Source: Trypanosoma brucei (Eukaryota). Taken from it: a stretch of DNA of 64,000 nt. Shown here piece after piece: positions 1-64,000 of the stretch. Location of the stretch: the NCBI GenBank assembly GCA_000002445.1, contig CM000207.1, positions 2,336,001 through 2,400,000 of the forward strand, written 5' to 3'. The notes beneath the pieces are model-generated. The model saw only the letters and a program-made list of their open reading frames with translations. It did not search any database and was not told where the DNA came from. The position numbers and the translations under genes were made by a program. Position 1 is the first letter of the stretch. The number at the start of each line of letters is the position of its first letter.

Positions 1-394
1 GATATATGGCAAGACGTGGAAATATCGTTACAACTCCACTGGTGTGCAGCAGTAAATTCAACTTGTTTGAAAAGTGATGATGCCTGCACTACTGGAACTA
101 ATAATAATAATTATTATTATTATTTTGGTGTATGAGGAACACGGGTGCAAGTGCCTTTCTTTACTTTGTACCGATTTGTGGTTTAGTTATTTCTTGTTTC
201 TTGTTTTATTTTATTTTGTTGTTATTACTTTTTTGTTTCGTTTACTCAAAATATTCCGCATCAAATCTAACAAACGAACATGATATGTGTAGTGTTCACC
301 TTTTCTTTTTCTCGTCTGAAGGTGTTTGTGCCGCGTGGATGGCTGCCGTCTTTATTCCCCACCCTTTCTACTTATTGCTTTTATTGTTTAAATA

Positions 395-449
395 CTCTCT
401 CTCTTTCTCTCTTCTTTCTTCTCTTTCCTCTCTCTCTCTCATTCTTCAC
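395..449 (+). promoter_or_regulatory. Polypyrimidine (CT-rich) tract upstream of ORF 519, candidate trans-splice acceptor signal
   Basis: About 55 nt of nearly pure C/T (ctctctctttctctcttctttcttctctttcctctctctctc) followed by AG dinucleotides about 50 nt before the ATG of the 3048-aa ORF. This matches the kinetoplastid splice-acceptor architecture. Confidence 0.5.
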
Positions 450-518
450 ATTCCATAAATTTATATTTCATGAAGAAGTGTCGCCAATACCGCGTGTATC
501 CTTGCGAGCGGTGGGGAA

Positions 519-3500
519 ATGCCCCCGTCCAAAGACTCGGCAACACCGCTGGACGCGGCAATTTTGTGCCACATTCGCACTCCATATTTAAGTGGTAGCG
601 GTCTCGTTGGAACCGTACAAACGCGGCTGAGCGCAACACTCGCAGATGTGCGACGGCTCCTCGAAAGTCTTGCGAGTCTCGCGCGCCAGGGTAATGATCG
701 CAACGTCGGTAATGCCATCGGGTCAAGTGAAGCCCCAGTCAACGTTTCAAAGGAGGAAATGCGTAAGATTATGTCGCATGCATTACATCCATTTGACTTG
801 AGTGCAGATTTCTCATTTGTGAGGGGCGGGTGCGGCGCCATGGTTCCACGGGAGCGTGAGAAAAGCACGCGGCTAGTGGATTTATTCCCACTATTACCAC
901 AGCTTTTTAGTGTAAATAAGAAGAATTATCATATCGGTTGGGCGATGGAGCCGCCCGCACCTCTAGTGAGAATTTTAGCGAGGTTGGAGGATATGGAAGT
1001 TTGCCGCAACGCCGTTGCCGTGCTGTTTGTGTCCATGCAAACACCGGACGAGATGTTGAAGGACCGACTGACGCTATACCAAAGCGCAGCCAATGTTGGG
1101 TTCTCTAGTAAATCCGCTCAGTTAAATAGTTTCAAGAAGTCTCTGAATCTTTGGAATTGCAACGTACGCGATTGTTTTGGGCGTACCGTTCTCCATGAGT
1201 CCGTCTACCACGGGAATAAGGAAGTAGTGGCACATTTGTTATCGCTACCATTCATACACACCAACGAGCAAGATGCACAGGGTCTGACGCCGCTGCACAT
1301 TGCAGTGAGGAAAGGTGATGAGCGTATTGTGTCACAGCTGTTGATGCGTGGTGTAGATGTACTCCTACAAGATGCAAGCGGGGATACGGCACTCCACACC
1401 GCCCTAAGACTTCGGGATAGTAGGCTGGTAGAGTTGCTCTGTCAGTGCTTGCGTGAGGCGGGCATTGGTGCAGAGAAGCTGAGTCAATATCGAAATAAAC
1501 GTGGCCTTTCACCTAGCGATGTCTTTAAACTCCGCTGGCCTACATTTTTTCAGTTGTGTGCGGTGGGCGACGTGCAGGCAATTCACACCTTGTATAATCA
1601 CTACCTATTCAAGTGCGATTTGGCACATGCTCCTGACAACCTGTTACATCAATCAGTAGTGCACGTGGCTGCCGCAGCCGGTCACGCTGATGTGGTAAGG
1701 TATTTGCTTGACGAGGTAGGGTTCGGACGAGCCAGGGCTGAATGCTTTATTAATAGCCGCCTGCAAACCCCACTGCATGTGGCAGCGGAGCGAGGTGAAT
1801 TTGCAACCGTGAAGTTCCTTTACGAGCGATATCCCAAATGGCTTGCTGCAAGAGATATTACTGGGGCGACGCCGTTAGTGGCAGTTCTCCGCAATCGAAG
1901 ACGGTGGGGGACTGCGATAGCAGAGTATTTCATTACCGTTGCATCGAGTGAAACCATTGCACCCAACACGTGCGATAATGGTGGCAATGGTGCTCTTCAT
2001 TTGCTGTGTGAGTTGGGTTTGTTTCACTTAGCAAGGTTGCTCGTTGAAAGTCATGGAGCGGACGTCAATCTAGCTCACACAGGAACAGTGAACACTCATC
2101 ACTTTCTGAGAGTGACGCGGCGGTCGAAGTCTCTAATGGAGCAAATGAAATGGAAATTGAAACATCAAAAGACGGGGAAACAGGCGAAGATGACGCCTAT
2201 CTTATGTGCCATTCGCGGAGGCCGTTGCGGTATAGATATCATAGAAATGTTGCTTTCACACGGTGCGGCAACCCGTGAGGATGAAATTGTTGAACTTCTG
2301 TTCTACTTGGTGTCAAACGAACACTACGAGGTAGCCGAGCGCGTCCTGGCAAGAGAAAATGTGAAGCCTCCTGGGCATAACGAGCTGCTATGCCGATTCT
2401 GCCGGGAAAAACATGTTGTTGGCATCAGCTGGTGCTCTAAACAGGGCTTCCGTCAACTGAACGTCATGCAGGAAAGCCATCACCCATTAGCTGTCAGTTC
2501 CGCTTTAGGAGATGCCGCTGCCGTAGCTATTCTTCTCGAGCACGGGGCAAACGCGAACATCGGTAAGAGCGTGTTGCACACACCCTTGGCACTTGCCATT
2601 AACGGGGGACACGACGATGTTGTTAGGTGTCTTGTACGGGCAGGGGCCTGTCTTCTATCGGCAGATGGCTCATGGAGTGCACTGCGCGCTGCTGTGAAGC
2701 GAGGGGAGGAGTTCATAATGGCTGGATTGTTGGCCGAGCCGTCCCTCCCTCCATCGGAAGTAGTGCATGCGATGGTGTTCGCGTTGCAGGATGCACGTGG
2801 AAGAGGCGTTGAGATCCGCGAGCGCCTCTGTGTACGTCTTGCTCGCGCACTGAACTTAGCTGAATGCGGCGGAGTGCACCCAACGGAGTTATTACACCTT
2901 GCAGCGAGCCGATCCTGCTTCGCAGTGGTACGGGTGCTGGTGGACAAGCTGCTGGCTCTTCCACGAGAGGAGTTGGAGAATATTCTGAAAGATGCTCCAG
3001 CGGCACCTTCACTCGCTTATGCGCTCATCGAGCCGAAGGCAGTTCCTTTGCCAAAGGGTGTGCCTAGTCGACTGTACGCACTTCACCCCTCACCAGCTCC
3101 CTTCAAGCGATTAATAACGTTGCGCACTTGGCAAGAAGGGTTGCACCACCGCCTGCATCTGCGGGATGCGTTTAGCTACTGTGCCAGTGCCCGAGAGGAG
3201 TCATTGCTCGAAACTCTGCTATTTGACGTCGGGCTGAAGCCCTGGGAAGGGCCTGATTTCCGGGGTTGGAATGCCGCTGACTATGCCGTTGCAAGTGGAC
3301 TATACAATTCTGTGCGTATTTTACTCGTCTCAGGGTTGGCCCCCCTCCGACACCACCACGTGCGTAGCGGTACGTGGCTGGGAATTCTTTGTCGCTCCAT
3401 GGTCACCCCCGCTGCACGACCTAGTGAAACTAATTTGCTGTACTTTACTTTGAAGCGTCTGGTGTGCGCGGGAGAGACCTTGCTGATTCGCCACATCCTC

Positions 3501-6500
3501 TGGGATGTCTGCCGGCGATGCGATGTCTCGGATATGAGGGACGCGAGTGTGTGGCTGACGGATGTTCTTTTGTGCTGCGCTCGCAGCCGAAGTCTGGAGA
3601 TTTTGCACATACTTACAAGGGAATTTCGCGTCACGTGGGGCAGGAAGTTCTTTCCTACAGCGGAACCACTGTTGATGGCAGTATTAAATAGTGACGCGGA
3701 GATGGCATTGTTTCTAATGACACACGGCGCTGTCCCCACGGCATTTGGCCCCATTCCCAAAATGCACGACAACGTTAAAGCTAGTTTCCTGCGGGAGGAG
3801 AGACGTGCTGTTTCCCCCTTATGGCTAGCTGCCCGCCTTGGGGAGACCGCCATCCTGCAGCAGTTGCTACAGTCAACGGATCTTCTGTGCCATGAAGCAA
3901 CGCTGGACAATTCCACCCAGTGTGGTGACATACTCCAGGCACTTATCGATGGAGCGACGCGGCGGGTCACGAAGGAGCGCGACGCGGGCATGGCTCGAAC
4001 TATCTTTATGCTGAAGCGTGCTGGATATTTGGCCCTAACTCCCGACGTTGTGAGGTGCGCCGCCAGAAAGGGGTTGGTACAAGTGGTGAATGCCCTCGTG
4101 GATTGTTACGGCCCCGATCCGTTTGTGGAAGACCTCAAGTGTGGAGGCTTGTGTGCCATACATTTTATGGTCGCCAACCCGGAGCTTTGTGGAACGCTGC
4201 GTTCGTTGCTTGTTGCGGGACGCAGCACAGCAACTGAAACTGTGGGGGGAAGTGTGTCCCTCGCCTCCGCTATGCTTGCGACACCATTCAGGGTTAACCC
4301 TGTCGATTACGCTCTGAGACATGGTTGCGCAGAGGGGGCTCTGCTTCTTCTTTGTTTAGGGCTTTACGGCAGCGGAACTGTGTTTGCAAAGCGAGCCCGC
4401 ACGTTGTCAGTGGTCATACGCCTCGCAGTGCAAAGGAGGTGCACAACGGGGTGGAGCGGCTACACAGCTTTGCACGCAGCGATTGAGATGCAGTGCCACA
4501 GTCTGGCGAAGACTATGGCTTGCGAAATGGCAGCGATTCATGGTCCCAACAGTGGCCCCTATGCAGAGATGACTATCAAAAATGATGACGCACCATCTCT
4601 TCACGCATTCATGGCGTTCCACTTGCGTGAAGCACACTTTGGAACGCTTCTTTCGTCCGGCGTGCCTCCAGTAGTGGATATCTCATCTCCCTGCGATATC
4701 CCGTACATTGTATGGAGCCCGCATGCGTCTGAGGGGCGCTTCAGGGAAGCCGTGCGGGAATCTGCCACGAGAGAGGGGCTGGAGCAGCCGCTAGATTTAA
4801 TGAAAGAGAGTCTCCGCGTTGAGGTGCGCCAGCACATGTTGTCCTACAACGAGAACATCTTTTTTCGGAGCCGATCGTTCGCAGTGACGGCACTGACACC
4901 GATGGCGTGCGCTGTTGCCGCGGGAAAGTTGTCGTGGGTGCAGTTATTTTCCAGTTGCGGAGTTTCCTTGACGAACGACAGTTCCATTATTGCCGCAAAG
5001 TATTCTGCAGTTTCGACGCAGGGACGAATTAAGGCTCCGCCGGTGTACAAACTCGTCGATATGAGAGACTCTAGGAAACGGAAGGCACCGAAATCGGTGA
5101 GAAGGAAGCACGTTTGCTCCAAGGACACTGGCGCGTGGCTGCTTACTGCCTACGTCCACAATCGTTGCCACATCTCCCCCATCATGCTTAGCATGGCAAT
5201 TGTCGTTGAGTGTGTTCGGTCGGGTGCCGTGGAACAGAGACTGCTTCAGCAGCTACAAATAATTCGCTATCTTCTTGGATCCGATGAATGTCCACTACGA
5301 GAGGAGGTGAATCTGTTGGCCATCGTAGCTGCAGAACTGCAACTGTGGGGGTTGCTTGAGGACACTGTGGTTACATTGGAGCGGTGCCGTGCCGTATTTG
5401 ACCCCATTAGCGAAGGGGATATACCGCCCTTTATGCACAATGTCGTTGGGAGTGCCCACCACGTAATGCATAAGGTGGCAAGAGTTGCACCACGGGAAAT
5501 AATTTTACTGGTTGCAAGAAACTCATCTTTCGTTCACGTCGAAGAGTTGTGCGACGCGAAGGGAAGGACGGCGCTTTACCACGCCCTGTATCACCCGACT
5601 CCGGCTGCTGTTGACACATTGCTGTCTCTTAATGTTTCGGTGAGTAAGCGCTGCTGCTCTGGGACGGGGCGTACTCCATTAATGGTTGCAAGTAAACTTG
5701 GGAAGCTCGGTCATGCGGAGAGGCTAATGCGAAAAGAGGTGTTGGACCTTGAGGACAACTACGGCAACACAGCCCTCCTGCTAGCTGCGGAAGGGGGTCA
5801 CAAACAAGTAGTGGAGTATCTTCTCGCGCAGGGAAGCTCGCCATCAACCAAAAATGCTAAAGGGATGACGGCGGTGATGGTGGCGGCGCTCGCGGGTCAT
5901 GATAGCCTCGCTGTTCCGATGGTTGAGAGATTCTCCGGCATATCGGACTTGTTTACTCCGCACACCACCATACTGCACTGCGCCGCTGTGGGAGGCGCCT
6001 GGGGTGTTGCAACCACAGTTGTGAGTTGTCTGGCGCAGGCAGACCCCTTAGCAGTGGACCACTTTGGATACACAGCCCTATTTCTCGCCCATGCATTTGG
6101 AAATGCGCGTGTCCTGCGCACGCTGCTTGGCGCTGTTCTCCACAAGGGTATTACCGTTCCCTCTTCTTTCGTCCGGGAGCGTCAGATAATCTCACGCTCA
6201 TCGGAACTTGTGCCGCGAGGGTGGCTTAAGGGAACCTTGTATTTGGCTGAAGCGGTGCTAGGCAACGGGCGGAAGGGCTCATCATCATCATTATCATCAT
6301 CACACTATGGTCCCATGCGCTCCAGTGAGACATTGTACGGTCATCGCACGTCCATCCGTCGTAATGATGTCCCTTTGCTTCTTTGGTGTGTACGGAACAA
6401 CAACACACTCGGTGTCCGTGTCTTGGGGGAGATCAATGTTGGTGATAATTGCTACGCTCTTCATGAGGCCGCCAGAAGTGGAAATGTGGAAATGGTAAAA

Positions 6501-9500
6501 CTGCTGCTGAAATTGGAGGTGAGCAGCCCTGATGTGTTAAATGAGTCGGGTATGCTTCCATTTGAGGTTGCCGCAGTGCATAAACATGTGGAATGTGCCT
6601 CTCTCATATTATTGCACACCAAGCTGGATCCTGTGCGGTTACGAGTGCACATCGATCACGGTGATGATCCGGACACCACAGCTAATAGTACAGACAGTAA
6701 CACCCATAACCCCATGCAACTTCTTGCATCTTCTGAGAATGCTGAGGTTTTTGCTGATGTGGTTGATTCAGTGCAACGCATGAGCGGTGACACGTGGCCT
6801 TCAGTGGCGCAGCAGCTGTTTGATACCCTTTCCACTCCAGGTCCTGATGGCATGACGGCGTTAGAGTTGCAGTTGGCTTTGGGAAGAGCTGCGGGGGCAT
6901 TACGGTTGGTGAAAATACTTCAGCGCCTGTCCCTAGATGTAGCAGGGAACTGTGCCTTTGCCGTGTCGAGCAGCATACTTCATCACCTTACAAATGTGTC
7001 CCCTGCAGTGCGTGTGCTTCTCCATGATATGTTTGGCCTCACGGATGTAGCCAAAGGCTACGGAATGAGGCGTCGCCGCTTCGGACGGCTGTCGTTCGCC
7101 GATGTTAGACTGATCGGCATCAGTGCGCTGCAGAGTGACGCTTATTGCGCGGCAGCAACCTCATCCATCTTCACTTTTGGGAACGAGGTCGGTGCAACAT
7201 CTTCACTATTAGAGCGACTTCCCTTTGAGGTTCGTTTTGTGCCCCGTCCGTTCGAACGACGGTCTGCAGCCGAGCGAGCAAAGCTCATCCGATGGCTTGG
7301 ATCCTCCCTTATACTGTCGAGCTACAAACAATTAAGGACATGCGCCCAGTTTGACGCGGTGGAGGTGGAGATCGTGTCCCACCCAGCAGAAGAGTTCGCC
7401 GAACTTGTGGGTGATCATTTACACCATTCAATTTACGTCGACGGCGACTGTCAGCTTGTGGTCCCGGATTTGAATATCATCCTTGGGTTTGCTACCCGAC
7501 GCGAGAAACAGCGGTTGCTGGACGAGGTAGAGCACCTCTGCGGTGTACTTACTGATACTATGCAGTCACTTCCCCATCCTGCGCTTAGTAAAGGTGAGGT
7601 CAAGGTGGACTGGCGCAACTGCAACATTGACGACGTGGAACAGGAGGCTATCGAGTGCCTCATTGAAAATGGGCTAAAGAAGCTGCGGGTGTTCTTGGAG
7701 GGAAATCTTAGGGACTGTCTTTGTGGTGTGAATATGACAGATATATTATCTGTGAAGTGTACTGCAGAACCCGTTACTGAGAAGGTACACATTACCTTTC
7801 AGTACACACGAGAAGCACTGAAAAAGTTTAAGCCATCCGCTACCGAGTTGGGAAGTACCGTTGATGGACTGTTGTGCGTTGTGCGATTTAGTGACGCGGG
7901 CATGGGTGGTTTGGATTTTGTTATGCGCTCGGTCCTGTATCCGGCTACCTTGTCCGACGTGAACTTGGTTGGCGTCAGCCGCATCCGTGATGCATGGGTT
8001 GCTGATGTGTCTCGCCGTGTAGGTCAGCGAATGGGTGGAGAGACAATAGCATTTAAACTCCAGCTCGAAGGAAGTGAATTGCATGAGCTTCCACTGCACC
8101 TTCTCAAGCGTATGATGGCTGATGTGACTGATGCCATAGCTATGCTGATGTCGCGGCCCAGTGCAAAAAAGCACCGATTTCTTGTTTCCCATATCGTAGG
8201 TGAGTCTTTGGCTTCTTCCCTGCGCGCTGTGTTTGTTCTCTTCTCCACGAGCCGGCAACCAACCGCGAGGCGGGCACAGGGTAATCTACTTATTTGCTTC
8301 AATGCCACAATGACGCCTACCATGTCAGATATCTACCAGTGTCTCCGCCGAAGTGCGTTAAAGGATGAGGCCGAGCGCTTAAAGGGGATGCTCATGTCTA
8401 TTGTCTCAACCATGGGTTTGCAACTCAGCGTTGCTCTTCCTGCAGTTCCACTTCTCATGGATGTGTTGGGTTCCTTAAGACATCAAGATACGGAGAATGT
8501 TGTGTCGTTTCTTTCAGTTCTCTGTCACAACGACGGCTCACTCGTGTTAAAGCCCCTCATCGAGGGTGTTTCCATTGGCTGGAAAACGGAGCTTGGGCGG
8601 GTTGTCCGGCGACACGTAAGGCAAATAAGCGTTGCATTGGAGGTGAACGGGGGGGCGTCCTGTGAATTGAAGGAAAACGGAACCTTTGTCTACAAGTGCC
8701 CGCTCAACTGTGCACATGCGGGGTCATACGCTGCGCATTCAAAGGGATTATTATCCGCACAACAGATTGCATCGTTGCTGCTTATTCAAATTGACGCGAT
8801 GGACCCCACAATGCGCAGCCTCATCAGCACAACAAAAGCCATGGCCTGCTGGTCCCGAGCTTGTGGCACCTGCACGCGCCTGTTAGATGCGGGGTCTCAA
8901 CGCTGTTCAATTGTAATTAAGAGGCGTAATATACTTGACCAACCAGTTGGGCAAAGTGCAAGTGATGCCTTCAGCTTCCGCGGCGGGTGGAGCGGGGTCA
9001 AGGTTAAGGGTAGTACAGGTGTGGTGCGATTCACAGCCCCAACCAAAGCTGGCTATTACCTCCAGCATATTTTGCTCAATGATCAGCCACTGTTTAACTC
9101 TCCACTTCGCATCAGGGTTCGACCGCTGGGCCCGCATCTGCCAAACACAAAAATCCTTTCCACCTTCAACGCTGTCGTGGTGAAACGTCCGTTTCATATT
9201 CAACTGTTGTTGCATGACCGGTACCTTAACCGCGTGGCTCACATTTGTCCGCTTCGAATTGAAGCGGTAGACGGCGGCGCGGTGCATGTTGCCGGTTGGA
9301 AGCGGCTTCATGTAGACACGGTAGAGGTGGAAGTAGTTGTAAAGGAAATTTGTGAACAGTGTTCACTGCGGTTTCGGTTATTGGCCCCGGGAGGTGCCGG
9401 AAACTTCGTAGTGGACTATACGGTTGCGTCTGTTACCCCTGACACGTACCGCCAACAGTTTGGACCGGTGAAAAGCCGACTCATGGCAAAAGGGCTGCAA

Positions 9501-9665
9501 GGGAAAACGGGAAGACCGCAGCGGCCGCCACCACCGCCCGTTGGAATAATGAGCAAAAGGCAAAAAAATGAGTCACGGACCCCACGATATATCTTCCCCC
9601 CGCTTAGGGCGGTTGCAAAAGGGGAGAAAAATACAAAAAGAAAAAGCAAGCCGCCAAGCACGTAA
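519..9665 (+). CDS. Giant ankyrin-repeat-containing protein (3048 aa), hypothetical
   Basis: Uninterrupted 9.1-kb ORF. There are multiple ankyrin-repeat signatures, for example GRTVLHESVYHGNKEVVAHLL, DAQGLTPLHIAVRKGDERIVSQLL, DASGDTALHTAL, NGGNGALHLLCELG, and a C-terminal cluster DNYGNTALLLAAEGGHKQVVEYLLAQGSSPSTKNAKGMTAVMVAALAGHDS. The C-terminus is proline/basic rich. No other recognisable catalytic motif. Confidence 0.85.
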   Translation: MPPSKDSATPLDAAILCHIRTPYLSGSGLVGTVQTRLSATLADVRRLLESLASLARQGNDRNVGNAIGSSEAPVNVSKEEMRKIMSHALHPFDLSADFSFVRGGCGAMVPREREKSTRLVDLFPLLPQLFSVNKKNYHIGWAMEPPAPLVRILARLEDMEVCRNAVAVLFVSMQTPDEMLKDRLTLYQSAANVGFSSKSAQLNSFKKSLNLWNCNVRDCFGRTVLHESVYHGNKEVVAHLLSLPFIHTNEQDAQGLTPLHIAVRKGDERIVSQLLMRGVDVLLQDASGDTALHTALRLRDSRLVELLCQCLREAGIGAEKLSQYRNKRGLSPSDVFKLRWPTFFQLCAVGDVQAIHTLYNHYLFKCDLAHAPDNLLHQSVVHVAAAAGHADVVRYLLDEVGFGRARAECFINSRLQTPLHVAAERGEFATVKFLYERYPKWLAARDITGATPLVAVLRNRRRWGTAIAEYFITVASSETIAPNTCDNGGNGALHLLCELGLFHLARLLVESHGADVNLAHTGTVNTHHFLRVTRRSKSLMEQMKWKLKHQKTGKQAKMTPILCAIRGGRCGIDIIEMLLSHGAATREDEIVELLFYLVSNEHYEVAERVLARENVKPPGHNELLCRFCREKHVVGISWCSKQGFRQLNVMQESHHPLAVSSALGDAAAVAILLEHGANANIGKSVLHTPLALAINGGHDDVVRCLVRAGACLLSADGSWSALRAAVKRGEEFIMAGLLAEPSLPPSEVVHAMVFALQDARGRGVEIRERLCVRLARALNLAECGGVHPTELLHLAASRSCFAVVRVLVDKLLALPREELENILKDAPAAPSLAYALIEPKAVPLPKGVPSRLYALHPSPAPFKRLITLRTWQEGLHHRLHLRDAFSYCASAREESLLETLLFDVGLKPWEGPDFRGWNAADYAVASGLYNSVRILLVSGLAPLRHHHVRSGTWLGILCRSMVTPAARPSETNLLYFTLKRLVCAGETLLIRHILWDVCRRCDVSDMRDASVWLTDVLLCCARSRSLEILHILTREFRVTWGRKFFPTAEPLLMAVLNSDAEMALFLMTHGAVPTAFGPIPKMHDNVKASFLREERRAVSPLWLAARLGETAILQQLLQSTDLLCHEATLDNSTQCGDILQALIDGATRRVTKERDAGMARTIFMLKRAGYLALTPDVVRCAARKGLVQVVNALVDCYGPDPFVEDLKCGGLCAIHFMVANPELCGTLRSLLVAGRSTATETVGGSVSLASAMLATPFRVNPVDYALRHGCAEGALLLLCLGLYGSGTVFAKRARTLSVVIRLAVQRRCTTGWSGYTALHAAIEMQCHSLAKTMACEMAAIHGPNSGPYAEMTIKNDDAPSLHAFMAFHLREAHFGTLLSSGVPPVVDISSPCDIPYIVWSPHASEGRFREAVRESATREGLEQPLDLMKESLRVEVRQHMLSYNENIFFRSRSFAVTALTPMACAVAAGKLSWVQLFSSCGVSLTNDSSIIAAKYSAVSTQGRIKAPPVYKLVDMRDSRKRKAPKSVRRKHVCSKDTGAWLLTAYVHNRCHISPIMLSMAIVVECVRSGAVEQRLLQQLQIIRYLLGSDECPLREEVNLLAIVAAELQLWGLLEDTVVTLERCRAVFDPISEGDIPPFMHNVVGSAHHVMHKVARVAPREIILLVARNSSFVHVEELCDAKGRTALYHALYHPTPAAVDTLLSLNVSVSKRCCSGTGRTPLMVASKLGKLGHAERLMRKEVLDLEDNYGNTALLLAAEGGHKQVVEYLLAQGSSPSTKNAKGMTAVMVAALAGHDSLAVPMVERFSGISDLFTPHTTILHCAAVGGAWGVATTVVSCLAQADPLAVDHFGYTALFLAHAFGNARVLRTLLGAVLHKGITVPSSFVRERQIISRSSELVPRGWLKGTLYLAEAVLGNGRKGSSSSLSSSHYGPMRSSETLYGHRTSIRRNDVPLLLWCVRNNNTLGVRVLGEINVGDNCYALHEAARSGNVEMVKLLLKLEVSSPDVLNESGMLPFEVAAVHKHVECASLILLHTKLDPVRLRVHIDHGDDPDTTANSTDSNTHNPMQLLASSENAEVFADVVDSVQRMSGDTWPSVAQQLFDTLSTPGPDGMTALELQLALGRAAGALRLVKILQRLSLDVAGNCAFAVSSSILHHLTNVSPAVRVLLHDMFGLTDVAKGYGMRRRRFGRLSFADVRLIGISALQSDAYCAAATSSIFTFGNEVGATSSLLERLPFEVRFVPRPFERRSAAERAKLIRWLGSSLILSSYKQLRTCAQFDAVEVEIVSHPAEEFAELVGDHLHHSIYVDGDCQLVVPDLNIILGFATRREKQRLLDEVEHLCGVLTDTMQSLPHPALSKGEVKVDWRNCNIDDVEQEAIECLIENGLKKLRVFLEGNLRDCLCGVNMTDILSVKCTAEPVTEKVHITFQYTREALKKFKPSATELGSTVDGLLCVVRFSDAGMGGLDFVMRSVLYPATLSDVNLVGVSRIRDAWVADVSRRVGQRMGGETIAFKLQLEGSELHELPLHLLKRMMADVTDAIAMLMSRPSAKKHRFLVSHIVGESLASSLRAVFVLFSTSRQPTARRAQGNLLICFNATMTPTMSDIYQCLRRSALKDEAERLKGMLMSIVSTMGLQLSVALPAVPLLMDVLGSLRHQDTENVVSFLSVLCHNDGSLVLKPLIEGVSIGWKTELGRVVRRHVRQISVALEVNGGASCELKENGTFVYKCPLNCAHAGSYAAHSKGLLSAQQIASLLLIQIDAMDPTMRSLISTTKAMACWSRACGTCTRLLDAGSQRCSIVIKRRNILDQPVGQSASDAFSFRGGWSGVKVKGSTGVVRFTAPTKAGYYLQHILLNDQPLFNSPLRIRVRPLGPHLPNTKILSTFNAVVVKRPFHIQLLLHDRYLNRVAHICPLRIEAVDGGAVHVAGWKRLHVDTVEVEVVVKEICEQCSLRFRLLAPGGAGNFVVDYTVASVTPDTYRQQFGPVKSRLMAKGLQGKTGRPQRPPPPPVGIMSKRQKNESRTPRYIFPPLRAVAKGEKNTKRKSKPPST

Positions 9666-10270
9666 CCTGCCATGAATACGGACTGGACTGTATTATTAAG
9701 CAGTCGTTTTGATAATGACTGTATATTTCCCCTGTGGAAAAGTCCAGTTGTTTTTACTACCGTGTAGTGATGACATTAGAACATTAGCGAATGGAAGAGG
9801 GTGTTCATCCCTTTCCGCAGTTCCTCTGTATATAGAGGTGAGGTGTCTCTCATCACCTGCAATTGCTTGCATAGAGACAACTAGACCAACCATGTGTAGG
9901 AAGAGAGGGAAGGAGAAAAAGAAAAGGAAACGAAAAGAAAAGAATTAAAAAAAAAAGAAAAGAAAAGCGTATACACACACGGATGGGGAAATGGCTGCAG
10001 AATCATGTGAGTGCGGGTCTGTTATTTACACCTTTCCTTCTCCTACCACCGCTGCCACTATTTTGTCGTATATTATTTTAACTTTCCCCTCGTGTATGGT
10101 GGCTTAACCCCCCCCCTCCCCCAACACACAAAATACTTTTTTGTTATTACCGCTGTGCGTGTCCTCTTTTTTCTGTTGCTGTTTTTTTTTTGTTCCTTTC
10201 ATGAAGGAGGTGAGAGGCGGCGGAAAAGAGAGAGGAAGAAGGAGAGCATTGTGTGATATGTTTACACACG

Positions 10271-10284
<14 letters not shown>

Positions 10285-10308
<24 letters not shown>
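10285..10308. repeat. (TA)n microsatellite, preceded by a (CA)n tract at about 10265–10280
   Basis: Direct reading: cacacacacatacatatatatatatatatatatatatatact. Confidence 0.9.
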
Positions 10309-10310
<2 letters not shown>

Positions 10311-10797
10311 TTTAACTTTTGAAACGGTGTCGTATGAAAAGCGCTTGCGGTTGCTTTTTATTTGCTTCCCTCCTTTTACTTCTTTGAACTAACTTTGATA
10401 TTGTTGTTGTTGTTCTTGTTGTTTGTCTTGGTAATTTCTTTGTTGGACGAATCAAATAGATCTCAACACCTCCACAGCTGGATGATGTATACCGCTGTAT
10501 TGCTGAAGTATCGCGTGGAAAAAAAATAAAATAACGGTAATAGCGGTAAGAGAGAGCGAGAAACACTGCCTCACGGGTTGTGTGGTGTTCGCATCCACTT
10601 ACTCTAAGGTACAATAAACTTCTTTTTTTTTTTTTGCTCTTCCCTCAACATCGCATCATATTCATTTTTCTTTTGCCTCTCCATTCTGTACCATAATCCA
10701 ATGACTACACACGCGCGTGTGTAAAATTACATTTGTACATATTTGTACATATATATATATATATATATATATAGGAAAGGAGAGAAGCCAGTTCAAG

Positions 10798-11196
10798 ATG
10801 GTCAAGCCGTTTGTGCCGAGGAACATCGTGAAGAAGCGGACGAAGAAGTTCACACGTCATCGTTGTGAACTCTTCCCTCAACTGAGCAGCAGTTGGCGTA
10901 AACCCCGTGGTGAGGACTCCCCGGTTCGTCGCCGCTACAAGGGACAGAAAGCCATGCCTAACAAAGGTTATGGAAGCGACCGCAAGACAAAGTATATCAC
11001 CCCGTCAGGCTTCAAAAACTTTCCCGTCAACAATGTGCAGGACCTTTACATGCTCCTCATGCAAAACCGCAAATACGCTGGAGTGATTTCACATACTGTG
11101 GGAGCAAAGGCACGTAAGGCAATTGTCCGCAAGGCCCATGAACTTGACGTACGCCTCATCAACGGTAACGCCAAGTTGAGGAAGGTCCAGGTGTAA
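10798..11196 (+). CDS. RPL32: 60S ribosomal protein eL32
   Basis: Translation MVKPFVPRNIVKKRTKKFTRHRCELFPQLSSSWRKPRGEDSPVRRRYKGQKAMPNKGYGSDRKTKYITPSGFKNFPVNNVQDLYMLLMQNRKYAGVISHTVGAKARKAIVRKAHELDVRLINGNAKLRKVQV is a typical eL32 (about 133 aa, basic). The provided ORF begins at 10717 inside a (TA)n tract. The conserved start MVKPF is the ATG at 10798. Confidence 0.9.
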   Translation: MVKPFVPRNIVKKRTKKFTRHRCELFPQLSSSWRKPRGEDSPVRRRYKGQKAMPNKGYGSDRKTKYITPSGFKNFPVNNVQDLYMLLMQNRKYAGVISHTVGAKARKAIVRKAHELDVRLINGNAKLRKVQV

Positions 11197-12278
11197 AGTG
11201 TAGCGGGCGCATGGCTGAAGAAATGGGCACGAAAACGCACAAGTGAGCGAGTGATCGGATGGTTGATGTTGGCGGGGACCCGAAATCGGAGAAAACTTTC
11301 GCTTCCCTTTTCCTCCACTTCCACACAAGCAATTGCCTCCATTACACATAAAATCGCACTCGCCTAATACGTATATATATATATATATATATATTTATTT
11401 ATATATTTATTTATTTATGTGTTGGTGTCTGCTTGTGTTTGTGTTTGTGTGTGTGTGTGTTCTTGTTGGAGGAGGGGAGGAAAAAGTGACACTGATTCCG
11501 TCCTCCCTTAATCGCTGTCGTGGACTTGCCGTTTCATCTTCTTTTTATCTGGCATCACTTTGTTTCTTTTTATTTTATTTTTGATTTCACGCTTACCACT
11601 GGCTTTGTCCTGTCGCTGTTTTCTTTTATTATTATCATTATTTCTCGCTCCGCGGCTCCCCCCTTTTTTCCCGATTTCACTCCGCCCCACCTTCCCGCTT
11701 ACCTCCTCTCTGTCTTCATGAATGCATGCATTTATTTATTTCATTGATGGCATCACGCGCTCTTGTTTTTCTTTTTTCTTTTTGAAAAAATATTTCTTTG
11801 GTATTTGTGGTGCCATGCAAATGATATCAAATGAAAGCCTCTGCATATTCCCCTCTCCCCTAAAGGATCAGAAGGGAATTGGTGGTAATGGTGGTGATGG
11901 AGTGAAACGGGTTTGTAAAAAAAAAGAAAAAAAGAAAAAAAGAAAAAAAAAGAGGGGGTGCCGCGTGTTGCGCTTGTGTGAAGCCTTTACTAGCTCCTTT
12001 TGAATACGCAATTCTCTTTTTTCTTTTCTTTTTTTCTTTTCTTCTGTTTTGTGTTCTCTTCTTCATTTCCTTAAAATGGTCACTATGTGTCGTCCACAAG
12101 TTTCTGAAAAGAAACCTTTGGCTTACGAGTTTGAGGGACGACAGGAGGAAACTGTGGGGAGGAGGGACCTTCAACAGTTAAAAGTAGAGGAGAAAAAAGA
12201 AGAGAAAAAAAATAACAAGGAACCCAATTAAGTGGATAAAATTACCTACATATATACATACATACATACAAGTAAAAA

Positions 12279-12312
<34 letters not shown>

Positions 12313-12737
12313 ACCTTCCATATACGAGTACATATAGCAAACACTATATAAAAAGGTGGAAAGGTCCACATAGATAAAGAGAGAGAGAGAGTGGAGAGAA
12401 AAGGAAAGGAAAGGAAAACACACAAACCAAAACAGAAAAAAAAACGAGAAGAAAACGAGGGAGGAATTTAGGGTGTTGTGTACCACCGTGCTACAAAAAA
12501 AAAAAAAGAAAGAAAGAAAGAGAAAAAAAAAGAGAGGGCCATCTCGTTTTTTTTATATCCAGTTCTTTCGGAACACCCTTTTTTCCATTCCACTTAGTTT
12601 TCCCTCGACCATCATTTCAGTTTGTGGTTTGGGTTAGCTTTTCCGTGGTTTGGTCTGTGGAGGAAAATTGCACTGCTTTTTTTTTTTTGGGGGGGCCCTC
12701 CATTAGAGGGATAAGATAGCAGAGCACAGAGGAGACC

Positions 12738-14372
12738 ATGCCAGCAAAAAAGGCGACTGATGCGCCAGTGTATAATTTACCACATGAGCGGCAGGTGGAA
12801 CTCCTCTCTGAGGCGTTATTGAGGGAATATATGCATAAGCGTAAGTTCACTGATACTCTCCGTACATTTGACGAGGAAAACCCCCGTGGCCCCGACACCA
12901 TCTCTTCGCGTGCCCTCATGTCAGATCTCATGACACTAAAGTCTGAGACTCAAAAAGATATGAAGGCAGATGGAATTGAAACTATAATGGAAATGCTTTG
13001 CTGCCTCCGCGTGCAGCGACGGCTAGAGGTGGAGGATCTTAAACGACGGGCTGCAGCAGAGGTCCCACCAACCCCTGAAAAACTTAAGAAAAAGAAAAGC
13101 AAGAACCACGATGGGGGGAAAGGCAGTAAACGAAAAAAGGAAAAAAAGAGGGTGTTTGCAAAAGAGTTCGAGGAGGACTCACCATCAGACAAGGATTCGG
13201 TGAGCAAATATGGCGAAAAACACACAAAAAGGAGGTCGTCCGAAGGGCGTAGTGATAATAGCAGCAGTGATGAGGGAAGCAGTGGCGATGAGTCGACTAG
13301 TGAACAAAGCTCCACCAGTGTGGGGAAGGGTGGTGGGCCCAAGTCACAAATTGGCAAGAAGACGGCTCGTGCATTATTAGAAGTGCTGTGTGGTGCAGCC
13401 GGTGCTCTGCCGGTGTCGTTTCTGGGACAGGGGTTCGCTTTTGACGGCGACGTGGACTACGGCCTCATCCAACGGAAAAAAGGACCAGATGGGGTTGTGT
13501 CTGTTGTTCAAGCGTTTGTCTGCGCTTTCTTCTTCAAGGGACCGTTCATGGATGTGCGGCGGCATCAAAAACAGTGTCTTATTCGCTCTATCATGACTGT
13601 TCTCTCCAGTGTGCAATCACAGGCACGTCTCATTTGCCTTGTGGATGGCCCCATTAGTGCGGATAGTGTGGAAACTGACTTGGCAAGTATAAACACACGG
13701 CGGGACTTTGCCACGATGCAAGATGTGGAGAACGCCCTCCATGACTTCATAGACAGTTGGATGCAGCCGAACGGTTCAGGAGTGTTTTGCTTCCTTCTTT
13801 CTGCGCTGCTCTCTCACGGAGTGAAGGCCGTAACATCTGCTCTCGCCTCCAATACCACGTCATCAGCGGTCGCAGCTGAGCAACATTTGATTACTGCAGA
13901 CGGTCGCTGTTCTGTAGTGTTAACAGAGCTCCTTATGCCAAAGGAGTCTGCCAGCACCGCGGGGGATGATGACTTTGTGCTGGGCAATCTCGCTCTCGGA
14001 ATGGGAGCCGCTGGTGCCACTTGCGGGTTCGTCACAAGAAACCCCGATGGGAATGTCACAATGACTAATGGTAACCCACGCTGTCCCGTCTGGATTGTTC
14101 ATCACGAGGGGCGTTATGTCGTACTCTTCTTGAAGCGGGATAACCGCCGCCAGCTGGAGCAGCGTCGCACCACTGGTGCAACTATGTCCACAGACGTGTT
14201 CTTCTACGAGCCGAGCGTGTCAGACCGGGGTGACACATTCGTCACTATTACCGTCAACAGCGAAGATGAAAATAGTAGTAGTGATAACTTCTTCTTGGGC
14301 CGAGCCATCCGTAGCATACCATTGTGGCCCAGTTGCGCAATACACTGGAATGGAGCGGAACCGCCTTTTTGA
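12738..14372 (+). CDS. LisH-motif protein with C-terminal MINDY-3/4-like (FAM188/DUF4205) deubiquitinase-fold domain; catalytic Cys apparently replaced by Asp
   Basis: N-terminus ELLSEALLREYMHKRKFTDTLRTFDEE resembles a LisH motif. A K/S/E-rich acidic-basic linker follows. The C-terminal half carries blocks I recall from MINDY-3 (FAM188A): QGFAFDG...GLIQRKKGPDGVVSVVQAFVCAFFF (human: QGFVFSE...EQFEGGPCAVIAPVQAFLL), DSWMQPNGSGVFCFLLSALLSHG, and PVWIVHHEGRYVVLFLKRD (human: PIWIVGSETHLTVFFAKD). Confidence 0.6.
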   Translation: MPAKKATDAPVYNLPHERQVELLSEALLREYMHKRKFTDTLRTFDEENPRGPDTISSRALMSDLMTLKSETQKDMKADGIETIMEMLCCLRVQRRLEVEDLKRRAAAEVPPTPEKLKKKKSKNHDGGKGSKRKKEKKRVFAKEFEEDSPSDKDSVSKYGEKHTKRRSSEGRSDNSSSDEGSSGDESTSEQSSTSVGKGGGPKSQIGKKTARALLEVLCGAAGALPVSFLGQGFAFDGDVDYGLIQRKKGPDGVVSVVQAFVCAFFFKGPFMDVRRHQKQCLIRSIMTVLSSVQSQARLICLVDGPISADSVETDLASINTRRDFATMQDVENALHDFIDSWMQPNGSGVFCFLLSALLSHGVKAVTSALASNTTSSAVAAEQHLITADGRCSVVLTELLMPKESASTAGDDDFVLGNLALGMGAAGATCGFVTRNPDGNVTMTNGNPRCPVWIVHHEGRYVVLFLKRDNRRQLEQRRTTGATMSTDVFFYEPSVSDRGDTFVTITVNSEDENSSSDNFFLGRAIRSIPLWPSCAIHWNGAEPPF

Positions 14373-15270
14373 GAAGGAGGAGGGATGGGATGTTGCGTGT
14401 CTGAAACAGAATGATCGAGTTTTGTTTGGTGATGGGGGAAACCGTTGATGAGACGAAGAAGAGAACGCCGAAAAGGAAAGGAAAGGAAAGCTATGGATGG
14501 GTGAGTGTGGTGCCACCACAACACCATTCTCTATGCATCCTTTTCTTCCGTGTCGGTTGTTTCTTACAGTTTCGACCGTTTTGTCCCTAGTTCACGATTT
14601 TTGTTGCACTCTCTTCTTGTGCTACTATTATGATGATGATGATTATTATTATTATCATTATCATTGTCATTGTTATTATTATTGATTGCATTGAAGATGC
14701 CCCTTGCCACCGAGGGCGCGTATGCCTATCATATCAACATCAACATCACTTACTCCTCCATTGGCACCACTCACAATGCAATAGCGTACCAACAGTCGTT
14801 CGTTATTTGGCGCACTCATGCGAAAACTGTGCCACCGCTTGATGGGCGTGTTTTTGTCCCTCTTACCAACTTACCACAAATCGTCCCCTGCTCCGCGGCG
14901 GTACGACAAACAGTGCAAAATATTTCATCGCTGTAACACAAGACGTGTGTAAACATATATAAGTGCTTTTTTTTGTCTCTTGTGTGCGCTATTTCATTAT
15001 CGGCACTATCATTAACAGTCGGTACGAACAGTAAAGAAAAGATCTAAGAAAGTTAGAGAAACAACAAAAGCATAACGAGGATCAACACGTTCCAGGGAAC
15101 CGCAAAGAAATAAATAAATAAATAAAGGAAGGAAGGAAGGAAGGAAGAGGGGAAAAGAAAAAAGACGGTGAATAAAGTGACGACCGTAGCAAAAAGCGAC
15201 GGTGCCTACGGGGGGTAGGAAATAGAGAAGGAACAATTTGAACCGAAAAGAAGGGCGGGAGCGCAGCTAA

Positions 15271-18200
15271 ATGACGGGCTCAGGTGGCCGAGAGCCCATC
15301 GATGTGGCAACCGGTACTGCTCCAGCTGTGGATAAAGGTGAAACCATTCCCACAAAGTATGAGCCCCACAACAAATGGTGGAGCTGCGACATTCCCACAA
15401 CACTTTCCCTCGTGCAGCTGGAGGACCCATCAGTTGGTGTCCCCAGTAGTGATGTGAGTAGGCGGGCTGCAGAGCTGGGGCATAATCACATCCCTCTTAA
15501 GGGTGGCCCAAGTGCTCTCTGGATCCTGGCCCAACAGTTCCTAAACAGTATTACCCTTATTCTGACCATTGTGATGGTCATCAGTGCGGTATTCGAAGAT
15601 TGGGCAGAGTTCGGTGTGGTGTTGTTCCTTATCTTGTTTAACGCTCTTCTGGGATTTTACCAGGAGTATAGCGCAGAGAAGTCTCTGGAGAGCCTTAAGG
15701 CAATGACGGCGGGTAGTGCAAAGGTGCTTCGTGACGGCACGGTGCAGGTTATATTCATTGACGAAGTTGTGGTGGGGGATGTTATCATCATCGAGCAGGG
15801 TTCTTCGGTTCCTGCAGACTGCCGCATCATTGAAAGCAGTGGTTTGGAGGTTGATGAAGCGCTTCTCACAGGTGAAGCGCTGCCGGTAGTGAAACACACC
15901 AACGAAATACCTGACCCCGGAAACAGCTGTGCGTTGGGTGACCGCAAAAATATGGTTTATCGCAACACAACTGTCACACAGGGGCGCGCCAGGGCTGTAG
16001 TGTGTGCTGCTGGTGTGGACACGGAAATGGGAAAGCTAGCCGCTCGACTCGCTGACGGAACCGGATCTGGTCGTACGGAGTTGATGCGGAAGTTGGATCT
16101 TATGATGTACATTCTCTTCGCTGTTTGTTTGGGATTGGCGCTGGTTGTGTTTGCCGCGAACAGGTTTAAGTTCAAGCGCTCAACGCTGTCGTATGCGACA
16201 GCGGTGGCGGTGGCCATCCTTCCCGAGTCGCTTGTGGCTGTCGTAACAGTCTCCATGACGTTTTCAGTCCGTAACATGGCGAGACAGAGGTGTATTGTTC
16301 GTAAGTTAGCAGTGATGGAAGTGCTCGGCAACGTCACTGACATTTGCTCCGACAAGACGGGAACTCTGACGGAAAACAAGATGGTGGTGAAGAAGGCCCT
16401 CATTGGAATTGATAACGAGCTCGTTGTCACGGGTGCCCCGCATGAGCGTTATGGCACCTTCATCCGTGAGGAAGGGGAGGAGCATGTGAACATGCTGGAG
16501 GTGTATGAAACTAACAAGCTGGCAGTTGAGTTCATGCGCTGTGCGGCACTATGCAGTACCACTGTGCTTCACCCCGACAGCGAAGATGCCGATTTGTTGA
16601 AGGGAAGCGGCAACCCGACGGAAGTTGCCATTCAGGTCATGACGTGGAAGGCTGATGCCCCGCGTAACAAATTGGAGAATCAAGGATGGGAATGTATCGC
16701 AGAATACCCCTTTGACTCTAAGATTAAGCGTATGTCCACCGCATGGTACAACAGTGAAACAAAGTCGTTGTACCTCTGTACAAAGGGTGCACCGGAGCGT
16801 GTGATCGACCTCTGCACAACAAAGATGTTGGAATCAGGGAAGCTCGCCCCCATCACCGATGATGACCGGCAGGAGTTAACCAAGAAGATTACGTCGCTTG
16901 CCTCACATGGCCTTCGTACCATCTGTTTCTCCATGAATGCCTCTACCGTTAATGAATTTCCTATCCCTGACGACGATACCTTCCAAGTTACCCACCCGCG
17001 TGAGACCATTGAACAGAGCCTCACGTTTCTCGGTATTGTTGGCATTTACGACCCACCTCGGCCGGAGTCACGACCGTCGGTTATTGCCTGCCAGCACGCT
17101 GGTATTGTGGTGCGCATGCTGACTGGTGATCATGCCATCACCGCCCGCAGTATCGCCACCATCTTGAATATCATTACCGCGAAAGATGGGGAAGACCCGC
17201 TAAAGGTTCTGACAGGTCCCGAGTTTGACCGTATTGACATGGCAACGATTGAAGAGTGGCCGGACCTGCCGTTAGTCGTTGGCAGGTGCTCCCCCGAGTC
17301 TAAGGTAAAGATGATTGAATGCCTACACAAACGGGGGCGTACGGTGGCCATGACAGGTGACGGTTTTAATGACTCACCGAGTATCAAATTTGCCGATGTG
17401 GGTTGCGCCATGGGATCCGGTACGGATGTGACAAAGGGCGTGGCAGATCTTATTATCACAGACGATAACTTCGCCACGATTGTGAAGGCAGTGGCGGAGG
17501 GTCGACGTATCTCGCAGAATATCCGGAAGTTTGTGCTTCACCTCCTCTCAGGTAACGTTTCGGAGGTTATTGCCCTCATCTGTGGTTTGCCTATCCGTTA
17601 CATGGGGGAAGCTCTTTTTGTTCTCTCTCCTGTGGAAATTCTATGGCTGAATTTGTGCACCTCTGCACCCCCCGCAACGGGTCTCTCGTTAGACCCCGCA
17701 AGTGCTGATGTTCTTCTTGTACCACCGCACACGGCTGGGTTATTCACATTTGAATTGGTCACGGACTTCCTTGTCTATGGATTCTGGTTGGGTGGTCTGG
17801 CGCTCTCCGCTTTTGTGTGGATCATTTACGGTATCAACGACGGCCCCAAAGGTGAAAACTGCAACGAACGTACCGCAGTGGGATGTGAGATGGTCTGGCA
17901 GGCACGTGGTACCGCTTTTGGCATTTTGTACTTTGGTCTTTTGGTCCACTCCTACACGGTGCGTCATCCGCGCCAGTCTGTCATCTTCATGAAGTGGTTT
18001 GATAACCCATGGATTTATGGTTCTGTTATTGTATGTTCGCTGCTCTTCTTCCCTATTGTGTATGTTCCCGCCATTGCACGCAACATATTCCAGCATCACA
18101 GCCTCACGTGGCACTGGGGAATGATGGTTCCCGCTGTCATCATTTTTGTTGGGTTGTGCGAACTTCACAAAATCTTTAAGAACTGCCTCTTCCCCGTGAA

Positions 18201-18396
18201 GCGGCCGGTGATTGACCGCTCAGATGAGGAGGAGTACCGCCGTTTTGCCGTCCCAGGACCCGATGATGACCGTGACGTGGAGAGTATTGCAGAAGATCAA
18301 CTGCGGCAGTCATTTGTATCGGCTGCAGGAAGTATTGCAAGTGGTGGCCGCCGACGTAAGGGCAGGCGGTTTGGGGGGAAAGGAGGAAAGATGTAA
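15271..18396 (+). CDS. Cation-transporting P-type ATPase (type II; Ca2+ or ENA-like Na+/K+ efflux pump)
   Basis: Phosphorylation motif ICSDKTGTLTENKMVV. Nucleotide-binding/hinge motifs MLTGDHAITA and MTGDGFNDSPSIKFADVGCAMG. About 10 predicted TM helices. The TM4 motif is LPESLVAV rather than the PEGL of SERCA/PMCA. Length is 1041 aa and there is no calmodulin-binding tail. Confidence 0.85.
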   Translation: MTGSGGREPIDVATGTAPAVDKGETIPTKYEPHNKWWSCDIPTTLSLVQLEDPSVGVPSSDVSRRAAELGHNHIPLKGGPSALWILAQQFLNSITLILTIVMVISAVFEDWAEFGVVLFLILFNALLGFYQEYSAEKSLESLKAMTAGSAKVLRDGTVQVIFIDEVVVGDVIIIEQGSSVPADCRIIESSGLEVDEALLTGEALPVVKHTNEIPDPGNSCALGDRKNMVYRNTTVTQGRARAVVCAAGVDTEMGKLAARLADGTGSGRTELMRKLDLMMYILFAVCLGLALVVFAANRFKFKRSTLSYATAVAVAILPESLVAVVTVSMTFSVRNMARQRCIVRKLAVMEVLGNVTDICSDKTGTLTENKMVVKKALIGIDNELVVTGAPHERYGTFIREEGEEHVNMLEVYETNKLAVEFMRCAALCSTTVLHPDSEDADLLKGSGNPTEVAIQVMTWKADAPRNKLENQGWECIAEYPFDSKIKRMSTAWYNSETKSLYLCTKGAPERVIDLCTTKMLESGKLAPITDDDRQELTKKITSLASHGLRTICFSMNASTVNEFPIPDDDTFQVTHPRETIEQSLTFLGIVGIYDPPRPESRPSVIACQHAGIVVRMLTGDHAITARSIATILNIITAKDGEDPLKVLTGPEFDRIDMATIEEWPDLPLVVGRCSPESKVKMIECLHKRGRTVAMTGDGFNDSPSIKFADVGCAMGSGTDVTKGVADLIITDDNFATIVKAVAEGRRISQNIRKFVLHLLSGNVSEVIALICGLPIRYMGEALFVLSPVEILWLNLCTSAPPATGLSLDPASADVLLVPPHTAGLFTFELVTDFLVYGFWLGGLALSAFVWIIYGINDGPKGENCNERTAVGCEMVWQARGTAFGILYFGLLVHSYTVRHPRQSVIFMKWFDNPWIYGSVIVCSLLFFPIVYVPAIARNIFQHHSLTWHWGMMVPAVIIFVGLCELHKIFKNCLFPVKRPVIDRSDEEEYRRFAVPGPDDDRDVESIAEDQLRQSFVSAAGSIASGGRRRKGRRFGGKGGKM

Positions 18397-18874
18397 CATA
18401 AAACACATGTAGTGTAAATATAATATATATATATATATATATATGTTATAATGATACATATATTATAATGACACATAAAATAAAAGGTAATGAATGGAGG
18501 CTGATGATGATGATTTATTGTTATTATTATCATCGTTATTGTTACTGTTATTGTTATGGGGAAATAATGTGATGGATAGAGGAAAGGGAGAGAGAGGGTA
18601 GGAGGGGGGAGGGAAGAAAAGAAAGCTATATATATATATATATATATGGGGATATGAGGAAGGGGGCGTGGTGGAAGCCGTTTATTTTCTGTTTTTACTA
18701 TCATCATTATTATTATTATTGTTGTTGTTGTTGTTTTTATTAGTTTCGCCCTCTTTCACTCGTCCCTATCTCCTCATTAGTATTTGTAGCGGCTCAAAGT
18801 CGTTTTTTTTTTTTGGTGCTGCCGAAAGGCCGACTTTTCGTGTCGTTTTTCGTTTTTTTTTGTTTTTAGTGTCG

Positions 18875-18896
18875 TCATCATCATCATCATCATCGG
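18875..18896. repeat. (CAT)7 trinucleotide repeat in intergenic DNA. Neighbouring (TTG)n is at 18719–18745 and (CATTT)n at 18995–19025.
   Basis: gtcgtcatcatcatcatcatcatcgg, plus ttattgttgttgttgttgtt and catttcatttcatttcatttcattcc. Confidence 0.85.
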
Positions 18897-19688
18897 ATGT
18901 GTCGCTGCTGTTGTTGTTGTTATTTTTGGCATGTATATATTTTTCGTGTTTTTGTTTGTTTATTTCTGCGCTTGTGCGCTTGTTTGGGATCATCTTTCCC
19001 ATTTCATTTCATTTCATTTCATTCCATATTCTCATGATGAGAAAAATCTAAAAAGAAACTAAGAGGGGTGAAGGGATAAAAAAGAAAAAAAGAAAAGGAA
19101 GAACAAAACACACAAACACACACACACACAAAGTAAAGTAATGCAATGCAATGCATTCGTCTCTTGACGATGTTTCTTTTGTAACTTAACATGGTGGTAT
19201 CACTCCTCTTCCCCTTCCTTCGGTTCTTTTTTTTTCTTTTTCTTTTTCTTTTTCTCTTTATTTATTTATTTCCTTCGTTTTATTTCGGTGTTGTCGTTGT
19301 TTGGGTTGTTTGGGTTGTTGTTATTTTTCTTTTAGTTTATTTGACGTTGCAACTCCTTCCTTGTTGTCGTCGTTGTTTAATATTTTACTTCTCATTATTT
19401 TTACTCTTCATTGTGTGGAGGAATAGTGAATCGAGTAAAAGCAAGTTTGAGAAAATGAACGGAGACGCAAAAATAAACTTATTATTTTAACGTATGAAGG
19501 AAGCAAAATAGATAAATAAAAATTCATAATAGAATGAAAAGGAAATAAAGATACAAGAGAAAATAGTAAAAGAAAAAGCTGAAATTAATAAATTCTGTCG
19601 ATATTGTAATTATTCAACAAGGGGAAATAAATGAAAGATGCAAAAGGCATGTGCGTGTTTCCACTTTTTTTCTTTCTTTTTTTTTAAA

Positions 19689-19691
<3 letters not shown>

Positions 19692-19726
<35 letters not shown>
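19692..19726. repeat. (TA)17 microsatellite
   Basis: Direct reading: aaaaaaatatatatatatatatatatatatatatatatatattacag. Confidence 0.9.
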
Positions 19727-19727
<1 letters not shown>

Positions 19728-20821
19728 CAGCTTACGTGTTTATATGTATTTGTAGGATAAAGTTGTTTTAAGTTGTGTGTAATGAAATCACTCAAAATGA
19801 CGATTCAACCGAAGATGCACGAAAAAAAAAAAGAAAGAAAAAGGAAGAAAAGAAAAAAAAAGAACATAAGAATTAGTCTTCGTTGTGTAATCTTAACTGG
19901 CGCCTTCAAAATAAAAAGTACAAGAGCAGAAAAGAGAAAAAGGGGAAAAAACAAGTAGAGTAAACGCAAAAAAAAAAAAAGGCATTAGAAACACGGGGTG
20001 AAGGGTTTCGGTGAAGTGATTTAACGAGTGGACGAACGAAAACAAAAAAAAACAAAAAGAAATGAAAAGAAAAAAGAAAAAACAAAACAAAACAAAACAA
20101 AAAAAAGGGGGAAAAATACGTCTCTTCCCTTTTTCTCTTCCCCTCCCCACCACCACCGGAGACACGGACACGCACACTTTCTACTCCCTCAAAACTCTTT
20201 TTCAAGAAAAAACCTAAATTATATATATATATATATATATGAATGAAGGATAAGATGAGATAAGACAAGATAACATGGGAAGACAAAAAAAAATGTTTCT
20301 GCAACGTGTCTACTCTTTACTTCCCGAGGTGTTTTTGTTTAGTGTCTGCCTGCAACGTCATGTAATTATTTCCTTTGTTAGCACAAATACACAAACACAA
20401 ATACAAACACACATTTCTGATTGTTTGTACTGTGGTTTGTCTTTTATTATTATTACTAATAATAATAATATTAATATAATTATCACTTTGCTTCGTTTCG
20501 TTTGGTGTTCGTTTATTTTTTTTTCACTTATTTATAACGTGGAACGTCCAATAGCGTGACAATACACAAAGGAAGGGAAGAGAAGAGAAGAAGAGGAGAA
20601 GAGGAGAAGAGAAGTTTCAGCGAGTGTATCGAAAGGCATTGGCAAATAAATACACATATTTGGAGGCATTGCAGTGCAAAAAAAAAATAATAAATAAAGA
20701 AAGGGAAGAGAAGAGAGAGAAAGAGAAAGAGAAAGAGAAAGAAAGAAAGAAAAAACAACAACAACAACTGGTATTTGTTTAGCGTGACGGAACACAAAGA
20801 AGGAATTAGAGCCACGCGCAA

Positions 20822-22867
20822 ATGGCGGATATGAAGAAGGTAACAGTTGCGGTTCGAGTCCGGCCCATTTTGCGCGATGGCATCAGTCAAGCACATGTGC
20901 AGGAGAAGTTTGAACTTGAGGCCATACGCCGTACCGGAGACACAACACTAAAAGTAGAGTTGGAGCGACCCGGTGAGCCCACACGCGGCAGCGCCTTCAC
21001 ATTTGATCACATCTTTGACCAAGAAAGCACACAGTTGGATGTGTACGATGAGGCCGTTGCAGATCTCGTTGATATGAGTTTAACAGGCGCCAACTCAACA
21101 ATTTTAGCTTATGGCCAAACTGGCTCTGGGAAAACGTTTACGGTACTCGGTGATGTGAAACCCAACCCACTGGAGGATGATTTGCTCACGAAAGACAGCG
21201 GCATGTTCCTTCGAGTGCTGAGCGATTTGATGGAGTACAAACGACGCCAGCTTGCGCGTGGTTTTCATGTGGTAGTGGGTCTCAGTTGCGTTGAGATTTA
21301 CAACGAAAACATACGCGACCTCTTTGGTGGCACGCCAAACTCACCACCGCCCTCCATTAAGGCAGTGATGATTGGTGAGGAGGTGTTGTTGCCATCACTC
21401 ATCATAAAGGAAATGACATCACTTCAGGCCGTCTTCAGTGAAATCCAGTTGGCCATTTCCCGTCGTAAGAGTCGATCCACAGAGGCAAATGCCGTCTCGA
21501 GCCGCAGCCACTGTTTATTTCTTATTGACATCCTCCAGCAATCGACAACGGCACCCGCTCCGTCACTCACCGCCATTCTGCAAACAAAGAAAGGCACAAA
21601 AGATGTGGAAGCCAAACGGATTTCTACTTTGAGTGGCATCAGCAATAAAAACGGTGCCCCCATCGAGTTGAAGCCTGGCGAGTTGCCCTTCGATGGGATG
21701 GTTTATCGTCTTCAAGGCCAGAAGGAACCGATTTATGGCAGTAAAATTCTTCTAGCGGATTTGGCTGGAAGTGAGAAAATATCGCGTAGCGGCGTTACTG
21801 GTGAAGGACTGGCGGAAGCCACAGCCATCAATAGCAGCCTCACTGCTCTCGGGAATGTCGTCCACAGTTTACATGAGGGCGGTTATGTGAGTTACCGCAC
21901 CTCTAATTTAACGCGGCTTCTTAAGCCCACCTTTAGCCATCCCAACTCGCGTGTGTTGCTTTTATCGCAGGTATCGCCCACGCAAATGACCTTCGACGAG
22001 ACCATTAGCACGCTTCACTTTGCGAATAAAGTGAAGGCAATGAAAGTAACCACATCCACCGGAATGGAGGCGGACAAAATTCAATTCGAATATGTGGAAG
22101 CCGGTCGCACGTACGATGGCCTCCTGGCAGACCTCCGACTTTTCGCCGTAGAGCAACAGACGAAAGTTGGCGTCATTAGGCGCCGATGCCGTCAGAACGA
22201 TGGTTTATTTTATGCCCCGCTTCCGAGCGGTCGGGCGGGTACACGAGAGCGACGGCAGGCATTCATTGAATCTATTGGTGCCAATAAAGCCGCTACTGAG
22301 GAGCGAGAAGCGGGAAAAGTTGCGCGGGAGCGGGAAGCAGCGGCTTGGGAAGAGGAATTACGGCGCAAACGCAAGGATGGTGCGGAATCGGCGGCTGCCA
22401 CACATGCGCAACTTTTACGTGAGGCGAAAGAAGGACTAGCGGCAGAAGAAAAGGCAGTGAAACATCAGGCAATGCAAGAGGTGCAACATGCGCAAGCTGC
22501 CGGAGCAGCGAAGTTACAGGCGGAAGAGGAGGCGTCACGTGCTTTACTGTTGGGTCGATTTGCACAAGTGATGAGTGACTTTTGCCGTGCTCGGTTGCAA
22601 GAAGCAGCACGTGTGGAAGAGGAAATTAGCAGAGAACTCAACAGCACTCGAATGGCTTCATCATCAGGTGGTAATGGCAGCGGTGCTGCTTCTGAAGTGC
22701 CTGTAGAAGATTTGGAGTATGCGGTTTCATGTTGGGGACACTCAATCGCAAAGAAATTCTACACGAACTGTGCTGAACTGCGGGAACTACAGTTGCAAAT
22801 GTGCATGATAGGAAGAAGTTGCCTCACGATGGAGCGTTGGAAAGCGGAACATGTCGGAACCGCATGA
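20822..22867 (+). CDS. Kinesin-like motor protein (N-terminal motor domain, C-terminal coiled coil)
   Basis: P-loop GQTGSGKTFT, switch I SSRSHCLF, switch II LADLAGSEK, neck/helix motif HVPYRDSKLT-like YVSYRTSNLTRLLKP. The C-terminal region is charged and Ala/Glu/Arg-rich (EREAGKVAREREAAAWEEELRRKRK), typical of a coiled coil. Confidence 0.85.
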   Translation: MADMKKVTVAVRVRPILRDGISQAHVQEKFELEAIRRTGDTTLKVELERPGEPTRGSAFTFDHIFDQESTQLDVYDEAVADLVDMSLTGANSTILAYGQTGSGKTFTVLGDVKPNPLEDDLLTKDSGMFLRVLSDLMEYKRRQLARGFHVVVGLSCVEIYNENIRDLFGGTPNSPPPSIKAVMIGEEVLLPSLIIKEMTSLQAVFSEIQLAISRRKSRSTEANAVSSRSHCLFLIDILQQSTTAPAPSLTAILQTKKGTKDVEAKRISTLSGISNKNGAPIELKPGELPFDGMVYRLQGQKEPIYGSKILLADLAGSEKISRSGVTGEGLAEATAINSSLTALGNVVHSLHEGGYVSYRTSNLTRLLKPTFSHPNSRVLLLSQVSPTQMTFDETISTLHFANKVKAMKVTTSTGMEADKIQFEYVEAGRTYDGLLADLRLFAVEQQTKVGVIRRRCRQNDGLFYAPLPSGRAGTRERRQAFIESIGANKAATEEREAGKVAREREAAAWEEELRRKRKDGAESAAATHAQLLREAKEGLAAEEKAVKHQAMQEVQHAQAAGAAKLQAEEEASRALLLGRFAQVMSDFCRARLQEAARVEEEISRELNSTRMASSSGGNGSGAASEVPVEDLEYAVSCWGHSIAKKFYTNCAELRELQLQMCMIGRSCLTMERWKAEHVGTA

Positions 22868-23059
22868 AGGCAAAAAAAAAAGAAGGTGGTGAATGAATGA
22901 ATGAATGAATGAGTGAAAAAAGAGGGAAGGAGAAATTGTTTAAAATGATTCACTTCTTCCCTTCTTCCTTCCCTCTTTTCATTCCTTCTTTTTTTTCTTC
23001 TTATCCTGCTACTGCTGTGATGTCATTGACGTTGAAACACCTTGTGTCTCCATAAATAA

Positions 23060-23094
<35 letters not shown>

Positions 23095-24273
23095 TATTTT
23101 ATATATGCCCGTGTGTGTATGTTTGTGCGTAAGCTCTTATTTTATTTTTAACTTTATTTGATTAGTCCACATGTCCTTCCGCATAGTTAATGTAATGACA
23201 TCGGGAAAGGAAATAGAAAGGTCGGGAACTATACGTTTATCTGTGAGATTATTTTATTTTTTATTTTTGTTGTTGTTTGTTGTTTGTTGTTGTTTTCCTC
23301 TTCATTTACCCAATTCTTTATTCATCAAACGTATGGTGAGAGATGGGAAAAGAGAGGGAAGGAGAGAAAAAAAAAGAGATTGATTGAAAGGTGAGTCCTG
23401 TGAGTAATGGGACATTGAATTGATTTTAATTCAGGCGCATTCGAATTTGAAAGTTTCGAAAGAAGAGTGGGGAGGAAGAAAAAAAAAAAGAATACAACAG
23501 GGAGAAGGAAAGGGAAGTGTATCGAATAGGATAAGAAAAGCTAAATTAAATGAACGCATATGGAAACTCATGCATGTTTGTACAAACATACATGAGTTTC
23601 CCTACGTGCATTGCTTATGCCTTTTTTTTTTCCAACATTTTTCTGATGATGAAAATAATAGTAATAAAAAAAAACAGAAAAGGGGCTGGAAAGGGAAGGT
23701 AGATTGTGATTAAAGTATCAAATAGGTACATGTCATTTCTCTTTTTTCCTTCTTGCGCTGCAACACTCAGTAAAAATATATTATATATATATATATAATA
23801 TATAATCATCTACATTTATTTGTTTGTATGTTATATGGATATGATACATGTAATCCCTTTTCCTACACTCACACACATCTCACGTGTTCCTCCGCAATAA
23901 CGAGGGAGGGAGGGGGGGGGGGGAGAAGTTGAATGGCTGTAATTTGTCATCGCAGTCAATTACGAACGTATTAAGTTTTCATAGAATAATGGAGTGAAAA
24001 GAGAAGAAAAAAAAACGGGAATGAAATGGAGAGGCGTCTGAGCTTGTCCAATGACTTTTCTGTCGTTCCGGCTTTTGTTCATATATGTTGTCTCTTGTCA
24101 TTATTATCATTATCATTATCATTATCAATATTGTTATTTTGTTTTGTTTTTTGCTTCGTATGCCCCACCCCCATTGCTTAGATGCATAGAAGCTTGCCAC
24201 ATAAAATAAAATAAATAAATAACGGCCCATAGACATATAGGTGATATACACTTATACGAATTTGTTTCTATTC

Positions 24274-24324
24274 ACACACACACACACACGTATATATAAG
24301 TATATATATATATATATATATATA
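24274..24324. repeat. Compound (CA)n-(TA)n microsatellite
   Basis: ttcacacacacacacacacgtatatataagtatatatatatatatatatatatac. Confidence 0.9.
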
Positions 24325-24458
24325 CGCTTATATTAAGAAGAAGGAAAGAAAAAGATAGGTAGATTAATAGGATAACTCGAAAGAATTGTGACGGACTGTG
24401 CTCGTGCGTGTGCCTGTACGTGTGGTGGACGGCGGTAGTTTTGGCTTTAAATTAAAAG

Positions 24459-26111
24459 ATGAAAGTTCCAATAGGCATCTTGCGTTATGCTGAGGAAATA
24501 GCGGCTAGTGATGCTATTAATGGTGTTGCCATTTGTGTAGATATGGATGACATTTTTCGTCGAGCCGTGGCTTGCAGCCGGAAGAATGTTAAAAGTGCTG
24601 GTCCCTTCGATTCGTCTGCCATTCCGCTTCCGCCTGCGTTGGGTCAATGCGTTGGGCGTGTCATCACTAAACTTTATGATGCCGTTAAATGGCTCTTGGA
24701 TATGAAAGCCAAATGTGTAGCGCTTGTCTTTGGTGTAACGGACTCACTGGAGGAAGTGGCACTTCTTATGCAAGTCTACAAACATGTGATGGATCTCGTA
24801 GCGAGTCTTTCTGAACGTTGCCAAGTGTATGTGAACCGCAGCGGCACAGCGCTAATTGGCATTCAGGCTCTACTCTCCAATTGTCCGAAGAATAGTGTAA
24901 ATAACAAAAAAAAGCGCGGCCTACTTCCACCGTGGAAGCGTTCACTGGTGTGCACATCCGATCCGTTAGGTGGGTTTATGGGGTTTAATTGCATCGTGAA
25001 CTTGCTTTCGCTTTGTCACGGGAAGGAGCCTTCTATAGTTAAAGCATCAAAACTCGTCGGAAGGTGTAAATTGGATGATGCGGCGTCGCTACCGGTTTTT
25101 GCTCTCATTGCCAGTAAAAAGGTTTCAACCACAGACACAACACCATACCATATGAAAAAAGAAGATAGGAAGGAAATTGCTCTACCTATTAACTGCCGGA
25201 AGGGTTTGCTCTCCATTGAATTACTTAAAGATGTTGGATTACTGCCATCAGAGGAGTACCGAGAGGAGGAAACCCGTCATTTGTTGTTTCAACTTAAGGC
25301 CGCGCTTGCTGATTTGCGTGCTGAATGCATCAACCCGCCAGAGCTCTCCACAATGACAAAACACCAATATTTGCTCCCGATATTGTTCCATCGCATGCAT
25401 CACAGCACGGTGCGGTTGGGGAAACGGCACATGCACGATCGGTTCTCACGAGCACGTTCCATCATTTTTCACACCCTTCTCACGGGCAGACTTGCACGAA
25501 TTATTTATGAAGATAGTTCTTGTGCTGATAGTAATCGTAATGATGCCGCTGCAGCAGAATCACAAATTATCCGATGCCGCGTGGAGGACCCGAACCACAT
25601 TCAGTACATCAAAAGCCCATCCACCAGGGTTTTGAAAGATGTGCTGAAGTTGAAAGTCGGTGACAGCGAGGAAATGACGTCGGCCATTACGGCCAAAGAA
25701 CTTGAAGATATACGACGCATTCCAGAGCATCTTCAGTTATATGCTGCAGCTCTTAAAATACTCTACCGCACCGGGATTTTGACAGAGATGGTTTGTCGGG
25801 CGGTATGCCGCGCCATAGTTTCGGTAACCCATGAGAAATACGATATTTACAATGATGATATGCACCATAAGAATAACAGGAATGATGAAAGCATTGTCGA
25901 TGAGGAAAAGAATAAACGACCATCACCACAGGAAATATATGACGGGCTTCAGGAGTTGCACGTGTGCTGGATATACGCCGCCCTCGCCAATGACATTTTG
26001 CATCCTTCTGAAATAAAACCAAACCTTTCACCCACGCCACTGGTGCGGTACACCGATGCGTCGAAGGAGGAGGAGGACTTGAAGTATCTCACATCTGTTC
26101 TCTTCGTCTGA
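24459..26111 (+). CDS. Hypothetical protein (550 aa), no recognisable domain
   Basis: Long clean ORF in the same orientation as its neighbours, with AT-rich/polyY upstream sequence. Composition is unlike the surrounding low-complexity DNA. No motif I can name. Confidence 0.6.
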   Translation: MKVPIGILRYAEEIAASDAINGVAICVDMDDIFRRAVACSRKNVKSAGPFDSSAIPLPPALGQCVGRVITKLYDAVKWLLDMKAKCVALVFGVTDSLEEVALLMQVYKHVMDLVASLSERCQVYVNRSGTALIGIQALLSNCPKNSVNNKKKRGLLPPWKRSLVCTSDPLGGFMGFNCIVNLLSLCHGKEPSIVKASKLVGRCKLDDAASLPVFALIASKKVSTTDTTPYHMKKEDRKEIALPINCRKGLLSIELLKDVGLLPSEEYREEETRHLLFQLKAALADLRAECINPPELSTMTKHQYLLPILFHRMHHSTVRLGKRHMHDRFSRARSIIFHTLLTGRLARIIYEDSSCADSNRNDAAAAESQIIRCRVEDPNHIQYIKSPSTRVLKDVLKLKVGDSEEMTSAITAKELEDIRRIPEHLQLYAAALKILYRTGILTEMVCRAVCRAIVSVTHEKYDIYNDDMHHKNNRNDESIVDEEKNKRPSPQEIYDGLQELHVCWIYAALANDILHPSEIKPNLSPTPLVRYTDASKEEEDLKYLTSVLFV

Positions 26112-26179
26112 ATACACAATCCTCAGTTTTTAACTGCTACACGTTTTTTTTGGGGGTTTTCATGCACATTTGCGGCAGA

Positions 26180-26199
26180 CACACACACACACACACACA
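26180..26199. repeat. (CA)10 microsatellite followed by (TA)n and (AAAT)n
   Basis: gacacacacacacacacacacatatatataaataaataaatat. Confidence 0.9.
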
Positions 26200-27595
26200 T
26201 ATATATAAATAAATAAATATATATATATATATCATACCTGTGCTCCCACCGCACAACATGGATTCCTTATGATATAATTTTTTTTTTAAAAATTCGTTCG
26301 GTTGTTCTTTTTATTATTTATTTGTTTATTTATTTTCATTGATTCCCCTCTCTTTCTTTTTTTCCTGTGTCTGTGTATGTCTCTGTGTATGTGTTTCTCC
26401 CGGCTTGTACATTTATTATAGTCGGATGCAGCGGAGGGGGAGGAGGAAAAAAAAACAACAACAACAAAAAAATAAGTTTAACGTGTGAACTGCGTGTTTT
26501 TGCGAGTATATTTTTGAAATAAAGCGGTGAGGCAACTTGTGGGAATAACACACAGAAAAATAATAGCACAGTAGGAAGTTGGGGTATTGTTGTACTTTCA
26601 TACTTTTGTGATTGTGATTGTTTTTTTTTCTTTTTCTTTTTTTTTTTGTTGTTGTTTGATGTTTGTTTGTTTGTTTTTTTTGTTTTTTAAAAAAAGAAAA
26701 AAATTTATATCTTCCCCCCCCCTTTCATGAGAGTTTTTCCTCATCTCTTATTTCCTGTTATGATGTGATGTGTGAAGATCTTACATCATATGGTCATGAA
26801 ACTTCCGCTTGTTAGCGCAATAACGGTAACAACAATCATGATTTTTTTAAAAAAAAAAGAAAAAAAAAAGTAATTGTGATAATGATGATAATAATAATAG
26901 TAATAATAATAATAACAGTAGCGATTCTTTTTTTTTTTGAAAAAAAAATCGAATTGGGGAGGATGTTGTTTTGCTCTATGCGTTTATTGAGGTGAATGCA
27001 AGTTTATTTATTTTTTTTTTTACTTTTCTCTTTTTCGTTCTTTCTCTTTTTCCCCTTACCTCCGTTTATTTCTGTATGCTTATGACACACGTGGTAGCAC
27101 CTTGAGGGCAAAGAAAAAATAATAAATAAAAAAAATAAATAAAAATAAATTAAAAAAAGGTATCTCGTTTTGTTGTTTTTATCATCATCATTATTATTAT
27201 TATTATTGTTGTTGTTGTTTCTACTTTGCTTCATTTCATTCTGTGCATCCACTTGTGCAGGTTATATTAGGTCATTTATATAGGGCCCATACTGAAGTAA
27301 AGTGAATAAACAAACACATAAACACAAACAGAGGAAGAGGAAAAGCACATATATATATATATATATCATCATATATATATATCATTATTTATATCTTTAT
27401 TTATTTATTTGTATATATAAGTTTGAGTGTAAGTAGACGCTGAAGAGCGAGTAGCACGGCACAAGTATTCGGTCAAAAAAAAAAGGGGGGGGGGAAAAGA
27501 AAAGAAAGAAAAGAAAAAAAAGAAAGAGAAGAAAAAAGAAAGAAAAAAAAGAAAAAAAAAACAGAAACAACGAATTGTGAGTTCATTTTGTTATT

Positions 27596-28837
27596 ATGCC
27601 ACCAACTTTACCAAAGGATTCAGAGGAGGCAAAAGCCGTCGTCCGCGAAGTGCGACAAAAACCCGATAATAAGGTGTGTTTTGACTGTCCTCAGAAGAAT
27701 CCGAGTTGGTGCAGCGTAACATATGGCATTTTTCTCTGCATGGATTGTTGTGGTCGACATCGTGGGATGGGCGTTCATATTTCATTTATGCGTTCCGCCG
27801 ATCTCGACGCGTGGAAGCCGGAGGAGGCGCTTCGAATGGCACTCGGTGGAAATGCGGCGGCTGCTGCTTTTTTTCGTCAAAACGGCTCCACTGGTGACCC
27901 GCGGCAACGCTACACGAGTCAAGCGGCACAAATGTACAAGAGACAATTGGATCGCCTCGTTTACAATTGCATTAGTGGAAGTAATGGAACTCCAAATGAA
28001 TTGGTAGGATCAACAGGAGAAGAGGTGGAGGTGACTCGAGTGACGCCTTCAAGCCCAAAACGGCAGCAACTTGAAAAGGAAGATGAAATGAAAATCAGCA
28101 GCCCCGTGGCTCAGCCATCAGTTGTGGCCATATCCACTAAAACAGGTGTTAAACAACGTACAGGTGGTGGTTTAAAGAAAAAGGGGCTCGGTGGTGCGAT
28201 GAAGGTGGAAGGGGAATTGACAGAAACAATGCAACCTGTACCTCGGAGTCTAATCTGCGATGTAGTGGAAAGTGATGAGTCTCACAATCATAATTATAAT
28301 TATAACTATAGCTATTATAGAAATAAGAAGGATAGTGATCATAATAATAATAATAATGATGATGATGATAATAATAATAATAATAATAATAATAGCAACA
28401 TTAGTAGTGATATTGCTCGGTTGCGTGGTTGCATGAGTAACCACAACCACAACCACAACAGTGACAGCACAACAGACGGAGCATGGAAGAGAGGAATAGA
28501 TGCTGTTGGAAATGGAGAAGGTGGAGTCGAAGGTGAAGGCAATAAAAACAACAATAAAAATAAAAGTAATAATTATGACAACCGTAATGTCACTGGTGTG
28601 CTTGACGCCTACGCTGATAATTGTACGAGTCGTGTGCCTGATTTTTCAGGTATGGGCTCACAACCATATGATCCCCGTGAGGCTGACAGCGACACGAGTA
28701 ACCGATATTTTAACAGTGTGGGATTACAGGACACATTATGGCAAGTGTCGGAAGCGTGGGATTCTTTCAGAGAAAAGGCGTCACGCTCGGGTGAGCGGCT
28801 TGGTAATAAAGTAAAGGAATTCCTTGATGATCTTTAG
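27596..28837 (+). CDS. ADP-ribosylation factor GTPase-activating protein (ArfGAP) with Asn/Asp/His-rich low-complexity insertion
   Basis: ArfGAP C4 zinc finger with arginine finger: [59 protein letters not shown]. The middle region [40 protein letters not shown]...NHNHNHNSD is encoded by AAT/GAT/CAC trinucleotide repeats at about 28290–28470. Confidence 0.85.
28326..28402 (+). repeat. In-frame (AAT)n/(GAT)n trinucleotide repeat inside ArfGAP CDS encoding poly-Asn/poly-Asp
   Basis: ataataataataataatgatgatgatgataataataataataataataatagcaac. This is a likely length-polymorphic coding microsatellite. Confidence 0.8.
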
Positions 28838-31688
28838 GTACCGCATTGGTGGGTTTGGAAAGTGAAAAAATAAAATAAAAAAATGCTACAAATAATAAAT
28901 GAATGAGGATGAAATGTGAAAGATGAAGGTGAAGTTGATGTGAATGTGAAAGATGTATCTTCTCCTTTTTCTTTTTCTTTTTCTTTATTTTTATCTTTCC
29001 TTTTGGTTTGGTTTTTAGTCTCTGTTGATGTTGATGTTGATTTTGTTTTTTGTTTTGTTTTTTTTTTCGTTTTGTGCTGTCCTTGTATTTACTTACTTCT
29101 CATCTGTTCGTGTAGTTTTCGGTTATTGCTGTTCTTGGACGCGTCGTGTGTTGCTCTGATTTCTTTTTTTTTCTTTTTTTTTTTCTATCATTCTCTCTTG
29201 TGTGTTTTGGTACCTGATTTGCTTCTTCTTCAGGCACTTTACCCTAGTTCCGCACTATCATCACTGCTGTTATTATTATTATTATTACTATTATTACTAT
29301 TACTGTTGCTGTTGCTATCATTTCCTCGTCTTGAATGCAACTTCATCTTCTTTCAGTCTTTTTTTCCATGCCTTTTTGATTTATTTGATTTATTTTATTT
29401 TGTTTTGTTTTTGCTGCAGGACACCCGAAGAAGGCATCGCAGCGACGTACCGTTTTGACAAGTATCAGTTACACAAAATATATTTAGATTAGGAATTTTA
29501 TAATTTAAAGCAATAAAGGGGGGGGGAAAAGAAAAAAAAAAGAGAACAGAAATCCACAAACACAAACACAAACAGAAGCCATATTTAACAAAATGGCACG
29601 AAGGTTCCTTCAATATGGATTTATGTTATTATTATTATTATTATCATTATTATTTTTTTAAATAAAACAAAATTAAAATAAAAGGAAAAGACATAACTGA
29701 TGGCATTTCCCGCATCAAGCAACTTTAAAAGGCAGCGAGAAAGAGATGATGGGGGTGGAGAGGGGAAAATTCAGCTTACTGACTTCAATTTATTGACTTT
29801 TTTTAAAATTTTTTCTCCTTTCTTTTACATTTATATTTATATTTGCATTTTCCCTGTGTTTAAGTGTAAGTTTATTTTAATACAGAGAGACGTATTGGAT
29901 TAACCCGCGGAAGTTAAGAATTGGGGTACACACCGCTTGTATAAATTAAAAAAAAAAACAACAACAACGAAAAACAAAAAAAAAAATATATATATGGTTT
30001 CCTTTTATGATATTGATATTATTTCCAGTAGTAATAACACTGTGAAATTATTAAGCGGCAGCAAATGTTAGCGAGTTTTGCGGAGGATTCCCACCACCAC
30101 CACCACCACCTCAAGAGGAAAAAAAAACGTGGCCCCTACGCTTCTCATAAACTCTCAATAGTGTGAATGCGTGCCTCATTATTATTATTATTATTTATTT
30201 ATTTATTTTTATTTTTATAATAGCTATAATTATAATTATGATTGTTTGTTTTTTCCTTTGATGTGTGTTTACTTTTTGATAATTTTAAATAATTACCGCT
30301 ACCGTAGCGGGACGGAGTGGGATGAATTGTATTCCTCTTTAAGTACTCTAGTAATTTAGTTATTGCATAAATTTGCTCTTTTTTTTATTTTTGTTTTTTT
30401 TTTCAAAAAAAAAAAAGGATGTGTGAACTCAAAACAGATTTGGTGTTAGAATTTGAGTTAGTGGTATCGGTTTCCAGACACTATAATTACTGATGTCGCA
30501 TTAAAGAGAGAAATAGAGAAATAAAGGCGCAAAAAAGCAGAGGGAAAAGGGAAACAATAAATAAATGAATATAATAAATAATTAAAAAAACGCTACACAG
30601 TACATGAGACTGCATGCACTCAATGCGGTAAAGCAGTGAATAAAATTAAATATGTGTAAAAACTGACGTGACAATATACAACTACTACAAAGTTGGAGAG
30701 GTTTAGTTGCGGTTATTTTATTTTATTTATTTTTTTGTCTTCATTTCTTCTTTATTTTTGGCTTCTTGTGATATGCTGATGGAAAATGTAATAATAATAT
30801 TTTAACAAATGGGTAAATAAATGATGTATTAATATTTACATTAAGACGAGAAGAGGAACATAAACATAAAGTCCACCGACAGCAGTAGTGGAAGCCGCAT
30901 GCGAGACATTAATGAAGGTAACAAAATAACAACAACATGAACATTTATCCATCGCATGTCCTACCATTTACGCTGCCGAATAATGCAAGATCATGTATCG
31001 CACTCGAAAGAACAAAATAAAAAAAAAACACACAAACGACGACACGCAAAAAAATATATATATATATATATATATATCGAGAACAACCACAATAAATAAT
31101 GCATTGGTGTCCAAAAAAAAAGGGGGGGAAAGGAAAACGAAGTTTTAAAAATAAACACGTAAAACAGATATGAGTGGCGTAAGTGACAATCAATTTTCCA
31201 CACCTTACACAGTGTTAAGATTAAAAAAAAAACAAAAAAAAATAAGGAATGGTAAACATCTCCCCATTGTAAATTAAATCGACCGCATTCATCAGCGGTG
31301 TTAATGCAGATAATAATTGACAAAACAAAAAGTCACGCAACAAACTAAACAACAACCGTTAATCACACAATTTAACAAATATCAGCGCAATACTGATCAT
31401 AAAGAATAAACAATAATAAAAGCAACAAAAATATTTTAAAAAATACATAATAACAACAACCTACATGAAACTGATAGCACAAATTGACTTGAATTCCAAT
31501 AACTCTATTTCATTGAAGCGGTGCAACAACGAGATAATTCCCTTGCGCTACTCATATTGATACTATTGTTGTTGCTATTCTTTGCATTTCCCACTGTTGA
31601 TTCCATTAATCTCTCCTAATTCTCATGACAAGAATCCACAACAAGACAGCAGACACAAGCTTCGATACCATCCGAATAAATAACAATT

Positions 31689-32579
31689 ATGAGCATCACT
31701 TTTAATAATTTATGGCTACTTTTGACAGTGTTATGCACTGCTAGAATTCGTGCTGATTTCATTGGGGAGGAGTGTCTCGACATAGTCTCTTATCCATCAG
31801 CTGATGTGGTACGCATTTTGTGCCATGTTGCAGGCCAGCTTCGAGGCCTATCACAGACAGTAAGTTCTGCTGTGGAAACTGCCGCTGCTGCTTCGAGTAA
31901 AGCATTTGAAGCAAAGGTACAAGCAGAGGAAGCTGTGGAACTTGCCGAGTCGAGAGGCCTAAACGTTACGAAAGCGAAGGAAGCTGCTGTGAGAGCAACA
32001 CACGCTGCTGAAGCTGCGGCTTTGGCTGCAAGTAACTTGGCTTTTGCCGCTGCAAATATTGCTGCGGTGCCGTGGTCACAACCAATCAGTGATTCCATGT
32101 TGCATAAACTCGCACTATGCGACCACGTCGACGAGTATGTGCGAGAGGCAGCAAAAAAGTGCACAAAGAAAGCGAAGAACGTGACGGCACAATCTCTCAA
32201 TGAGGTCCTCAAAGCGTTTGAGAAGCTGTTCAGTGAAGTAAATGCCTTGCAATCCTTACGGCATAATATTGCTGAGTTCCACAAAGACCTGAAATCGTTA
32301 GAGGATCACGTTGAAGACATTGTCCGTGCACAAAAAAATGCGGAAGATGCAGCTGCAGAGACAAATAAAATAGCAGCGCCTGATCATGAGGTAGGAGGTA
32401 ACAAAGAAGAAACACCAAGTCAACAGCCAGACACAAATCAAGATCAACAGGCAAATGAGAAACCTGAGGCAAATCAGACAGCCGGCACAAATACGGGACC
32501 ACTTGGAAATTCCGTTGCTTCACCTGAAGGGTCAGTGCTGCTACTGATGGCTGGATTGTTTCTCGGTTCTGTACTGTAA
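31689..32579 (+). CDS. BARP: BARP-like alanine-rich surface protein, copy 1 (296 aa)
   Basis: Signal peptide MSITFNNLWLLLTVLCTARIRA; conserved core SSKAFEAKVQAEEAVELAESRGLNVTKAKEAAVRAT; GPI signal NSVASPEGSVLLLMAGLFLGSVL. It carries a unique extension (APDHEVGGNKEETPSQQPDTNQDQQANEKPEANQTAGTNTGPLG) before the GPI signal. Confidence 0.85.
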   Translation: MSITFNNLWLLLTVLCTARIRADFIGEECLDIVSYPSADVVRILCHVAGQLRGLSQTVSSAVETAAAASSKAFEAKVQAEEAVELAESRGLNVTKAKEAAVRATHAAEAAALAASNLAFAAANIAAVPWSQPISDSMLHKLALCDHVDEYVREAAKKCTKKAKNVTAQSLNEVLKAFEKLFSEVNALQSLRHNIAEFHKDLKSLEDHVEDIVRAQKNAEDAAAETNKIAAPDHEVGGNKEETPSQQPDTNQDQQANEKPEANQTAGTNTGPLGNSVASPEGSVLLLMAGLFLGSVL

Positions 32580-33589
32580 GAGGTTGCAACTCCATGAATT
32601 GTGATCCCAACCATTCCACTTGTCTCCACACAGTTATGTGCACATACAGGTGAGGCAACAAACATCCTTTGATATTAACCTTATTTTCTATCAGTGGCTA
32701 TTAATATTGTTATTTTATTTTGTTTCATTTATACTTTCACTTTTATTCTTTTTAACTTTACTTTACTTTTCCTTTACTGTGTTATCTTTCGAATATCTGT
32801 TCCAACTTTTATCCTTCATTTTTATAACTGATTTTCTAGTGTGTTTATTGCCCTACTTTTAGTTGTATTTTTTCCTTTACCACCTTTGTTTTTTCATTAT
32901 TTTATTCATGTAAAGCACTGAGGTGATTGCGTGTGAGCATGGCCACCTATGCGTTACCATTGTAAAACCGTTTTGCTAAAATCTATCATTCCTACGCATC
33001 CATAATGTCCTATTGTATGCGTAAAGCTAACTGATTCTGAGGGTTTTTATTTTATCATGAAGCAAAACTGTTACACTGTGGGTTTACCTTCACATATCTC
33101 TCTCCCATTACTCATTACACTTATTTTATGTTGTATTCTCTCCCTTTTTATTTCATATCTCTATATTTTATGTTACTGTCAGTATGTTGTATCGTAATAG
33201 TGTAGGATACCCTAAATGCTCAATACATGTGCTCTTACTGATTCGATCAGATATTGATATTATCATGTCTAATGAAATGACTATTGGAAGTTTGGGTGTG
33301 TGCTATTGCATTGCCTCTCTGCTTTGTAATTATGATATTTGATTTCCACTGTCACTTAGAATTGTATTTAGTAGGGAGTGGGGACAGTTCCATGCTGTGA
33401 TGTGTGCAGTGTGCTTAAATGATGAGCTGATTGACTGTAATGGTGTCACTACTCATATTGATACTATTGTTGTTGCTATTCTTTGCATTTCCCACTGTTG
33501 ATTCCATTAATCTCTCCTAATTCTCATGACAAGAATCCACTACAAGACAGCAGACACAAGTTTCGATACCATCCGAATAAATAACAATT

Positions 33590-34372
33590 ATGAGCATCAC
33601 TTTTCATAACTTATGGCTACTTTTAACAGTGTTATGCACCGCAGGTATTCGTGCTGACGCAAGTAAGGAGGAGTGTCCGGATAAGGGATCTTATCCGGCA
33701 GCCGAGGACGTACTTGTATTGTGTCGTGTGGCGGAACAACTTCGAGGGTTACCGGATACAGTGAGTTCTGCTCTTGTTAATGCCGCTACTGCTTCGAGTA
33801 AAGCATTTGAAGCAAAGGTACAAGCAGAGGAAGCTGTGGAACTTGCCGAGTCGAAAGGCCTAAACGTTACGAAAGCGAAGGAAGCTGCTGTGAGAGCAAC
33901 ACTCGCTGCTGAAGCTGCGGCTACGGCTGCAAGTAATGTGGAAATTAACGCTGCAAATATTGCTGCGGTGCCGTGGCTTGAACGAAGACAAAATGTGGGT
34001 TGGCAGAAGCTTGCGAAGTGTATAGACTTAGATATGGACATGCGGGAAGCAGCAAGGGTGTGTAGAAGGGCAGCAGACAACGTGACAGCCCAATCCCTCA
34101 CTGCGGCGCTGAAGGATTTGGAGAAGGTTTATACTGATGTGAGTACTAGAGAAGCCTTACGGAAGGAAACCGTTGAGTTCCATAAAGAGCTCGCGTCTTT
34201 AGAGGAGCATGTCGAAGAGGCTGTCCGTGCACAAAAACGGGCTGAGGATGCAGCTGCATATGCGAATCAAACAGTCGGTACAAATACGGGACCAGTTGTG
34301 AATTCCGTTGCATCACCTGAAGGGTCAGTGCTGCTACTGATAGCTGGACTGTTTCTCGGTTCTGTACTGTAA
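33590..34372 (+). CDS. BARP: BARP-like alanine-rich surface protein, copy 2 (260 aa)
   Basis: Same signal peptide, core and GPI signal. N-terminal variable segment is type DASKEECPDKGSYPAAEDVLVLC. Confidence 0.85.
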   Translation: MSITFHNLWLLLTVLCTAGIRADASKEECPDKGSYPAAEDVLVLCRVAEQLRGLPDTVSSALVNAATASSKAFEAKVQAEEAVELAESKGLNVTKAKEAAVRATLAAEAAATAASNVEINAANIAAVPWLERRQNVGWQKLAKCIDLDMDMREAARVCRRAADNVTAQSLTAALKDLEKVYTDVSTREALRKETVEFHKELASLEEHVEEAVRAQKRAEDAAAYANQTVGTNTGPVVNSVASPEGSVLLLIAGLFLGSVL

Positions 34373-35384
34373 GAGGTTGCAACTCTATAAATTGTGATGC
34401 CAACCATTCCTCTTGTCTCCACACAGTTATGTGCACATACAAGTGAGGCAGCAAACATTCTTTGATATTAACCTTATTTTCTATCAGTGGCTATTAATAT
34501 TGTTATTTTATTTTGTTTCATTTATACTTTCACTTTTATTCTTTTTACTTTACTTTACTTTTCCTTTTATTATTTTATCTTTCGAACAGTTGTTGTAACT
34601 TTTATCCTTCATTTTTATAACTGATTTTCTAGTGTGTTTATTGCCCTACTTTTTAGCTATATTTTTTTCCTTTATTACCTTTGTTTTTTCATTATTTTAT
34701 TCATGTAATGCACTGAGGTGATTGCGTGTAAGCATGGCCACCTATGTGTTACCATCGTAAGAGCGTGTTACTAAAATCTATCATTCCTACGCATCCATAA
34801 TGTCCTATTGTATGCGTAAAGCTAACTGATTCTGAGGGTTTTTATTTTATCATGAAGCAAAACTGTTACACTGTGAGTTTACCTTCACATATCTCTCTCC
34901 CATTACTCATTACACTTATTTTATGTTGTATTCTCTCCCTTTTTATTTCATATCTCTATATTTTATGTTACTGTCAGTATGTTGTATCGTAATAGTGTAG
35001 GATACCCTAAATGCTCAATACATGTGCTCTTACTGATTCCATCAGATATTGATATTATCGTGTCTAATGAAATGACTATTGGAAGTTTGGGTGTGTGCTA
35101 TTGCATTCCCTCTCTGCTTTGTAATTATGTTATTTGATTTCCACTGTCACTTAGAATTGTATTTAGTAGGGAGTGGGGACAGTTCCATGCTGTGATGTGT
35201 GCAGTGTGCTTAAATGATGAGCTGATTGACTGTAATGGTGTCACTACTCATATTGATACTATTGTTATTGCTATTCTTTGTATTTCCCACTGTTGATTCC
35301 AATAATCTCTCCTAATTCTCATGACAAGAATCCACTACAAGACAGCAGACACAAGTTTCGATACCATCCAAATAAATAACAATT

Positions 35385-36167
35385 ATGAGCATCACTTTTC
35401 ATAATTTATGGCTACTTTTGACAGTGTTATGCACCGCAGGTGTTCGTGCTCATCATGGCTGGACCAATTGCTACCCTGCGGGAAACAGTCCACCAGTAGA
35501 AGAGATTCGTGCGTCATGCGAAGTGGCTCACCAACTTCGAGGCCTATCACAAACAGTAACATCTGCTGTGGAAACTTCCGCTGCTGCTTCGAGTAAAGCA
35601 TTTGAAGCAAAGGTACAAGCAGAGGAAGCTGTGGAACTTGCCGAGTCAAAAGGCCTAAACGTTACGAAAGCGAAGGAAGCTGCTGTGAGAGCAACACTCG
35701 CTGCTGAAGCTGCGGCTACGGCTGCAAGTAATGTGGAAATTAACGCTGCAAATATTGCTGCGGTGCCGTGGCTTGAACGAAGACAAAATACAGGTTGGGA
35801 GGTGCTTACGAAATGCATTAACTTAGACGATGATATAAAAAAAATGGCATCAAAGTGTAAAAGTGCAGCAGAAGTTGTAACAGCCGAATCGATCAGTGCG
35901 GCGTTAAACGATTTGGGGAAGACATTTATAAATGAGAAGACTCGAGAAGCCTTACGGAAGGAAAGCGTTGAGTTCCATAAAGAGCTCGCGTCTTTAGAGG
36001 AACATGTCGAAGAGGCTGTCCGTGCACAAAAACGGGCTGAGGATGCAGCTGCAGATGCGAATCAAACAGCCGGTACAAATACGGGACCAGTTGTGAATTC
36101 CGTTGCATCACCTGAAGGGTCAGTGCTGCTACTGATGGCTGGACTGTTTCTCGGTTCTGTACTGTAA
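35385..36167 (+). CDS. BARP: BARP-like alanine-rich surface protein, copy 3 (260 aa)
   Basis: N-terminal variable segment HHGWTNCYPAGNSPPVEEIRASC; conserved core and GPI signal. Confidence 0.85.
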   Translation: MSITFHNLWLLLTVLCTAGVRAHHGWTNCYPAGNSPPVEEIRASCEVAHQLRGLSQTVTSAVETSAAASSKAFEAKVQAEEAVELAESKGLNVTKAKEAAVRATLAAEAAATAASNVEINAANIAAVPWLERRQNTGWEVLTKCINLDDDIKKMASKCKSAAEVVTAESISAALNDLGKTFINEKTREALRKESVEFHKELASLEEHVEEAVRAQKRAEDAAADANQTAGTNTGPVVNSVASPEGSVLLLMAGLFLGSVL

Positions 36168-37183
36168 GAGGTTGCAACTCTATAAATTGTGATGCCAACC
36201 ATTCCACTTGTCTCCACACAGTTATATGCACATACAAGTGAGGCAGCAAACATCCTTTCCTATTAACCTTATTTTCTATCAGTGGCTATTAATATTGTTA
36301 TTTTATTTTGTTTCATTTATACTTTCATTTTTATTATTCTTTTTACTTTACTTTACTTTTCCTTTTATTATTTTATCTTTCGAACAGTTGTTGTAACTTT
36401 TATCCTTCATTTTTATAGCTGTGCTACTAAAGTGTGTTTATAGTCCTTCTTTTTAGTTGTATTTTTTCCTTTATTACCTTTGTTTTTTCATTATTTTATT
36501 CATGTAATGCACTGAGGTGATTGCGTGTGAGCATGACCACCTATGCGTTACCATTGTAAAACCGTGTTACTAAAACGTATCATTTCTACGCATCCATAAT
36601 GTCCTATTGTATGCGTAAAGCTAACTGATTCTGAGGGTTTTTATTTTATCATGAAGCAAAACTGTTACACTGTGAGTTTACCTTCACATATCTCTCTCCC
36701 ATTACTCATTACACTTATTTTATGTTGTATTCTCTCCCTTTTTATTTCATATCTCTATATTTTATGTTACTGTCAGTATGTTGTGTCGTAATAGTGTAGA
36801 ATACTCTAAACGCTCAATACATGTGCTCTTACTGATTCCATCAGATATTGATATTATCGTGTCTAATGAAATGACTATTGGAAGTTTGGGTGTGTGCTAT
36901 TGCATTGCCTCTCTGCTTTGTAATTATGATATTTGATTTCCACTGTCACTTAGAATTGTATTTAGTAGGGAGTGGGGACAGTTCCATGCTGTGATGTGTG
37001 CAGTGTGCTTAAATGATGAGCTGATTGACTGTAATGGTGTCACTACTCATATTGATACTATTAATGTTGCTATTCCCTGTATTTCCTACTGTTGATTCCA
37101 TTAATCTCTCCTAATTCTCATGACAAGAATCCACTACAAGACAGCAGACACAAGTTTCGATACCATCCGAATAAATAACAATT

Positions 37184-38056
37184 ATGAGCATCACTTTTCA
37201 TAACTTATGGCTACTTTTGACAGTGTTATGCACTGCAGGTATTCGTGCGCACGGTGACTGGAGAGATTGCTATGCTGGTAGGAAACCCCCACCGGCAGGA
37301 CACGTACGTGTGGTGTGCAGTTTGGCGGAACAACTTCGAGGTTTACCGGATACAATAAGTTCTGCTCTTGTTACTGCCGCTGCTGCTTCGAGTAAGGCAT
37401 TTGAAGCAAAGGTACAAGCAGAGGAAGCTGTGGAACTTGCCGAGTCGAGAGGCCTAAACGTTACGAAAGCGAAGGAAGCTGCTGTGAGAGCAACACTTGC
37501 TGCTGAAGCTGCGGCTACAGCTGCAAGTAATGTGGAAATTGACGCTGCAAATGTCACTTCCTCCCGTCTGGCTCGTCGCAATCCTAACACAGGCTTTGAG
37601 AAAGTTGCTATGTGCGAAAACTTGGACAAGGATTTGCGGGAGGCGGCAGCAAAGTGCACAAAGAAAGCGGAGAACGTGACAACCCAATCACTCAGTGAGA
37701 CACTTCATAGGTTGGAGAATCTGTACACTAATATGAGTGCTCTTGAATCCTTACGGGTCGAACATGTTGAAATTGAACGCTTTTTTGAGATGCTCGAAGA
37801 ACACGTGGAGGAGGCTGTCCGTGCACAAAGACAAGCTGAGGAAGCAGCTGCCGAGGCAATTAAAATAGTAGCTGCTGATGAGGAGGTGAGAGGATACAAA
37901 AAGGAAGAAATTAATCAAGTAGCAGGGACAAAAAAAGGTCATGAGGCAAATCAAACAACCGGCACAAATACGGGACCAGTTGTGAATTCCGTTGCATCAC
38001 CTGAAGGGTCAGTGCTGCTACTGATGGCTGGACTGTTTCTCGGTTCTGTACTGTAA
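37184..38056 (+). CDS. BARP: BARP-like alanine-rich surface protein, copy 4 (290 aa)
   Basis: N-terminal variable segment HGDWRDCYAGRKPPPAGHVRVVC. It also carries the C-terminal insertion EEAAAEAIKIVAADEEVRGYKKEEINQVAGTKKGHEANQTTGTNTGPVVN, shared with copy 5. Confidence 0.85.
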   Translation: MSITFHNLWLLLTVLCTAGIRAHGDWRDCYAGRKPPPAGHVRVVCSLAEQLRGLPDTISSALVTAAAASSKAFEAKVQAEEAVELAESRGLNVTKAKEAAVRATLAAEAAATAASNVEIDAANVTSSRLARRNPNTGFEKVAMCENLDKDLREAAAKCTKKAENVTTQSLSETLHRLENLYTNMSALESLRVEHVEIERFFEMLEEHVEEAVRAQRQAEEAAAEAIKIVAADEEVRGYKKEEINQVAGTKKGHEANQTTGTNTGPVVNSVASPEGSVLLLMAGLFLGSVL

Positions 38057-39074
38057 GAGGTTGCAACTCTATAAATTGTGATGCCAACCATTCCACTTGT
38101 CTCCACACAGTTATATGCACATACAAGTGAGGCAGCAAACATCCTTTCCTATTAACCTTATTTTCTATCAGTGGCTATTAATATTGTTATTTTATTTTGT
38201 TTCATTTATACTTTCATTTTTATTATTCTTTTTACCTTACTTTACTTTTCCTTTTCCTTTATAATGTTATATTCCGAACATGTTCCAACTTTTATCCTTC
38301 ATTTTTATAACTGATTTTCTAGTGTATTTATTTTCTTATTTTTAGCTATATTTTTTTCCTTTATTATCTTTGTTTTTTCATTATTTTATTCATGTAATGC
38401 ACTGAGGTGATTGCGTGTGAGCATGGCCACCTATGCGTTACAACTGTAAAATTGTTTTACTGAAACGTATCATTCCTACGCATCCATAATGTCCTATTGT
38501 ATGCGTAAAGCTAACTGATTCTGAGGGTTTTTTATTTTATCATGAAGCAAAACTGTTACACTGTGGGTTTACCTTCACATATCTCTCTCCCATTACTCAT
38601 TACACTTATTTTATGTTGTATTCTCTCCCTTTTTATTTCATATCTCTATATTTTATGTTACTGTCAGTATGTTGTATCGTAATAGTGTAGGATACCCTAA
38701 ATGCTCAATACATGTGCTCTTACTGATTCCATCAGATATTGATATTATCGTGTCTAATGAAATGACTATTGGAAGTTTGGGTGTGTGCTATTGCATTGCC
38801 TCTCTGCTTTGTAATTATGTTATTTGATTTCCACTGTCACTTAGAATTGTATTTAGTAGGGAGTGGGGACAGTTCCATGCTGTGATGTGTGCAGTGTGCT
38901 TAAATGACGAGCTGATTGACTGTAATGGTGTCACTACTCATATTGATACTATTAATGTTGCTATTCCCTGTATTTCCCACTGTTGATTCCATTAATCTCT
39001 CCTAATTCTCATGACAAGAATCCACTACAAGACAGCAGACACAAGCTTCGATACCATCCAAATTAATAACAATT

Positions 39075-39947
39075 ATGAGCATCACTTTTAATAATTTATG
39101 GCTACTTTTGACAGTGTTATGCACCGCAGGTATTCGTGCTCATCATGTCTGGAATGATTGCTTTGCCGATGGAAGCTATCCACCACTAGAAGGTATACCC
39201 GCATTGTGTGGTGTGGCGGAACAACTTCGAGGTTTACCGGATACAATAAGTTCTGCTCTTGTTAATGTCGCTACTGCTTCGAGTAAAGCATTTGAAGCAA
39301 AGGTACAAGCAGAGGAAGCTGTGGAACTTGCCGAGTCGAAAGGCCTAAACGTTACGAAAGCGAAGGAAGCTGCTGTGAGAGCAACACTCGCTGCTGAAGC
39401 TGCGGCTACGGCTGCAAGTAATGTGGAAATTAACGCTGCAAATATTGCTGCGGTGCCGTGGTCACAAAGGAGACAGGATGCGGGGTTGCAAAAAGTTGCA
39501 CTATGCGACAATGTGGACAAGGATGTACGAGAGGCGGCAGCAAAGTGCACAAAGAAAGCGGAGAACGTGACAGCTGAATCTCTCCGTGCGGCACTAGAAG
39601 CGTTGGAGAATCTTGTTACTGATGTTAAATTCCAAGAAAATTTACGGAAGGAAGATGTCGAATTTCACACGGAGCTGAAATCATTAGAGGATCACGTGGA
39701 GGAGGCTGTCCGTGCACAAAGACAAGCTGAGGAAGCAGCTGCCGAGGCAATTAAAATAGTAGCTGCTGATGAGGAGGTGAGAGGATACAAAAAGGAAGAA
39801 ATTAATCAAGTAGCAGGGACAAAAAAAGGTCATGAGGCAAATCAAACAACCGGCACAAATACGGGACCAGTTGTGAATTCCGTTGCATCACCTGAAGGGT
39901 CAGTGCTGCTACTGATGGCTGGACTGTTTCTCGGTTCTGTACTGTAA
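39075..39947 (+). CDS. BARP: BARP-like alanine-rich surface protein, copy 5 (290 aa)
   Basis: N-terminal variable segment HHVWNDCFADGSYPPLEGIPALC. Its C-terminal 60 aa are identical to copy 4. Confidence 0.85.
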   Translation: MSITFNNLWLLLTVLCTAGIRAHHVWNDCFADGSYPPLEGIPALCGVAEQLRGLPDTISSALVNVATASSKAFEAKVQAEEAVELAESKGLNVTKAKEAAVRATLAAEAAATAASNVEINAANIAAVPWSQRRQDAGLQKVALCDNVDKDVREAAAKCTKKAENVTAESLRAALEALENLVTDVKFQENLRKEDVEFHTELKSLEDHVEEAVRAQRQAEEAAAEAIKIVAADEEVRGYKKEEINQVAGTKKGHEANQTTGTNTGPVVNSVASPEGSVLLLMAGLFLGSVL

Positions 39948-40961
39948 GAGGTTGCAACTCCATGAATTGTGATCCCAACCATTCCACTTCTCTCCACACA
40001 GTTATGTGCACATACAAGTGAGGCAGCAAACATCCTTTCATATTAACCTTATTTTCTATCAGTGGCTATTAATATTGCTATTTTATTTTGTTTCATTTAT
40101 ACTTTCACTTTTATTATTCTTTTTAACCTTACTTTACTTTTCCTTTTATTATTTTATCTTTCGAACAGTTGTTGTAGCTTTTATCCTTCATTTTTATAAC
40201 TGATTTTCTAGTGTATTTATTTTCTTATTTTTAGCTATATTTTTTTCCTTTATTATCTTTGTTTTTTCATTATTTTATTCATGTAATGCGCTGAGGTGAT
40301 TGCGTGTGAGCATGGCCACCTATGCGTTACCATTGTAAAACCGTGTTACTAAAACGTATCATTCCTACGCATCCATAATGTCCTATTGTATGCGTAAAGC
40401 TAACTGATTCTGAGGGGTTTTATTTTATTATGAAGCAAAACTGTTACACTGTGAGTTTACCTTCACATATCTCTCTCCCATTACTCATTACACTTATTTT
40501 ATGTTGTATTCTCTCCCTTTTTATTTATATCTCTATATTTTATGTTACTGTCAGTATGTTGTATCGTAATAGTGTAGAATACCCTAAATGCTCAATACAT
40601 GTGCTCTTACTGATTCCATCAGATATTGATATTATCGTGTCTAATGAAATGACTATTGGAAGTTTGGATGTGTGCTATTGCATTGCCTCTCTGCTTTGTA
40701 ATTATGATATTTGATTTCCACTGTCACTTAGAATTGTATTTAGTAGGGAGCGGGGACAGTTCCATGCTGTGATGTGTGCAGTGTGCTTAAATGATGAACT
40801 GATTGACTGTAATGGTGTCACTACTCATATTGATACTATTAATGTTGCTATTCCCTGTATTTCCTACTGTTGATTCCATTAATCTCTCCTAATTCTCATG
40901 ACAAGAATCCACTACAAGACAGCAGACACAAGCTTCGATACCATCCAAATTAATAACAATT

Positions 40962-41729
40962 ATGAGCATCACTTTTCATAACTTATGGCTACTTTTAACA
41001 GTGTTATGCACCGCAGGTATTCGTGCTGACGCAAGTAAGGAGGAGTGTCCGGATAAGGGATCTTATCCGGCAGCCGAGGACGTACTTGTATTGTGTCGTG
41101 TGGCGGAACAACTTCGAGGGTTACCGGATACAGTGAGTTCTGCTCTTGTTAATGCCGCTACTGCTTCGAGTAAAGCATTTGAAGCAAAGGTACAAGCAGA
41201 GGAAGCTGTGGAACTTGCCGAGTCAAAAGGCCTAAACGTTACGAAAGCGAAGGAAGCTGCTGTGAGAGCAACACTCGCTGCTGAAGCTGCGGCTACGGCT
41301 GTGAGCTATGCGAATGCGCACGGCACGAAAGTTGGATCGATGACAGAAATACTTTGGGAGGCGGATGAAGAGTTGCGTGAACTTGTAGTGTGTAAGAGAA
41401 TGGATGAAGAAACAATAAAAGCTGCTGCAGAGTGTACGGGCACAGCGGAAGTTGTAACAGCCCAATCACTCAGTGAGGCACTAGAGGCATTGGCTAATCT
41501 ACACTATGGTGATGAAAACGTTGCTGAAACCCTACGACGGAAAGATGTTGTGTTCCACAAAGAGCTGAAATCACTCGAAGGTTACGTGGAGGAGGCTGTT
41601 CATGCACAAAAACAGGCTGAGGATGCAGCTGCAGATGCCAATCAAGTAGCTACTGGAAATTCCGTCGCATCGCCTGAAAAGTCAGTGCTGCTACTGATGG
41701 CTGGATTGTTTCTCAGTTCTGTACTGTAA
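40962..41729 (+). CDS. BARP: BARP-like alanine-rich surface protein, copy 6 (255 aa)
   Basis: Central variable block VSYANAHGTKVGSMTEILWEADEELRELVVCKRMDEETIKAAAECTGTAEVV. Nearly identical to copy 8. GPI signal variant LFLSSVL. Confidence 0.85.
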   Translation: MSITFHNLWLLLTVLCTAGIRADASKEECPDKGSYPAAEDVLVLCRVAEQLRGLPDTVSSALVNAATASSKAFEAKVQAEEAVELAESKGLNVTKAKEAAVRATLAAEAAATAVSYANAHGTKVGSMTEILWEADEELRELVVCKRMDEETIKAAAECTGTAEVVTAQSLSEALEALANLHYGDENVAETLRRKDVVFHKELKSLEGYVEEAVHAQKQAEDAAADANQVATGNSVASPEKSVLLLMAGLFLSSVL

Positions 41730-42742
41730 GAGGTTGCAACTCTATAAATTGTGATGCCAACCATTCCACTTGTCTCCACACAGTTATGTGCACATACAAG
41801 TGGGGCAGCAAACATCCTTTCATATTAGTATTATTTTCTATCAGTGGCTATTAATATTGTTATTTTATTTTGTTTCCTTTCTACTTTCACTTTTATTATT
41901 CTTTTTAACCTTACTTTACTTTTCCTTTTATTATTTTATCTTTCGAACAGTTGTTGTAACTTTTATCCTTCATTTTTATAACTGATTTTCTAGTGTGTCT
42001 GTTGTCCTTCTTTTTAGTTGTATTTTTTCCTTTATTACCTTATTTTTCATTATTTTATTCATGTATTGCACTGAGGTGATTGCGTGTGAGCATGGCCACC
42101 TATGCGTTACAACTGTAAAATTGTTTTACTGAAACGTATCATTCCTACGCATCCATAATGTCCTATTGTATGCGTAAAGCTAACTGATTCTGAGGGTTTT
42201 TATTTTATCATGAAGCAAAAATGTTACACTGTGGGTTTACCTTCACATATCTCTCTCCCATTACTCATTACACTTATTTTATGTTGTATTCTCTCCCTTT
42301 TTATTTCATATCTCTATATTTTATGTTACTGTCAGTAGGTTGTATCGTAATAGTGTAGGATACCCTAAATGCTCAATACATGTGCTCTTACTGATTCCAT
42401 CAGATATTGATATTATCGTGTCTAATGAAATGACTATTGGAAGTTTGGGTGTGTGCTATTGCATTGCCTCTCTGCTTTGTAATTATGATATTTGATTTCC
42501 ACTGTCACTTAGAATTGTATTTAGTAGGGAGTGGGGACAGTTCCATGCTGTGATGTGTGCAGTGTGCTTAAATGATGAGCTGATTGACTGTAATGGTGTC
42601 ACTACTCATATTGATACTATTGTTGTTGCTATTCTTTGCATTTCCCACTGTTGATTCCATTAATCTCTCCTAATTCTCATGACAAGAATCCACTACAAGA
42701 CAGCAGACACAAGTTTCGATACCATCCGAATAAATAACAATT

Positions 42743-43579
42743 ATGAGCATCACTTTTAATAATTTATGGCTACTTTTGACAGTGTTATGCACTGCAGGTA
42801 TTCGTGCGCACGGTGACTGGAGAGATTGCTATGCTGCTAGGAAACCCCCACCGGCAGGACACGTACGTGTGGTGTGCAATTTGGCGGAACAACTTCGAGG
42901 GTTACCGGATACAGTAAGTTCTGCTCTTGTTAATGCCGCTGCTGCTTCGAGTAAAGCATTTGAAGCAAAGGTACAAGCAGAGGAAGCTGTGGAACTTGCC
43001 GAGTCGAGAGGCCTAAACGTTACGAAAGCGAAGGAAGCTGCTGTGAGAGCAACACTCGCTGCTGAAGCTGCGGCTACGGCTGCAAGTAATGTGGAAATTA
43101 ACGCTGCAAATGTCACTTCCTCGCGTTTGGCTCGTCGCAACCCTAACACAGGCTTTGAGAAAATTGCTATGTGCGAAAACTTGGACGAGGATGTACGAGA
43201 GGCAGCAGTAAAGTGTACAAAGAAAGCGGAGAACGTGACAACCCAATCTCTCAATGAAGCACTTCATAGGTTGGAGAATCTGTACACTAATATGAGTGCT
43301 CTTGAATCCTTACGGGTTGAACATGTTGAAATTGAACGCTTTTTTGAGATGCTCGAAGAACACGTAGAGGAGGCTGTGAGTGCACAAAGACAAGCTGAGG
43401 ATGCAGCTGCCGAGGCAATTAAAATAGCAGCTGCTGATGAGAAGGTGAGAGGATACAAAAAGGAAGAAATAAATCAAACAGCCGGCCCAAATACGGGACC
43501 AGTTGTGAATTCCGTTGCATCACCTGAAGGGTCGGTGCTGCTACTGATGGCTGGACTGTTTCTCGGTTCTGTACTGTAA
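42743..43579 (+). CDS. BARP: BARP-like alanine-rich surface protein, copy 7 (278 aa)
   Basis: Shares its N-terminal variable segment (HGDWRDCYAARKPPPAGHVRVVC) and central block (NVTSSRLARRNPNTGFEK...EHVEIERFFEMLEEHVEEAV) with copy 4. The C-terminus is shorter. Confidence 0.85.
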   Translation: MSITFNNLWLLLTVLCTAGIRAHGDWRDCYAARKPPPAGHVRVVCNLAEQLRGLPDTVSSALVNAAAASSKAFEAKVQAEEAVELAESRGLNVTKAKEAAVRATLAAEAAATAASNVEINAANVTSSRLARRNPNTGFEKIAMCENLDEDVREAAVKCTKKAENVTTQSLNEALHRLENLYTNMSALESLRVEHVEIERFFEMLEEHVEEAVSAQRQAEDAAAEAIKIAAADEKVRGYKKEEINQTAGPNTGPVVNSVASPEGSVLLLMAGLFLGSVL

Positions 43580-44594
43580 GAGGTTGCAACTCCATGAATT
43601 GTGATCCCAACCATTCCACTTGTCTCCACACAGTTATGTGCACATACAAGTGAGGCAGCAAACATCCTTTGATATTAGTATTATTTTCTATCAGTGGCTA
43701 TTAATATTGTTATTTTATTTTGTTTCATTTATACTTTCACTTTTATTATTCTTTTTACTTTACTTTACTTTTCCTTTACTGTGTTATCTTTCGAATATCT
43801 GTTCCAACTTTTATCCTTCATTTTTATAACTGTGCAGCTGAGGTGTGTCTATTTTCCTATTTTCATTTTTATTTTTTTCCTTTACTAACTTTGTTTTTTC
43901 ATTATTTTATTCATGTAATGCACTGAGGTGATTGCGTGTAAGCATGGCCACCTATGCGTTACCATCGTAAGAGCGTGTTACTAAAATCTATCATTCCTAC
44001 GCATCCATAATGTCCTATTGTATGCGTAAAGCTAACTGATTCTGAGGGTTTTTATTTTATCATGAAGCAAAACTGTTACACTGTGGGTTTACCTTCACAT
44101 ATCTCTCTCCCATTACTCATTACACTTATTTTATGTTGTATTCTCTCCCTTTTTATTTCATATCTCTATATTTTATGTTACTGTCAGTAGGTTGTATCGT
44201 AATAGTGTAGGATACCCTAAATACTCAATACATGTGCTCTTACTGATTCGATCAGATATTGATATTATCGTGTCTAATGAAATGACTATTGGAAGTTTGG
44301 ATGTGTGCTATTGCATTGCCTCTCTGCTTTGTAATTATGATATTTGATTTCCACTGTCACTTAGAATTGTATTTAGTAGGGAGTAGGGACAGTTCCATGC
44401 TGTGATGTGTGCAGTGTGCTTAAATGATGAGCTGATTGACTGTAATGGTGTCACTACTCATATTGATACTATTGTTGTTGCTATTCCCTGTATTTCCTAC
44501 TGTTGATTCCATTAATCTCTCCTAATTCTCATGACAAGAATCCACTACAAGACAGCAGACACAAGTTTCGATACCATCCAAATTAATAACAATT

Positions 44595-45362
44595 ATGAGC
44601 ATCACTTTTCATAACTTATGGCTACTTTTAACAGTGTTATGCACCGCAGGTATTCGTGCTGACGCAAGTAAGGAGGAGTGTCCGGATAAGGGCTCTTATC
44701 CGGCAGCCGAGGACGTACTTGTATTGTGTCACGTTGCGGAGCAACTTCGAGGGTTACCGGATACAGTGAGTTCTGCTCTTGTTACTGCTGCTGCTGCTTC
44801 GAGTAAAGCATTTGAAGCAAAGGTACAAGCAGAGGAAGCTGTGGAACTTGCCGAGTCGAGAGGCCTAAACGTTACGAAAGCGAAGGAAGCTGCTGTGAGA
44901 GCAACACTCGCTGCTGAAGCTGCGGCTACGGCTGTGAGCTATGCGAATGCGCACGGCACGAAAGTTGGATCGATGACAGAAATACTTTGGGAGGCGGATG
45001 AAGAGTTGCGTGAACTTGTAGTGTGTAAGAGAATGGATGAAGAAACAATAAAAGCTGCTGCAGAGTGTACGGGCACAGCGGAAGTTGTAACAGCCCAATC
45101 ACTCAGTGAGGCACTAGAGGCATTGGCTAATCTACACTATGGTGATGAAAACGTTGCTGAAACCCTACGACGGAAAGATGTTGTGTTCCACAAAGAGCTG
45201 AAATCACTCGAAGGTTACGTGGAGGAGGCTGTTCATGCACAAAAACAGGCTGAGGATGCAGCTGCAGATGCCAATCAAGTAGCTACTGGAAATTCCGTCG
45301 CATCACCTGAAAAGTCAGTGCTGCTACTGATGGCTGGACTGTTTCTCGGTTCTGTACTGTAA
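44595..45362 (+). CDS. BARP: BARP-like alanine-rich surface protein, copy 8 (255 aa)
   Basis: Near-duplicate of copy 6, differing at a handful of residues (for example CHVAEQ vs CRVAEQ, LVTAAAASS vs LVNAATASS). Confidence 0.85.
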   Translation: MSITFHNLWLLLTVLCTAGIRADASKEECPDKGSYPAAEDVLVLCHVAEQLRGLPDTVSSALVTAAAASSKAFEAKVQAEEAVELAESRGLNVTKAKEAAVRATLAAEAAATAVSYANAHGTKVGSMTEILWEADEELRELVVCKRMDEETIKAAAECTGTAEVVTAQSLSEALEALANLHYGDENVAETLRRKDVVFHKELKSLEGYVEEAVHAQKQAEDAAADANQVATGNSVASPEKSVLLLMAGLFLGSVL

Positions 45363-46381
45363 GAGGTTGCAACTCCATGAATTGTGATCCCAACCATTCC
45401 ACTTGTCTCCACACAGTTATGTGCACATACAAGTGAGGCAGCAAACATCCTTTCACATTAGTATTATTTTCTATCAGTGGCTATTAATATTGTTATTTTA
45501 TTTTGTTTCATTTATACTTTCACTTTTATTATTCTTTTTACTTTACTTTACTTTTCCTTTACTGTGTTATCTTTCGAATATCTGTTCCAACTTTTATCCT
45601 TCATTTTTATAACTGTGCAGCTGAGGTGTGTCTATTTTCCTATTTTCATTTTTATTTTTTTCCTTTACCACCTTTGTTTTTTCATTATTTTATTCATGTA
45701 ATGCACTGAGGTGATTGCGTGTAAGCATGGCCACCTATGCGTTACAATAGTGACACTTTTTTTTTAATCAAAATCTATCATTCCTACGCATCCATAATGT
45801 CCTATTGTATGCGTAAAGCTAACTGATTCTGAGGGGTTTTATTTTATCATGAAGCAAAACTGTTACACTGTGGGTTTACCTTCACATATCTCTCTCCCAT
45901 TACTCATTACACTTATTTTATGTTGTATTCTCTCCCTTTTTATTTCATATCTCTATATTTTATGTTACTGTCAGTAGGTTGTATCGTAATAGTGTAGGAT
46001 ACCCTAAATGCTCAATACATGTGCTCTTACTGGTTCCATCAGATATTGATATTATCGTGTCTAATGAAATGACTATTGGAAGTTTGGATGTGTGCTATTG
46101 CATTGCCTCTCTGCTTTGTAATTATGATATTTGATTTCCACTGTCACTTAGAATTGTATTTAGTAGGGAGTGGGGACAGTTCCATGCTGTGATGTGTGCA
46201 GTGTGCTTAAATGATGAGCTGATTGACTGTAATGGTGTCACTACTCATATTGATACTATTAATGTTGCTATTCTTTGTATTTCCCACTGTTGATTCCAAT
46301 AATCTCTCCTAATTCTCATGACAAGAATCCACTACAAGACAGCAGACACAAGTTTCGATACCATCCAAATTAATAACAATT

Positions 46382-47362
46382 ATGAGCATCACTTTTCATA
46401 ATTTATGGCTACTTTTGACAGTGTTATGCACTGCAGGTATTCGTGCTGACCCAAGTAAGGAGGAGTGTCCGGATTTGGGAGGTTATCCATCAGCTGACGA
46501 CGTACTTGTATTGTGTTATTTGGCGGAACAACTTCGAGGGTTACCGGATACAATAAGTTCTGCTCTTGTTAATGCCGCTGCTGCTTCGAGTAAAGCATTT
46601 GAAGCAAAGGTACAAGCAGAGGAAGCTGTGGAACTTGCCGAGTCGAAAGGCCTAAACGTTACGAAAGCGAAGGAAGCTGCTGTGAGAGCAACACTCGCTG
46701 CTGAAGCTGCGGCCACGGCTGCAAGTAATGTGGAAATTAACGCTGCAAATATTTCTGCTTTCTCTATTGATTTTTTGGAGAGTGCGAACTTGTTGCTGTT
46801 TGAAGTTAGGGACGCAAAAGATGTTGGTGAAGACGTGAGAATCGTGGCGCAAAGGTGCACGGGTGAAGCGAACTTTGTTACGGTTGCTTCTCTAACCAAT
46901 GCACTGGATAATGTTACTTCTCTGTACTCCGTGTATGGTAAAGGCACGGCTTCTTTGAGTATGGAAAGTGTTGCCCTTTTGGAGGAGCTGAAGATGTTGG
47001 AAGATGGCTTGAAGAAGTCACAGGTTGCTGTTTCGGTGGCGGCTGACGCAGCAGACCAGTCGAAACTATTGGTAGATGCAGTTGAAGTATCGGGCAATAC
47101 TGCCAAAGGGGCTGTCAATAACCATAATACCGCAAATAATGAAAGCAACAAAGCAACAAGAAATAAAGATCAAGATGAAGGTAGAACAGTCGGAAACAAC
47201 GACAAGGAATTTACTATAACTTCTGAGGATTATACGAAGAAAAACCAAGGAGAAAACGGGGACCTGAGCTCGATTACCCTTACAGAAGATAGCGGAAGTT
47301 CTTTTATCGCTAAATATCCCTTTCACCTGTGTACCATATTCACTTTCTATACACTTCTATGA
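46382..47362 (+). CDS. Divergent BARP-family member, copy 9 (326 aa): canonical N-terminal half fused to an anciently diverged C-terminal half with a different GPI-like tail
   Basis: It is array-typical through ...AASNVEINAANI, then diverges (SAFSIDFLESANLLLFEV...). The remainder still aligns loosely to the BARP pattern: CTGEANFVTVASLTNALDNVTSLY vs CTKKAENVTAQSLNEALHRLENLY. It ends in an Asn/Thr-rich stretch and a hydrophobic tail (DSGSSFIAKYPFHLCTIFTFYTLL). The 170 bp downstream (47363–47530) is unrelated to the array consensus before the repeat resumes. Confidence 0.7.
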   Translation: MSITFHNLWLLLTVLCTAGIRADPSKEECPDLGGYPSADDVLVLCYLAEQLRGLPDTISSALVNAAAASSKAFEAKVQAEEAVELAESKGLNVTKAKEAAVRATLAAEAAATAASNVEINAANISAFSIDFLESANLLLFEVRDAKDVGEDVRIVAQRCTGEANFVTVASLTNALDNVTSLYSVYGKGTASLSMESVALLEELKMLEDGLKKSQVAVSVAADAADQSKLLVDAVEVSGNTAKGAVNNHNTANNESNKATRNKDQDEGRTVGNNDKEFTITSEDYTKKNQGENGDLSSITLTEDSGSSFIAKYPFHLCTIFTFYTLL

Positions 47363-48321
47363 TAAGCGACGGCGTAACAATTTTTGTCACAAACACATTC
47401 CGAGACGTCATTTAATTAATACAATCATGAATTAAACTTATCCACGGTATATACAAAAGTGCGACTTTCCACGAAAAGGTCGTCATCTTTTCCCTAAAAC
47501 ACCTTCTCTTGTATTTTATAAAAAGTTGTTGTTGCTTTTATCTTTCTTTTTTATAACTGTGCAGCTGAGGTGCGTCTATTTTCCTATTTTCATTTTTATT
47601 TTTTTCCTTTACTAACTTTGTTTTTTCATTATTTTATTCATGTAATGCACTGAGGTGATTGCGTGTAAGCATGGCCACCTATGCGTTACCATTGTAAAAC
47701 CGTGTTACTAAAACGTATCATTCCTACGCATCCATAATGTCCTATTGTATGCGTAAAGCTAACTGATTCTGAGGGTTTTTATTTTATCATGAAGCAAAAA
47801 TGTTACACTGTGGGTTTACCTTCACATATCTCTCTCCCATTACTCATTACACTTATTTTATGTTGTATTCTCTCCCTTTTTATTTCATATCTCTATATTT
47901 TATGTTACTGTCAGTAGGTTGTATCGTAATAGTGTAGGATACCCTAAATACTCAATACATGTGCTCTTGTTGATTCGATCAGATATTGATATTATCGTGT
48001 CTAATGAAATGACTATTGGAAGTTTGGGTGTGTGCTATTGCATTGCCTCTCTGCTTTGTAATTATGATATTTGATTTCCACTGTCACTTAGAATTGTATT
48101 TAGTAGGGAGCGGGGACAGTTCCATGCTGTGATGTGTGCAGTGTGCTTAAATGATGAGCTGATTGACTGTAATGGTGTCACTACTCATATTGATACTATT
48201 AATGTTGCTATTCCCTGTATTTCCTACTGTTGATTCCATTAATCTCTCCTAATTCTCATGACAAGAATCCACTACAAGACAGCACACACAAGTTTCGATA
48301 CCATCCAAATTAATAACAATT

Positions 48322-49104
48322 ATGAGCATCACTTTTAATAATTTATGGCTACTTTTGACAGTGTTATGCACTTCAGGTATTCGTGCTCATCATGTCTGGA
48401 ATGATTGCTTTGCTGATGGAAACCATCCACCTGTAGATGAGATTCCCGTCTTGTGTCGTGTGGCGGAACAACTTCGAGGTTTACCGGATACAATAAGTTC
48501 TGCTGTGGAAACTGCCGCTGCTGCTTCGAGTAAAGCATTTGAAGCAAAGGTACAAGCAGAGGAAGCTGTGGAACTTGCCGAGTCGAAAGGCCTAAACGTT
48601 ACGAAAGCGAAGGAAGCTGCTGTGAGAGCAACACTCGCTGCTGAAGCTGCGGCTACGGCTGCAAGTAATGTGGAAATTAACGCTGCAAATATTGCTGCGG
48701 TGCCGTGGTCACAACGAAGACAGGATGTGGGGTTACAGGAACTTGCACTATGCGACAATGTGGACAAGGATGTACGAGAGGCGGCAGCAAAGTGTACAAA
48801 GAAAGCGGACAACGTGACAGCCCAATCGCTCAGTGCGGCACTAGAAGCGTTGGAGAATTTATACACTGATGTGAATACCCGGGAGACCTTGCGGCGGGAA
48901 GATGTTGAGTTTCACACGGAGCTGAAATCGTTAGAGGAACATGTGGAGGAGGCTGTCCGTGCACAAAAACAAGCTGAGGATGCAGCTGCAGATGCAATTA
49001 AAATAGCCGGTACAAATACGGGACCAGTTGTGAATTCCGTTGCATCACCTGAAGGGTCGGTGCTGCTACTGATGGCTGGATTGTTTCTCGGTTCTGTACT
49101 GTAA
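48322..49104 (+). CDS. BARP: BARP-like alanine-rich surface protein, copy 10 (260 aa)
   Basis: N-terminal variable segment HHVWNDCFADGNHPPVDEIPVLC (copy-5 type); conserved core and GPI signal. Confidence 0.85.
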   Translation: MSITFNNLWLLLTVLCTSGIRAHHVWNDCFADGNHPPVDEIPVLCRVAEQLRGLPDTISSAVETAAAASSKAFEAKVQAEEAVELAESKGLNVTKAKEAAVRATLAAEAAATAASNVEINAANIAAVPWSQRRQDVGLQELALCDNVDKDVREAAAKCTKKADNVTAQSLSAALEALENLYTDVNTRETLRREDVEFHTELKSLEEHVEEAVRAQKQAEDAAADAIKIAGTNTGPVVNSVASPEGSVLLLMAGLFLGSVL

Positions 49105-50117
49105 GAGGTTGCAACTCCATGAATTGTGATCCCAACCATTCCACTTGTCTCCACACAGTTATGTGCACATACAAGTGAGGCAGCAAACATCCTTTGATAT
49201 TAGTATTATTTTCTATCAGTGGCTATTAATATTGTTATTTTATTTTGTTTCATTTATACTTTCACTTTTATTATTCTTTTTACTTTACTTTACTTTTCCT
49301 TTCATTATTTTATCTTTCGAATATCTGTTGTAACTTTTATCCTTCATTTTTATAACTGATTTTCTAGTGTGTTTATTGCCCTACTTTTAGTTGTATTTTT
49401 TCCTTTATTACCTTTTTTATTTCATTATTTTATTCATGTAATGCACTGAGGTGATTGCGTGTAAGCATGGCCACCTATGCGTTACCATTGTAAAACCGTT
49501 TTGCTAAAATCTATCATTCCTACGCATCCATAATGTCCTATTGTATGCGTAAAGCTAACTGATTCTGAGGGTCTTTATTTTATCATGAAGCAAAACTGTT
49601 ACACTGTGGGTTTACCTTCACATATCTCTCTCCCATTACTCATTACACTTATTTTATGTTGTATTCTCTCCCTTTTTATTTCATATCTCTATATTTTATG
49701 TTACTGTCAGTAGGTTGTATCGTAATAGTGTAGGATACCCTAAATGCTCAATACATGTGCTCTTACTGATTCGATCAGATATTGATATTATCGTGTCTAA
49801 TGAAATGACTATTGGAAGTTTGGGTGTGTGCTATTGCATTGCCTCTCTGCTTTGTAATTATGATATTTGATTTCCACTGTCACTTAGAATTGTATTTAGT
49901 AGGGAGTGGGGACAGTTCCATGCTGTGATGTGTGCAGTGTGCTTAACTGATGAGCTGATTGACTGTAATGGTGTCACTACTCATATTGATACTATTGTTG
50001 TTGCTATTCTTTGTATTTCCCACTGTTGATTCCATTAATCTCTCCTAATTCTCATGACAAGAATCCACTACAAGACAGCAGACACAAGTTTCGATACCAT
50101 CCAAATTAATAACAATT

Positions 50118-50900
50118 ATGAGCATCACTTTTCATAACTTATGGCTACTTTTGACAGTGTTATGCACTGCAGGTATTCGTGCTGACTATATCTGGAACAA
50201 CTGCTCTGTTGAAAACAGTCATCCTCCGCTGGAAGAAATACGTGTCTTGTGTCGTGTGGCGGAACAGCTTCGAGGGTTACCGGAGACAGTAAGTTCTGCT
50301 GTGGAAACTGCCGCTGCTGCTTCGAGTAAAGCATTTGAAGCAAAGGTACAAGCAGAGGAAGCTGTGGAACTTGCCGAGTCGAGAGGTCTAAACGTTACGA
50401 AAGCAAAGGAAGCTGCTGTGAGAGCAACACTCGCTGCTGAAGCTGCGGCCACGGCTGCAAGTAATGTGGAAATTAACGCTGCAAATATTGCTGCGGTGCC
50501 GTGGTTACAACCAATCTCTGATGCAGGTTTGGAAAACCTTTCTAAATGCGAGCACATAGACAAGTATGTGCAGGAGGCGGCAGCAGAGTGCTCAAAGAAA
50601 GCAGAACATGTGACGGCTCAATCGCTTAGTGCGGCACTGGAAGGGTTGGAGAATCTATTCACTGATGTGAGTACTAGGGAAGCCTTACGGAAGGAAACCA
50701 TTGAGTTTCACACTGAGCTGAAATCGTTAGAGGAACATGTCGAAGAGGCTGTCCGTGCACAAAAACGGGCTGAGGATGCAGCTGCATATGCGAATCAAAC
50801 AGTCGGTACAAATACGGGACCAGTTGGAAATTCTGTTGCATCACCTGAAGGGTCAGTGCTGCTACTGATGGCTGGACTGTTTCTCGGTTCTGTACTGTAA
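50118..50900 (+). CDS. BARP: BARP-like alanine-rich surface protein, copy 11 (260 aa)
   Basis: N-terminal variable segment DYIWNNCSVENSHPPLEEIRVLC; conserved core and GPI signal. Confidence 0.85.
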   Translation: MSITFHNLWLLLTVLCTAGIRADYIWNNCSVENSHPPLEEIRVLCRVAEQLRGLPETVSSAVETAAAASSKAFEAKVQAEEAVELAESRGLNVTKAKEAAVRATLAAEAAATAASNVEINAANIAAVPWLQPISDAGLENLSKCEHIDKYVQEAAAECSKKAEHVTAQSLSAALEGLENLFTDVSTREALRKETIEFHTELKSLEEHVEEAVRAQKRAEDAAAYANQTVGTNTGPVGNSVASPEGSVLLLMAGLFLGSVL

Positions 50901-51913
50901 GAGGTTGCAACTCCATGAATTGTGATCCCAACCATTCCACTTGTCTCCACACAGTTATGTGCACATACAAGTGAGGCAACAAATATCCTTTGATATTAGT
51001 ATTATTTTCTATCAGTGGCTATTAATATTGTTATTTTATTTTGTTTCATTTATACTTTCATTTTTATTATTCTTTTTACTTTACTTTTCCTTTCATTATT
51101 TTATCTTTCGAATATCTGTTGTAACTTTTATCCTTCATTTTTATAACTGATTTTCTAGTGTGTTTATTGCCCTACTTTTTAGCTATATTTTTTCCTTTAT
51201 TACCTTTTTTATTTCATTATTTTATTCATGTATTGCACTGAGGTGATTGCGTGTAAGCATGGCCACCTATGCGTTACAATAGTGACACTTTTTTTTTAAT
51301 CAAAATCTATCATTCCTACGCATCCATAATGTCCTATTGTATGCGTAAAGCTAACTGATTCTGAGGGGTTTTATTTTATCATGAAGCAAAAATGTTACAC
51401 TGTGGGTTTACCTTCACATATCTCTCTCCCATTACTCATTACACTTATTTTATGTTGTATTCTCTCCCTTTTTATTTCATATCTCTATATTTTATGTTAC
51501 TGTCAGTAGGTTGTATCGTAATAGTGTAGGATACCCTAAATACTCAATACATGTGCTCTTACTGATTCCATCAGATATTGATATTATCGTGTCTAATGAA
51601 ATGACTATTGGAAGTTTGGGTGTGTGCTATTGCATTGCCTCTCTGCTTTGTAATTATGATATTTGATTTCCACTGTCACTTAGAATTGTATTTAGTAGGG
51701 AGTGGGGACAGTTCCATGCTGTGATGTGTGCAGTGTGCTTAACTGATGAGCTGATTGACTGTAATGGTGTCACTACTCATATTGATACTATTGTTGTTGC
51801 TATTCTTTGTATTTCCCACTGTTGATTCCAATAATCTCTCCTAATTCTCATGACAAGAATCCACTACAAGACAGCAGACACAAGTTTCGATACCATCCAA
51901 ATTAATAACAATT

Positions 51914-52678
51914 ATGAGCATCACTTTTCATAACTTATGGCTACTTTTGACAGTGTTATGCACTGCAGGTATTCGTGCTGACGATATCTGGAACGACTGC
52001 CTTGCCAGCAGTAATGGTCCACCACTGAAACACATAGAAGTGTTATGTAATTTGGCGGAACAACTTCGAGGTTTACCGGATACAGTAAGTTCTGCTGTGA
52101 TTTCTGTAACGGAAGCATCTATAAAGGCCTCGAAAGCAAAGGTACAAGCAGAGGAAGCTGTGGAACTTGCCGAGTCGAAAGGCCTAAACGTTACGAAAGC
52201 GAAGGAAGCTGCTGTGAGAGCAACACTCGCTGCTGAAGCTGCGGCTACGGCTGCAAGTAATGTGGAAATTAACGCTGCAAATATTGCTGAACTTCCTTGG
52301 TCTCAAAGGAGGAGAGACGCTGGTTTGCAGAATATTGAACACTGCAAAAATTTGGATAAGGATGTACGAGAGGCAGCAGTAAAGTGTACAAAGAAAGCGG
52401 AGAACGTGACAGCCGATTCTCTCCGTGCGGCACTGGAAGGGTTGGAAACATTGTTCAGCGACGTTTACATACTAGTAACGTTGCGGAAGGAAAAAGTTGA
52501 GATGCAGGAAGAAATGCAATCGTTAGAACAAAACGCAGCGACAGTCCTTCGTGTACTTCAAAAGGCTGAGGATGCAGCAGCTGATGCAAATCGAGAAGCC
52601 CTTGGAAATTCCGTTGCATCACCTGAAGGCTCGGTGCTGCTACTGATGGCTGGATTGTTTCTCGGTTCTGTACTGTAA
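51914..52678 (+). CDS. BARP: BARP-like alanine-rich surface protein, copy 12 (254 aa)
   Basis: N-terminal variable segment DDIWNDCLASSNGPPLKHIEVLC. The segment after the N-terminal variable block is divergent (VISVTEASIKASKAKVQAEE). The C-terminus is shortened (ANREALGNSVASPEGS...). Confidence 0.85.
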   Translation: MSITFHNLWLLLTVLCTAGIRADDIWNDCLASSNGPPLKHIEVLCNLAEQLRGLPDTVSSAVISVTEASIKASKAKVQAEEAVELAESKGLNVTKAKEAAVRATLAAEAAATAASNVEINAANIAELPWSQRRRDAGLQNIEHCKNLDKDVREAAVKCTKKAENVTADSLRAALEGLETLFSDVYILVTLRKEKVEMQEEMQSLEQNAATVLRVLQKAEDAAADANREALGNSVASPEGSVLLLMAGLFLGSVL

Positions 52679-53688
52679 GAGGTTGCAACTCCATGAATTG
52701 TGATCCCAACCATTCCACTTGTCTCCACACAGTTATGTGCACATACAAGTGAGGCAACAAACATCCTTTCATATTAACCTTATTTTCTATCAGTGGCTAT
52801 TAATATTGTTATTTTATTTTGTTTCATTTATACTTTCACTTTTATTATTCTTTTTACTTTACTTTTCCTTTCATTATTTTATCTTTCGAATATCTGTTCC
52901 AACTTTTATCCTTCATTTTTATAACTGATTTTCTAGTGTGTTTATTGCCCTACTTTTAGTTGTATTTTTTCCTTTATTACCTTTTTTATTTCATTATTTT
53001 ATTCATGTAATGCACTGAGGTGATTGCGTGTAAGCATGGCCATCTATGCGTTACAATAGTGACACTTTTTTTTATCAAAATCTATCATTCCTACGCATCC
53101 ATAATGTCCTATTGTATGCGTAAAGCTAACTGATTCTGAGGGTTTTTATTTTATCATGAAGCAAAAATGTTACACTGTGGGTTTACCTTTACATATCTCT
53201 CTCCCATTACTCATTACACTTATTTTATGTTGTATTCTCTCCCTTTTTATTTCATATCTCTATATTTTATGTTACTGTCAGTATGTTGTATCGTAATAGT
53301 GTAGGATACCCTAAATGCTCAATACATGTGCTCTTACTGATTCGATCAGATATTGATATTATCGTGTCTAATGAAATGACTATTGGAAGTTTGGGTGTGT
53401 GCTATTGCATTGCCTCTCTGCTTTGTAATTATGATATTTGATTTCCACTGTCACTTAGAATTGTATTTAGTAGGGAGTGGGGACAGTTCCATGCTGTGAT
53501 GTGTGCAGTGTGCTTAAATGATGAGCTGATTGACTGTAATGGTGTCACTACTCATATTGATACTATTGTTGTTGCTATTCTTTGCATTTCCCACTGTTGA
53601 TTCCATTAATCTCTCCTAATTCTCATGACAAGAATCCACTACAAGACAGCAGACACAAGTTTCGATACCATCCGAATAAATAACAATT

Positions 53689-54474
53689 ATGAGCATCACT
53701 TTTCATAATTTATGGCTACTTTTGACAGTGTTATGCACTGCAGGTATTCGTGGTGATCGAGTCTGGTACGATTGTCCAGAAAAAGGAGTGGACACATCGC
53801 GGGACGACATACAAGCTTTGTGCCGTGCAGCGGAGCAGTTCAGAGGCCTATCACAAACAGTAACATCTGCTGTGGAAACTTCCGCGGCTGCTTCAAGTAA
53901 AGCATTTGAAGCAAAGGTACAAGCAGAGGAAGCTGTGGAACTTGCCGAGTCGAGAGGCCTAAACGTTACGAAAGCGAAGGAAGCTGCTGTGAGAGCAACA
54001 CTCGCTGCTGAAGCTGCGGCCACGGCTGCAAGTAATGTGGAAATTGACGCTGCAAATATTGCTGCGGTGCCGTGGTCACAACCAAGCAGTGATGCAGGTT
54101 TACAAAAGCTGGCACTTTGTGAAAACATCGACAAGAGTTTACGACAGTTGGCATCAAAGTGCTCGAAGAGAGCGGAAAACGTGACGGCCCAATCGCTCAG
54201 TGAGGCGTTGGAGGGACTAAGAAAACTACACTACAATGATGTATACGTTAAGGAAATATTAGAGAGAGAAGATGTTGAGTTCCACAAAGAGTTTATGTGG
54301 TTACAGCACCACCTCCGGGAGGCTGTCCGTGCACAAAAACAGGCTGAGGATGCAGCTGCAGAGGCGAATGAAATAGCCGGCACAAATACGGGACCAGTTG
54401 GAAATTCCGTTGCATCACCTGAAGGGTCAGTGCTGCTACTGATGGCTGGACTGTTTCTCGGTTCTGTACTGTAA
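53689..54474 (+). CDS. BARP: BARP-like alanine-rich surface protein, copy 13 (261 aa)
   Basis: N-terminal variable segment DRVWYDCPEKGVDTSRDDIQALC; conserved core and GPI signal. Confidence 0.85.
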   Translation: MSITFHNLWLLLTVLCTAGIRGDRVWYDCPEKGVDTSRDDIQALCRAAEQFRGLSQTVTSAVETSAAASSKAFEAKVQAEEAVELAESRGLNVTKAKEAAVRATLAAEAAATAASNVEIDAANIAAVPWSQPSSDAGLQKLALCENIDKSLRQLASKCSKRAENVTAQSLSEALEGLRKLHYNDVYVKEILEREDVEFHKEFMWLQHHLREAVRAQKQAEDAAAEANEIAGTNTGPVGNSVASPEGSVLLLMAGLFLGSVL

Positions 54475-55486
54475 GAGGTTGCAACTCCATGAATTGTGAT
54501 CCCAACCATTCCACTTGTCTCCACACAGTTATGTGCACATACAAGTGGGGCAGCAAACATCCTTTCATATTAACCTTATTTTCTATCAGTGGCTATTAAT
54601 ATTGTTATTTTATTTTGTTTCATTTATACTTTCACTTTTATTATTCTTTTTACTTTACTTTACTTTTCCTTTCATTATTTTATCTTTCGAATATCTGTTG
54701 TAGCTTTTATCCTTCATTTTTATAACTGATTTTCTAGTGTGTTTATTGCCCTACTTTTAGTTGTATTTTTTCCTTTATTACCTTATTTTTCATTATTTTA
54801 TTCATGTATTGCACTGAGGTGATTGCGTGTAAGCATGGCCATCTATGCGTTACAATAGTGACACTTTTTTAATCAAAATCTATCATTCCTACGCATCCAT
54901 AATGTCCTATTGTATGCGTAAAGCTAACTGATTCTGAGGGTTTTTATTTTATCATGAAGCAAAACTGTTACACTGTGGGTTTACCTTCACATATCTCTCT
55001 CCCATTACTCATTACACTTATTTTATGTTGAATTCTCTCCCTTTTTATTTCATATCTCTATATTTTATGTTACTGTCAGTAGGTTGTATCGTAATAGTGT
55101 AGGATACCCTAAATACTCAATACATGTGCTCTTACTGATTCCATCAGATATTGATATTATCGTGTCTAATGAAATGACTATTGGAAGTTTGGGTGTGTGC
55201 TATTGCATTGCCTCTCTGCTTTGTAATTATGATATTTGATTTCCACTGTCACTTAGAATTGTATTTAGTAGGGAGTGGGGACAGTTCCATGCTGTGATGT
55301 GTGCAGTGTGCTTAAATGATGAGCTGATTGACTGTAATGGTGTCACTACTCATATTGATACTATTGTTGTTGCTATTCTTTGTATTTCCCACTGTTGATT
55401 CCGTTAATCTCTCCTAATTCTCATGACAAGAATCCACTACAAGACAGCAGACACAAGTTTCGATACCATCCAAATTAATAACAATT

Positions 55487-56269
55487 ATGAGCATCACTTT
55501 TCATAACTTATGGCTACTTTTGACAGTGTTATGCACTGCAGGTATTCGTGCTGACGATATCTTGAATAATTGCTCTGCTGGTAGGAAACCCCCACCGGCA
55601 GTATACGTAACTGCCTTGTGTCGTGTGGCGGAACAACTTCGAGGGTTAGGAGGGACTATTAGTTCCTCTCTTCTTACTGTAACTTCCGCGTCAAGTAAAG
55701 CATTCAAAGCAAAGGTACAAGCAGAGAAGGCTGTGAAACTTGCCGAGTCGAGAGGCCTAAACGTTACGAAAGCGAAGGAAGCTGCTGTGAGAGCAACACT
55801 CGCTGCTGAAGCTGCGGCCACGGCTGTGAGCTATTGTATTACCCATTCTACGAAAGTTGGGTCAATTGCAGAGATGCTATGGGAGGTAGATGAGGAGCTG
55901 CATGTTTTTTCGTTATGTGGTAACAAAGACAGGGATGTACAAGATACGGCATTAAAGTGTACTGATACAGCGGAAGGTGTAACAGCCCAATCGCTCAGTG
56001 AGGCGCTAGAAGGGTTAGCTAAATTAGTTTTTGACGACAACGTTGCTAGAAAGTTGCGGCAGGAAGATACTGTGTTCCAGAGAGAATTTATGTGGTTACA
56101 GCAGCACATGGAGGAGGCTGTCCGTGCACAAAAACAAGCTGAGGATGCAGCTGCAGATGCAAATGAAACAGCCGGCCCAAATACGGGACCAGTTGTGAAT
56201 TCTGTTGCATCACCTGAAGGGTCAGTGCTGCTACTGATGGCTGGACTGTTTCTCGGTTCTGTACTGTAA
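55487..56269 (+). CDS. BARP: BARP-like alanine-rich surface protein, copy 14 (260 aa)
   Basis: N-terminal variable segment DDILNNCSAGRKPPPAVYVTALC. The core has substitutions (KAFKAKVQAEKAVKLAE). The central block (AVSYCITHSTKVGSIAEMLWEVDEELHVFSLCGNKDRDVQD) is related to that of copies 6 and 8. Confidence 0.85.
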   Translation: MSITFHNLWLLLTVLCTAGIRADDILNNCSAGRKPPPAVYVTALCRVAEQLRGLGGTISSSLLTVTSASSKAFKAKVQAEKAVKLAESRGLNVTKAKEAAVRATLAAEAAATAVSYCITHSTKVGSIAEMLWEVDEELHVFSLCGNKDRDVQDTALKCTDTAEGVTAQSLSEALEGLAKLVFDDNVARKLRQEDTVFQREFMWLQQHMEEAVRAQKQAEDAAADANETAGPNTGPVVNSVASPEGSVLLLMAGLFLGSVL

Positions 56270-57446
56270 GAGGTTGCAACTCCATGAATTGTGATCCCAA
56301 CCATTCCACTTGTCTCCACACAGTTATGTGCACATACAAGTGAGGCAGCAAACATCCTTTCATATTAACCTTATTTTCTATCGATAATTATATATTTTTT
56401 AAAATTTCCTTTATATTTTCACTTTTATTATTCTTTTTACTTTACTTTACTTTTCCTTTACTGTGTTATCTTTCGAATATCTGTTGTAGCTTTTGTCCTT
56501 TATTTTCTTAATTTTTTTTAATTGTCGGGAAAGTCTCGTAATTAATAAAAATAAGTTTTTTATTACCTTTTTTTTTAATTATTTTATTCATGTATTGCAC
56601 TGAGGTGATTGCGTGTAAGCATGGCCACCTATGCGTTACCATTGTAAAACCGTTTTGCTAAAATCTATCATTTCTACGCATCCATAATGTCCTATTGTAT
56701 GCGTAAAGCTAACTGATTCTGAGGGTTTTTATTTTATCATGAAGCAAAACTGTTACACTGTGGGTTTACCTTCACATATCTCTCTCCCATTACTCATTAC
56801 ACTTATTTTATGTTGTATTCTCTCCCTTTTTATTTCATATCTCTATATTTTATGTTACTGTCAGTAGGTTGTATCGTAATAGTGTAGGATACCCTAAATG
56901 CTCAATACATGTGCTCTTACTGATTCCATCAGATATTGATATTATCGTGTCTAATGAAATGACTATTGGAAGTTTGGGTGTGTGCTATTGCATTGCCTCT
57001 CTGCTTTGTAATTATAATATTTGATTTGTTCTTGCATCGTGTTATGTTTTTATGTTTCTTTTTTGTTTATAGGATAGTATTATTTTTTGTTATGATGTTG
57101 AAATTTCGTACTTCAAAAAAAATATTAGTGGTGTAATATCCTTTCCTTTGTCGGTTATTTAGTTTTTCTCTTGACACCTTGTTTCTATTGTTATTGACCT
57201 TTTTTTCCCCCATTCTTTTAATCATTTACTTTCTTCTTTTTTAATATATGTGTACTTTATAGTTTCTTTATGTTCTAATATTGCTTGTTCGTGTTATTGT
57301 GTTGGTGCGAAAATAATTCATTTTTTTTTTTGTCGTTGTTTCATATATCCTTGTGCATATTTTTCTTTGGCTTCTCTTTTGTAGTAATAAGTGTGGAAGG
57401 TGGAGGGCGGAGGGAACGAGTGAGTTTTAATACAAATTAGTCGTAG

Positions 57447-58487
57447 ATGCACTCATGTTGGATTGGTTCGCTGTTACTACTAGTGGGACTTATGTTTTTT
57501 AGTATTGTTTGCCGAGCAAATGGAACGGAAGTGAAGCCGCTGGAAGAAAGTGCAGAGGATATTTGTGCGGCCATGAAGTCCCTTAATACCGTAAATAACA
57601 CTGTACAAAATATTATTACCACCATACGCAATCACAAGGCGAAATTGATACGCTATCTCCAGGATGTAGAGACGGCATTTGAAAGGACGAGTAGCGCAGC
57701 CGCTGCAGCGAAACAATACGGGGGAACCTTCCGAACTGCGTCGGTGGCATCAAAAATTGCGAATGACGCAATGTCCAACTCCACGCGGGCCATGTTGGAT
57801 GCTGAAACGAGTCACAACACGACTCTTATTATTGAGGCGGCGGCGAATATTGAAGCACAGAGCGCGAGAGACAACGCAACTGCCGCCGCTGTGGCACTTC
57901 AGGCGATATGGAAAACGACAGTTGGCACTGCCAGACTTCAAGCGAACCATACGGATTGTGTGTATACACCAGCTGATCAGATGTTGACGTCCCAGAAGCT
58001 GAATGAGCACAAAGAGAAGCTGGTGGTAACAGATAGCAAATATAATGATGAACACAAGGAGTTGAAGGAGCTTTGGGCGCGGAGTTATCTGAAGCTCTTC
58101 CTCCCGCTCGACCAGCTCCATATGTTATTGCAAAAGTTGGAATGGGATGTTGCCACAACGTCAGAGATGGAAACCACTGCAGAAAAGGCAGCTGATGCAG
58201 CAGTAGCGGCGCAAGAGGATGTTGAGAAGGCGGCAGAGTTGGCGGCGGAGAGTGCGACAGAATCTGTACGGGCAAAACGATACTCTGATCGTGTCGCAAG
58301 AGGGAATATGAAATTTAAAACCATCGCAGGATTTCATGAGGAACCTCTACCCGAGGTCGTCCCTCGTCCCGGGGCAAAGGCATCTGCCGCGTCCGATCCA
58401 TTGGAAAATGAAGACGGCGCTTTTTATGTGTCCAGGGGAATAATGCCGCTCAGTCAAGCTTTTTTCGTAATTGCGTTTACCATATAA
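57447..58487 (+). CDS. Distinct alanine-rich, N-glycosylation-site-rich predicted GPI-anchored surface protein (346 aa), not a member of the array consensus
   Basis: N-terminal signal peptide MHSCWIGSLLLLVGLMFFSIVCRANG. The body is alanine-rich and predicted helical (SSAAAAAKQYGG, AAANIEAQSARDNATAAAVALQAIW, AEKAADAAVAAQEDVEKAAELAAESATE). At least 7 N-x-S/T sequons. The short C-terminal hydrophobic tail (IMPLSQAFFVIAFTI) is typical of a GPI-attachment signal. It sits between the BARP array and the adenylate cyclase. Confidence 0.65.
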   Translation: MHSCWIGSLLLLVGLMFFSIVCRANGTEVKPLEESAEDICAAMKSLNTVNNTVQNIITTIRNHKAKLIRYLQDVETAFERTSSAAAAAKQYGGTFRTASVASKIANDAMSNSTRAMLDAETSHNTTLIIEAAANIEAQSARDNATAAAVALQAIWKTTVGTARLQANHTDCVYTPADQMLTSQKLNEHKEKLVVTDSKYNDEHKELKELWARSYLKLFLPLDQLHMLLQKLEWDVATTSEMETTAEKAADAAVAAQEDVEKAAELAAESATESVRAKRYSDRVARGNMKFKTIAGFHEEPLPEVVPRPGAKASAASDPLENEDGAFYVSRGIMPLSQAFFVIAFTI

Positions 58488-60010
58488 CCGCGATTGGCAA
58501 ACTCGAAGCATAGATATATTTTAATTTCCATTCATGGATGCATATGGACCCGTTCGCAAAATGCTGTGAGGCGGTTTTGCCGAATCTTCACTCTCTGCCT
58601 GTTCGTGTGTTGCTCGAGTGAGCCATTCAGTTCTACGTCTGTTGCGCTTGCTTTTGGTTTGGGTTTTGGATTGGTGGTATAGAATGTTGTGTTGTTAAGG
58701 TTGTTCGTTTTGTTGGTGTCTTTGCTTTGTCTTGCTTCGCTTGTCCCTCTTCCACACCAATTCTTGAAGCGGTTGTGTGTATAAAGGAGGAAGGAGACAG
58801 TTGGGTGTTTGAATTTTCCGACCCCGCACATTGGTCGAATGGCTAGCATGTTTCATTCTTTCGCAGTTCGATGCATATTCCCATATAGATATATTTTTAA
58901 TATACCAACTTGTGTGTTTGTGAGTGATTTTTTTTGTTTTGCTTTTGCTTTTGTTCACTCGCGTTTGCGTCCTCATAGTTGGTAATATCGGTGGGCCTTG
59001 CCATTCACTTCTTCCCTCATTAGACGATTGGTTATCAGGTAGAAGCTATGCTCCATCCTCTTCCCCCTCCCCTCTGTGTGCTTTAAAATAATTCGAAAGT
59101 TCATCGATTTATCACACATTTCTCGAAGGGAACTCGTCTTTGCTTCACTCTGTTCAACAATACAACAATTTTTGTCGGAACAGAAACTCATTATTGCTTT
59201 TCGCTTTACCCTTCATTATTTATAGATGCGCAATGACAAATAAACAAGATTTATGTAGTTAAACATAGTGGGCACCTTTCACTCACAAGCACTCATGCGT
59301 GAGAGTAAATTATAAAAGAAAGATGTTGTCATTTGATGGATTTAAATCTTGTCTGGTCGTGAAAACGTGAAAGAATTCACGCAACTTTGCATTCCTTTGC
59401 AGTCGCTTTTTATCGCTGACGGCGCGCATTCTTTACTTTGTGGTCGCTTCTGTTTCATGCCGATTAGTCTGGTGAACAAATGGAAGTGCTATGCCCGAAT
59501 TTATTAACATAATAATTATTGACTATATGATGCACCGTGATAGGGTTGTGTCGCATTCGGTATTGTTGGATATGAAATGAATTTTTGAACTTGACCACGT
59601 GGGTGGGGGTGGGGGGACGCGAAAATATAGTGGCAGTGAGCGCTGCATGGAGCACTTTGGCAGCATTCTGTCGGGTAAGATCTGCATAAACGCGTATACA
59701 TATGCCTGTAAATATACAAATGCGCACGCACGTAATTGGTTTTCGTTAGATGCAATACAAAGTATTTAGCCGCTCACTTGGTTTCACCCTTTTTTGTGTG
59801 CGTGTTTTGCTTTTGATGTCGCTGTCTCTTTTAGTGGGATGCACCTATATATAGATAGATAAAGATATTATGTTTATGTATTGTGTTTTGTTGCTTCATT
59901 ACTTGCGAGACCACGTATAATGTATATAAGCATATACGCAGAGAAGCTGCTTTGGGGAAGGTGACGGATGCTTGGCAAGGTGAATATCTGTTGAAAAACA
60001 AGTGGAAACC

Positions 60011-60047
60011 CCCTGCTTTTATTTCTTTTCTCCTTGTTTCTTGTCGT
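60011..60047 (+). promoter_or_regulatory. Polypyrimidine tract upstream of adenylate cyclase ORF (candidate splice-acceptor signal)
   Basis: cctgcttttatttcttttctccttgtttcttgtcgttg lies about 110 nt upstream of the ATG at 60157, followed by AG dinucleotides. Confidence 0.4.
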
Positions 60048-60156
60048 TGAATAGATTTCTGCAAGTTACCGTTAATATTCGGTGACTGAGGTGTTCAAGA
60101 ACTGCCATTTTTAAAGGAAAAGGAAAGGAAAACGTCGGTGCACAAATATAAACAAC

Positions 60157-63100
60157 ATGAGTTGTTTAAGAAGCATCTCGCTGTCGGTACCTCCGCACGC
60201 CCTTTCGACGTTCAGCAGAACGGGAATGTTATATGTTATGTATGTCTTGCTTCTTCTCATGCCCTATCCGCTGCAAGTGCACGGCGCTCCAGCAAACATC
60301 AACGTTAAGGTTTTACTTTGTACCTGGAACACGCGTGTACCAAAAATTTTCACCACCGCAGTTAACGCTGGTTTCAATGCGTCAATGGAATCACGCAATT
60401 GGACCATAGCCGACAGGGTGAAGGTGCAGGTAGTTCAATCCAGTACGAGTCACAAAACCCCGGAAGAATTTATCAAAGACGAGTTGAGTAAGGAAACAGA
60501 CAAGAGTGGCATCACGATTGTGTTTGGCCCCGTAGGTGACGACACTACGCTGGATTCTATTTCTGAGTTGCAGAAGCACGAGGTGGTTGCGTTCGGTCCC
60601 ATGACTGGATCTGGAGAGGTTCGGCGGTGGGTTCGTGAGCTCTATTTTCTACGCCCAAGCCCAACAATCGAAACCATGGTGCTCATTCGACATGCATTGG
60701 GTCATCTAGGTGTATTGCGACTGGGTTTCATGTATCTGCAGGGCCATCATTATGGAGAGAAAGAGTATGAGGTGGCATTGCGGGTAATGGAAGAAATGGG
60801 CTACCAACTTTGCGGTGTCTTTGTTGTGTTAAATGTTAACGATAAACCCGCACCCGACAAGGAATTCAACGCAGTGTTTGAGCGTTTTGCAGCTACTAAG
60901 CCACAGGCTGTGCTTTTGTTTGGTGCTCCCAAATCCGACACGGGGAGGTTCCTGAGGAAGTTGGTGGCGGACCGACGCACCTCTGGGGCCTACGTCCTCG
61001 CTCCCTCTGGGGCGCAGGTGTTTCTGGAACTTATGTGGAAACGAGTTCTGCTTGACAGTCAAGTCTCCCCCTTCCCCGGGAAGCTGCTCATTGCTGGCAC
61101 CAACCCACTTGCGAAGAACGAACAGTACGTGGCCATAAAACGCTTTCAAGAGGTGATGCGAGAGTATCTGAAGACTCACACCAGCGAAACGGGCATCACG
61201 GACCCGAACTACTTCTTGAAACATGACACAGATGGTGAAATGATGGTGTACGGCTGGGCTGCTGGCGAGGTGCTGTCGCAGGCGCTAAGCGTCCCTGAGT
61301 GGCTCAAGGACAGGACAACATTCATGGACTCGCTGTATAATCAGCGCCGATACGTTATTGCTGACTTTGTAATTGGCGACTTCGGTGGTGATTGCGAAGG
61401 GGAAGCAGCCAAGCAGGGTGCCGTCTGTTATTGCAACCAAGGTGGAAATGTGGTGTACGTGAGAGAGGTTGAGGATGATTTCAGCATGCAAACGCCGAAA
61501 GATGGCACGGTGGGACTGGCCGCACTGCGCTGCAATGCTGACTCGGTAACGCTACATTCCCCATTGAATGGGCTTGTTATTTTCTTTGGTGACAACACAA
61601 TTGCCGTGAAAGCGACCGCGGCGTGGCTTGTTGGCGCCCTCCGCCACGATACCGGGTCACTAGAGTATTCAGGCCAACTCTTTCTGCACGCATTTGGCAC
61701 CACCACATCTGACTCTGCGAAGGCCCTGAAGGAAGAGAAGAAAAAACGAACTGTCACCGCCGTGTTCGGCATTGTGACGAAAGCGCTTATGAAAATGACC
61801 AACACGCTGTTCATTGACCCAATAACAATTGAACCCCAGTTGAACAAGTTCCGGAGGCATGTGATTCACCTCTCCCCAACGGTGGAGCAGCAAATCTACG
61901 TGCTAACACGCTACCTCTCCAACAACAGTGGTAAAGAGGCAAATGCCATTGTTTGCGCTGCAGAAGCGCATGGTATAATGAAGGTTATCCGAAAGTCCTT
62001 GGAAAAGTGGGGAGGTTCGCTGAATATCTCACTGGTGCGCAGGAGGGGTGCCGCGCTTACCGGCCACCTTCCCACCAGCGGGGCAGTGTTTGTTTTCGGT
62101 ATATCTGCCGCTGACGTTGATGTGATTGAGAGGCACCTCGCTGCGCATAGTGAACTTCGTGTGCTTGTCCTTTTCTCCGAGGTGGCATTGCTTTATGAGA
62201 AGTTTGTCACGGCCTTCAACGGCAGCGCCGCGGCCCCTCGCCTCGTGTTTGCCACCAACCTTCCACACTGGTATGACAATGAAACATCGTCACCAACAAT
62301 CCTGAAGTTTCACGCCACAGTGGAGAGCCGAGAAAAGTGGACGCCAATGACACTAATGGGCTTCGTTACCGGGACGCTGATGAGTCTGGCGCTCTTGCGC
62401 GTGGAACGGGTAAACATGAGCACGCTTGCAAACTTCTTCTTCGTTGAATCCTCCGTAAATGTCGACGACATGCGGTATGGCGTCTTTAGCGACTCGGAGT
62501 GTGGTTCGGGGGAAACCGGATATGGCGATATGTGCCGCACCAACTATGGGGCGACGCGCATTAGTGTGTGGTCCATGTCGCGTGTATTTAATGCTTCAAT
62601 CGAGCTGCTCGCCGAGCCCGTGACACCTTCCTTGAAGTTTTTATTGGAGTGGGACGGGCTTACCAGGGCTCAGCTGGTAGGAATCATTGTCGGTTCCACC
62701 CTCTTCGTGATGCTGCTTGCTGCGCTCGGTGTTTTTATGCACATCACCTTACGTGATGCCCGCGATAATGTGAGTGCACCTATGGACCCGACGGACCCCG
62801 TGACGCTCATCTTCACGGATATTGAAAACAGCACGTCGCAGTGGGCCTCACATCCCAATGTCATGGCCGATGCCGTTGCCGCGCATCACTCTCTGATACG
62901 GACACTAATTGGGAACTATGATTGCTACGAAGTGAAGACCATAGGTGACTCTTTCATGATTGCGAGCAAGAGTGCCACGGCGGCAGTGAGGCTTGCCCGC
63001 GATTTGCAGCGCTGCTTTCTAAACTACCGTTGGGGTACGGACAGCATCGACAACTTCTACCGTGCTGAGGAAAAACAAGTGGCTGAGTTGAACAGCAAGG

Positions 63101-63885
63101 CCGAACCCCCGAGCGCCCAACTGGACCCCGAAGTGTACAGGAAACTGTGGAATGGCCTCCGCATCCGTGCTGGGATCCACACCGGGTTGTGTGATATTCG
63201 GTACGACGAGGTGACGAAAGGATATGACTATTACGGTCAAACGGCAAACATGGCTGCCCGCACGGAGAGCATTGCGAATGGTGGACAAGTGCTTCTGACA
63301 CGTGCAACGTACTTCTCTCTAAGTACAGCGGAACGTGAGCAACTTGATGTGACTGCACTTGGTTCCGTGCCACTGCGGGGTGTACCCGAACCCGTGGAAA
63401 TATATCAACTGGATGCTGTTCCTGGGCGAACCTTTGCGCCGCTGCGTCTAGATCACGAGGCATATGTGGCGGATGAGAGCAGTGATGTTTCCCATACGAC
63501 CTTCAACGACTGCATGTCAATTTCCTCTCAACTAGGAGCAGGTGGGGAAAGTGTTTCCAATGTTTTGCACGCCCTACTCGGCACATTCACAATTGTTCAG
63601 CGGCAGAAGGAATTGACGGCAATATGTGAGCGCTGGCGTGTCCCTCTTCCACCCTGGAAGGAAGCCGTGTGGAATGATGAATATTATCAGGAAGCTATAC
63701 ATCGCCTTGCAGTTAAGGTGGGTCACATTGTCGATGTCGCCGCAGTCGAGCGTGTTGGACGCCCTACGGAATCATCGGACAGCTCCTCCGTCATTTTGAT
63801 TTCTAATCCTGCGGTGGATCAATCCACGGAAGATTTGGAAGGCGATGCTTTTGAATGCGGTTGGGAGGAAAAGGGGAAGCAGTAG
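60157..63885 (+). CDS. GRESAG4: Receptor-type adenylate cyclase (GRESAG4-like; ESAG4 family)
   Basis: 1242 aa. Large N-terminal extracellular domain preceded by a hydrophobic signal peptide, single TM helix LVGIIVGSTLFVMLLAALGVFMHI, then a class III cyclase catalytic domain: PVTLIFTDIENSTSQW, VKTIGDSFMIASKS, GIHTGLCDIRYD, YYGQTANMAARTESIANGGQVLLT. This is the canonical trypanosome receptor adenylate cyclase architecture. Confidence 0.9.
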   Translation: MSCLRSISLSVPPHALSTFSRTGMLYVMYVLLLLMPYPLQVHGAPANINVKVLLCTWNTRVPKIFTTAVNAGFNASMESRNWTIADRVKVQVVQSSTSHKTPEEFIKDELSKETDKSGITIVFGPVGDDTTLDSISELQKHEVVAFGPMTGSGEVRRWVRELYFLRPSPTIETMVLIRHALGHLGVLRLGFMYLQGHHYGEKEYEVALRVMEEMGYQLCGVFVVLNVNDKPAPDKEFNAVFERFAATKPQAVLLFGAPKSDTGRFLRKLVADRRTSGAYVLAPSGAQVFLELMWKRVLLDSQVSPFPGKLLIAGTNPLAKNEQYVAIKRFQEVMREYLKTHTSETGITDPNYFLKHDTDGEMMVYGWAAGEVLSQALSVPEWLKDRTTFMDSLYNQRRYVIADFVIGDFGGDCEGEAAKQGAVCYCNQGGNVVYVREVEDDFSMQTPKDGTVGLAALRCNADSVTLHSPLNGLVIFFGDNTIAVKATAAWLVGALRHDTGSLEYSGQLFLHAFGTTTSDSAKALKEEKKKRTVTAVFGIVTKALMKMTNTLFIDPITIEPQLNKFRRHVIHLSPTVEQQIYVLTRYLSNNSGKEANAIVCAAEAHGIMKVIRKSLEKWGGSLNISLVRRRGAALTGHLPTSGAVFVFGISAADVDVIERHLAAHSELRVLVLFSEVALLYEKFVTAFNGSAAAPRLVFATNLPHWYDNETSSPTILKFHATVESREKWTPMTLMGFVTGTLMSLALLRVERVNMSTLANFFFVESSVNVDDMRYGVFSDSECGSGETGYGDMCRTNYGATRISVWSMSRVFNASIELLAEPVTPSLKFLLEWDGLTRAQLVGIIVGSTLFVMLLAALGVFMHITLRDARDNVSAPMDPTDPVTLIFTDIENSTSQWASHPNVMADAVAAHHSLIRTLIGNYDCYEVKTIGDSFMIASKSATAAVRLARDLQRCFLNYRWGTDSIDNFYRAEEKQVAELNSKAEPPSAQLDPEVYRKLWNGLRIRAGIHTGLCDIRYDEVTKGYDYYGQTANMAARTESIANGGQVLLTRATYFSLSTAEREQLDVTALGSVPLRGVPEPVEIYQLDAVPGRTFAPLRLDHEAYVADESSDVSHTTFNDCMSISSQLGAGGESVSNVLHALLGTFTIVQRQKELTAICERWRVPLPPWKEAVWNDEYYQEAIHRLAVKVGHIVDVAAVERVGRPTESSDSSSVILISNPAVDQSTEDLEGDAFECGWEEKGKQ

Positions 63886-64000
63886 TAACAGCAGTAGTGA
63901 ATTGAAGTCGATCAGACAATTGTGAGTGCTGCCGGCAGCACTTGAGGTAAATTAACGTGAGGCGGTTTTTTTTCCTTTCCTCTCTGTTTCTCACGTTTCA

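What the first reader, a model, noticed from the sequence alone, without database searches (positions are those of the whole stretch)
12738..14372. MINDY-3/4-like deubiquitinase-fold protein with catalytic Cys replaced by Asp (possible pseudo-DUB) fused to a LisH motif
The C-terminal domain carries the blocks I recall from the FAM188/MINDY-3 family (QGF.F...G..Q...GGPC..I.PVQAF; W....GV..FL.S.LL..G; P.WIV..E.H..V.F). At the position of the catalytic cysteine nucleophile, though, it reads KGPDGVVSVVQAF, Asp instead of Cys. A candidate His (VWIVHHEGRYVVLFL) is retained. If the alignment holds, this is a catalytically dead K48-polyubiquitin-binding module, a ubiquitin reader rather than an eraser, attached to an N-terminal LisH dimerisation motif and a highly charged Ser/Lys/Glu linker.
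Basis: partly seen in the sequence, partly recalled or inferred. Interest (0 to 1): 0.5.

Follow-up and report, generated by a model that had tools for sequence, protein, structure and literature searches.

The report
Catalytically dead trypanosome MINDY-4 deubiquitinase homologue
This Trypanosoma brucei gene encodes the parasite's version of the ubiquitin-trimming enzyme MINDY-4, but both residues needed for cutting are replaced across the trypanosomatid group, so it is almost certainly a conserved non-enzymatic relative that databases still label a probable hydrolase.

The parts
12738..14372 (+). Complete ORF, 544 aa plus stop. Identical to T. b. brucei TREU927 Q38CW8 / XP_827682.1. Inferred gene ID Tb927.9.15450.
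   Evidence: neighbours identified as Tb927.9.15460 and .15470
12765..13061 (+). N-terminal helical module (aa ~10-108) = Pfam PF26038 Dimer_MINDY4_N. LisH-type dimerisation fold; LisH core helices at aa 16-47. The most conserved part of the protein.
13068..13328 (+). Disordered Ser/Lys/Glu/Gly-rich linker (aa ~111-197), with a basic cluster (KLKKKKSKN...KRKKEKKR) followed by acidic Ser-rich tracts. Poorly conserved in sequence.
   Evidence: pLDDT<50; composition and 11-33% identity
13416..14354 (+). MINDY-3/4 catalytic-type domain (Pfam aa 227-539; folded domain about aa 200-544). Papain-like fold, no EF-hand insertion.
13470..13472 (+). Gln245, equivalent to the oxyanion-hole Gln45 of human MINDY3. 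Retained.
   Evidence: Q in 164 of 167 representatives
13488..13490 (+). Asp251 (GAT) at the catalytic Cys position (human MINDY3 C51). N-terminal residue of helix 251-265.
13995..13997 (+). Leu420, the probable equivalent of human MINDY3 Leu245 (S1-site contact with the ubiquitin Ile44 patch). The adjacent Gly that is invariant in active members is Met here.
   Evidence: phmmer instead aligns A419. The neighbouring region 405-419 is low-confidence.
14112..14114 (+). Arg459 (CGT) at the catalytic His position (human MINDY3 H287). First residue of strand 459-464.
14130..14177 (+). Motif conserved only in the Cys-less clade, (L/M)x(K/R)DxRxxFxQ(K/R)xxLG (aa 465-480), directly after the former His strand.

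Best explanation
The gene encodes the trypanosome orthologue of MINDY-4: an N-terminal LisH-type dimerisation domain, a disordered linker and a MINDY-3/4 papain-like domain. It has lost deubiquitinase chemistry. Shown: the nucleophile Cys is Asp251 and the general-base His is Arg459. Several polar motifs conserved in active members are also replaced (SDMD, GYCSQE..N, SNV.DG, ESH, YYDQ), while the hydrophobic/Gly/Pro/Trp core, the Cys-loop scaffold and the oxyanion Gln are kept. Shown: the loss is shared by one clade holding all trypanosomatid-type homologues found. The Cys column went first and the His column decayed independently afterwards. Shown: the protein stays under selection, with an intact ORF in every species, a highly conserved N-terminal module and 26 positions newly conserved in the Cys-less clade. 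Inferred: it works non-catalytically as a dimeric scaffold or adaptor. The LisH domain would pair two copies (or a copy with a paralogue that carries only that domain), and the dead protease fold would serve as a protein-binding platform, as in other pseudo-DUBs. Inferred: the carboxylate and guanidinium of D/E251 and R459 replace the thiolate-imidazolium pair with a salt bridge that fills the former active site. Acid-plus-base pairs arose in three lineages, whereas Ser/Gly lineages keep His.
Against: No activity or binding data exist for this protein. Some proteins once called pseudo-DUBs were later shown to be active (USP53/54, abstract; PAN2/USP52). The oxyanion Gln and the whole Cys-loop scaffold (G249, P250, G252, A/S255, V257, Q258, A259) are still conserved, and that is not obviously required for a pure scaffold. 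The covariation rests on only about three independent lineages. I could not search the T. brucei proteome for partners or for a second, active PF13898 gene.
Confidence: 0.7

Rival explanations
1. Ubiquitin reader. The dead domain still binds ubiquitin or K48 chains at the S1 site and, as a LisH dimer, reads chains without cutting them.
For: The equivalent of S1 contact Leu245 (L420) is L/I/M in all eight Trypanosoma sequences. The oxyanion Gln and Cys-loop scaffold are kept. Dimerisation could add avidity.
Against: In MINDY3, polyubiquitin binding comes from the EF-hand insertion (Kd ~6 uM for K48-Ub3), which is absent here. No UBD is detected by Pfam. Several polar motifs conserved in active members are replaced, and the Gly next to L420, invariant in active members, is Met. 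L420 is deleted in Leishmaniinae, so any such function would not be shared across the clade. The region 405-419 is predicted disordered.
Confidence: 0.22
2. Still an active hydrolase using relocated catalytic residues, for example the clade-specific conserved C429 or C218 together with H456.
For: C218, C429 and H456 are each conserved in about 89% of the Cys-less clade but not in active members. Relocated catalytic residues and re-activated 'pseudo-DUBs' are documented.
Against: In active members, positions 218 and 429 are hydrophobic (V, or I/L/V/M), so they look like buried core positions. No alignment puts a Cys at the helix N-terminus. H456 also occurs in 5 of 9 Cys/His-intact sister sequences, so it predates the loss. 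The other conserved polar motifs are also gone.
Confidence: 0.05
3. A decaying gene, or a sequencing or annotation artefact.
For: The catalytic-like domain evolves faster than the N-terminus (44% against 73% identity to T. cruzi). Eight of the 10 differences in T. b. gambiense lie in that domain.
Against: Full-length ORFs are intact across Trypanosoma and Leishmaniinae and in unnamed relatives. The sequence is identical in TREU927 and differs by one residue in T. equiperdum. GAT is two substitutions from a Cys codon. There are 26 clade-specific conserved positions, and the fold is predicted confidently.
Confidence: 0.02

Closest known systems
MINDY-4 (FAM188B) deubiquitinases of other eukaryotes
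   Same: Same two-domain architecture (Pfam Dimer_MINDY4_N + MINDY-3_4_CD, no EF-hand). Full-length profile alignment of the catalytic-type domain (E=1.4e-45). Oxyanion Gln and Cys-loop scaffold conserved. UniRef already names the protein 'Probable ubiquitin carboxyl-terminal hydrolase MINDY-4'.
   Different: Cys->Asp and His->Arg at the catalytic dyad. About half of the family-invariant positions are lost, and 26 new clade-specific conserved positions are gained. The Pfam score is less than half that of Cys-bearing sister sequences.
Human MINDY-3 (FAM188A; PDB 9RMD)
   Same: Same catalytic-domain family. Direct residue mapping: Q45/C51/H287 correspond to Q245/D251/R459, and Leu245 to about L420.
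   Different: MINDY-3 has no LisH N-terminal domain and carries a ubiquitin-binding EF-hand insertion (302-376) that is absent here. MINDY-3 is an active K48-specific DUB.
Known pseudo-DUBs: yeast YGL082W (MINDY family, PDB 6K6L), OTULINL/FAM105A, the MPN- proteins Abraxas/KIAA0157, PAN2/USP52. From memory and not verified here: human MINDY-4B, which UniProt labels 'inactive'.
   Different: YGL082W keeps its catalytic residues yet is inactive, whereas this protein has lost them. Here the loss is orthologous across a whole parasite clade and not a paralogue sitting beside an active copy (no active copy was found, though the search was not exhaustive).
LisH dimerisation domains (FOP, TBL1, LIS1, SSBP2, RanBP10, SMU1)
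   Different: The T. brucei segment gets no significant hit to Pfam LisH models. It belongs to its own family (PF26038), with additional helices at aa 58-108.

Membership tests
MINDY-3/4 catalytic-domain family (Pfam PF13898) | Significant full-length match to the family profile | tested here: met
   83.7 bits against gathering cutoff 27, aa 227-539 on profile positions 15-344 of 344. hhalign Prob 100, E=1.4e-45 against active-only members.
MINDY-3/4 catalytic-domain family (Pfam PF13898) | Papain-like fold with the nucleophile position at a helix N-terminus and the base position on a beta-strand | tested here: met
MINDY-3/4 active deubiquitinases | Catalytic Cys (C51 of human MINDY3) | tested here: not met
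   Asp251 in four independent alignments.
MINDY-3/4 active deubiquitinases | Catalytic His (H287 of human MINDY3) | tested here: not met
   Arg459.
MINDY-3/4 active deubiquitinases | Oxyanion-hole Gln (Q45) | tested here: met
   Gln245.
MINDY-3/4 active deubiquitinases | K48-selective polyubiquitin cleavage | not testable with these tools
   Needs a DUB assay.
MINDY-4 subfamily | N-terminal Dimer_MINDY4_N domain (PF26038) followed by the MINDY-3_4_CD domain, with no EF-hand insertion | tested here: met
   PF26038 is annotated on the identical protein P0001 and on all homologues. My own HMM of the module hits more than 60 non-kinetoplastid family members. Only 32 residues separate R459 from E491, against 99 between H287 and N386 in MINDY3. 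PF26038 is not in the local Pfam copy, so this rests on the precomputed annotation.
LisH-motif dimerisation domains | Sequence match to Pfam LisH-clan models | tested here: inconclusive
   The T. brucei segment has no hit. Of 20 homologous segments, 7 hit FOP_dimer (best E 6.2e-5) and 6 hit ARMC9_LisH, with weaker hits to LisH_PAC1, LisH_2 and LisH. A profile search of the PDB found nothing.
LisH-motif dimerisation domains | LisH fold | tested here: met
LisH-motif dimerisation domains | Forms dimers | not testable with these tools
   Needs SEC-MALS or AUC, or a multimer prediction.
Pseudo-deubiquitinases | DUB fold lacking canonical catalytic residues, yet conserved under selection | tested here: met
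Pseudo-deubiquitinases | No isopeptidase activity | not testable with these tools
   Needs biochemistry.
Ubiquitin-binding 'reader' modules | Recognisable ubiquitin-binding element (MIU as in MINDY-1/2, EF-hand as in MINDY-3) or a conserved S1 surface | tested here: inconclusive
   No UBD by Pfam and no EF-hand insertion. The S1 Leu equivalent L420 is kept in Trypanosoma, but neighbouring invariant residues and several polar motifs are lost.

The most novel reading that the evidence does not exclude
After losing catalysis, the trypanosomatid MINDY-4 lineage acquired a new function on the old active-site face. The Asp/Glu-Arg pair and the clade-specific motif (aa 465-480, plus F264-F266, K/R283 and Q293-P294) would form a new binding site. 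The LisH-dimerised protein would then act as a non-cleaving receptor for ubiquitin or a UBL, or as an allosteric partner of an active DUB. If no other PF13898 gene exists in these genomes, trypanosomatids would have dispensed with MINDY-3/4-type deubiquitination altogether.
Probability: 0.2. Interest if true: 0.6.

Novelty: new member of a known kind. Interest (0 to 1): 0.38.

Why it matters
It corrects a database label: UniRef calls this protein a probable MINDY-4 hydrolase, and NCBI lists it as hypothetical or DUF4205. It adds a MINDY-3/4-type pseudo-DUB that is conserved across a parasite clade and that the published Leishmania DUB inventory did not cover (that inventory was limited to families C12, C19 and C65). 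It also shows an ordered decay of a cysteine-protease active site: Cys lost once, His lost several times, and acid-base pairs appearing in three lineages. Practically, the protein should not be counted as a druggable cysteine DUB in trypanosomes. Inhibitor or activity-probe screens would be expected to miss it. A D251C/R459H revertant would be a clean test of how much else has been lost.

Tried and rejected
(1) Foldseek of the full-length model against the PDB found nothing significant. The MINDY3 entry 9RMD appears to be absent from that library, and MINDY-1/2 are too distant. (3) The word-indexed profile search with the catalytic-domain alignment returned only 5 hits. The exhaustive representative search replaced it. 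(4) A PDB profile search with the N-terminal alignment found nothing. (5) My first attempt at column mapping on the hmmalign output was wrong because insert characters were mishandled. It was redone. (6) I tried to name the organisms of the Cys/His-intact sister clade and of the Ser/Gly+His group through encoding contigs and a further homologue search. All are unnamed SRA or metagenome assemblies, so the point of Cys loss cannot be placed taxonomically. It lies 11 residues into the helix, is Trypanosoma-specific (Ala in Leishmaniinae), and no alignment places it at the Cys column. (8) The Walden et al. 2018 pseudo-DUB review was not available, so the statement that human MINDY-4B is annotated as inactive rests on memory. 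(9) Literature searches for this protein (DUF4205, Q38CW8, XP_827682, Tb927.9.15450) found nothing on it. (10) A cilia link for MINDY4/4B was checked and not substantiated.

Full report
THE OBSERVATION

The ORF at 12738..14372 (+) is real and encodes 544 aa. Its protein is identical to T. brucei brucei TREU927 Q38CW8 / XP_827682.1, differs by one residue from the T. equiperdum copy and by ten from T. b. gambiense.

All large ORFs in the window lie on the + strand, as expected for a trypanosomatid polycistronic unit. The two genes downstream are a P-type cation ATPase and a kinesin. These are the published TbENA (Tb927.9.15460; PMC7600311) and TbKifX2A (Tb927.9.15470). The focal gene is therefore Tb927.9.15450 by numbering, which is an inference. 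That ID, the accessions and 'DUF4205' bring up no paper about this protein.

FAMILY AND CATALYTIC RESIDUES

Pfam gives a clear MINDY-3_4_CD hit: PF13898, E=1.6e-23, 83.7 bits against a cutoff of 27, covering aa 227-539.

Human MINDY3 supplies experimental anchors. C51A and H287A each abolish activity, Q45 is the essential oxyanion-hole residue, and N386 is dispensable (bioRxiv 10.1101/2025.07.16.665128, now EMBO Rep, PMC13354579).

phmmer against the MINDY3 crystal chain 9rmd_A (numbering +2) aligns GPDGVVSVVQAF to GGPCAVIAPVQAF and PVWIVHHEGRYVVLF to PIWIVGSETHLTVFF. So Q245 corresponds to Q45, D251 to C51 and R459 to H287.

Three further methods give the same mapping:
- MAFFT of 26 homologues.
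- hmmalign of 173 sequences.
- hhalign of a Trypanosoma-only profile against a profile built only from non-kinetoplastid Cys/His-bearing members (Prob 100, E=1.4e-45, 320 columns).

That criterion is not met, so the core observation stands.

The codons are GAT for D251 and CGT for R459. GAT is two substitutions from a Cys codon, so this is not a one-base artefact.

STRUCTURE

An AF2 model built on the kinetoplastid alignment has pLDDT mostly above 90 for aa ~200-544, a disordered linker at 111-197, and a helical N-terminus. D251 is the first residue of helix 251-265 and R459 the first residue of strand 459-464. These are the positions the dyad occupies in a papain fold.

HOW FAR THE LOSS GOES

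An exhaustive profile search found 2,222 family representatives, and the best 150 were retrieved. Of 167 sequences with both dyad columns aligned, 139 are scored Cys/His. One of those is a Leishmania sequence with the ambiguous GGCDG motif described below, which leaves 138 clear cases. Every exception belongs to the kinetoplastid-type group.

I took the 56 columns that are at least 85% conserved in the 138 Cys/His members and asked what Trypanosoma retains. It keeps 53%.
- Retained: core and scaffold residues (Q231, F233, F235, G242, Q245, G249, P250, G252, V257, Q258, A259, L281, G348, S355, L384, L398, G430, P447, P450, W452, F464, Y490, W530, W537, N538).
- Lost in T. brucei: G248, C251, D368, D370, Y390, Q393, E394, V396, N397, G402, N407, F409, G422, V442, G443, K445, S458, H459, D491, L493, Q496.

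The losses remove the SDMD, GYCSQE..N, SNV.DG, ESH and YYDQ motifs. That these motifs line the catalytic groove is my inference from their conservation; I could not inspect coordinates.

The Pfam score tells the same story: 83.7 bits here against 170.6 and 207.8 for two Cys-bearing sister sequences. So this is more than a point substitution.

EVOLUTIONARY PATTERN

A neighbour-joining tree on the profile columns gives one Cys-less clade containing:
- Trypanosoma: D/R in T. brucei and T. vivax, with D also at the nucleophile column of the truncated T. congolense and T. grayi sequences; E/R in T. theileri, T. melophagium, T. rangeli, T. cruzi and T. conorhini.
- A group of unnamed assemblies: S/H, G/H, and one D/K.
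- Leishmaniinae.

Its sister is a Cys/His-intact clade of nine unnamed environmental or SRA sequences. I could not name those organisms, so the loss cannot be dated taxonomically.

His survives in the Ser/Gly lineages and in one Leishmania. It is replaced where an acid occupies the Cys column: R in Trypanosoma, K in P0042, and R then S in Leishmaniinae. The simplest reading is that Cys was lost once and His decayed several times.

An acid-base pair arose in three lineages. I infer that this pair forms a salt bridge in place of the thiolate-imidazolium pair.

The Leishmaniinae read GGCDG. MAFFT aligns the D with the Trypanosoma D and puts the Cys at position -1. hmmalign instead puts the Cys at the nucleophile column with D as an insertion, since the Cys lies 6 residues after the oxyanion Gln, as in active enzymes. 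This is ambiguous, but most of those sequences lack the His.

T. cruzi has Glu. Leishmania has no Cys at the MAFFT-aligned position but has an adjacent one.

NOT A DECAYING GENE

Full-length ORFs persist in all lineages. Twenty-six positions are at least 85% conserved within the Cys-less clade but differ from the active consensus. They include F264-F266, K/R283, Q293-P294, C218, C429, H456, S518-F519, A523 and a new motif, (L/M)x(K/R)DxRxxFxQ(K/R)xxLG, at aa 465-480 directly after the former His strand. That indicates a changed constraint and not an absent one.

THE N-TERMINAL MODULE

Of 35 invariant columns in the 26-sequence alignment, 29 lie in aa 1-91. Identity to T. cruzi is 73% there, against 44% in the catalytic-type domain and 28% in the linker. 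None of the ten T. b. gambiense differences falls in it.

The precomputed annotations call it PF26038, Dimer_MINDY4_N. That model is not in the local Pfam copy, which explains the lack of a local hit. An HMM I built from it finds the module at the N-terminus of about 100 of the 173 sequences scanned, including more than 60 non-kinetoplastid Cys/His-intact proteins. The architecture is therefore ancestral to MINDY-4 and not a fusion.

IS IT A UBIQUITIN READER?

Against:
- In MINDY3, K48-chain binding is provided by the EF-hand insertion at 302-376, with a Kd of about 6 uM for K48-Ub3. Here only 32 residues separate R459 from E491, so there is no such insertion.
- Pfam detects no ubiquitin-binding domain.
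- Several polar motifs conserved in active members are gone.

For:
- The S1 contact Leu245, whose L245A mutation abolishes MINDY3 activity, maps to L420 by hmmalign and hhalign (A419 by phmmer). It is L, I or M in all eight Trypanosoma sequences.
- However, the adjacent Gly that is invariant in active members is Met, the segment 405-419 is predicted disordered, and the residue is deleted in Leishmaniinae.

I prefer a non-catalytic dimeric scaffold or adaptor role. That is the usual role of pseudo-DUBs (review PMC10919355). It also fits reports that human FAM188B/MINDY4 acts through binding USP7 and USP10 (abstracts only).

There is a caveat. Several proteins once labelled pseudo-DUBs were later shown to be active. 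A relocated active site, for example clade-specific C429 or C218 with H456, cannot be excluded. I give it about 0.05, because those Cys positions are hydrophobic core positions in active members.

COMPARISON AND NOVELTY

The protein belongs to the MINDY-3/4 domain family and has MINDY-4 architecture. It fails two defining features of an active MINDY deubiquitinase, the Cys and the His. It should be filed as a pseudo-DUB orthologue of MINDY-4 and not as a 'probable ubiquitin carboxyl-terminal hydrolase', which is its current UniRef name.

Pseudo-DUBs are a known class, about 13% of DUBs, and include a MINDY-family example, YGL082W. From memory and unverified here, human MINDY-4B is also annotated as inactive. 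This is therefore a new member of a known kind.

The Leishmania DUB inventory covered only families C12, C19 and C65, and I found no description of this case. Interest is moderate: a clean, clade-wide pseudoenzyme with an instructive decay pattern and a corrected annotation, but not a new principle.

Noticed in passing
window 31689-56269: Tandem array of 14 ORFs (254-326 aa) spaced about 1.8 kb apart. The three I scanned are GARP/BARP-family surface proteins (Pfam GARP, E down to 2.6e-72). This looks like the known BARP array of T. brucei chromosome 9. ORF lengths vary between copies (254, 255, 260, 261, 278, 290, 296, 326 aa).
   Followed up: partly
P0034 (L. donovani, 617 aa), P0195, P0196: Proteins that carry the Dimer_MINDY4_N (PF26038) module but no MINDY-3/4 domain. 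A LisH-type module shared between two protein families in the same organism raises the possibility of heterodimers with the pseudo-DUB.
   Followed up: no
Leishmaniinae homologues P0011, P0014-P0015, P0017-P0021, P0023, P0025, P0035: The motif reads GGCDG. The Cys sits 6 residues after the oxyanion Gln, as in active enzymes, and is followed by an extra Asp, so it is ambiguous whether the nucleophile Cys is lost or kept with an insertion. Most of these sequences lack the His (S or R), but Leishmania sp. Namibia (P0015) has His, as does the related P0013 (GCG + His).
   Followed up: partly
window 519-9665: A 3,048-aa ORF rich in ankyrin repeats (Ank_2, E=4.6e-79, 7 stretches), immediately upstream of the focal gene.
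   Followed up: partly
window 60157-63885: A 1,242-aa receptor-type adenylate cyclase (two periplasmic-binding-protein-like domains plus a cyclase catalytic domain), downstream of the BARP array.
   Followed up: partly
window 24459-26111 and 57447-58487: Two ORFs (550 aa and 346 aa) with no Pfam family above threshold. The 346-aa ORF directly follows the BARP array and has only a sub-threshold Clusterin match (18.8 bits against a cutoff of 23.6).
   Followed up: no
window 11333-12700: The intergenic region upstream of the focal gene is full of low-complexity runs ((TA)n, (GA)n/(GAAA)n, poly-A). It ends in a poly-T tract at about 12677-12689, followed by AG dinucleotides about 30-50 nt before the ATG. 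From general knowledge of trypanosomatid gene structure, that is the arrangement expected for a trans-splicing acceptor.
   Followed up: no
window 12738-14372, compared with P0174-P0177: T. b. gambiense and three Logan-assembly variants differ from the window protein at 4-10 positions (123, 201, 234, 243, 292, 360, 373, 394, 400, 517). All are in the linker or the catalytic-like domain, and none is in the LisH module.
   Followed up: yes

What the first reader, a model, noticed from the sequence alone, without database searches (positions are those of the whole stretch)
31543..57020. About 25.5-kb tandem array of 14 alanine-rich GPI-signal surface protein genes (BARP/GARP family)
Fourteen head-to-tail units, each with a 765–980 bp CDS plus about 1 kb of conserved spacer, fill 40% of the window. 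Each product has the same 22-aa signal peptide, a conserved Ala/Glu/Lys-rich helical core carrying a conserved N-glycosylation sequon (LNVTKAKEAAVRAT), and a conserved C-terminal GPI signal (NSVASPEGSVLLLMAGLFLGSVL). This is the architecture of the brucei alanine-rich protein (BARP) coat of salivary-gland epimastigotes and of T. congolense GARP, and the copy number matches what I recall for the T. brucei chromosome 9 BARP locus. The array as a whole is a stage-specific surface-coat gene factory, and the internal structure (next findings) suggests a diversification mechanism.
Basis: partly seen in the sequence, partly recalled or inferred. Interest (0 to 1): 0.7.

Follow-up and report, generated by a model that had tools for sequence, protein, structure and literature searches.

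The report
Known T. brucei BARP gene array

Summary
Fourteen head-to-tail units lie on the + strand, with repeat homology from 31548 to 57027. CDSs are 765–981 bp, spacers 959–1019 bp and periods 1775–1940 bp. All 14 products are 100% identical to consecutive annotated 'BARP protein' entries of T. b. brucei TREU927 (EAN77358–EAN77371) on the 3.06-Mb record. They match Pfam GARP (E 1e-61 to 4e-72) and T. congolense GARP (PDB 2Y44, E 2e-17).

- The signal peptide is identical in only 8 of 14 copies.
- The quoted GPI-signal motif is exact in 10 copies and near-exact in 3.
- Copy 9 (46382–47362) lacks the motif. It has a roughly 100-aa predicted-disordered C-terminal extension, a weaker hydrophobic tail and no Cys144. 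This form is 91% conserved in T. b. gambiense.

Spacers (p-distance 0.06), signal peptide and a core (aa 61–116; dS 0.14) are homogenised. Two coding blocks (aa 23–60 and 117–200) are anciently diverged (dS about 0.9–1.0, dN/dS about 0.4) and are reshuffled by recombination (PHI p ≤ 0.001). This pattern was already published for BARP (Jackson 2007).

Verdict: real, correctly interpreted, already known. Low interest.

The parts
31548..57027 (+). Whole BARP tandem array: 14 units, from 141 bp upstream of the first ATG to 758 bp after the last stop
   Evidence: BLASTN of unit 11 against the window; ORF table
31689..32579 (+). BARP copy 1, 296 aa, with a 36-aa C-terminal insertion. Identical to EAN77358/XP_827688
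   Evidence: (Pfam GARP 1.1e-68)
33590..34372 (+). BARP copy 2, 260 aa, EAN77359. The first 263 nt are identical to copy 6, but the central block is nearest copy 3
35385..36167 (+). BARP copy 3, 260 aa, EAN77360
37184..38056 (+). BARP copy 4, 290 aa, EAN77361. Shares an exact 268-nt tract with copy 5 over the C-terminal insertion
39075..39947 (+). BARP copy 5, 290 aa, EAN77362
40962..41729 (+). BARP copy 6, 255 aa, EAN77363. Mosaic: 5' end like copy 2, 3' end like copy 8, with the junction at about CDS nt 263–267 inside the conserved core
42743..43579 (+). BARP copy 7, 278 aa, EAN77364
44595..45362 (+). BARP copy 8, 255 aa, EAN77365
46382..47362 (+). BARP copy 9, 326 aa, EAN77366; by position this should be Tb927.9.15590. 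Divergent copy: the GARP fold is kept, Cys144 is lost, and there is a roughly 100-aa predicted-disordered C-terminal extension with a non-canonical, weaker hydrophobic tail. Unit homology is interrupted from 46759 to 47526
   Evidence: PMC10089363
48322..49104 (+). BARP copy 10, 260 aa, EAN77367
50118..50900 (+). BARP copy 11, 260 aa, EAN77368 (P0001, 100% identity)
51914..52678 (+). BARP copy 12, 254 aa, EAN77369
53689..54474 (+). BARP copy 13, 261 aa, EAN77370
55487..56269 (+). BARP copy 14, 260 aa, EAN77371. The most divergent canonical copy
51788..51857 (+). Example, upstream of copy 12, of the pyrimidine-rich tract followed by the first AG at −57. It sits at the same position before all 14 ATGs and is inferred to be the trans-splice acceptor region
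   Evidence: sequence conservation only; function inferred

Best explanation
This is the chromosome 9 BARP (brucei alanine-rich protein) locus of Trypanosoma brucei brucei TREU927. It consists of 14 tandem genes for GPI-anchored, N-glycosylated surface proteins with a three-helix-bundle fold of the GARP/Fam50 family. These proteins form the coat of epimastigotes attached in the tsetse salivary gland.

How it works:
- The array lies inside a Pol II polycistron in which every ORF of the window is on the + strand. There are no gene-specific promoters, so output is raised by copy number.
- Each unit carries its own conserved polypyrimidine tract and AG (first AG at −57) for trans-splicing, plus a roughly 0.9-kb near-identical 3' region. 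All copies can therefore be co-regulated after transcription, through mRNA stability and translation, in salivary-gland stages.
- Gene conversion and unequal crossing-over keep the spacers, signal peptide, core (aa 61–116) and GPI signal homogeneous.
- Two old, strongly diverged coding blocks (aa 23–60 and aa 117–200) escape homogenisation. By bundle topology they should form the membrane-distal half of the molecule. They are reassorted by crossovers that fall in the conserved core, which gives a mosaic isoform repertoire.

Shown here: the identity of the genes, the fold, the array anatomy, the divergence pattern and the recombination signal. Taken from the literature: stage specificity, surface localisation and GPI anchorage. 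Inferred: the splice site, the regulatory role of the 3' UTR and the distal location of the variable blocks.
For: Identity: 14/14 exact matches to consecutive TREU927 BARP entries, flanked by ArfGAP EAN77356, Tb09.244.2390 EAN77372 and ESAG4-like EAN77373.

Family and fold: Pfam GARP at 1e-61 to 4e-72 against a cut-off of 27.4 bits. PDB 2Y44 GARP E 2.3e-17, 6XZ6 E 2.4e-5, 5VTL E 0.038. The AF2 model of even the aberrant copy 9 superposes on 2Y44 with TM 0.91 and rmsd 1.9 Å.

Array anatomy.

Divergence: dS is 0.92 and 1.03 in the two variable blocks, against 0.14 in the signal peptide and core and a p-distance of 0.061 in the spacers. dN/dS is 0.2–0.4 and pN/pS is below 1 in all pairs tested.

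Recombination: PHI observed 0.560 against 0.615±0.006 in permutations, p ≤ 0.001. Nearest neighbours are incongruent between blocks. Exact tracts of 250–444 nt are shared between non-adjacent copies, with junctions in the core.

Processing signals: a conserved Y-tract and AG lie upstream of all 14 ATGs.

Literature:
- BARP array Tb93 has CDS distance 0.335 against 0.073 and 0.038 for the UTRs (PMC1855330).
- Tb927.9.15520–15640 are up-regulated in salivary glands (PMC8483307).
- BARP transcripts are 87-fold up in salivary glands compared with midgut (PMC5176191).
- BARP is a triple-helical-bundle protein on salivary-gland forms, and only Tb927.9.15590 has a C-terminal domain (PMC10089363).
Against: Nothing contradicts the identification. 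The limits are these:
- No dedicated SignalP or GPI predictor was available, so the signal and ω-site calls rest on simple rules.
- Copy 9 may not be GPI-anchored.
- No expression data were analysed here.
- The dS values of the variable blocks are near saturation, so dN/dS is rough and site-specific positive selection is not excluded.
- The biochemical function of BARP is unknown in the literature (PMC8591177).
- The copy number of a 1.8-kb repeat in a Sanger-era assembly could be imprecise.
Confidence: 0.97

Rival explanations
1. The array is purely a gene-dosage device. On this view the coding variability is functionally irrelevant drift in regions of low constraint, and the mosaicism is a by-product of tandem-array recombination rather than a diversification mechanism.
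For: dN/dS is about 0.4 in the variable blocks and pN/pS never exceeds 1, even in closely related pairs. [quoted passage not shown] Multiple isoforms are co-expressed (PMC8483307).
Against: All 14 ORFs remain intact despite dS of about 1 in the variable blocks. The four Cys residues and the C-x3-A-x2-VTxxSL motif inside the variable block are kept. Homogenisation is efficient immediately to either side (spacer 0.06, core dS 0.14) yet stops at the variable blocks, which suggests that selection opposes their homogenisation.
Confidence: 0.3
2. Some units, especially copy 9, are decaying pseudogenes, or the assembled copy number is wrong. The functional family would then be smaller than 14.
For: Copy 9 lacks Cys144, and its tail hydrophobicity is about half that of the others (KD15 1.15 against 2.35). 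It is only 91% identical to its T. b. gambiense counterpart, which is annotated from an internal Met. DAL972 has 13 annotated BARP entries, one of them partial. Read-depth differences in the BARP array between strains have been noted (PMC4288722).
Against: The copy 9 ORF is intact over 326 codons. It passes Pfam GARP at 1.4e-61 and is predicted to keep the bundle fold. Its special C-terminal half is retained in T. b. gambiense. Tb927.9.15590 transcripts rise in salivary glands (log2FC 2.9; PMC8483307).
Confidence: 0.15
3. The genes belong to another alanine-rich surface family (VSG-related, procyclin-associated, MISP or the factor H receptor) rather than to BARP.
For: The three-helix-bundle fold is shared with MISP360, the factor H receptor, HpHbR and, more distantly, ISG65.
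Against: The proteins are 100% identical to annotated BARP entries. Sequence similarity to 6XZ6 and 5VTL is far weaker (E 2.4e-5 and 0.038) than to GARP (2.3e-17). MISP genes lie on chromosome 7 (PMC10089363).
Confidence: 0.01

Closest known systems
BARP (brucei, formerly 'bloodstream', alanine-rich protein) array of T. b. brucei TREU927 chromosome 9. The Tb927.9.15510–15640 numbering is inferred; GenBank entries are EAN77358–EAN77371
   Same: It is this locus: all 14 proteins are identical, in the same order and with the same flanking genes.
   Different: Nothing.
T. b. gambiense DAL972 BARP array (CBH14888–CBH14900)
   Same: It is syntenic, lying between the ArfGAP and the 'T. brucei spp.-specific protein'. 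It has the same isoform types, including the copy-9-type long form.
   Different: It has 13 annotated entries, one partial and some duplicated, against 14 here. Isoforms are 79–99% identical rather than identical.
T. congolense GARP (PDB 2Y44; Pfam PF16731)
   Same: It has the same domain and the same three-helix-bundle fold: E 2.3e-17 by sequence, and TM 0.91 with rmsd 1.9 Å to the model. It is also a GPI-anchored insect-stage coat protein (PMC3605285).
   Different: Identity is about 34%. The two form species-specific sister clades. GARP is also found on procyclic and metacyclic forms (PMC8591177).
T. brucei MISP (5VTL), factor H receptor (6XZ6) and HpHbR (4X0J, 4E40)
   Same: All are elongated trypanosome three-helix-bundle surface proteins. 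MISP is co-expressed with BARP in the salivary glands (PMC10089363).
   Different: Identity is only 18–24%, the loci are different, and the ligands are known (FH, HpHb) or the dispensability is known (MISP). No BARP ligand is known.

Membership tests
BARP (T. brucei) | Sequence identity to the annotated and experimentally studied BARP genes | tested here: met
   14/14 exact matches to EAN77358–EAN77371 'BARP protein'
BARP (T. brucei) | Tandem array on chromosome 9, in a + strand polycistron between the ArfGAP and an ESAG4-like adenylate cyclase | tested here: met
   Record length is 3,057,547 bp. Flanking proteins are EAN77356, EAN77372 and EAN77373. The array is named in PMC4288722 and PMC1855330
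BARP/GARP (Pfam PF16731, Fam50) | GARP domain above Pfam's gathering score | tested here: met
   207.8–242.4 bits against a 27.4-bit cut-off in the 5 copies scanned, including the most divergent ones (9 and 14). PF16731 is precomputed for all hits
BARP/GARP (Fam50) | Conserved Cys followed by the VTxxSL motif (Jackson 2013) | tested here: met
   C159, A163, V166, T167 and S170 are invariant and L171 is nearly invariant across 21 sequences (alignment)
BARP/GARP (Fam50) | Elongated three-helix-bundle ectodomain | tested here: met
   In the AF2 model of copy 9, residues 38–243 have pLDDT of about 80–90. Foldseek gives 2Y44 E 2.4e-10 and TM 0.91. Copy 11 aligns to 2Y44 over residues 38–221
BARP (T. 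brucei) | N-terminal secretory signal peptide | tested here: met
   Rule-based only. There is a 10-residue h-region with mean KD 2.34 and an I/V-R-A/G motif before the mature N-terminus in all 14 copies. SignalP was not available
BARP (T. brucei) | C-terminal GPI-addition signal (13 canonical copies) | tested here: met
   Rule-based only. The 15-residue tail has mean KD of about 2.35. S-V-A is the only ω/ω+2 candidate conserved in all 13 copies and gives a 21-aa cleaved peptide. big-PI, PredGPI and NetGPI were not available. GPI anchorage is stated in PMC8483307 and PMC8591177
BARP (T. brucei) | C-terminal GPI-addition signal (copy 9) | tested here: inconclusive
   The tail is different and its mean KD15 is 1.15. 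ω candidates D-S-G, S-G-S and G-S-S sit 21–23 residues from the end
BARP (T. brucei) | Expression restricted to salivary-gland (epimastigote) stages | not testable with these tools
   Literature only: PMC8483307 Table 1, PMC5176191, PMC10089363

The most novel reading that the evidence does not exclude
The conserved core (CDS nt 181–348) and the near-identical spacers may act as fixed crossover sites. These sites would reassort two ancient, membrane-distal variable cassettes (aa 23–60 and 117–200). The array would then hold, and keep regenerating, a combinatorial set of epimastigote coat isoforms with different binding surfaces, for example for tsetse salivary-gland epithelium or saliva ligands, by analogy with the related factor H and HpHb receptors. 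Copy 9 would be a distinct tethered long form.
Probability: 0.2. Interest if true: 0.4.

Novelty: already known. Interest (0 to 1): 0.08.

Why it matters
BARP is the marker and major coat of the tsetse salivary-gland epimastigote, the stage that precedes mammal-infective metacyclic forms. Its function is still unknown. This window adds nothing to what is annotated and published. Its value is as a positive control showing that the first-stage reader can recognise a surface-coat gene array from raw sequence.

The only mildly useful points are two. First, an explicit map of homogenised against non-homogenised segments, with recombination junctions in the conserved core. Second, the oddities of copy 9.

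Tried and rejected
- Tandem Repeats Finder found nothing, because its longest period is 500 bp and the unit is 1.8 kb. BLASTN was used instead.
- Rfam at gathering thresholds found no RNA family in the whole window, so the ultra-conserved distal spacer is not a known ncRNA.
- The look-up of encoding contigs had no record for P0001, so chromosome coordinates could not be obtained.
- The downstream ORF at 57447–58487 was tested as a possible 15th, divergent family member. It had no Pfam hit, hhalign probability of 1% against the BARP profile and only T. brucei-group orthologues. The single-sequence AF2 model had pLDDT 50.8. Foldseek and phmmer against the PDB were uninformative. It is therefore not shown to be related.
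- Positive selection as the source of variability was rejected: pN/pS is below 1 in every pair and region tested.
- The Mantel correlation between distances in the two variable blocks was weak and not significant (r = 0.21, p = 0.08). This fits reassortment but is not decisive on its own.
- The original BARP paper (Urwyler et al. 2007) is not in the searchable library, so its content is cited only through later papers.
Full report
**1. Observation**

Listing ORFs of at least 150 aa between 30000 and 58500 gives 14 intact + strand ORFs. Their ATGs are at 31689, 33590, 35385, 37184, 39075, 40962, 42743, 44595, 46382, 48322, 50118, 51914, 53689 and 55487. The other ORFs listed over the array are antisense reading frames lying within the alanine-rich CDSs. 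CDS length including the stop codon is 765–981 bp (254–326 aa), spacers are 959–1019 bp and the unit period is 1775–1940 bp.

BLASTN of unit 11 (50118–51913) against the whole window finds homology only from 31548 to 57027. That runs from 141 bp upstream of the first ATG to 758 bp after the last stop. About 103 nt of each interior spacer (unit-11 coordinates 1553–1655) occur in neither outer flank.

The motif LNVTKAKEAAVRAT is present in all 14 products. The claim that each product has 'the same' signals needs trimming:
- The 22-aa signal peptide equals the consensus MSITFHNLWLLLTVLCTAGIRA in 8 copies. The other 6 have one or two substitutions.
- The quoted C-terminal 23-mer is exact in 10 copies. 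B02 and B08 have 1 substitution and B06 has 2.
- Copy 9 (46382–47362) lacks the 23-mer altogether.

**2. What it is**

A search with copy 11 returned a 100% identical 'BARP protein [Trypanosoma brucei brucei TREU927]' on a 3,057,547-bp record. It also returned further BARP entries from T. b. brucei, T. b. gambiense and T. equiperdum, all carrying Pfam PF16731.

Exact-sequence look-ups show that all 14 window products are in GenBank as consecutively numbered BARP entries, EAN77358–EAN77371 (XP_827688–XP_827701). The neighbouring genes are the ArfGAP EAN77356, the hypothetical Tb09.244.2390 (EAN77372) and an ESAG4-like adenylate cyclase (EAN77373). The window is thus the annotated TREU927 chromosome 9 BARP locus, and the copy number of 14 matches the annotation.

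Family and fold evidence:
- The five copies scanned, including the two most divergent, hit Pfam GARP at E 1.4e-61 to 3.6e-72.
- Against PDB sequences the best relatives are T. congolense GARP 2Y44 (E 2.3e-17), 6XZ6 (2.4e-5) and MISP360 5VTL (0.038).
- An AlphaFold2 model was built with the aberrant copy 9 as target. It has confident helices over residues 38–243 and a low-confidence tail over 241–326.
- Foldseek places that model on 2Y44 (E 2.4e-10, target TM 0.91, rmsd 1.9 Å), then on MISP360, the factor H receptor and the HpHb receptors.
- The Fam50 signature described by Jackson et al. 2013 (a Cys followed by VTxxSL) is invariant or nearly so across 21 aligned BARPs.

**3. Literature**

- BARP is described as the GPI-anchored coat of salivary-gland epimastigotes, and its function is unknown (PMC8591177).
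- BARP transcripts are 87-fold higher in salivary glands than in midgut (PMC5176191).
- Thirteen gene IDs, Tb927.9.15520–15640, are listed as up-regulated in salivary glands (PMC8483307).
- BARP was modelled as a triple-helical bundle like GARP and MISP. [quoted passage not shown]

If copy 1 is Tb927.9.15510, copy 9 is 15590, which fits the one long form seen here. This mapping is an inference.

**4. Anatomy and evolution of the array**

An alignment of the 14 units shows that the non-coding spacers are more alike than parts of the CDS. The table gives mean pairwise identity along the unit.

| Segment | Mean pairwise identity |
|---|---|
| CDS nt 61–120 | 55–60% |
| CDS nt 361–660 | 55–68% |
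| Signal peptide | 96% |
| CDS nt 241–300 | 97.5% |
| Spacer, 420–770 nt after the stop | 97–99.8% |

Nei–Gojobori estimates, with copy 9 excluded, are as follows.

| Region | dS | dN/dS |
|---|---|---|
| aa 23–60 | 0.92 | about 0.4 |
| aa 117–200 | 1.03 | about 0.4 |
| Signal peptide | 0.14 | 0.17 |
| Core, aa 61–116 | 0.14 | 0.42 |

The spacer p-distance is 0.061. In closely related pairs pN/pS stays below 1. The variable blocks are therefore old divergence under moderate purifying selection, not recent hypermutation or gene-wide positive selection. Everything around them is homogenised by concerted evolution.

Recombination is evident from three results:
- The PHI statistic is 0.560, against 0.615±0.006 in 1000 permutations (p ≤ 0.001).
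- Nearest neighbours differ between blocks. B02 is identical to B06 in the N-terminal block, but in the central block it is closest to B03.
- Exact tracts of 250–444 nt are shared by non-adjacent copies. Examples are B06/B08 over CDS nt 267–725, B02/B06 over nt 1–263, B04/B05 across the C-terminal insertion, and B01, B06 and B12 in the distal spacer.

B06 therefore reads as a B02-type 5' part joined to a B08-type 3' part, with the junction inside the conserved core.

This 'CDS more variable than UTRs' pattern is already published for this very array. Jackson 2007 reports array Tb93 with a CDS distance of 0.335, against 0.073 for the 5' UTR and 0.038 for the 3' UTR (PMC1855330). Jackson 2013 discusses concerted evolution in Fam50 (PMC3605285).

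**5. How it most likely works**

Every large ORF of the window is on the + strand, as expected for a trypanosome polycistron. This reading rests on established knowledge of kinetoplastid gene expression. In that setting tandem amplification is the way to raise mRNA output, and stage control acts on processing, stability and translation.

All 14 copies, including the first, have the same pyrimidine-rich tract at about −126 to −66 and the same first AG at −57. I infer that this is the trans-splice acceptor region. The near-identical 3' regions would let one set of RNA-binding factors control all copies. This too is inferred and was not tested.

The products have the following features:
- A hydrophobic N-terminal signal.
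- A conserved sequon at N92 in the H1–H2 turn.
- Four conserved Cys residues in the mature protein.
- In 13 copies, a 15-residue hydrophobic tail (mean KD about 2.35) preceded by a polar spacer.

By simple ω/ω+2 rules, the only candidate conserved in all 13 copies is S-V-A, which gives a 21-aa cleaved peptide.

The bundle topology is H1 54–88, H2 94–144 and H3 187–243, with the C-terminus at the anchor. From this, the two variable blocks should form the membrane-distal half of the molecule and the conserved core the proximal half. This is an inference, because the model coordinates were not analysed.

**6. Copy 9**

- Unit homology is interrupted from 46759 to 47526.
- The central block is about 50% different at the DNA level from every other copy.
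- Cys144 is missing.
- There is a roughly 100-aa Asn/Asp/Glu/Lys-rich extension that is predicted to be disordered.
- The tail is less hydrophobic (mean KD15 1.15), with ω candidates D-S-G, S-G-S and G-S-S 21–23 residues from the end.
- The same form exists in T. b. gambiense at 91% identity, annotated from an internal Met.

It is either a distinct long-tether isoform or a copy under relaxed constraint. The evidence does not decide between these.

**7. Verdict**

The locus is annotated and well studied, including its array evolution. It is already known and of low interest.

The most novel reading not excluded is this: the conserved core and spacers may serve as crossover sites that reassort two ancient membrane-distal cassettes into functionally different coat isoforms. 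That remains speculative (probability about 0.2).

Noticed in passing
window 57447-58487 (+): Directly after the array lies a 346-aa ORF (Tb09.244.2390, EAN77372, 'T. brucei spp.-specific protein'). It has a hydrophobic N-terminus, seven N-x-S/T sequons, an Ala-rich sequence and a hydrophobic C-terminal tail. The low-confidence AF2 model predicts three long helices (33–90, 95–166, 197–291). That is surface-protein-like architecture, but no relation to BARP was detectable (hhalign probability 1%) and the only homologues are in the T. brucei group. A UniRef entry for the T. equiperdum orthologue is named 'variant surface glycoprotein (A-type)'.
   Followed up: partly
window 46382-47362 (+), with divergent tract 46759-47526: BARP copy 9 is a structural outlier. 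It has lost Cys144, gained a roughly 100-aa predicted-disordered extension and has a non-canonical C-terminal tail. This form is conserved at 91% in T. b. gambiense, where it is annotated without its signal peptide.
   Followed up: yes
window 51320-51675 and the equivalent part of every spacer (about 420–770 nt after each stop): This is the most conserved part of the whole repeat, at 97–99.8% mean pairwise identity, higher than any coding segment. It matches no Rfam family. It presumably includes the distal 3' UTR and the polyadenylation region.
   Followed up: partly
window 28838-31547: A 2.7-kb AT-rich (about 34–35% GC), low-complexity intergenic stretch separates the ArfGAP gene from the first BARP unit. 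It contains only repeat-driven pseudo-ORFs (poly-Leu, poly-Tyr). GenBank numbering leaves room for one annotated entry here (EAN77357), which was not identified.
   Followed up: no
window 27596-28837 (+): The ArfGAP homologue (EAN77356) carries long Asn/Asp homopolymer runs (…[19 protein letters not shown]…) in its C-terminal half. The T. b. gambiense orthologue differs in length by 2 aa.
   Followed up: no
window 519-9665 (+) and 60157-63885 (+): A 3048-aa ORF lies at the left end of the window. An ESAG4-like receptor adenylate cyclase (EAN77373; Pfam periplasmic-binding and cyclase domains) lies at the right end. All large ORFs in the window are on the + strand, which fits a single polycistron.
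   Followed up: partly
window 31790-32284, 46516-47151, 48390-48866, 55831-56355 (−): Long antisense ORFs (158–211 aa) overlap several BARP CDSs. They lie within the alanine-rich coding sequence and were not examined further. No evidence was sought that they are genes.
   Followed up: no

What the first reader, a model, noticed from the sequence alone, without database searches (positions are those of the whole stretch)
31750..56200. Mosaic, cassette-like shuffling of two hypervariable segments between array copies (segmental gene conversion)
Variation is confined to two windows. Segment 1 is the roughly 25 aa after the signal peptide, always framed by two Cys (for example DASKEECPDKGSYPAAEDVLVLC, HGDWRDCYAGRKPPPAGHVRVVC, HHVWNDCFADGSYPPLEGIPALC). 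Segment 2 is about 60–90 aa between ...NAANIAAVPW and the GPI signal. The variants recombine independently. Copies 4 and 7 share segment 1 and the middle block (NVTSSRLARRNPNTGFEK...EHVEIERFFEM) but differ at the C-terminus. Copies 4 and 5 share an identical C-terminal insertion of about 60 aa (EEAAAEAIKIVAADEEVRGYKKEEINQVAGTKKGHEANQTTG) but have different segment 1. Copies 6 and 8 are near-identical; their middle block reappears, diverged, in copy 14, which instead has a copy-4-like segment 1 (GRKPPPA). Copies 5 and 10 share segment 1 but not segment 2. This patchwork is the signature of repeated short-tract gene conversion, reminiscent of mosaic VSG formation but in an insect-stage coat protein.
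Basis: seen in the sequence. Interest (0 to 1): 0.75.

Follow-up and report, generated by a model that had tools for sequence, protein, structure and literature searches.

The report
Known gene-conversion mosaics in BARP array
The 14 tandem copies of the Trypanosoma brucei tsetse-stage coat protein BARP really are patchworks of shared segments made by recombination between copies, but this was already published in 2007 and 2010, so it is a correct rediscovery.

Summary
Window 31548-57027 is the 14-gene BARP array of T. brucei TREU927 chromosome 9; 10 copies were looked up and all match annotated BARP proteins exactly. The mosaic pattern is real. My PHI test gives z = -9 to -13. Segment trees conflict at 97-100% bootstrap. 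A GARD-like scan places breakpoints at aa columns ~49, 73-85 and 170. Three exact-identity tracts of 268-444 nt lie inside regions that otherwise differ by 30-50%, and each is bounded on both sides, as expected of conversion patches.

Several details need correcting. Segment 2 is ~110-170 aa, not 60-90. Copies 5 and 10 do share segment 2 and differ only in the tail. Only a few exchanges are evident: most copies carry a unique segment 1 and a unique segment 2.

The "hypervariable" label misleads. Synonymous divergence is 0.65-1.1 in the variable segments against 0.07 in the core, the spacers are 94-98% identical, and dN/dS is below 1. The variable segments are therefore old, stable lineages, probably forming the membrane-distal head, set among homogenised linkers where exchanges tend to resolve.

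Jackson (2007) and Jackson et al. (2010) already reported conversion events, PHI/GARD breakpoints and subspecies-specific mosaics for this array. The VSG comparison is only an analogy. Novelty: already known.

The parts
31548..57027 (+). Full extent of BARP tandem-repeat homology (14 units of ~1.8 kb)
   Evidence: Homology to internal spacers begins 141 nt upstream of the copy 1 ATG (96% identity) and ends 758 nt after the copy 14 stop codon (91.6%). Unit spacing is 1775-1940 nt.
31689..32579 (+). BARP copy 1 (296 aa; EAN77358), with the longest tail insert
   Evidence: ORF list. Exact match to a TREU927 BARP protein. The same type is present in gambiense and equiperdum.
33590..34372 (+). BARP copy 2 (260 aa). 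Reference anatomy in window coordinates: signal peptide 33590-33649; variable segment 1 33650-33799; invariant core 33800-33925; variable segment 2a 33926-34198; segment 2b 34199-34264; tail plus GPI signal 34265-34372.
   Evidence: Pfam GARP domain, E = 2.6e-72. Diversity profile. AF2 model with helices 38-88, 94-125 and 184-231. Mosaic: identical to copy 6 over aa 1-88, like copy 3 from aa 114.
35385..36167 (+). BARP copy 3 (260 aa)
   Evidence: Groups with copy 2 in segment 2 (bootstrap 0.97) but not in segment 1 (58% nt).
37184..38056 (+). BARP copy 4 (290 aa). Like copy 7 up to aa ~206, then identical to copy 5.
39075..39947 (+). BARP copy 5 (290 aa). Like copy 10 up to aa ~205, then carries copy 4's tail.
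   Evidence: The gambiense gene of this type (P0004) and O60946 (P0005) lack the insert.
40962..41729 (+). BARP copy 6 (255 aa), a chimera of the copy 2 5' part and the copy 8 3' part
   Evidence: Identical to copy 2 over 273 nt and to copy 8 over 444 nt. The switch lies within 41228-41301.
42743..43579 (+). BARP copy 7 (278 aa), paralogue of copy 4 with a 36-nt deletion in the tail insert
   Evidence: The deletion is flanked by AATCAA direct repeats.
44595..45362 (+). BARP copy 8 (255 aa)
   Evidence: The same type is present in gambiense and equiperdum.
46382..47362 (+). BARP copy 9 (326 aa; inferred to be Tb927.9.15590). Its 3' half and C-terminal domain are divergent; its first ~125 aa are homogenised with the rest of the array.
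   Evidence: Segment 1 is 87.5-90% nt identical to copy 2, but segment 2a only 48%. It dominates the triplet signals. The orthologue in gambiense is 95-96% identical. PMC10089363 names 15590 as the only BARP with a C-terminal domain.
48322..49104 (+). BARP copy 10 (260 aa)
   Evidence: It retains the 5' edge (ATTAAAATAGC) of the tail insert.
50118..50900 (+). BARP copy 11 (260 aa)
   Evidence: Unique segment 1. It shares a 91-nt identical stretch (aa columns 210-277) with copy 2.
51914..52678 (+). BARP copy 12 (254 aa), unique in all segments
   Evidence: It is the only member of its 90% cluster.
53689..54474 (+). BARP copy 13 (261 aa)
   Evidence: This type is present three times in the equiperdum array.
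55487..56269 (+). BARP copy 14 (260 aa). Old mosaic: GRKPPPA patch like copies 4/7 plus a middle block like copies 6/8.
   Evidence: The same combination occurs in gambiense and equiperdum at 98-99% nt.
33580..33852 (+). 273-nt tract identical to 40952-41224 (copy 2 = copy 6)
   Evidence: String identity verified, with mismatches immediately outside both ends.
41228..41671 (+). 444-nt tract identical to 44861-45304 (copy 6 = copy 8)
   Evidence: Downstream spacer mismatch density returns to 6-21 per 100 nt.
37802..38069 (+). 268-nt tract identical to 39693-39960 (copy 4 = copy 5). It spans the stop codon.
41228..41301 (+). Interval containing the copy 2 / copy 8 switch within copy 6. It lies inside the invariant core.
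   Evidence: The last copy-2-type site is at 41227 and the first copy-8-type site at 41302.
32580..33589 (+). First of 13 internal ~1.0 kb spacers (the rest lie between successive CDS). They are homogenised at 94-98% identity and are themselves finely mosaic.
   Evidence: Identity matrix. PHI z = -11.2. Divergence rises with distance along the array, 3.4% to 4.8%, Mantel p = 0.049.

Best explanation
This is the 14-gene tandem array encoding BARP, the GPI-anchored alanine-rich coat protein of T. brucei epimastigotes in tsetse salivary glands.

The array holds about ten old, strongly diverged versions of two coding segments. By inference these two segments together build the membrane-distal head of a three-helix bundle. 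They are embedded in DNA kept nearly identical between copies by ongoing homologous exchange: the ~1 kb spacers, the signal peptide, a 126-nt core encoding the membrane-proximal ends of helices I and II, and the GPI signal.

Recombination between misaligned copies is mostly non-reciprocal gene conversion, with tracts of a few hundred nt, and probably includes some unequal crossing-over. It tends to start or resolve in the homogenised stretches, namely the core and the conserved motif near aa 195-210. As a result a variable segment or tail is occasionally transferred whole, producing chimeric copies.

Shown here: recombination; tract boundaries; the age and selection contrast between segments; and differences between subspecies.

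Inferred: conversion rather than crossover as the main mode; placement of the variable segments on the exposed head; and the idea that sequence divergence or selection keeps conversion from erasing the head variants.
For: Identity:
- Pfam GARP domain, E = 2.6e-72.
- The 10 copies looked up match TREU927 BARP proteins exactly.

Recombination:
- PHI z = -9 to -13, including on third codon positions.
- Conflicting clades: {2,6,8} at 1.0 in segment 1, against {2,3} at 0.97 and {6,8,14} at 1.0 in segment 2a.
- 157 of 848 triplets reach the minimum permutation p.
- In a parsimony breakpoint scan, 1, 2 and 3 breakpoints save 48, 72 and 94 steps, against null maxima of 15, 27 and 32. The best breakpoints are at aa columns 73, then 49/85, then 170.

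Conversion-like patches:
- Exact tracts of 273, 444 and 268 nt, each with ordinary divergence on both flanks.

Breakpoint positions:
- They pile up on the flanks of the invariant core and at columns 191-210.

Homogenised versus old DNA:
- dS is 0.066 in the core, 0.65 in segment 1 and 1.1 in segment 2a.
- The spacers are 94-98% identical and themselves mosaic.

Stability of types:
- Nine types keep the same linkage between segments 1 and 2a in gambiense and equiperdum, with pN/pS of 0.24-0.50.

Ongoing events:
- The copy-5 type lacks the insert in gambiense and in O60946.
- The equiperdum copy-4 type has a patch like copies 10/5 at aa 151-180.
- Copy number is 14, 13 and 8 in the three assemblies.

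Fold:
- The AF2 model matches GARP 2Y44 (TM 0.81), the factor H receptor 6XZ6 and MISP360 5VTL.
- The published MISP360 topology puts the N-terminus and helices III-V in the distal cap.

Published for this same array:
- Ten conversion events (PMC1855330).
- PHI p<0.001, 12 LRT breakpoints and at least 3 GARD breakpoints, with 8 shared and 2 brucei-specific isoforms (PMC2854126).
Against: - Donor and recipient cannot be assigned, so non-reciprocity was not shown here.
- Later events may have trimmed what were originally crossover products.
- Copy-number differences and runs of one type in other strains point to unequal crossing-over as well.
- The recent chimeras (copy 6; the copy 5 tail) are seen only in the TREU927 assembly.
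- The gambiense array has three 100-N gaps, and the equiperdum assembly has frameshifts.
- The head/base mapping rests on helix order in a model of pLDDT 70 plus published homologue structures. I could not measure coordinates.
- dS near 1 is close to saturation, and Nei-Gojobori averages can miss site-specific positive selection.
Confidence: 0.85

Rival explanations
1. The mosaics arise mainly by unequal crossing-over between misaligned array copies on sister chromatids or homologues. The crossover would fall in the invariant core or the spacers, creating chimeric genes and changing copy number, rather than by short-tract non-reciprocal conversion.
For: - Copy number differs between assemblies: 14, 13 and 8.
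- The equiperdum array keeps the TREU927 order (1, 3, 4, 8, 13, 14), with intervening types missing and the copy-13 type triplicated.
- Breakpoints fall in long identical stretches.
- Spacer divergence rises with distance along the array.
Against: - All three youngest exchanges are bounded on both sides. Identity does not continue through the adjoining spacer, as a simple crossover would predict.
- Jackson 2007 scored only 7 of 76 events across all arrays as reciprocal.
Confidence: 0.3
2. The chimeric copies are assembly artefacts of a repetitive array, with parts of different copies joined through the identical core.
For: - The core and spacers are nearly identical.
- Copy 6 and the copy 5 tail are seen only in TREU927.
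- The gambiense and equiperdum arrays show gaps and frameshifts.
Against: - The same combinations of segments 1 and 2a recur in two independent assemblies for types 1, 3, 5, 8, 9, 10, 13 and 14, and in the equiperdum assembly alone for type 4.
- Only ~130 nt separate the two variable segments, which is well within one Sanger read.
- Jackson 2007 retrieved single reads spanning most putative breakpoints for arrays on chromosomes 9-11.
Confidence: 0.04
3. The pattern needs no recombination. Copies diverged under diversifying selection in two exposed windows, and the shared motifs are convergent or ancestral.
For: - Variation maps to the probable exposed head.
- Most copies have unique variable segments.
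Against: - Exact 268-444 nt identities occur inside regions that differ by 30-50% on average.
- The PHI signal is present at third codon positions.
- Segment trees conflict at 97-100% bootstrap.
- dN/dS is below 1 in all segments.
Confidence: 0.02
4. BARP is a programmed, VSG-like variation system in which new mosaics are assembled during infection to change the expressed coat.
For: - Segmental exchange among surface-protein genes.
- The fold is related to a VSG monomer according to published comparisons.
- Jackson 2007 drew the contingency-gene analogy.
Against: - All 14 copies are intact ORFs in one polycistronic array.
- Thirteen isoforms are co-upregulated in salivary glands (PMC8483307).
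- Segment types are stable between subspecies and under purifying selection.
- There is no pseudogene archive or telomeric expression site in the window.
Confidence: 0.03

Closest known systems
BARP array 'Tb93' as analysed by Jackson 2007 (BMC Evol Biol 7:54) and Jackson et al. 2010 (PLoS NTD 4:e658)
   Same: It is the same locus and the same phenomenon.
- Coding distance (0.335) far exceeds UTR distance (0.073 and 0.038).
- Ten gene-conversion events were reported: three in the CDS and one spanning the stop codon.
- PHI p<0.001, 12 LRT breakpoints and at least 3 GARD breakpoints.
- 14 copies against 13, with 8 shared and 2 brucei-specific isoforms.
- Conversion was proposed to disperse motifs among copies, as in contingency genes.
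   Different: Nothing essential.
Mosaic VSG formation by segmental gene conversion in T. brucei bloodstream forms
   Same: Homology-dependent transfer of sequence blocks between paralogous GPI-anchored surface-protein genes built on a three-helix-bundle fold, with variation concentrated in the membrane-distal part.
   Different: BARP has no silent or pseudogene archive, no telomeric expression site and no monoallelic expression. Exchanges are rare on the timescale of subspecies divergence. Types are under purifying selection. Expression is in the tsetse, which lacks antibody-based immunity (general knowledge).
Other T. brucei tandem-array mosaics (ISG65 array on chromosome 2; PGK-B chimera of PGK-A and PGK-C)
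   Same: Chimeric copies generated by conversion between neighbouring tandem duplicates. Subspecies-specific recombinants are reported for 27 of 35 variable arrays.
   Different: BARP combines unusually deep coding divergence with homogenised non-coding spacers. Most arrays show the opposite pattern or little variation.
T. congolense GARP (PDB 2Y44) and T. brucei MISP360 (PDB 5VTL) and factor H receptor (PDB 6XZ6); Pfam PF16731 / Fam50
   Same: Same protein family and fold: an elongated three-helix bundle with a small distal helical cap and a GPI anchor.
   Different: These are structural relatives. They are not a precedent for the recombination pattern. MISP isoforms are described as invariant apart from residues near the apical pocket.

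Membership tests
BARP / GARP family (Pfam PF16731; Fam50) | Significant match to the GARP domain profile | tested here: met
   E = 2.6e-72 for copy 2 and 1.4e-61 for copy 9, far above the gathering score.
BARP / GARP family (Pfam PF16731; Fam50) | Identity with annotated T. brucei BARP genes | tested here: met
   All 10 copies looked up are exact matches to TREU927 BARP proteins EAN77358-77371.
BARP / GARP family (Pfam PF16731; Fam50) | Elongated three-helix bundle with a distal cap | tested here: met
   AF2 model (pLDDT 70). Foldseek matches GARP 2Y44 (E = 2.5e-8, TM 0.81), 6XZ6 and 5VTL.
BARP / GARP family (Pfam PF16731; Fam50) | N-terminal signal peptide and C-terminal GPI-addition signal | not tested
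   No predictor was run. All copies share a hydrophobic N-terminus (LWLLLTVLC). All except copy 9 share a hydrophobic C-terminus (SVLLLMAGLFLGSVL).
BARP / GARP family (Pfam PF16731; Fam50) | Epimastigote / salivary-gland-specific expression | not testable with these tools
   Literature only: PMC8483307 and PMC10089363.
Gene conversion between tandem paralogues | Different segments of the alignment support incompatible trees | tested here: met
   Bootstrap conflicts, PHI, triplet scan and breakpoint scan.
Gene conversion between tandem paralogues | Transferred tract bounded on both sides by recipient-type sequence | tested here: met
   Three exact tracts of 268-444 nt with normal divergence on both flanks.
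Gene conversion between tandem paralogues | Non-reciprocal transfer (donor unchanged) | tested here: inconclusive
   No reciprocal products are evident among the 14 copies, but donor and recipient cannot be polarised without an outgroup state. For copy 5, gambiense and O60946 suggest copy 5 was the recipient.
Concerted evolution of a tandem array | In homogenised regions, paralogues within a genome are as similar as orthologues between taxa | tested here: met
   In the core, paralogue dS is 0.066 against orthologue pS of 0.069. In the head, paralogue dS is 0.65-1.1 against orthologue pS of 0.06-0.10.
VSG-type antigenic variation / contingency system | Archive of silent or pseudogene donors feeding one expressed copy | tested here: not met
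   All 14 copies are intact ORFs in one head-to-tail array. Published RNA-seq shows 13 isoforms co-upregulated.
VSG-type antigenic variation / contingency system | Diversifying (positive) selection on the exposed segments | tested here: not met
   dN/dS is 0.3-0.5 among paralogues, and pN/pS is 0.24-0.50 between subspecies orthologues. Site-level tests were not run.
VSG-type antigenic variation / contingency system | New mosaics formed during the course of an infection | not testable with these tools
   This requires longitudinal sequencing of parasite populations.

The most novel reading that the evidence does not exclude
The ~10 head-domain variants could be an anciently maintained, functionally non-redundant repertoire, for example for different tsetse salivary-gland or saliva ligands, preserved by balancing selection. 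The nucleotide-invariant 126-nt core would then be kept as a dedicated recombination linker that allows the two halves of the head (the N-terminal loop and helix I tip, versus the helix II tip and cap) to be recombined combinatorially. This goes beyond the published view, which treats conversion as a by-product of array homogenisation.
Probability: 0.1. Interest if true: 0.5.

Novelty: already known. Interest (0 to 1): 0.15.

Why it matters
BARP is the major coat protein of the tsetse salivary-gland stage. Its function, and the reason a parasite stage living in an insect without antibodies keeps about ten deeply diverged head variants, are both unknown.

The recombination pattern itself is published and typical of T. 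brucei tandem arrays, so the finding adds no new biology. The useful refinement is that the variable segments are old and conserved rather than fast-evolving. That points to functional specialisation of isoforms rather than immune-evasion-style diversification.

Tried and rejected
- **Triplet scan with copy 9 included.** It was dominated by copy 9, whose 3' half is an outlier, so I re-summarised without it.
- **Supplementary tables of Jackson 2007.** I searched them for the individual Tb93 events; nothing is held.
- **Urwyler et al. 2007,** the original BARP description, is not in the library.
- **The phased Lister 427 preprint** matched 'BARP' only through the word 'barplots'.
- **No other strains could be added.** No Lister 427, EATRO1125 or T. 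evansi BARP proteins are in the protein collection. The family has only 15 clusters at 90% identity.
- **Is the downstream 346-aa gene a distant BARP relative?** Profile comparison was not significant (E = 0.058). The single-sequence AF2 model was too poor (pLDDT 51) to justify a fold search.
- **Positive selection as the cause of the variation** was rejected at the level of segment-wide dN/dS.
- **Assembly artefact** was rejected for the old mosaics because they recur in independent assemblies.

Full report
**What is there**

The + strand between 31689 and 56269 carries 14 intact ORFs of 254-326 aa, spaced 1775-1940 nt apart. Copy 2 and copy 9 match Pfam GARP (PF16731) at E = 2.6e-72 and 1.4e-61. 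A protein search returns only proteins named BARP from T. brucei subspecies. The 10 copies I looked up are exact matches to T. b. brucei TREU927 proteins EAN77358-EAN77371 on a 3.06-Mb contig. So the window is the BARP array of TREU927 chromosome 9. Published gene lists suggest Tb927.9.15510-15640.

Repeat homology runs from 141 nt upstream of the first ATG to 758 nt past the last stop codon, that is 31548-57027. An ArfGAP gene lies upstream. An unrelated 346-aa putative surface protein lies downstream.

**Checking the observation**

The diversity profile shows two variable zones.

| Region (aa columns) | Mean pairwise nt difference |
|---|---|
| 21-70 | 0.18-0.49 |
| ~113-285 | 0.1-0.53 |
| 91-110 (core) | 0.005-0.01 |

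The signal peptide and GPI signal are also nearly invariant. A 60-nt stretch of the core is identical in 11 of 14 copies.

- Copies 4 and 7 share segment 1 and the middle block.
- Copies 4 and 5 share an identical tail but differ in segment 1 (57% nt).
- Copies 6 and 8 are near-identical.
- Copy 14 has a diverged middle block like copies 6/8, plus a GRKPPPA patch like copies 4/7.

Corrections:
- Segment 2 is ~110-170 aa, not 60-90.
- The copy 14 resemblance to copy 4 in segment 1 is only 75% nt.
- Copies 5 and 10 do share segment 2a (88% nt; they are nearest neighbours) and differ only in the tail.
- At 85% nt identity there are 10 segment-1 types and 10-12 segment-2a types among the 14 copies, so only a few copies actually share cassettes.

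**Is it recombination?**

All four tests were my own implementations, and all say yes.

- PHI gives z = -9.0 (14 copies), -13.0 (without copy 9) and -6.0 (third positions only). All have permutation p at the floor.
- Segment-wise NJ bootstraps give incompatible clades. Segment 1 supports {2,6,8} at 1.00 and {4,7,14} at 0.77. Segment 2a supports {6,8,14} at 1.00 and {2,3} at 0.97.
- In a 3SEQ-like scan without copy 9, 316 of 848 triplets reach p<0.01, against 8.5 expected. Inferred breakpoints pile up on the flanks of the invariant core and at columns 191-210.
- In a GARD-like parsimony scan, 1, 2 and 3 breakpoints save 48, 72 and 94 steps, against maxima of 15, 27 and 32 in column-permuted nulls. 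The best positions are aa column 73, then 49 and 85, then 170.

**Anatomy of the recent events**

There are three exact-identity tracts inside otherwise 30-50% divergent regions.

| Copies | Length | Coordinates | Position in the gene |
|---|---|---|---|
| 2 = 6 | 273 nt | 33580-33852 = 40952-41224 | from -10 of the ATG to aa 88 |
| 6 = 8 | 444 nt | 41228-41671 = 44861-45304 | aa 89 to near the C-terminus |
| 4 = 5 | 268 nt | 37802-38069 = 39693-39960 | aa ~207 to 13 nt past the stop |

Copy 6 is thus the copy 2 5' part joined to the copy 8 3' part. The switch lies inside 41228-41301, within the invariant core.

In each case mismatch density returns to the ordinary spacer level on both sides. 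This is what a conversion patch predicts, and it is not what a single unequal crossover predicts.

The ~1 kb spacers are 94-98% identical. They are themselves finely mosaic (PHI z = -11.2). They are slightly more alike between neighbours: divergence is 3.4% for adjacent spacers and 4.8% for distant ones (Mantel p = 0.049).

Tail-length variants also involve small deletions:
- The 36-nt deletion in copy 7 lies between AATCAA direct repeats.
- Copy 10 keeps the 5' edge of the insert.

**Age and selection**

Among paralogues, synonymous divergence differs about ten-fold between regions.

| Region | dS among paralogues |
|---|---|
| Segment 1 | 0.65 |
| Segment 2a | 1.1 |
| Segment 2b | 0.67 |
| Core | 0.066 |
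| Signal peptide | 0.13 |

dN/dS is 0.3-0.5 in the variable segments and never exceeds 1 in any region. Between TREU927 and its counterparts in T. b. gambiense and T. b. equiperdum, pS is 0.06-0.14 in every region and pN/pS is 0.24-0.50.

So the variable segments are not fast-evolving. They are old lineages under purifying selection. The rest of the unit is homogenised: in the core, paralogues within the genome are as similar as orthologues between subspecies. The apparent confinement of variation to two windows is the footprint of concerted evolution that stops at the edges of the diverged segments.

**Other strains**

- The gambiense DAL972 array (L003 and L004 merged; 13 copies; three 100-N gaps) has types in the order 1, 3, 5, 3, 10, 13, gap, 3, 9, 5, 8, 3, gap, 10, 14.
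- A T. b. equiperdum assembly (L002) has 8 copies of types 1, 3, 4, 8, 13, 13, 13, 14, with a retroelement inserted after the first.
- The linkage between segments 1 and 2a is conserved at 93-99% nt for types 1, 3, 4, 5, 8, 9, 10, 13 and 14. The old mosaics, such as copy 14, therefore predate the subspecies split.
- Strain-specific differences do exist:
  - The copy-5 type has a short tail in gambiense (P0004) and yet another tail in O60946 (P0005).
  - The equiperdum copy-4 type carries a patch like copies 10/5 at aa 151-180.
  - A T. equiperdum OVI fragment (P0013) joins a hybrid segment 1 (copies 1 and 2) to the copy 2 middle block.
  - Types 6, 7, 11 and 12 were found only in TREU927; type 2's middle block recurs in the P0013 fragment.
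- Copy-number differences suggest that unequal crossing-over also acts.

**Structure**

An AF2 model of copy 2 (pLDDT 70) has helices at 38-88, 94-125 and 184-231, with short helices between 129 and 180. It matches GARP 2Y44 (TM 0.81), the factor H receptor 6XZ6 and MISP360 5VTL.

In MISP360 the N-terminal end of helix I, the end of helix II, helices III-V and the start of helix VI form the membrane-distal cap, which is pinned by a disulphide between helix I and helix IV (PMC10089363). GARP is described as a bundle capped by a small distal head (PMC5268388).

By helix order, segments 1 and 2a together form the distal head, and the invariant core forms the membrane-proximal ends of helices I and II. 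This is an inference, because I could not measure coordinates. If the two segments contact each other, co-adaptation would explain why they rarely reassort.

**Comparison with what is known**

This exact array has been analysed before.

- Jackson 2007 (PMC1855330), where the array is called Tb93:
  - Coding distance is 0.335 against 0.073 and 0.038 for the UTRs.
  - Ten gene-conversion events were found, three in the CDS and one spanning the stop codon.
  - Single reads spanning most putative breakpoints were used as vouchers.
  - Conversion was suggested to disperse motifs among copies, by analogy with contingency genes including VSG.
- Jackson et al. [quoted passage not shown]
  - BARP has 14 copies against 13, with 8 shared and 2 brucei-specific isoforms.
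  - PHI p<0.001, 12 LRT breakpoints and at least 3 GARD breakpoints.

My results agree with them in number and kind.

**Verdict**

The gene-conversion reading is right in substance. The terms 'hypervariable' and 'VSG-like' overstate it. The finding is already known.

**Caveats**

- My PHI, triplet and breakpoint tests are home-made implementations.
- dS near 1 is close to saturation.
- The comparator assemblies are imperfect.
- The TREU927 sequence is a haploid consensus of a diploid genome.

Noticed in passing
window 46382-48321 (copy 9 and its downstream spacer): Copy 9 is a structural outlier. Its first ~125 aa are homogenised with the array (segment 1 is 88-90% nt identical to copies 2/6). 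From there on it is ~48% identical to other copies. It lacks the Cys at aligned position 144, has a ~100-aa N/D/K-rich C-terminal extension with a different hydrophobic end, and its 3' spacer is only ~86% identical to the others. The same gene is conserved at 95-96% in gambiense, where the annotated start is truncated.
   Followed up: partly
window spacers, ~200-550 nt after each stop codon (e.g. 34570-34920): The promoter-distal part of each spacer (the presumed 3' UTR) contains a variable zone with 10-13% pairwise difference. The ~500 nt upstream of each ATG differ by only ~1%. This variable zone does not co-segregate with the coding type; for example, copies 6 and 8 differ there.
   Followed up: partly
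window 57447-58487 (+): Directly after the array lies a 346-aa ORF with a hydrophobic N-terminus, several NxS/T sites, long predicted helices (33-90, 95-166, 197-291) and a hydrophobic C-terminus, so it looks like another helical surface protein. It has no Pfam family above threshold and no significant profile match to BARP (E = 0.058). The single-sequence AF2 model is poor (pLDDT 51). A same-length (346-aa) gene is called at the same position after the gambiense array.
   Followed up: partly
window 37900-38030, 43460-43520, 49020-49050 (tails of copies 4/5, 7 and 10): Tail-length differences look like deletions between short direct repeats. Copy 7 lacks 36 nt that lie between two AATCAA motifs. 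Copy 10 retains the first 11 nt (ATTAAAATAGC) of the insert present in copies 4, 5 and 7, which suggests the short tail was derived from a long one.
   Followed up: partly
L002 2959-7203 (T. b. equiperdum array): Three ORFs sit between the first BARP copy (type 1, frameshifted) and the next copy. One has an endonuclease/exonuclease/phosphatase domain and one has a faint zinc-finger hit. This looks like a retrotransposon insertion inside the array.
   Followed up: no
L003/L004 (gambiense record FN554972.1, 2064339-2100066): The gambiense BARP array contains three 100-N gaps, four near-identical copies of type 3 and duplicated types 5 and 10. Its copy order may therefore partly reflect scaffolding rather than biology.
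   Followed up: no
window minus strand opposite every BARP CDS (e.g. 33691-34101, 37270-37659, 46516-47151): Long antisense ORFs (100-210 aa, rich in Ala/Ser/Thr) run across the conserved core of every copy. They are most simply a by-product of the alanine-rich GCN codon composition, not genes.
   Followed up: no
window 27596-28837 (+): The ArfGAP-domain gene upstream of the array carries a long Asn/Asp/His-rich low-complexity stretch in its C-terminal half. The ~2.7 kb between it and the array is AT-rich (34-35% GC).
   Followed up: no

What the first reader, a model, noticed from the sequence alone, without database searches (positions are those of the whole stretch)
32580..33589. Inter-CDS spacer (3'UTR, intergenic and 5'UTR) is more conserved than the coding sequence across all 14 units
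The roughly 1000 bp between each stop and the next ATG is almost base-for-base identical from unit to unit, with only a few SNPs or indels per kb: ...gaggttgcaactccatgaattgtgatcccaaccattccacttgtctccacacagttatgtgcacatacaagtgaggcagcaaacatcc...gcactgaggtgattgcgtgtgagcatggccacctatgcgttacc...cagacacaagtttcgataccatccaaattaataacaattATG. The proteins meanwhile differ by whole blocks. In trypanosomes gene expression is controlled post-transcriptionally through UTRs, so this points to strong purifying selection or concerted evolution on cis-regulatory RNA elements, such as stage-specific stability or translation elements and the splice-acceptor/polyadenylation spacing, rather than neutral homogenisation alone. 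It contains U-rich ARE-like stretches (cattattttattcatgta), GC-richer islands (gaggtgattgcgtgtgagcatggccacctatgcgttacc) that could form structured elements, and a polypyrimidine tract plus AG about 60 nt before each ATG. The span given is the first spacer; the same applies to every unit.
Basis: partly seen in the sequence, partly recalled or inferred. Interest (0 to 1): 0.6.

Follow-up and report, generated by a model that had tools for sequence, protein, structure and literature searches.

The report
BARP gene-array spacers homogenised by gene conversion
The near-identical 1-kb spacers lie between the 14 tandem BARP surface-protein genes of Trypanosoma brucei, and they look alike because the copies keep overwriting each other (concerted evolution), a pattern already published for this array in 2007, not because of unusually strong selection on regulatory RNA.

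Summary
The window is T. b. brucei TREU927 chromosome 9, and the units are the 14 tandem BARP genes.

**Observation.** It is real but overstated. Twelve of the 13 internal spacers are 94-98% identical (18-61 substitutions per kb). The CDSs are about 77% identical (pS 0.34).

Conservation within the spacer is uneven:
- The 3'UTR up to the published poly(A) site is the least conserved part (pi 6.7%).
- The 370 nt beyond that site are nearly invariant (pi 1.4%).

**Comparison with T. b. gambiense and T. b. equiperdum.**
- Spacers, the signal-peptide block and the GPI-signal block cluster by genome, not by position.
- Ten sites differ between genomes across the whole array, five of them in the "invariant" zone.
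- That zone's consensus diverged 2.9% between genomes, against 0.8% for single-copy flanking non-coding DNA.
- The variable CDS blocks keep one-to-one orthology across subspecies.
- 54% of informative site pairs fail the four-gamete test.

**Interpretation.** This is concerted evolution by gene conversion, with the variable cassettes escaping it. I found no Rfam hit, no excess folding stability, no conserved small ORF and no conserved motif.

Jackson (2007) reported the same contrast for this array and gave the same explanation. The finding is ordinary and already known.

The parts
31548..57027 (+). Whole BARP tandem array: 5' processing module, 14 CDSs, 13 internal spacers and the terminal 3' module
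   Evidence: Gene 10 is 100% identical to 'BARP protein, T. b. brucei TREU927' with PF16731 GARP. The boundaries come from a consensus-spacer blast. The same boundaries are seen in T. b. gambiense and T. b. equiperdum.
31548..31688 (+). Curtailed spacer upstream of gene 1. Only the last 141 nt of the repeat are present (second pyrimidine tract, AG and predicted 5'UTR), 96.5% identical to the consensus
   Evidence: The Kolev 2010 novel transcript Tb9.NT.89 ends at window 31515, just upstream.
31689..32579 (+). BARP CDS 1 (296 aa). The other CDSs are at 33590-34372, 35385-36167, 37184-38056, 39075-39947, 40962-41729, 42743-43579, 44595-45362, 46382-47362 (divergent copy 9), 48322-49104, 50118-50900, 51914-52678, 53689-54474 and 55487-56269
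32580..32684 (+). Spacer 1, zone I: the first ~105 nt after the stop codon; pi 5.6% among 927 copies
32685..32995 (+). Spacer 1, zone II: T-rich and the most variable part (pi 8.5%), with block-wise shared haplotypes and indels.
33059..33080 (+). Position in spacer 1 equivalent to the published poly(A) sites of BARP gene 2. That gene's predominant 3'UTR is 482 nt (window 34854) and its averaged 3'UTR is 503 nt
   Evidence: Kolev 2010 Table S13, Tb09.244.2520. The window offset of 2,336,000 is fixed by two independent genes. Mapped to spacer 1.
33087..33182 (+). First pyrimidine-rich tract, ending in AG at 33181-33182, about 100-125 nt downstream of the mapped poly(A) site. It is a candidate internal splice acceptor that would set the poly(A) site (inferred)
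   Evidence: The coupling of polyadenylation to downstream trans-splicing is established trypanosome biology.
32996..33448 (+). Near-invariant zone (zone III plus the ~100-nt segment found only in internal spacers). pi is 1.0-1.5% within 927, but 3.0-3.4% pairwise between 927 and the other subspecies
33449..33589 (+). 5' module: second pyrimidine tract (33464-33531), AG at 33532-33533 and a predicted 56-nt 5'UTR; pi 3.4%
47363..47535 (+). Start of spacer 9, unrelated to the other spacers. It follows the divergent C-terminus of copy 9
56270..57027 (+). Terminal 3' module after gene 14, homologous to consensus 1-769. It is identical in the first 113 nt, 81% identical with indels in the T-rich zone, and 99.7% identical over alignment columns 441-780, within a stretch from ~345 to ~789 that has only three differences. 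Homology then stops abruptly.

Best explanation
The window holds the 14-gene BARP (brucei alanine-rich protein) tandem array of T. brucei chromosome 9.

Each inter-CDS spacer is an ordinary trypanosome intergenic region. It contains, in order:
- a ~480-500-nt 3'UTR;
- a pyrimidine tract with an AG;
- about 270 nt of unknown transcript status;
- a second pyrimidine tract with an AG;
- a 56-nt 5'UTR.

The spacers resemble each other because of concerted evolution. Repeated gene conversion, and probably unequal crossing-over, between neighbouring repeats keeps overwriting three things: the spacers, the two ends of the CDS, and the central alanine-rich block.

Two internal CDS blocks (aa 24-66 and aa 114-222) are old, strongly diverged cassettes that escape this homogenisation. 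They are too different to recombine efficiently, and each isoform is kept by purifying selection. The result is a homogenised framework carrying conserved-by-descent variable cassettes.

Shown here: homogenisation by genome, mosaicism, and orthology of the cassettes. Inferred: the molecular mechanism (conversion tracts stopping at the divergent blocks) and the RNA-processing roles of the pyrimidine tracts.
For: **Identity of the locus.**
- BARP TREU927 at 100% identity, PF16731.
- The flanking P-type ATPase, ArfGAP and adenylate cyclase match published gene lists and coordinates.

**Concerted evolution of the spacers.**
- Every 927 spacer's nearest relatives are 927 paralogues, never a gambiense or equiperdum spacer.
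- Mean within-genome distances are 0.043, 0.030 and 0.027, against 0.054-0.055 between 927 and the others.
- At ten sites, at least 80% of 927 copies carry one base and at least 80% of gambiense+equiperdum copies another. These include a cluster of five changes within 24 nt in the 'invariant' zone.
- The signal-peptide and C-terminal CDS blocks also cluster by genome. For example, LFLGSVL is found in 12 of 13 canonical 927 copies, against LFLSS.. in nearly all gambiense/equiperdum copies.

**No extra constraint.**
- Consensus divergence of zone III between 927 and gambiense is 10/349.
- Single-copy non-coding flanks differ at 39/4772 (Fisher p=0.0014).
- The whole spacer consensus differs at 40/1008.

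**Cassettes escape homogenisation.**
- Variable blocks keep 1:1 orthology across subspecies. The nearest 927 copy lies at 0.006-0.077; the second-nearest is usually at 0.2-0.36, but lies close (0.03-0.14) where 927 carries near-duplicate cassettes (b5/b10, b4/b7, b2/b6/b8); the median to all 927 copies is 0.28-0.43.
- Orthologue pN/pS is 0.16-0.47.

**Recombination.**
- 75 informative sites; 54% of site pairs fail the four-gamete test.
- Neighbouring sites are more compatible than permuted ones (0 of 1000 permutations reached the observed value).
- There is a weak distance-with-separation trend (Mantel p=0.05).

**Literature.**
- Jackson 2007 (PMC1855330) reports for this array a CDS distance of 0.335 against 0.073 (5'UTR) and 0.038 (3'UTR).
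- It found 10 conversion events, only three of them inside the CDS, and argues for conversion over purifying selection.
- The MISP surface-protein array shows >99.7% UTR/intergenic conservation (PMC10089363).
Against: - Orthologous cassette pairs show synonymous divergence of 0.07-0.11, higher than the 0.03 between-genome distance of zone III. Against that yardstick some constraint on the spacer cannot be excluded. That pS may itself be inflated by patchy conversion from diverged paralogues.
- The terminal 3' module after gene 14 is 99.7% identical to the consensus beyond the T-rich zone. A pure edge-escape model would predict more decay there.
- Only two other genomes were compared. The gambiense assembly has gaps in the array, and both are close relatives of each other.
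- Tandem arrays are prone to mis-assembly, which could mimic mosaicism. Jackson 2007 checked breakpoints on single reads for most putative events across arrays; nothing on record is specific to the BARP array.
Confidence: 0.85

Rival explanations
1. Purifying selection on cis-regulatory RNA elements in the UTRs (stability or translation elements, processing-signal spacing) is the main reason the spacers are so alike.
For: - BARP mRNA is 100-200-fold stage-regulated inside a polycistron.
- The BARP ORF gives protein in procyclics when placed in the procyclin locus, so control must lie outside the ORF (PMC5568443).
- DRBD3 depletion changes BARP mRNA levels.
- Spacer divergence is below synonymous divergence of the conserved CDS blocks: 0.043 against pS 0.085-0.157.
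- It is also below that of orthologous cassettes, pS 0.07-0.11.
- One pair of the array-wide changes (G->C with U->G) keeps a small predicted hairpin at -6.3 kcal/mol in both versions.
Against: - Array-wide fixed differences show that substitutions are tolerated and then spread.
- The most invariant zone diverges between genomes 3.5 times faster than the flanking non-coding DNA.
- The mapped 3'UTR is the least conserved part of the spacer, pi 6.7% against 1.4% beyond the poly(A) site.
- There is no folding signal, no Rfam family and no conserved motif.
- BARP is absent from the RBP10-bound list as stored.
- The same pattern is seen in other arrays, including ones evolving neutrally.
Confidence: 0.08
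2. Simple recent duplication (birth-and-death): the units are young copies, and the spacers have simply not had time to diverge.
For: - Neighbouring spacers tend to be slightly more alike: spacers 10-13 at 97.5-98.2% and spacers 7/8 at 97.5%.
- Some CDS pairs are nearly identical; genes 6 and 8 have the same variable blocks.
Against: - Variable CDS blocks have pS 0.46-0.58 between paralogues, against 0.04 in the spacers next to them.
- The cassettes are shared one-to-one with gambiense and equiperdum, so the copies predate the subspecies split. The spacers attached to them nevertheless follow the genome.
Confidence: 0.03
3. The near-invariant ~450 nt (32996-33448 and its equivalents), mostly downstream of the mapped poly(A) site and carrying its own pyrimidine tract and AG, is a separate functional element. 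Candidates are an unannotated trans-spliced non-coding RNA, an alternative long 5'UTR, or a DNA-level element. This is not exclusive of concerted evolution.
For: - It has the lowest diversity of the whole unit (pi 1.0-1.5%), lower than the conserved coding blocks at 4-6%.
- A poly(A) site at 482-503 nt is followed about 100-125 nt later by an AG after a pyrimidine tract.
- The zone is retained at 99.7% identity in the terminal copy after gene 14.
Against: - There is no Rfam hit, no excess folding stability and no ORF kept intact across copies.
- Kolev 2010 lists no novel transcript inside the array. Repeats map poorly, so this is weak evidence.
- Between-genome divergence is above the flanking baseline.
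- The longest uninterrupted homology is also where conversion should be most efficient.
Confidence: 0.12
4. Assembly artefact: near-identical repeats were collapsed or cross-assembled, inflating identity and creating false mosaics.
For: - Tandem arrays are hard to assemble, and Jackson 2007 raises this concern.
- The gambiense array has N gaps and duplicated segments.
Against: - Three independent assemblies (927, DAL972, equiperdum without gaps) give the same zoned pattern and the same array boundaries.
- Jackson 2007 retrieved single reads spanning the breakpoint for most putative events across the arrays studied; this was not stated for the BARP array specifically.
- The copies carry many private differences; 39 of the variable sites are singletons.
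Confidence: 0.03

Closest known systems
Array Tb93 (BARP) in Jackson 2007, 'Tandem gene arrays in Trypanosoma brucei' (PMC1855330)
   Same: It is the same locus and the same observation: CDS distance 0.335 against 0.073 (5'UTR) and 0.038 (3'UTR). Ten gene-conversion events were found, mostly outside the CDS. The explanation is the same: conversion homogenises, and fast-diverging CDS parts escape.
   Different: This analysis adds four things: the zoning of the spacer, its relation to a mapped poly(A) site, the spacer-level comparison with gambiense and equiperdum, and the finding that the variable blocks keep orthology while the framework does not. Jackson's cross-species alignments left out the UTRs.
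MISP surface-protein array of T. brucei (PMC10089363)
   Same: It is a tandem, polycistronically transcribed array of salivary-gland-stage, GPI-anchored helical-bundle proteins, with >99.7% identical UTR and intergenic sequence.
   Different: MISP coding sequences are also highly conserved. BARP combines a homogenised framework with strongly diverged cassettes.
Classical concerted evolution of tandem repeats (rDNA, alpha-globins; invariant T. brucei tubulin, histone and HSP arrays)
   Same: Paralogues within a genome are more alike than orthologues between genomes. Variation is purged regardless of coding status (here).
   Different: Here it is partial. Only segments of the unit are homogenised, so the array is a mosaic of concerted and divergent blocks.
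Procyclin (EP/GPEET) 3'UTR regulatory elements
   Same: This is the reference case of stage-specific control of a trypanosome surface coat through 3'UTR elements (my own knowledge, not tested here).
   Different: No equivalent element was identified in the BARP spacer by sequence, motif or structure. No BARP UTR reporter study was found in the searchable library.

Membership tests
T. brucei BARP array (chromosome 9, Tb927.9.15510-15640) | Proteins are BARP/GARP family (PF16731) with a signal peptide and a GPI-type C-terminus | tested here: met
   PF16731 at E 1e-61 to 3e-72. Gene 10 is 100% identical to TREU927 BARP. The conserved N- and C-terminal hydrophobic ends are seen.
T. brucei BARP array (chromosome 9, Tb927.9.15510-15640) | 14 copies in head-to-tail tandem, flanked by the published neighbours | tested here: met
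   14 CDSs. [quoted passage not shown] The offset of 2,336,000 reproduces the published 3'UTR ends of Tb09.244.2570 (P-type ATPase) and Tb09.244.2520. The downstream 3729-nt adenylate cyclase matches Tb927.9.15660 ACP6.
Concerted evolution by gene conversion | Paralogues within a genome are more similar than positional orthologues between genomes | tested here: met
   Met for the spacers and for the signal-peptide and C-terminal blocks. Not met for variable blocks B and D, which keep orthology, so the concert is partial.
Concerted evolution by gene conversion | Lineage-specific substitutions spread to all or most copies | tested here: met
   Ten diagnostic sites; three (526, 539, 544) are 12/12 against 14/14, one (521) is 12/12 against 12/14, and the remaining six are 10-12 of 12 against 12-14 of 14.
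Concerted evolution by gene conversion | Mosaic, recombinant pattern among copies | tested here: met
   54% of informative site pairs show four gametes; 0 of 1000 permutations reached the observed PHI-like value. GENECONV events are reported by Jackson 2007.
Concerted evolution by gene conversion | Conversion tracts demonstrated directly, with donors and boundaries | not tested
   No GENECONV or RDP run here. I rely on the published 10 events.
Selectively constrained cis-regulatory RNA element | Between-lineage substitution rate below a neutral reference | tested here: inconclusive
   Not met against flanking non-coding DNA: 2.9% against 0.82%. The rate is lower than synonymous divergence of orthologous cassettes, 0.07-0.11, but that yardstick is unreliable.
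Selectively constrained cis-regulatory RNA element | Conserved structure: excess stability, covariation, or a known family | tested here: not met
   z-scores are -1.08, +0.63 and -0.22. Rfam gives 0 hits at E<=1. There is only one possible compensatory pair, in a weak hairpin.
Selectively constrained cis-regulatory RNA element | Confers stage-specific regulation on a reporter | not testable with these tools
   No BARP UTR reporter study was found. Urwyler 2007 is not held in the library.

The most novel reading that the evidence does not exclude
The ~450-nt near-invariant segment of each spacer lies mostly beyond the mapped BARP poly(A) site and has its own pyrimidine tract and AG. It could be a 14-fold repeated functional unit of its own, such as a trans-spliced non-coding RNA or an alternative long 5' leader used in epimastigotes. 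In that case its uniformity would be kept by selection in addition to gene conversion.
Probability: 0.1. Interest if true: 0.45.

Novelty: already known. Interest (0 to 1): 0.14.

Why it matters
It matters little as a discovery. The contrast between conserved UTRs and divergent BARP coding sequences, and its explanation by gene conversion, were published in 2007.

It is a useful caution. In tandem arrays, copy-to-copy identity of non-coding DNA measures homogenisation, not constraint, so it should not be used to nominate regulatory elements.

Two details found here are modestly useful to anyone dissecting BARP expression or isoform function. The real 3'UTR is the least conserved part of the spacer. 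The variable cassettes are stable orthologues across subspecies while their framework is overwritten.

Tried and rejected
- **Rfam.** An E-value scan of 31000-58000 on both strands gave nothing.
- **Folding.** The 'GC island' and two ~290-nt spacer segments fold no better than dinucleotide shuffles.
- **Hidden small ORFs.** The longest ATG ORFs (25-94 aa) change or vanish between copies.
- **Known motif scan.** I scanned for UA(U)6, PUF-type, AUUUA, UAU repeats and a cell-cycle element. Only one UA(U)6 occurs per 927 spacer. It is expected by chance in 44% of shuffles and absent from 7 of 14 gambiense/equiperdum spacers.
- **RBP10 target tables.** No BARP entry appears in the bound list as stored.
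- **Exact-protein look-up of gene 2.** Not on record. I reached the other genomes through a homology search instead.
- **Literature on BARP UTR function.**
  - Four full-text searches found no reporter study (one search failed on syntax).
  - Urwyler 2007 is not held.
  - The Siegel 2010 and Nilsson 2010 supplements are not held or have no BARP entry.
  - The stored parts of the Kolev 2010 splice-site tables lack BARP.
  - The Kolev novel-transcript list has none inside the array.
- **Edge-copy test.** I expected the terminal 3' copy to have decayed. It has not decayed outside the T-rich zone, so this test did not discriminate.
- **Simple recent duplication and assembly artefact.** Both considered and rejected; see the rival explanations.
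Full report
**What is there**

ORF listing and translation show 14 head-to-tail genes between 31689 and 56269. They encode 254-326-aa alanine-rich proteins that share an N-terminal signal peptide and, except copy 9, a C-terminal hydrophobic tail. They are separated by 13 spacers of 959-1019 nt.

Gene 10 is 100% identical to 'BARP protein [Trypanosoma brucei brucei TREU927]' on a 3.06-Mb contig, and the family is PF16731 (GARP).

Published poly(A) coordinates for two genes give the same offset of 2,336,000:
- the P-type ATPase Tb09.244.2570, window ORF 15271-18396, confirmed by Pfam;
- Tb09.244.2520.

The window is therefore chromosome 9 (v4) 2,336,001-2,400,000, and Tb09.244.2520 is BARP gene 2. 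[quoted passage not shown]

**Checking the observation**

The core claim holds. Twelve of the 13 internal spacers are 93.9-98.2% identical pairwise (mean 95.7%). The CDSs average 75-77% nucleotide identity, with pS 0.34-0.36 and pN 0.19-0.21.

'A few SNPs or indels per kb' is wrong by about an order of magnitude. Pairs differ by 18-61 substitutions per kb (mean 43) and by 1-8 indel events.

The contrast is also not simply 'spacer against CDS'. A 60-nt sliding window over the whole unit and the block analysis show a mosaic.

| Segment | Nucleotide identity or diversity |
|---|---|
| Signal-peptide block (aa 1-23) | 94% identity |
| Variable block (aa 24-66) | 66% identity, pS 0.46-0.48 |
| Alanine-rich block (aa 67-113) | 96% identity |
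| Variable block (aa 114-222) | 63-65% identity, pS 0.55-0.58 |
| C-terminal block | 96% identity |
| Spacer, first ~105 nt | pi 5.6% |
| Spacer, T-rich zone to ~nt 416 | pi 8.5%, with indels and block-wise shared haplotypes |
| Spacer, next ~450 nt | pi 1.0-1.5% |
| Spacer, last 141 nt | pi 3.3-3.4% |

Three exceptions apply:
- Spacer 9 follows the aberrant copy 9, and its first ~175 nt are unrelated to the others.
- Downstream of gene 14 the repeat continues for 758 nt and then stops.
- Upstream of gene 1 only the last 141 nt are present.

**Anatomy of the spacer**

Kolev et al. 2010 (Table S13) mapped the predominant poly(A) site of BARP gene 2 at 482 nt after the stop codon (window 34854). 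The averaged site is at 503 nt.

About 30 nt further on, a pyrimidine-rich tract begins. It ends in the first AG about 100-125 nt from the poly(A) site (34976-34977; 33181-33182 in spacer 1).

In trypanosomes polyadenylation is coupled to a downstream trans-splicing signal (established knowledge). This tract therefore probably sets the BARP 3' end. That step is an inference.

A second pyrimidine tract and an AG lie 56 nt before every ATG.

The terminal copies fit this layout. The last gene keeps the 3'UTR, the first tract and ~170 nt more. The first gene keeps only the second tract plus the 5'UTR.

As a result, the mapped 3'UTR is the least conserved part of the spacer (pi 6.7%). The best-conserved part lies beyond the poly(A) site (pi 1.4%).

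**Selection or homogenisation?**

I fetched the same array from T. b. gambiense DAL972 (L001 and L002, with gaps) and from T. b. equiperdum (L003, no gaps). The array boundaries are the same in all three.

*Clustering by genome.* All 13 TREU927 spacers have other TREU927 spacers as their nearest relatives. Mean within-genome distances are 0.043, 0.030 and 0.027. The distance between 927 and the others is 0.054-0.055.

*Array-wide fixed differences.* At ten sites nearly all copies in one genome carry one base and nearly all copies in the other genomes carry another. Five of these lie in the 'invariant' zone, and that zone holds a cluster of five changes within 24 nt around the poly(A) site (four of them diagnostic, the fifth a consensus difference). 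Substitutions there are therefore tolerated and then spread through the array.

*Rate of divergence.* The consensus of that zone differs between 927 and gambiense at 10 of 349 sites (2.9%). Single-copy non-coding DNA flanking the array differs at 39 of 4772 sites (0.82%; Fisher p=0.0014). The whole-spacer consensus differs at 40 of 1008 sites. So there is no sign that the spacer evolves slowly between lineages. It is only uniform within a genome.

*Behaviour of the CDS blocks.* The signal-peptide and C-terminal CDS blocks behave like the spacers. The two variable blocks do the opposite. Each gambiense or equiperdum gene has one clear TREU927 counterpart at 0.6-7.7% distance and lies at a median of 28-43% from the 927 copies overall; where 927 has near-duplicate cassettes, the second-nearest copy can be as close as 3-14%. 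Orthologue pN/pS is 0.16-0.47.

*Recombination within TREU927.* 54% of pairs of informative spacer sites fail the four-gamete test. Nearby sites are more compatible than permuted ones; 0 of 1000 permutations reached the observed value.

Taken together, this is partial concerted evolution. A framework is homogenised by gene conversion, and old cassettes embedded in it escape and are individually maintained.

**Searches for a functional RNA element**

- Rfam gave no hit at E<=1.
- The 'GC-rich island' and two further spacer segments fold no better than shuffled sequence (z -1.08, +0.63, -0.22).
- No small ORF is preserved across copies.
- The one RBP10-type UA(U)6 motif per spacer is expected by chance in 44% of shuffles. 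It is absent from 7 of 14 gambiense/equiperdum spacers.
- One pair of the array-wide substitutions keeps a small predicted hairpin at equal energy. This is a single weak case.

None of this says the BARP UTRs lack regulatory function. BARP mRNA is 100-200-fold stage-regulated, and the ORF is expressed in procyclics when moved to the procyclin locus (PMC5568443). DRBD3 depletion alters its level. The point is only that identity between units is not evidence for such elements.

**Comparison with what is known**

Jackson 2007 (PMC1855330) analysed this very array as 'Tb93'. The paper:
- reported a CDS distance of 0.335 against 0.073 and 0.038 for the 5' and 3' UTRs;
- found 10 conversion events, of which only three lay in the CDS;
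- argued that purifying selection is an unlikely cause because non-coding regions are often the more conserved part;
- proposed that fast-diverging gene parts escape conversion.

The MISP array shows >99.7% UTR/intergenic identity. The finding is therefore already known, and its accepted explanation is the one my tests support.

**Caveats**

- Only two comparison genomes were available. They are close to each other, and one has assembly gaps.
- The synonymous divergence of orthologous cassettes (0.07-0.11) exceeds the between-genome distance of the invariant zone (0.03). A modest constraint on that zone cannot be ruled out against that less reliable yardstick.
- The terminal 3' copy has not decayed outside the T-rich zone.
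- The poly(A) site was mapped in procyclic cells, where BARP is barely expressed. Splice-site data for BARP were not retrievable.

**Verdict**

This is an ordinary, published feature of trypanosome tandem arrays.

The only residual oddity is the ~450-nt near-invariant stretch beyond the poly(A) site. I give it about a 10% chance of being a functional unit of its own.

Noticed in passing
window 46382-47535: BARP copy 9 (326 aa) has a different, longer C-terminus without the canonical ...GSVLLLMAGLFLGSVL tail. The first ~175 nt of its 3' flank are unrelated to the other spacers. Homology resumes afterwards and resembles spacers 7 and 8. Pfam still calls it GARP (E 1e-61).
   Followed up: partly
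L003 2461-7708 (T. b. equiperdum); merged gambiense sequence near 20711: A ~5.2-kb insertion interrupts one spacer in equiperdum, with consensus positions 513-524 present on both sides (a 12-bp duplication). It carries an endonuclease/phosphatase-family ORF and further ORFs, so it looks like a retroelement. In gambiense a spacer fragment also starts at consensus position 513, after an assembly gap.
   Followed up: no
L003 1045-1539, 13651-13731, 15440-15970, 19026-19139: Four of the eight BARP starts in the T. b. equiperdum array run into early stops (164, 26, 176 and 37 aa). This could be pseudogenisation in a parasite that no longer passes through tsetse flies, or long-read indel errors. I did not distinguish the two.
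   Followed up: no
window 33059-33090 and equivalents (columns 521-544 of the 27-spacer alignment): Five substitutions within 24 nt, right at the mapped poly(A) site, separate nearly all TREU927 spacers from most or all gambiense/equiperdum spacers (12/12 against 12-14 of 14 at four sites, 11 of 14 at the fifth). It looks like a single multi-base event that was then spread through each array. Both versions fold into a small hairpin of -6.3 kcal/mol.
   Followed up: partly
window 29403-31515: The Kolev 2010 novel transcript Tb9.NT.89 (2112 nt, + strand) maps here. It ends 33 nt before the 141-nt 5' module of the first BARP gene. Tb9.NT.90 maps to 59226-59943, between the 346-aa gene and the adenylate cyclase.
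   Followed up: no
window 57447-58487: The 346-aa ORF just after the array has a signal-peptide-like start, an alanine-rich middle and a hydrophobic C-terminus, like a GPI-anchored surface protein. It has no significant Pfam match and is not a GARP-family hit. It is conserved in gambiense at 99.3% nucleotide identity.
   Followed up: partly
CDS ends, e.g. window 32559-32579 and 31689-31715: Genome-specific amino-acid states are shared by most paralogues. TREU927 has ...LFLGSVL and MSITF(H/N)N. Gambiense and equiperdum have ...LFLSS(V/L)L and mostly MSITFHS. This shows concerted evolution reaching into the coding ends.
   Followed up: yes
flanks: window 28838-31547 versus 58488-60100: Divergence between TREU927 and gambiense is uneven around the array. 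It is 1.0% plus many indels upstream, 1.4% just downstream, and 0.38% further downstream. Orthologous BARP cassettes differ by 2-8%. The array region may be a deep haplotype or a fast-evolving region.
   Followed up: no
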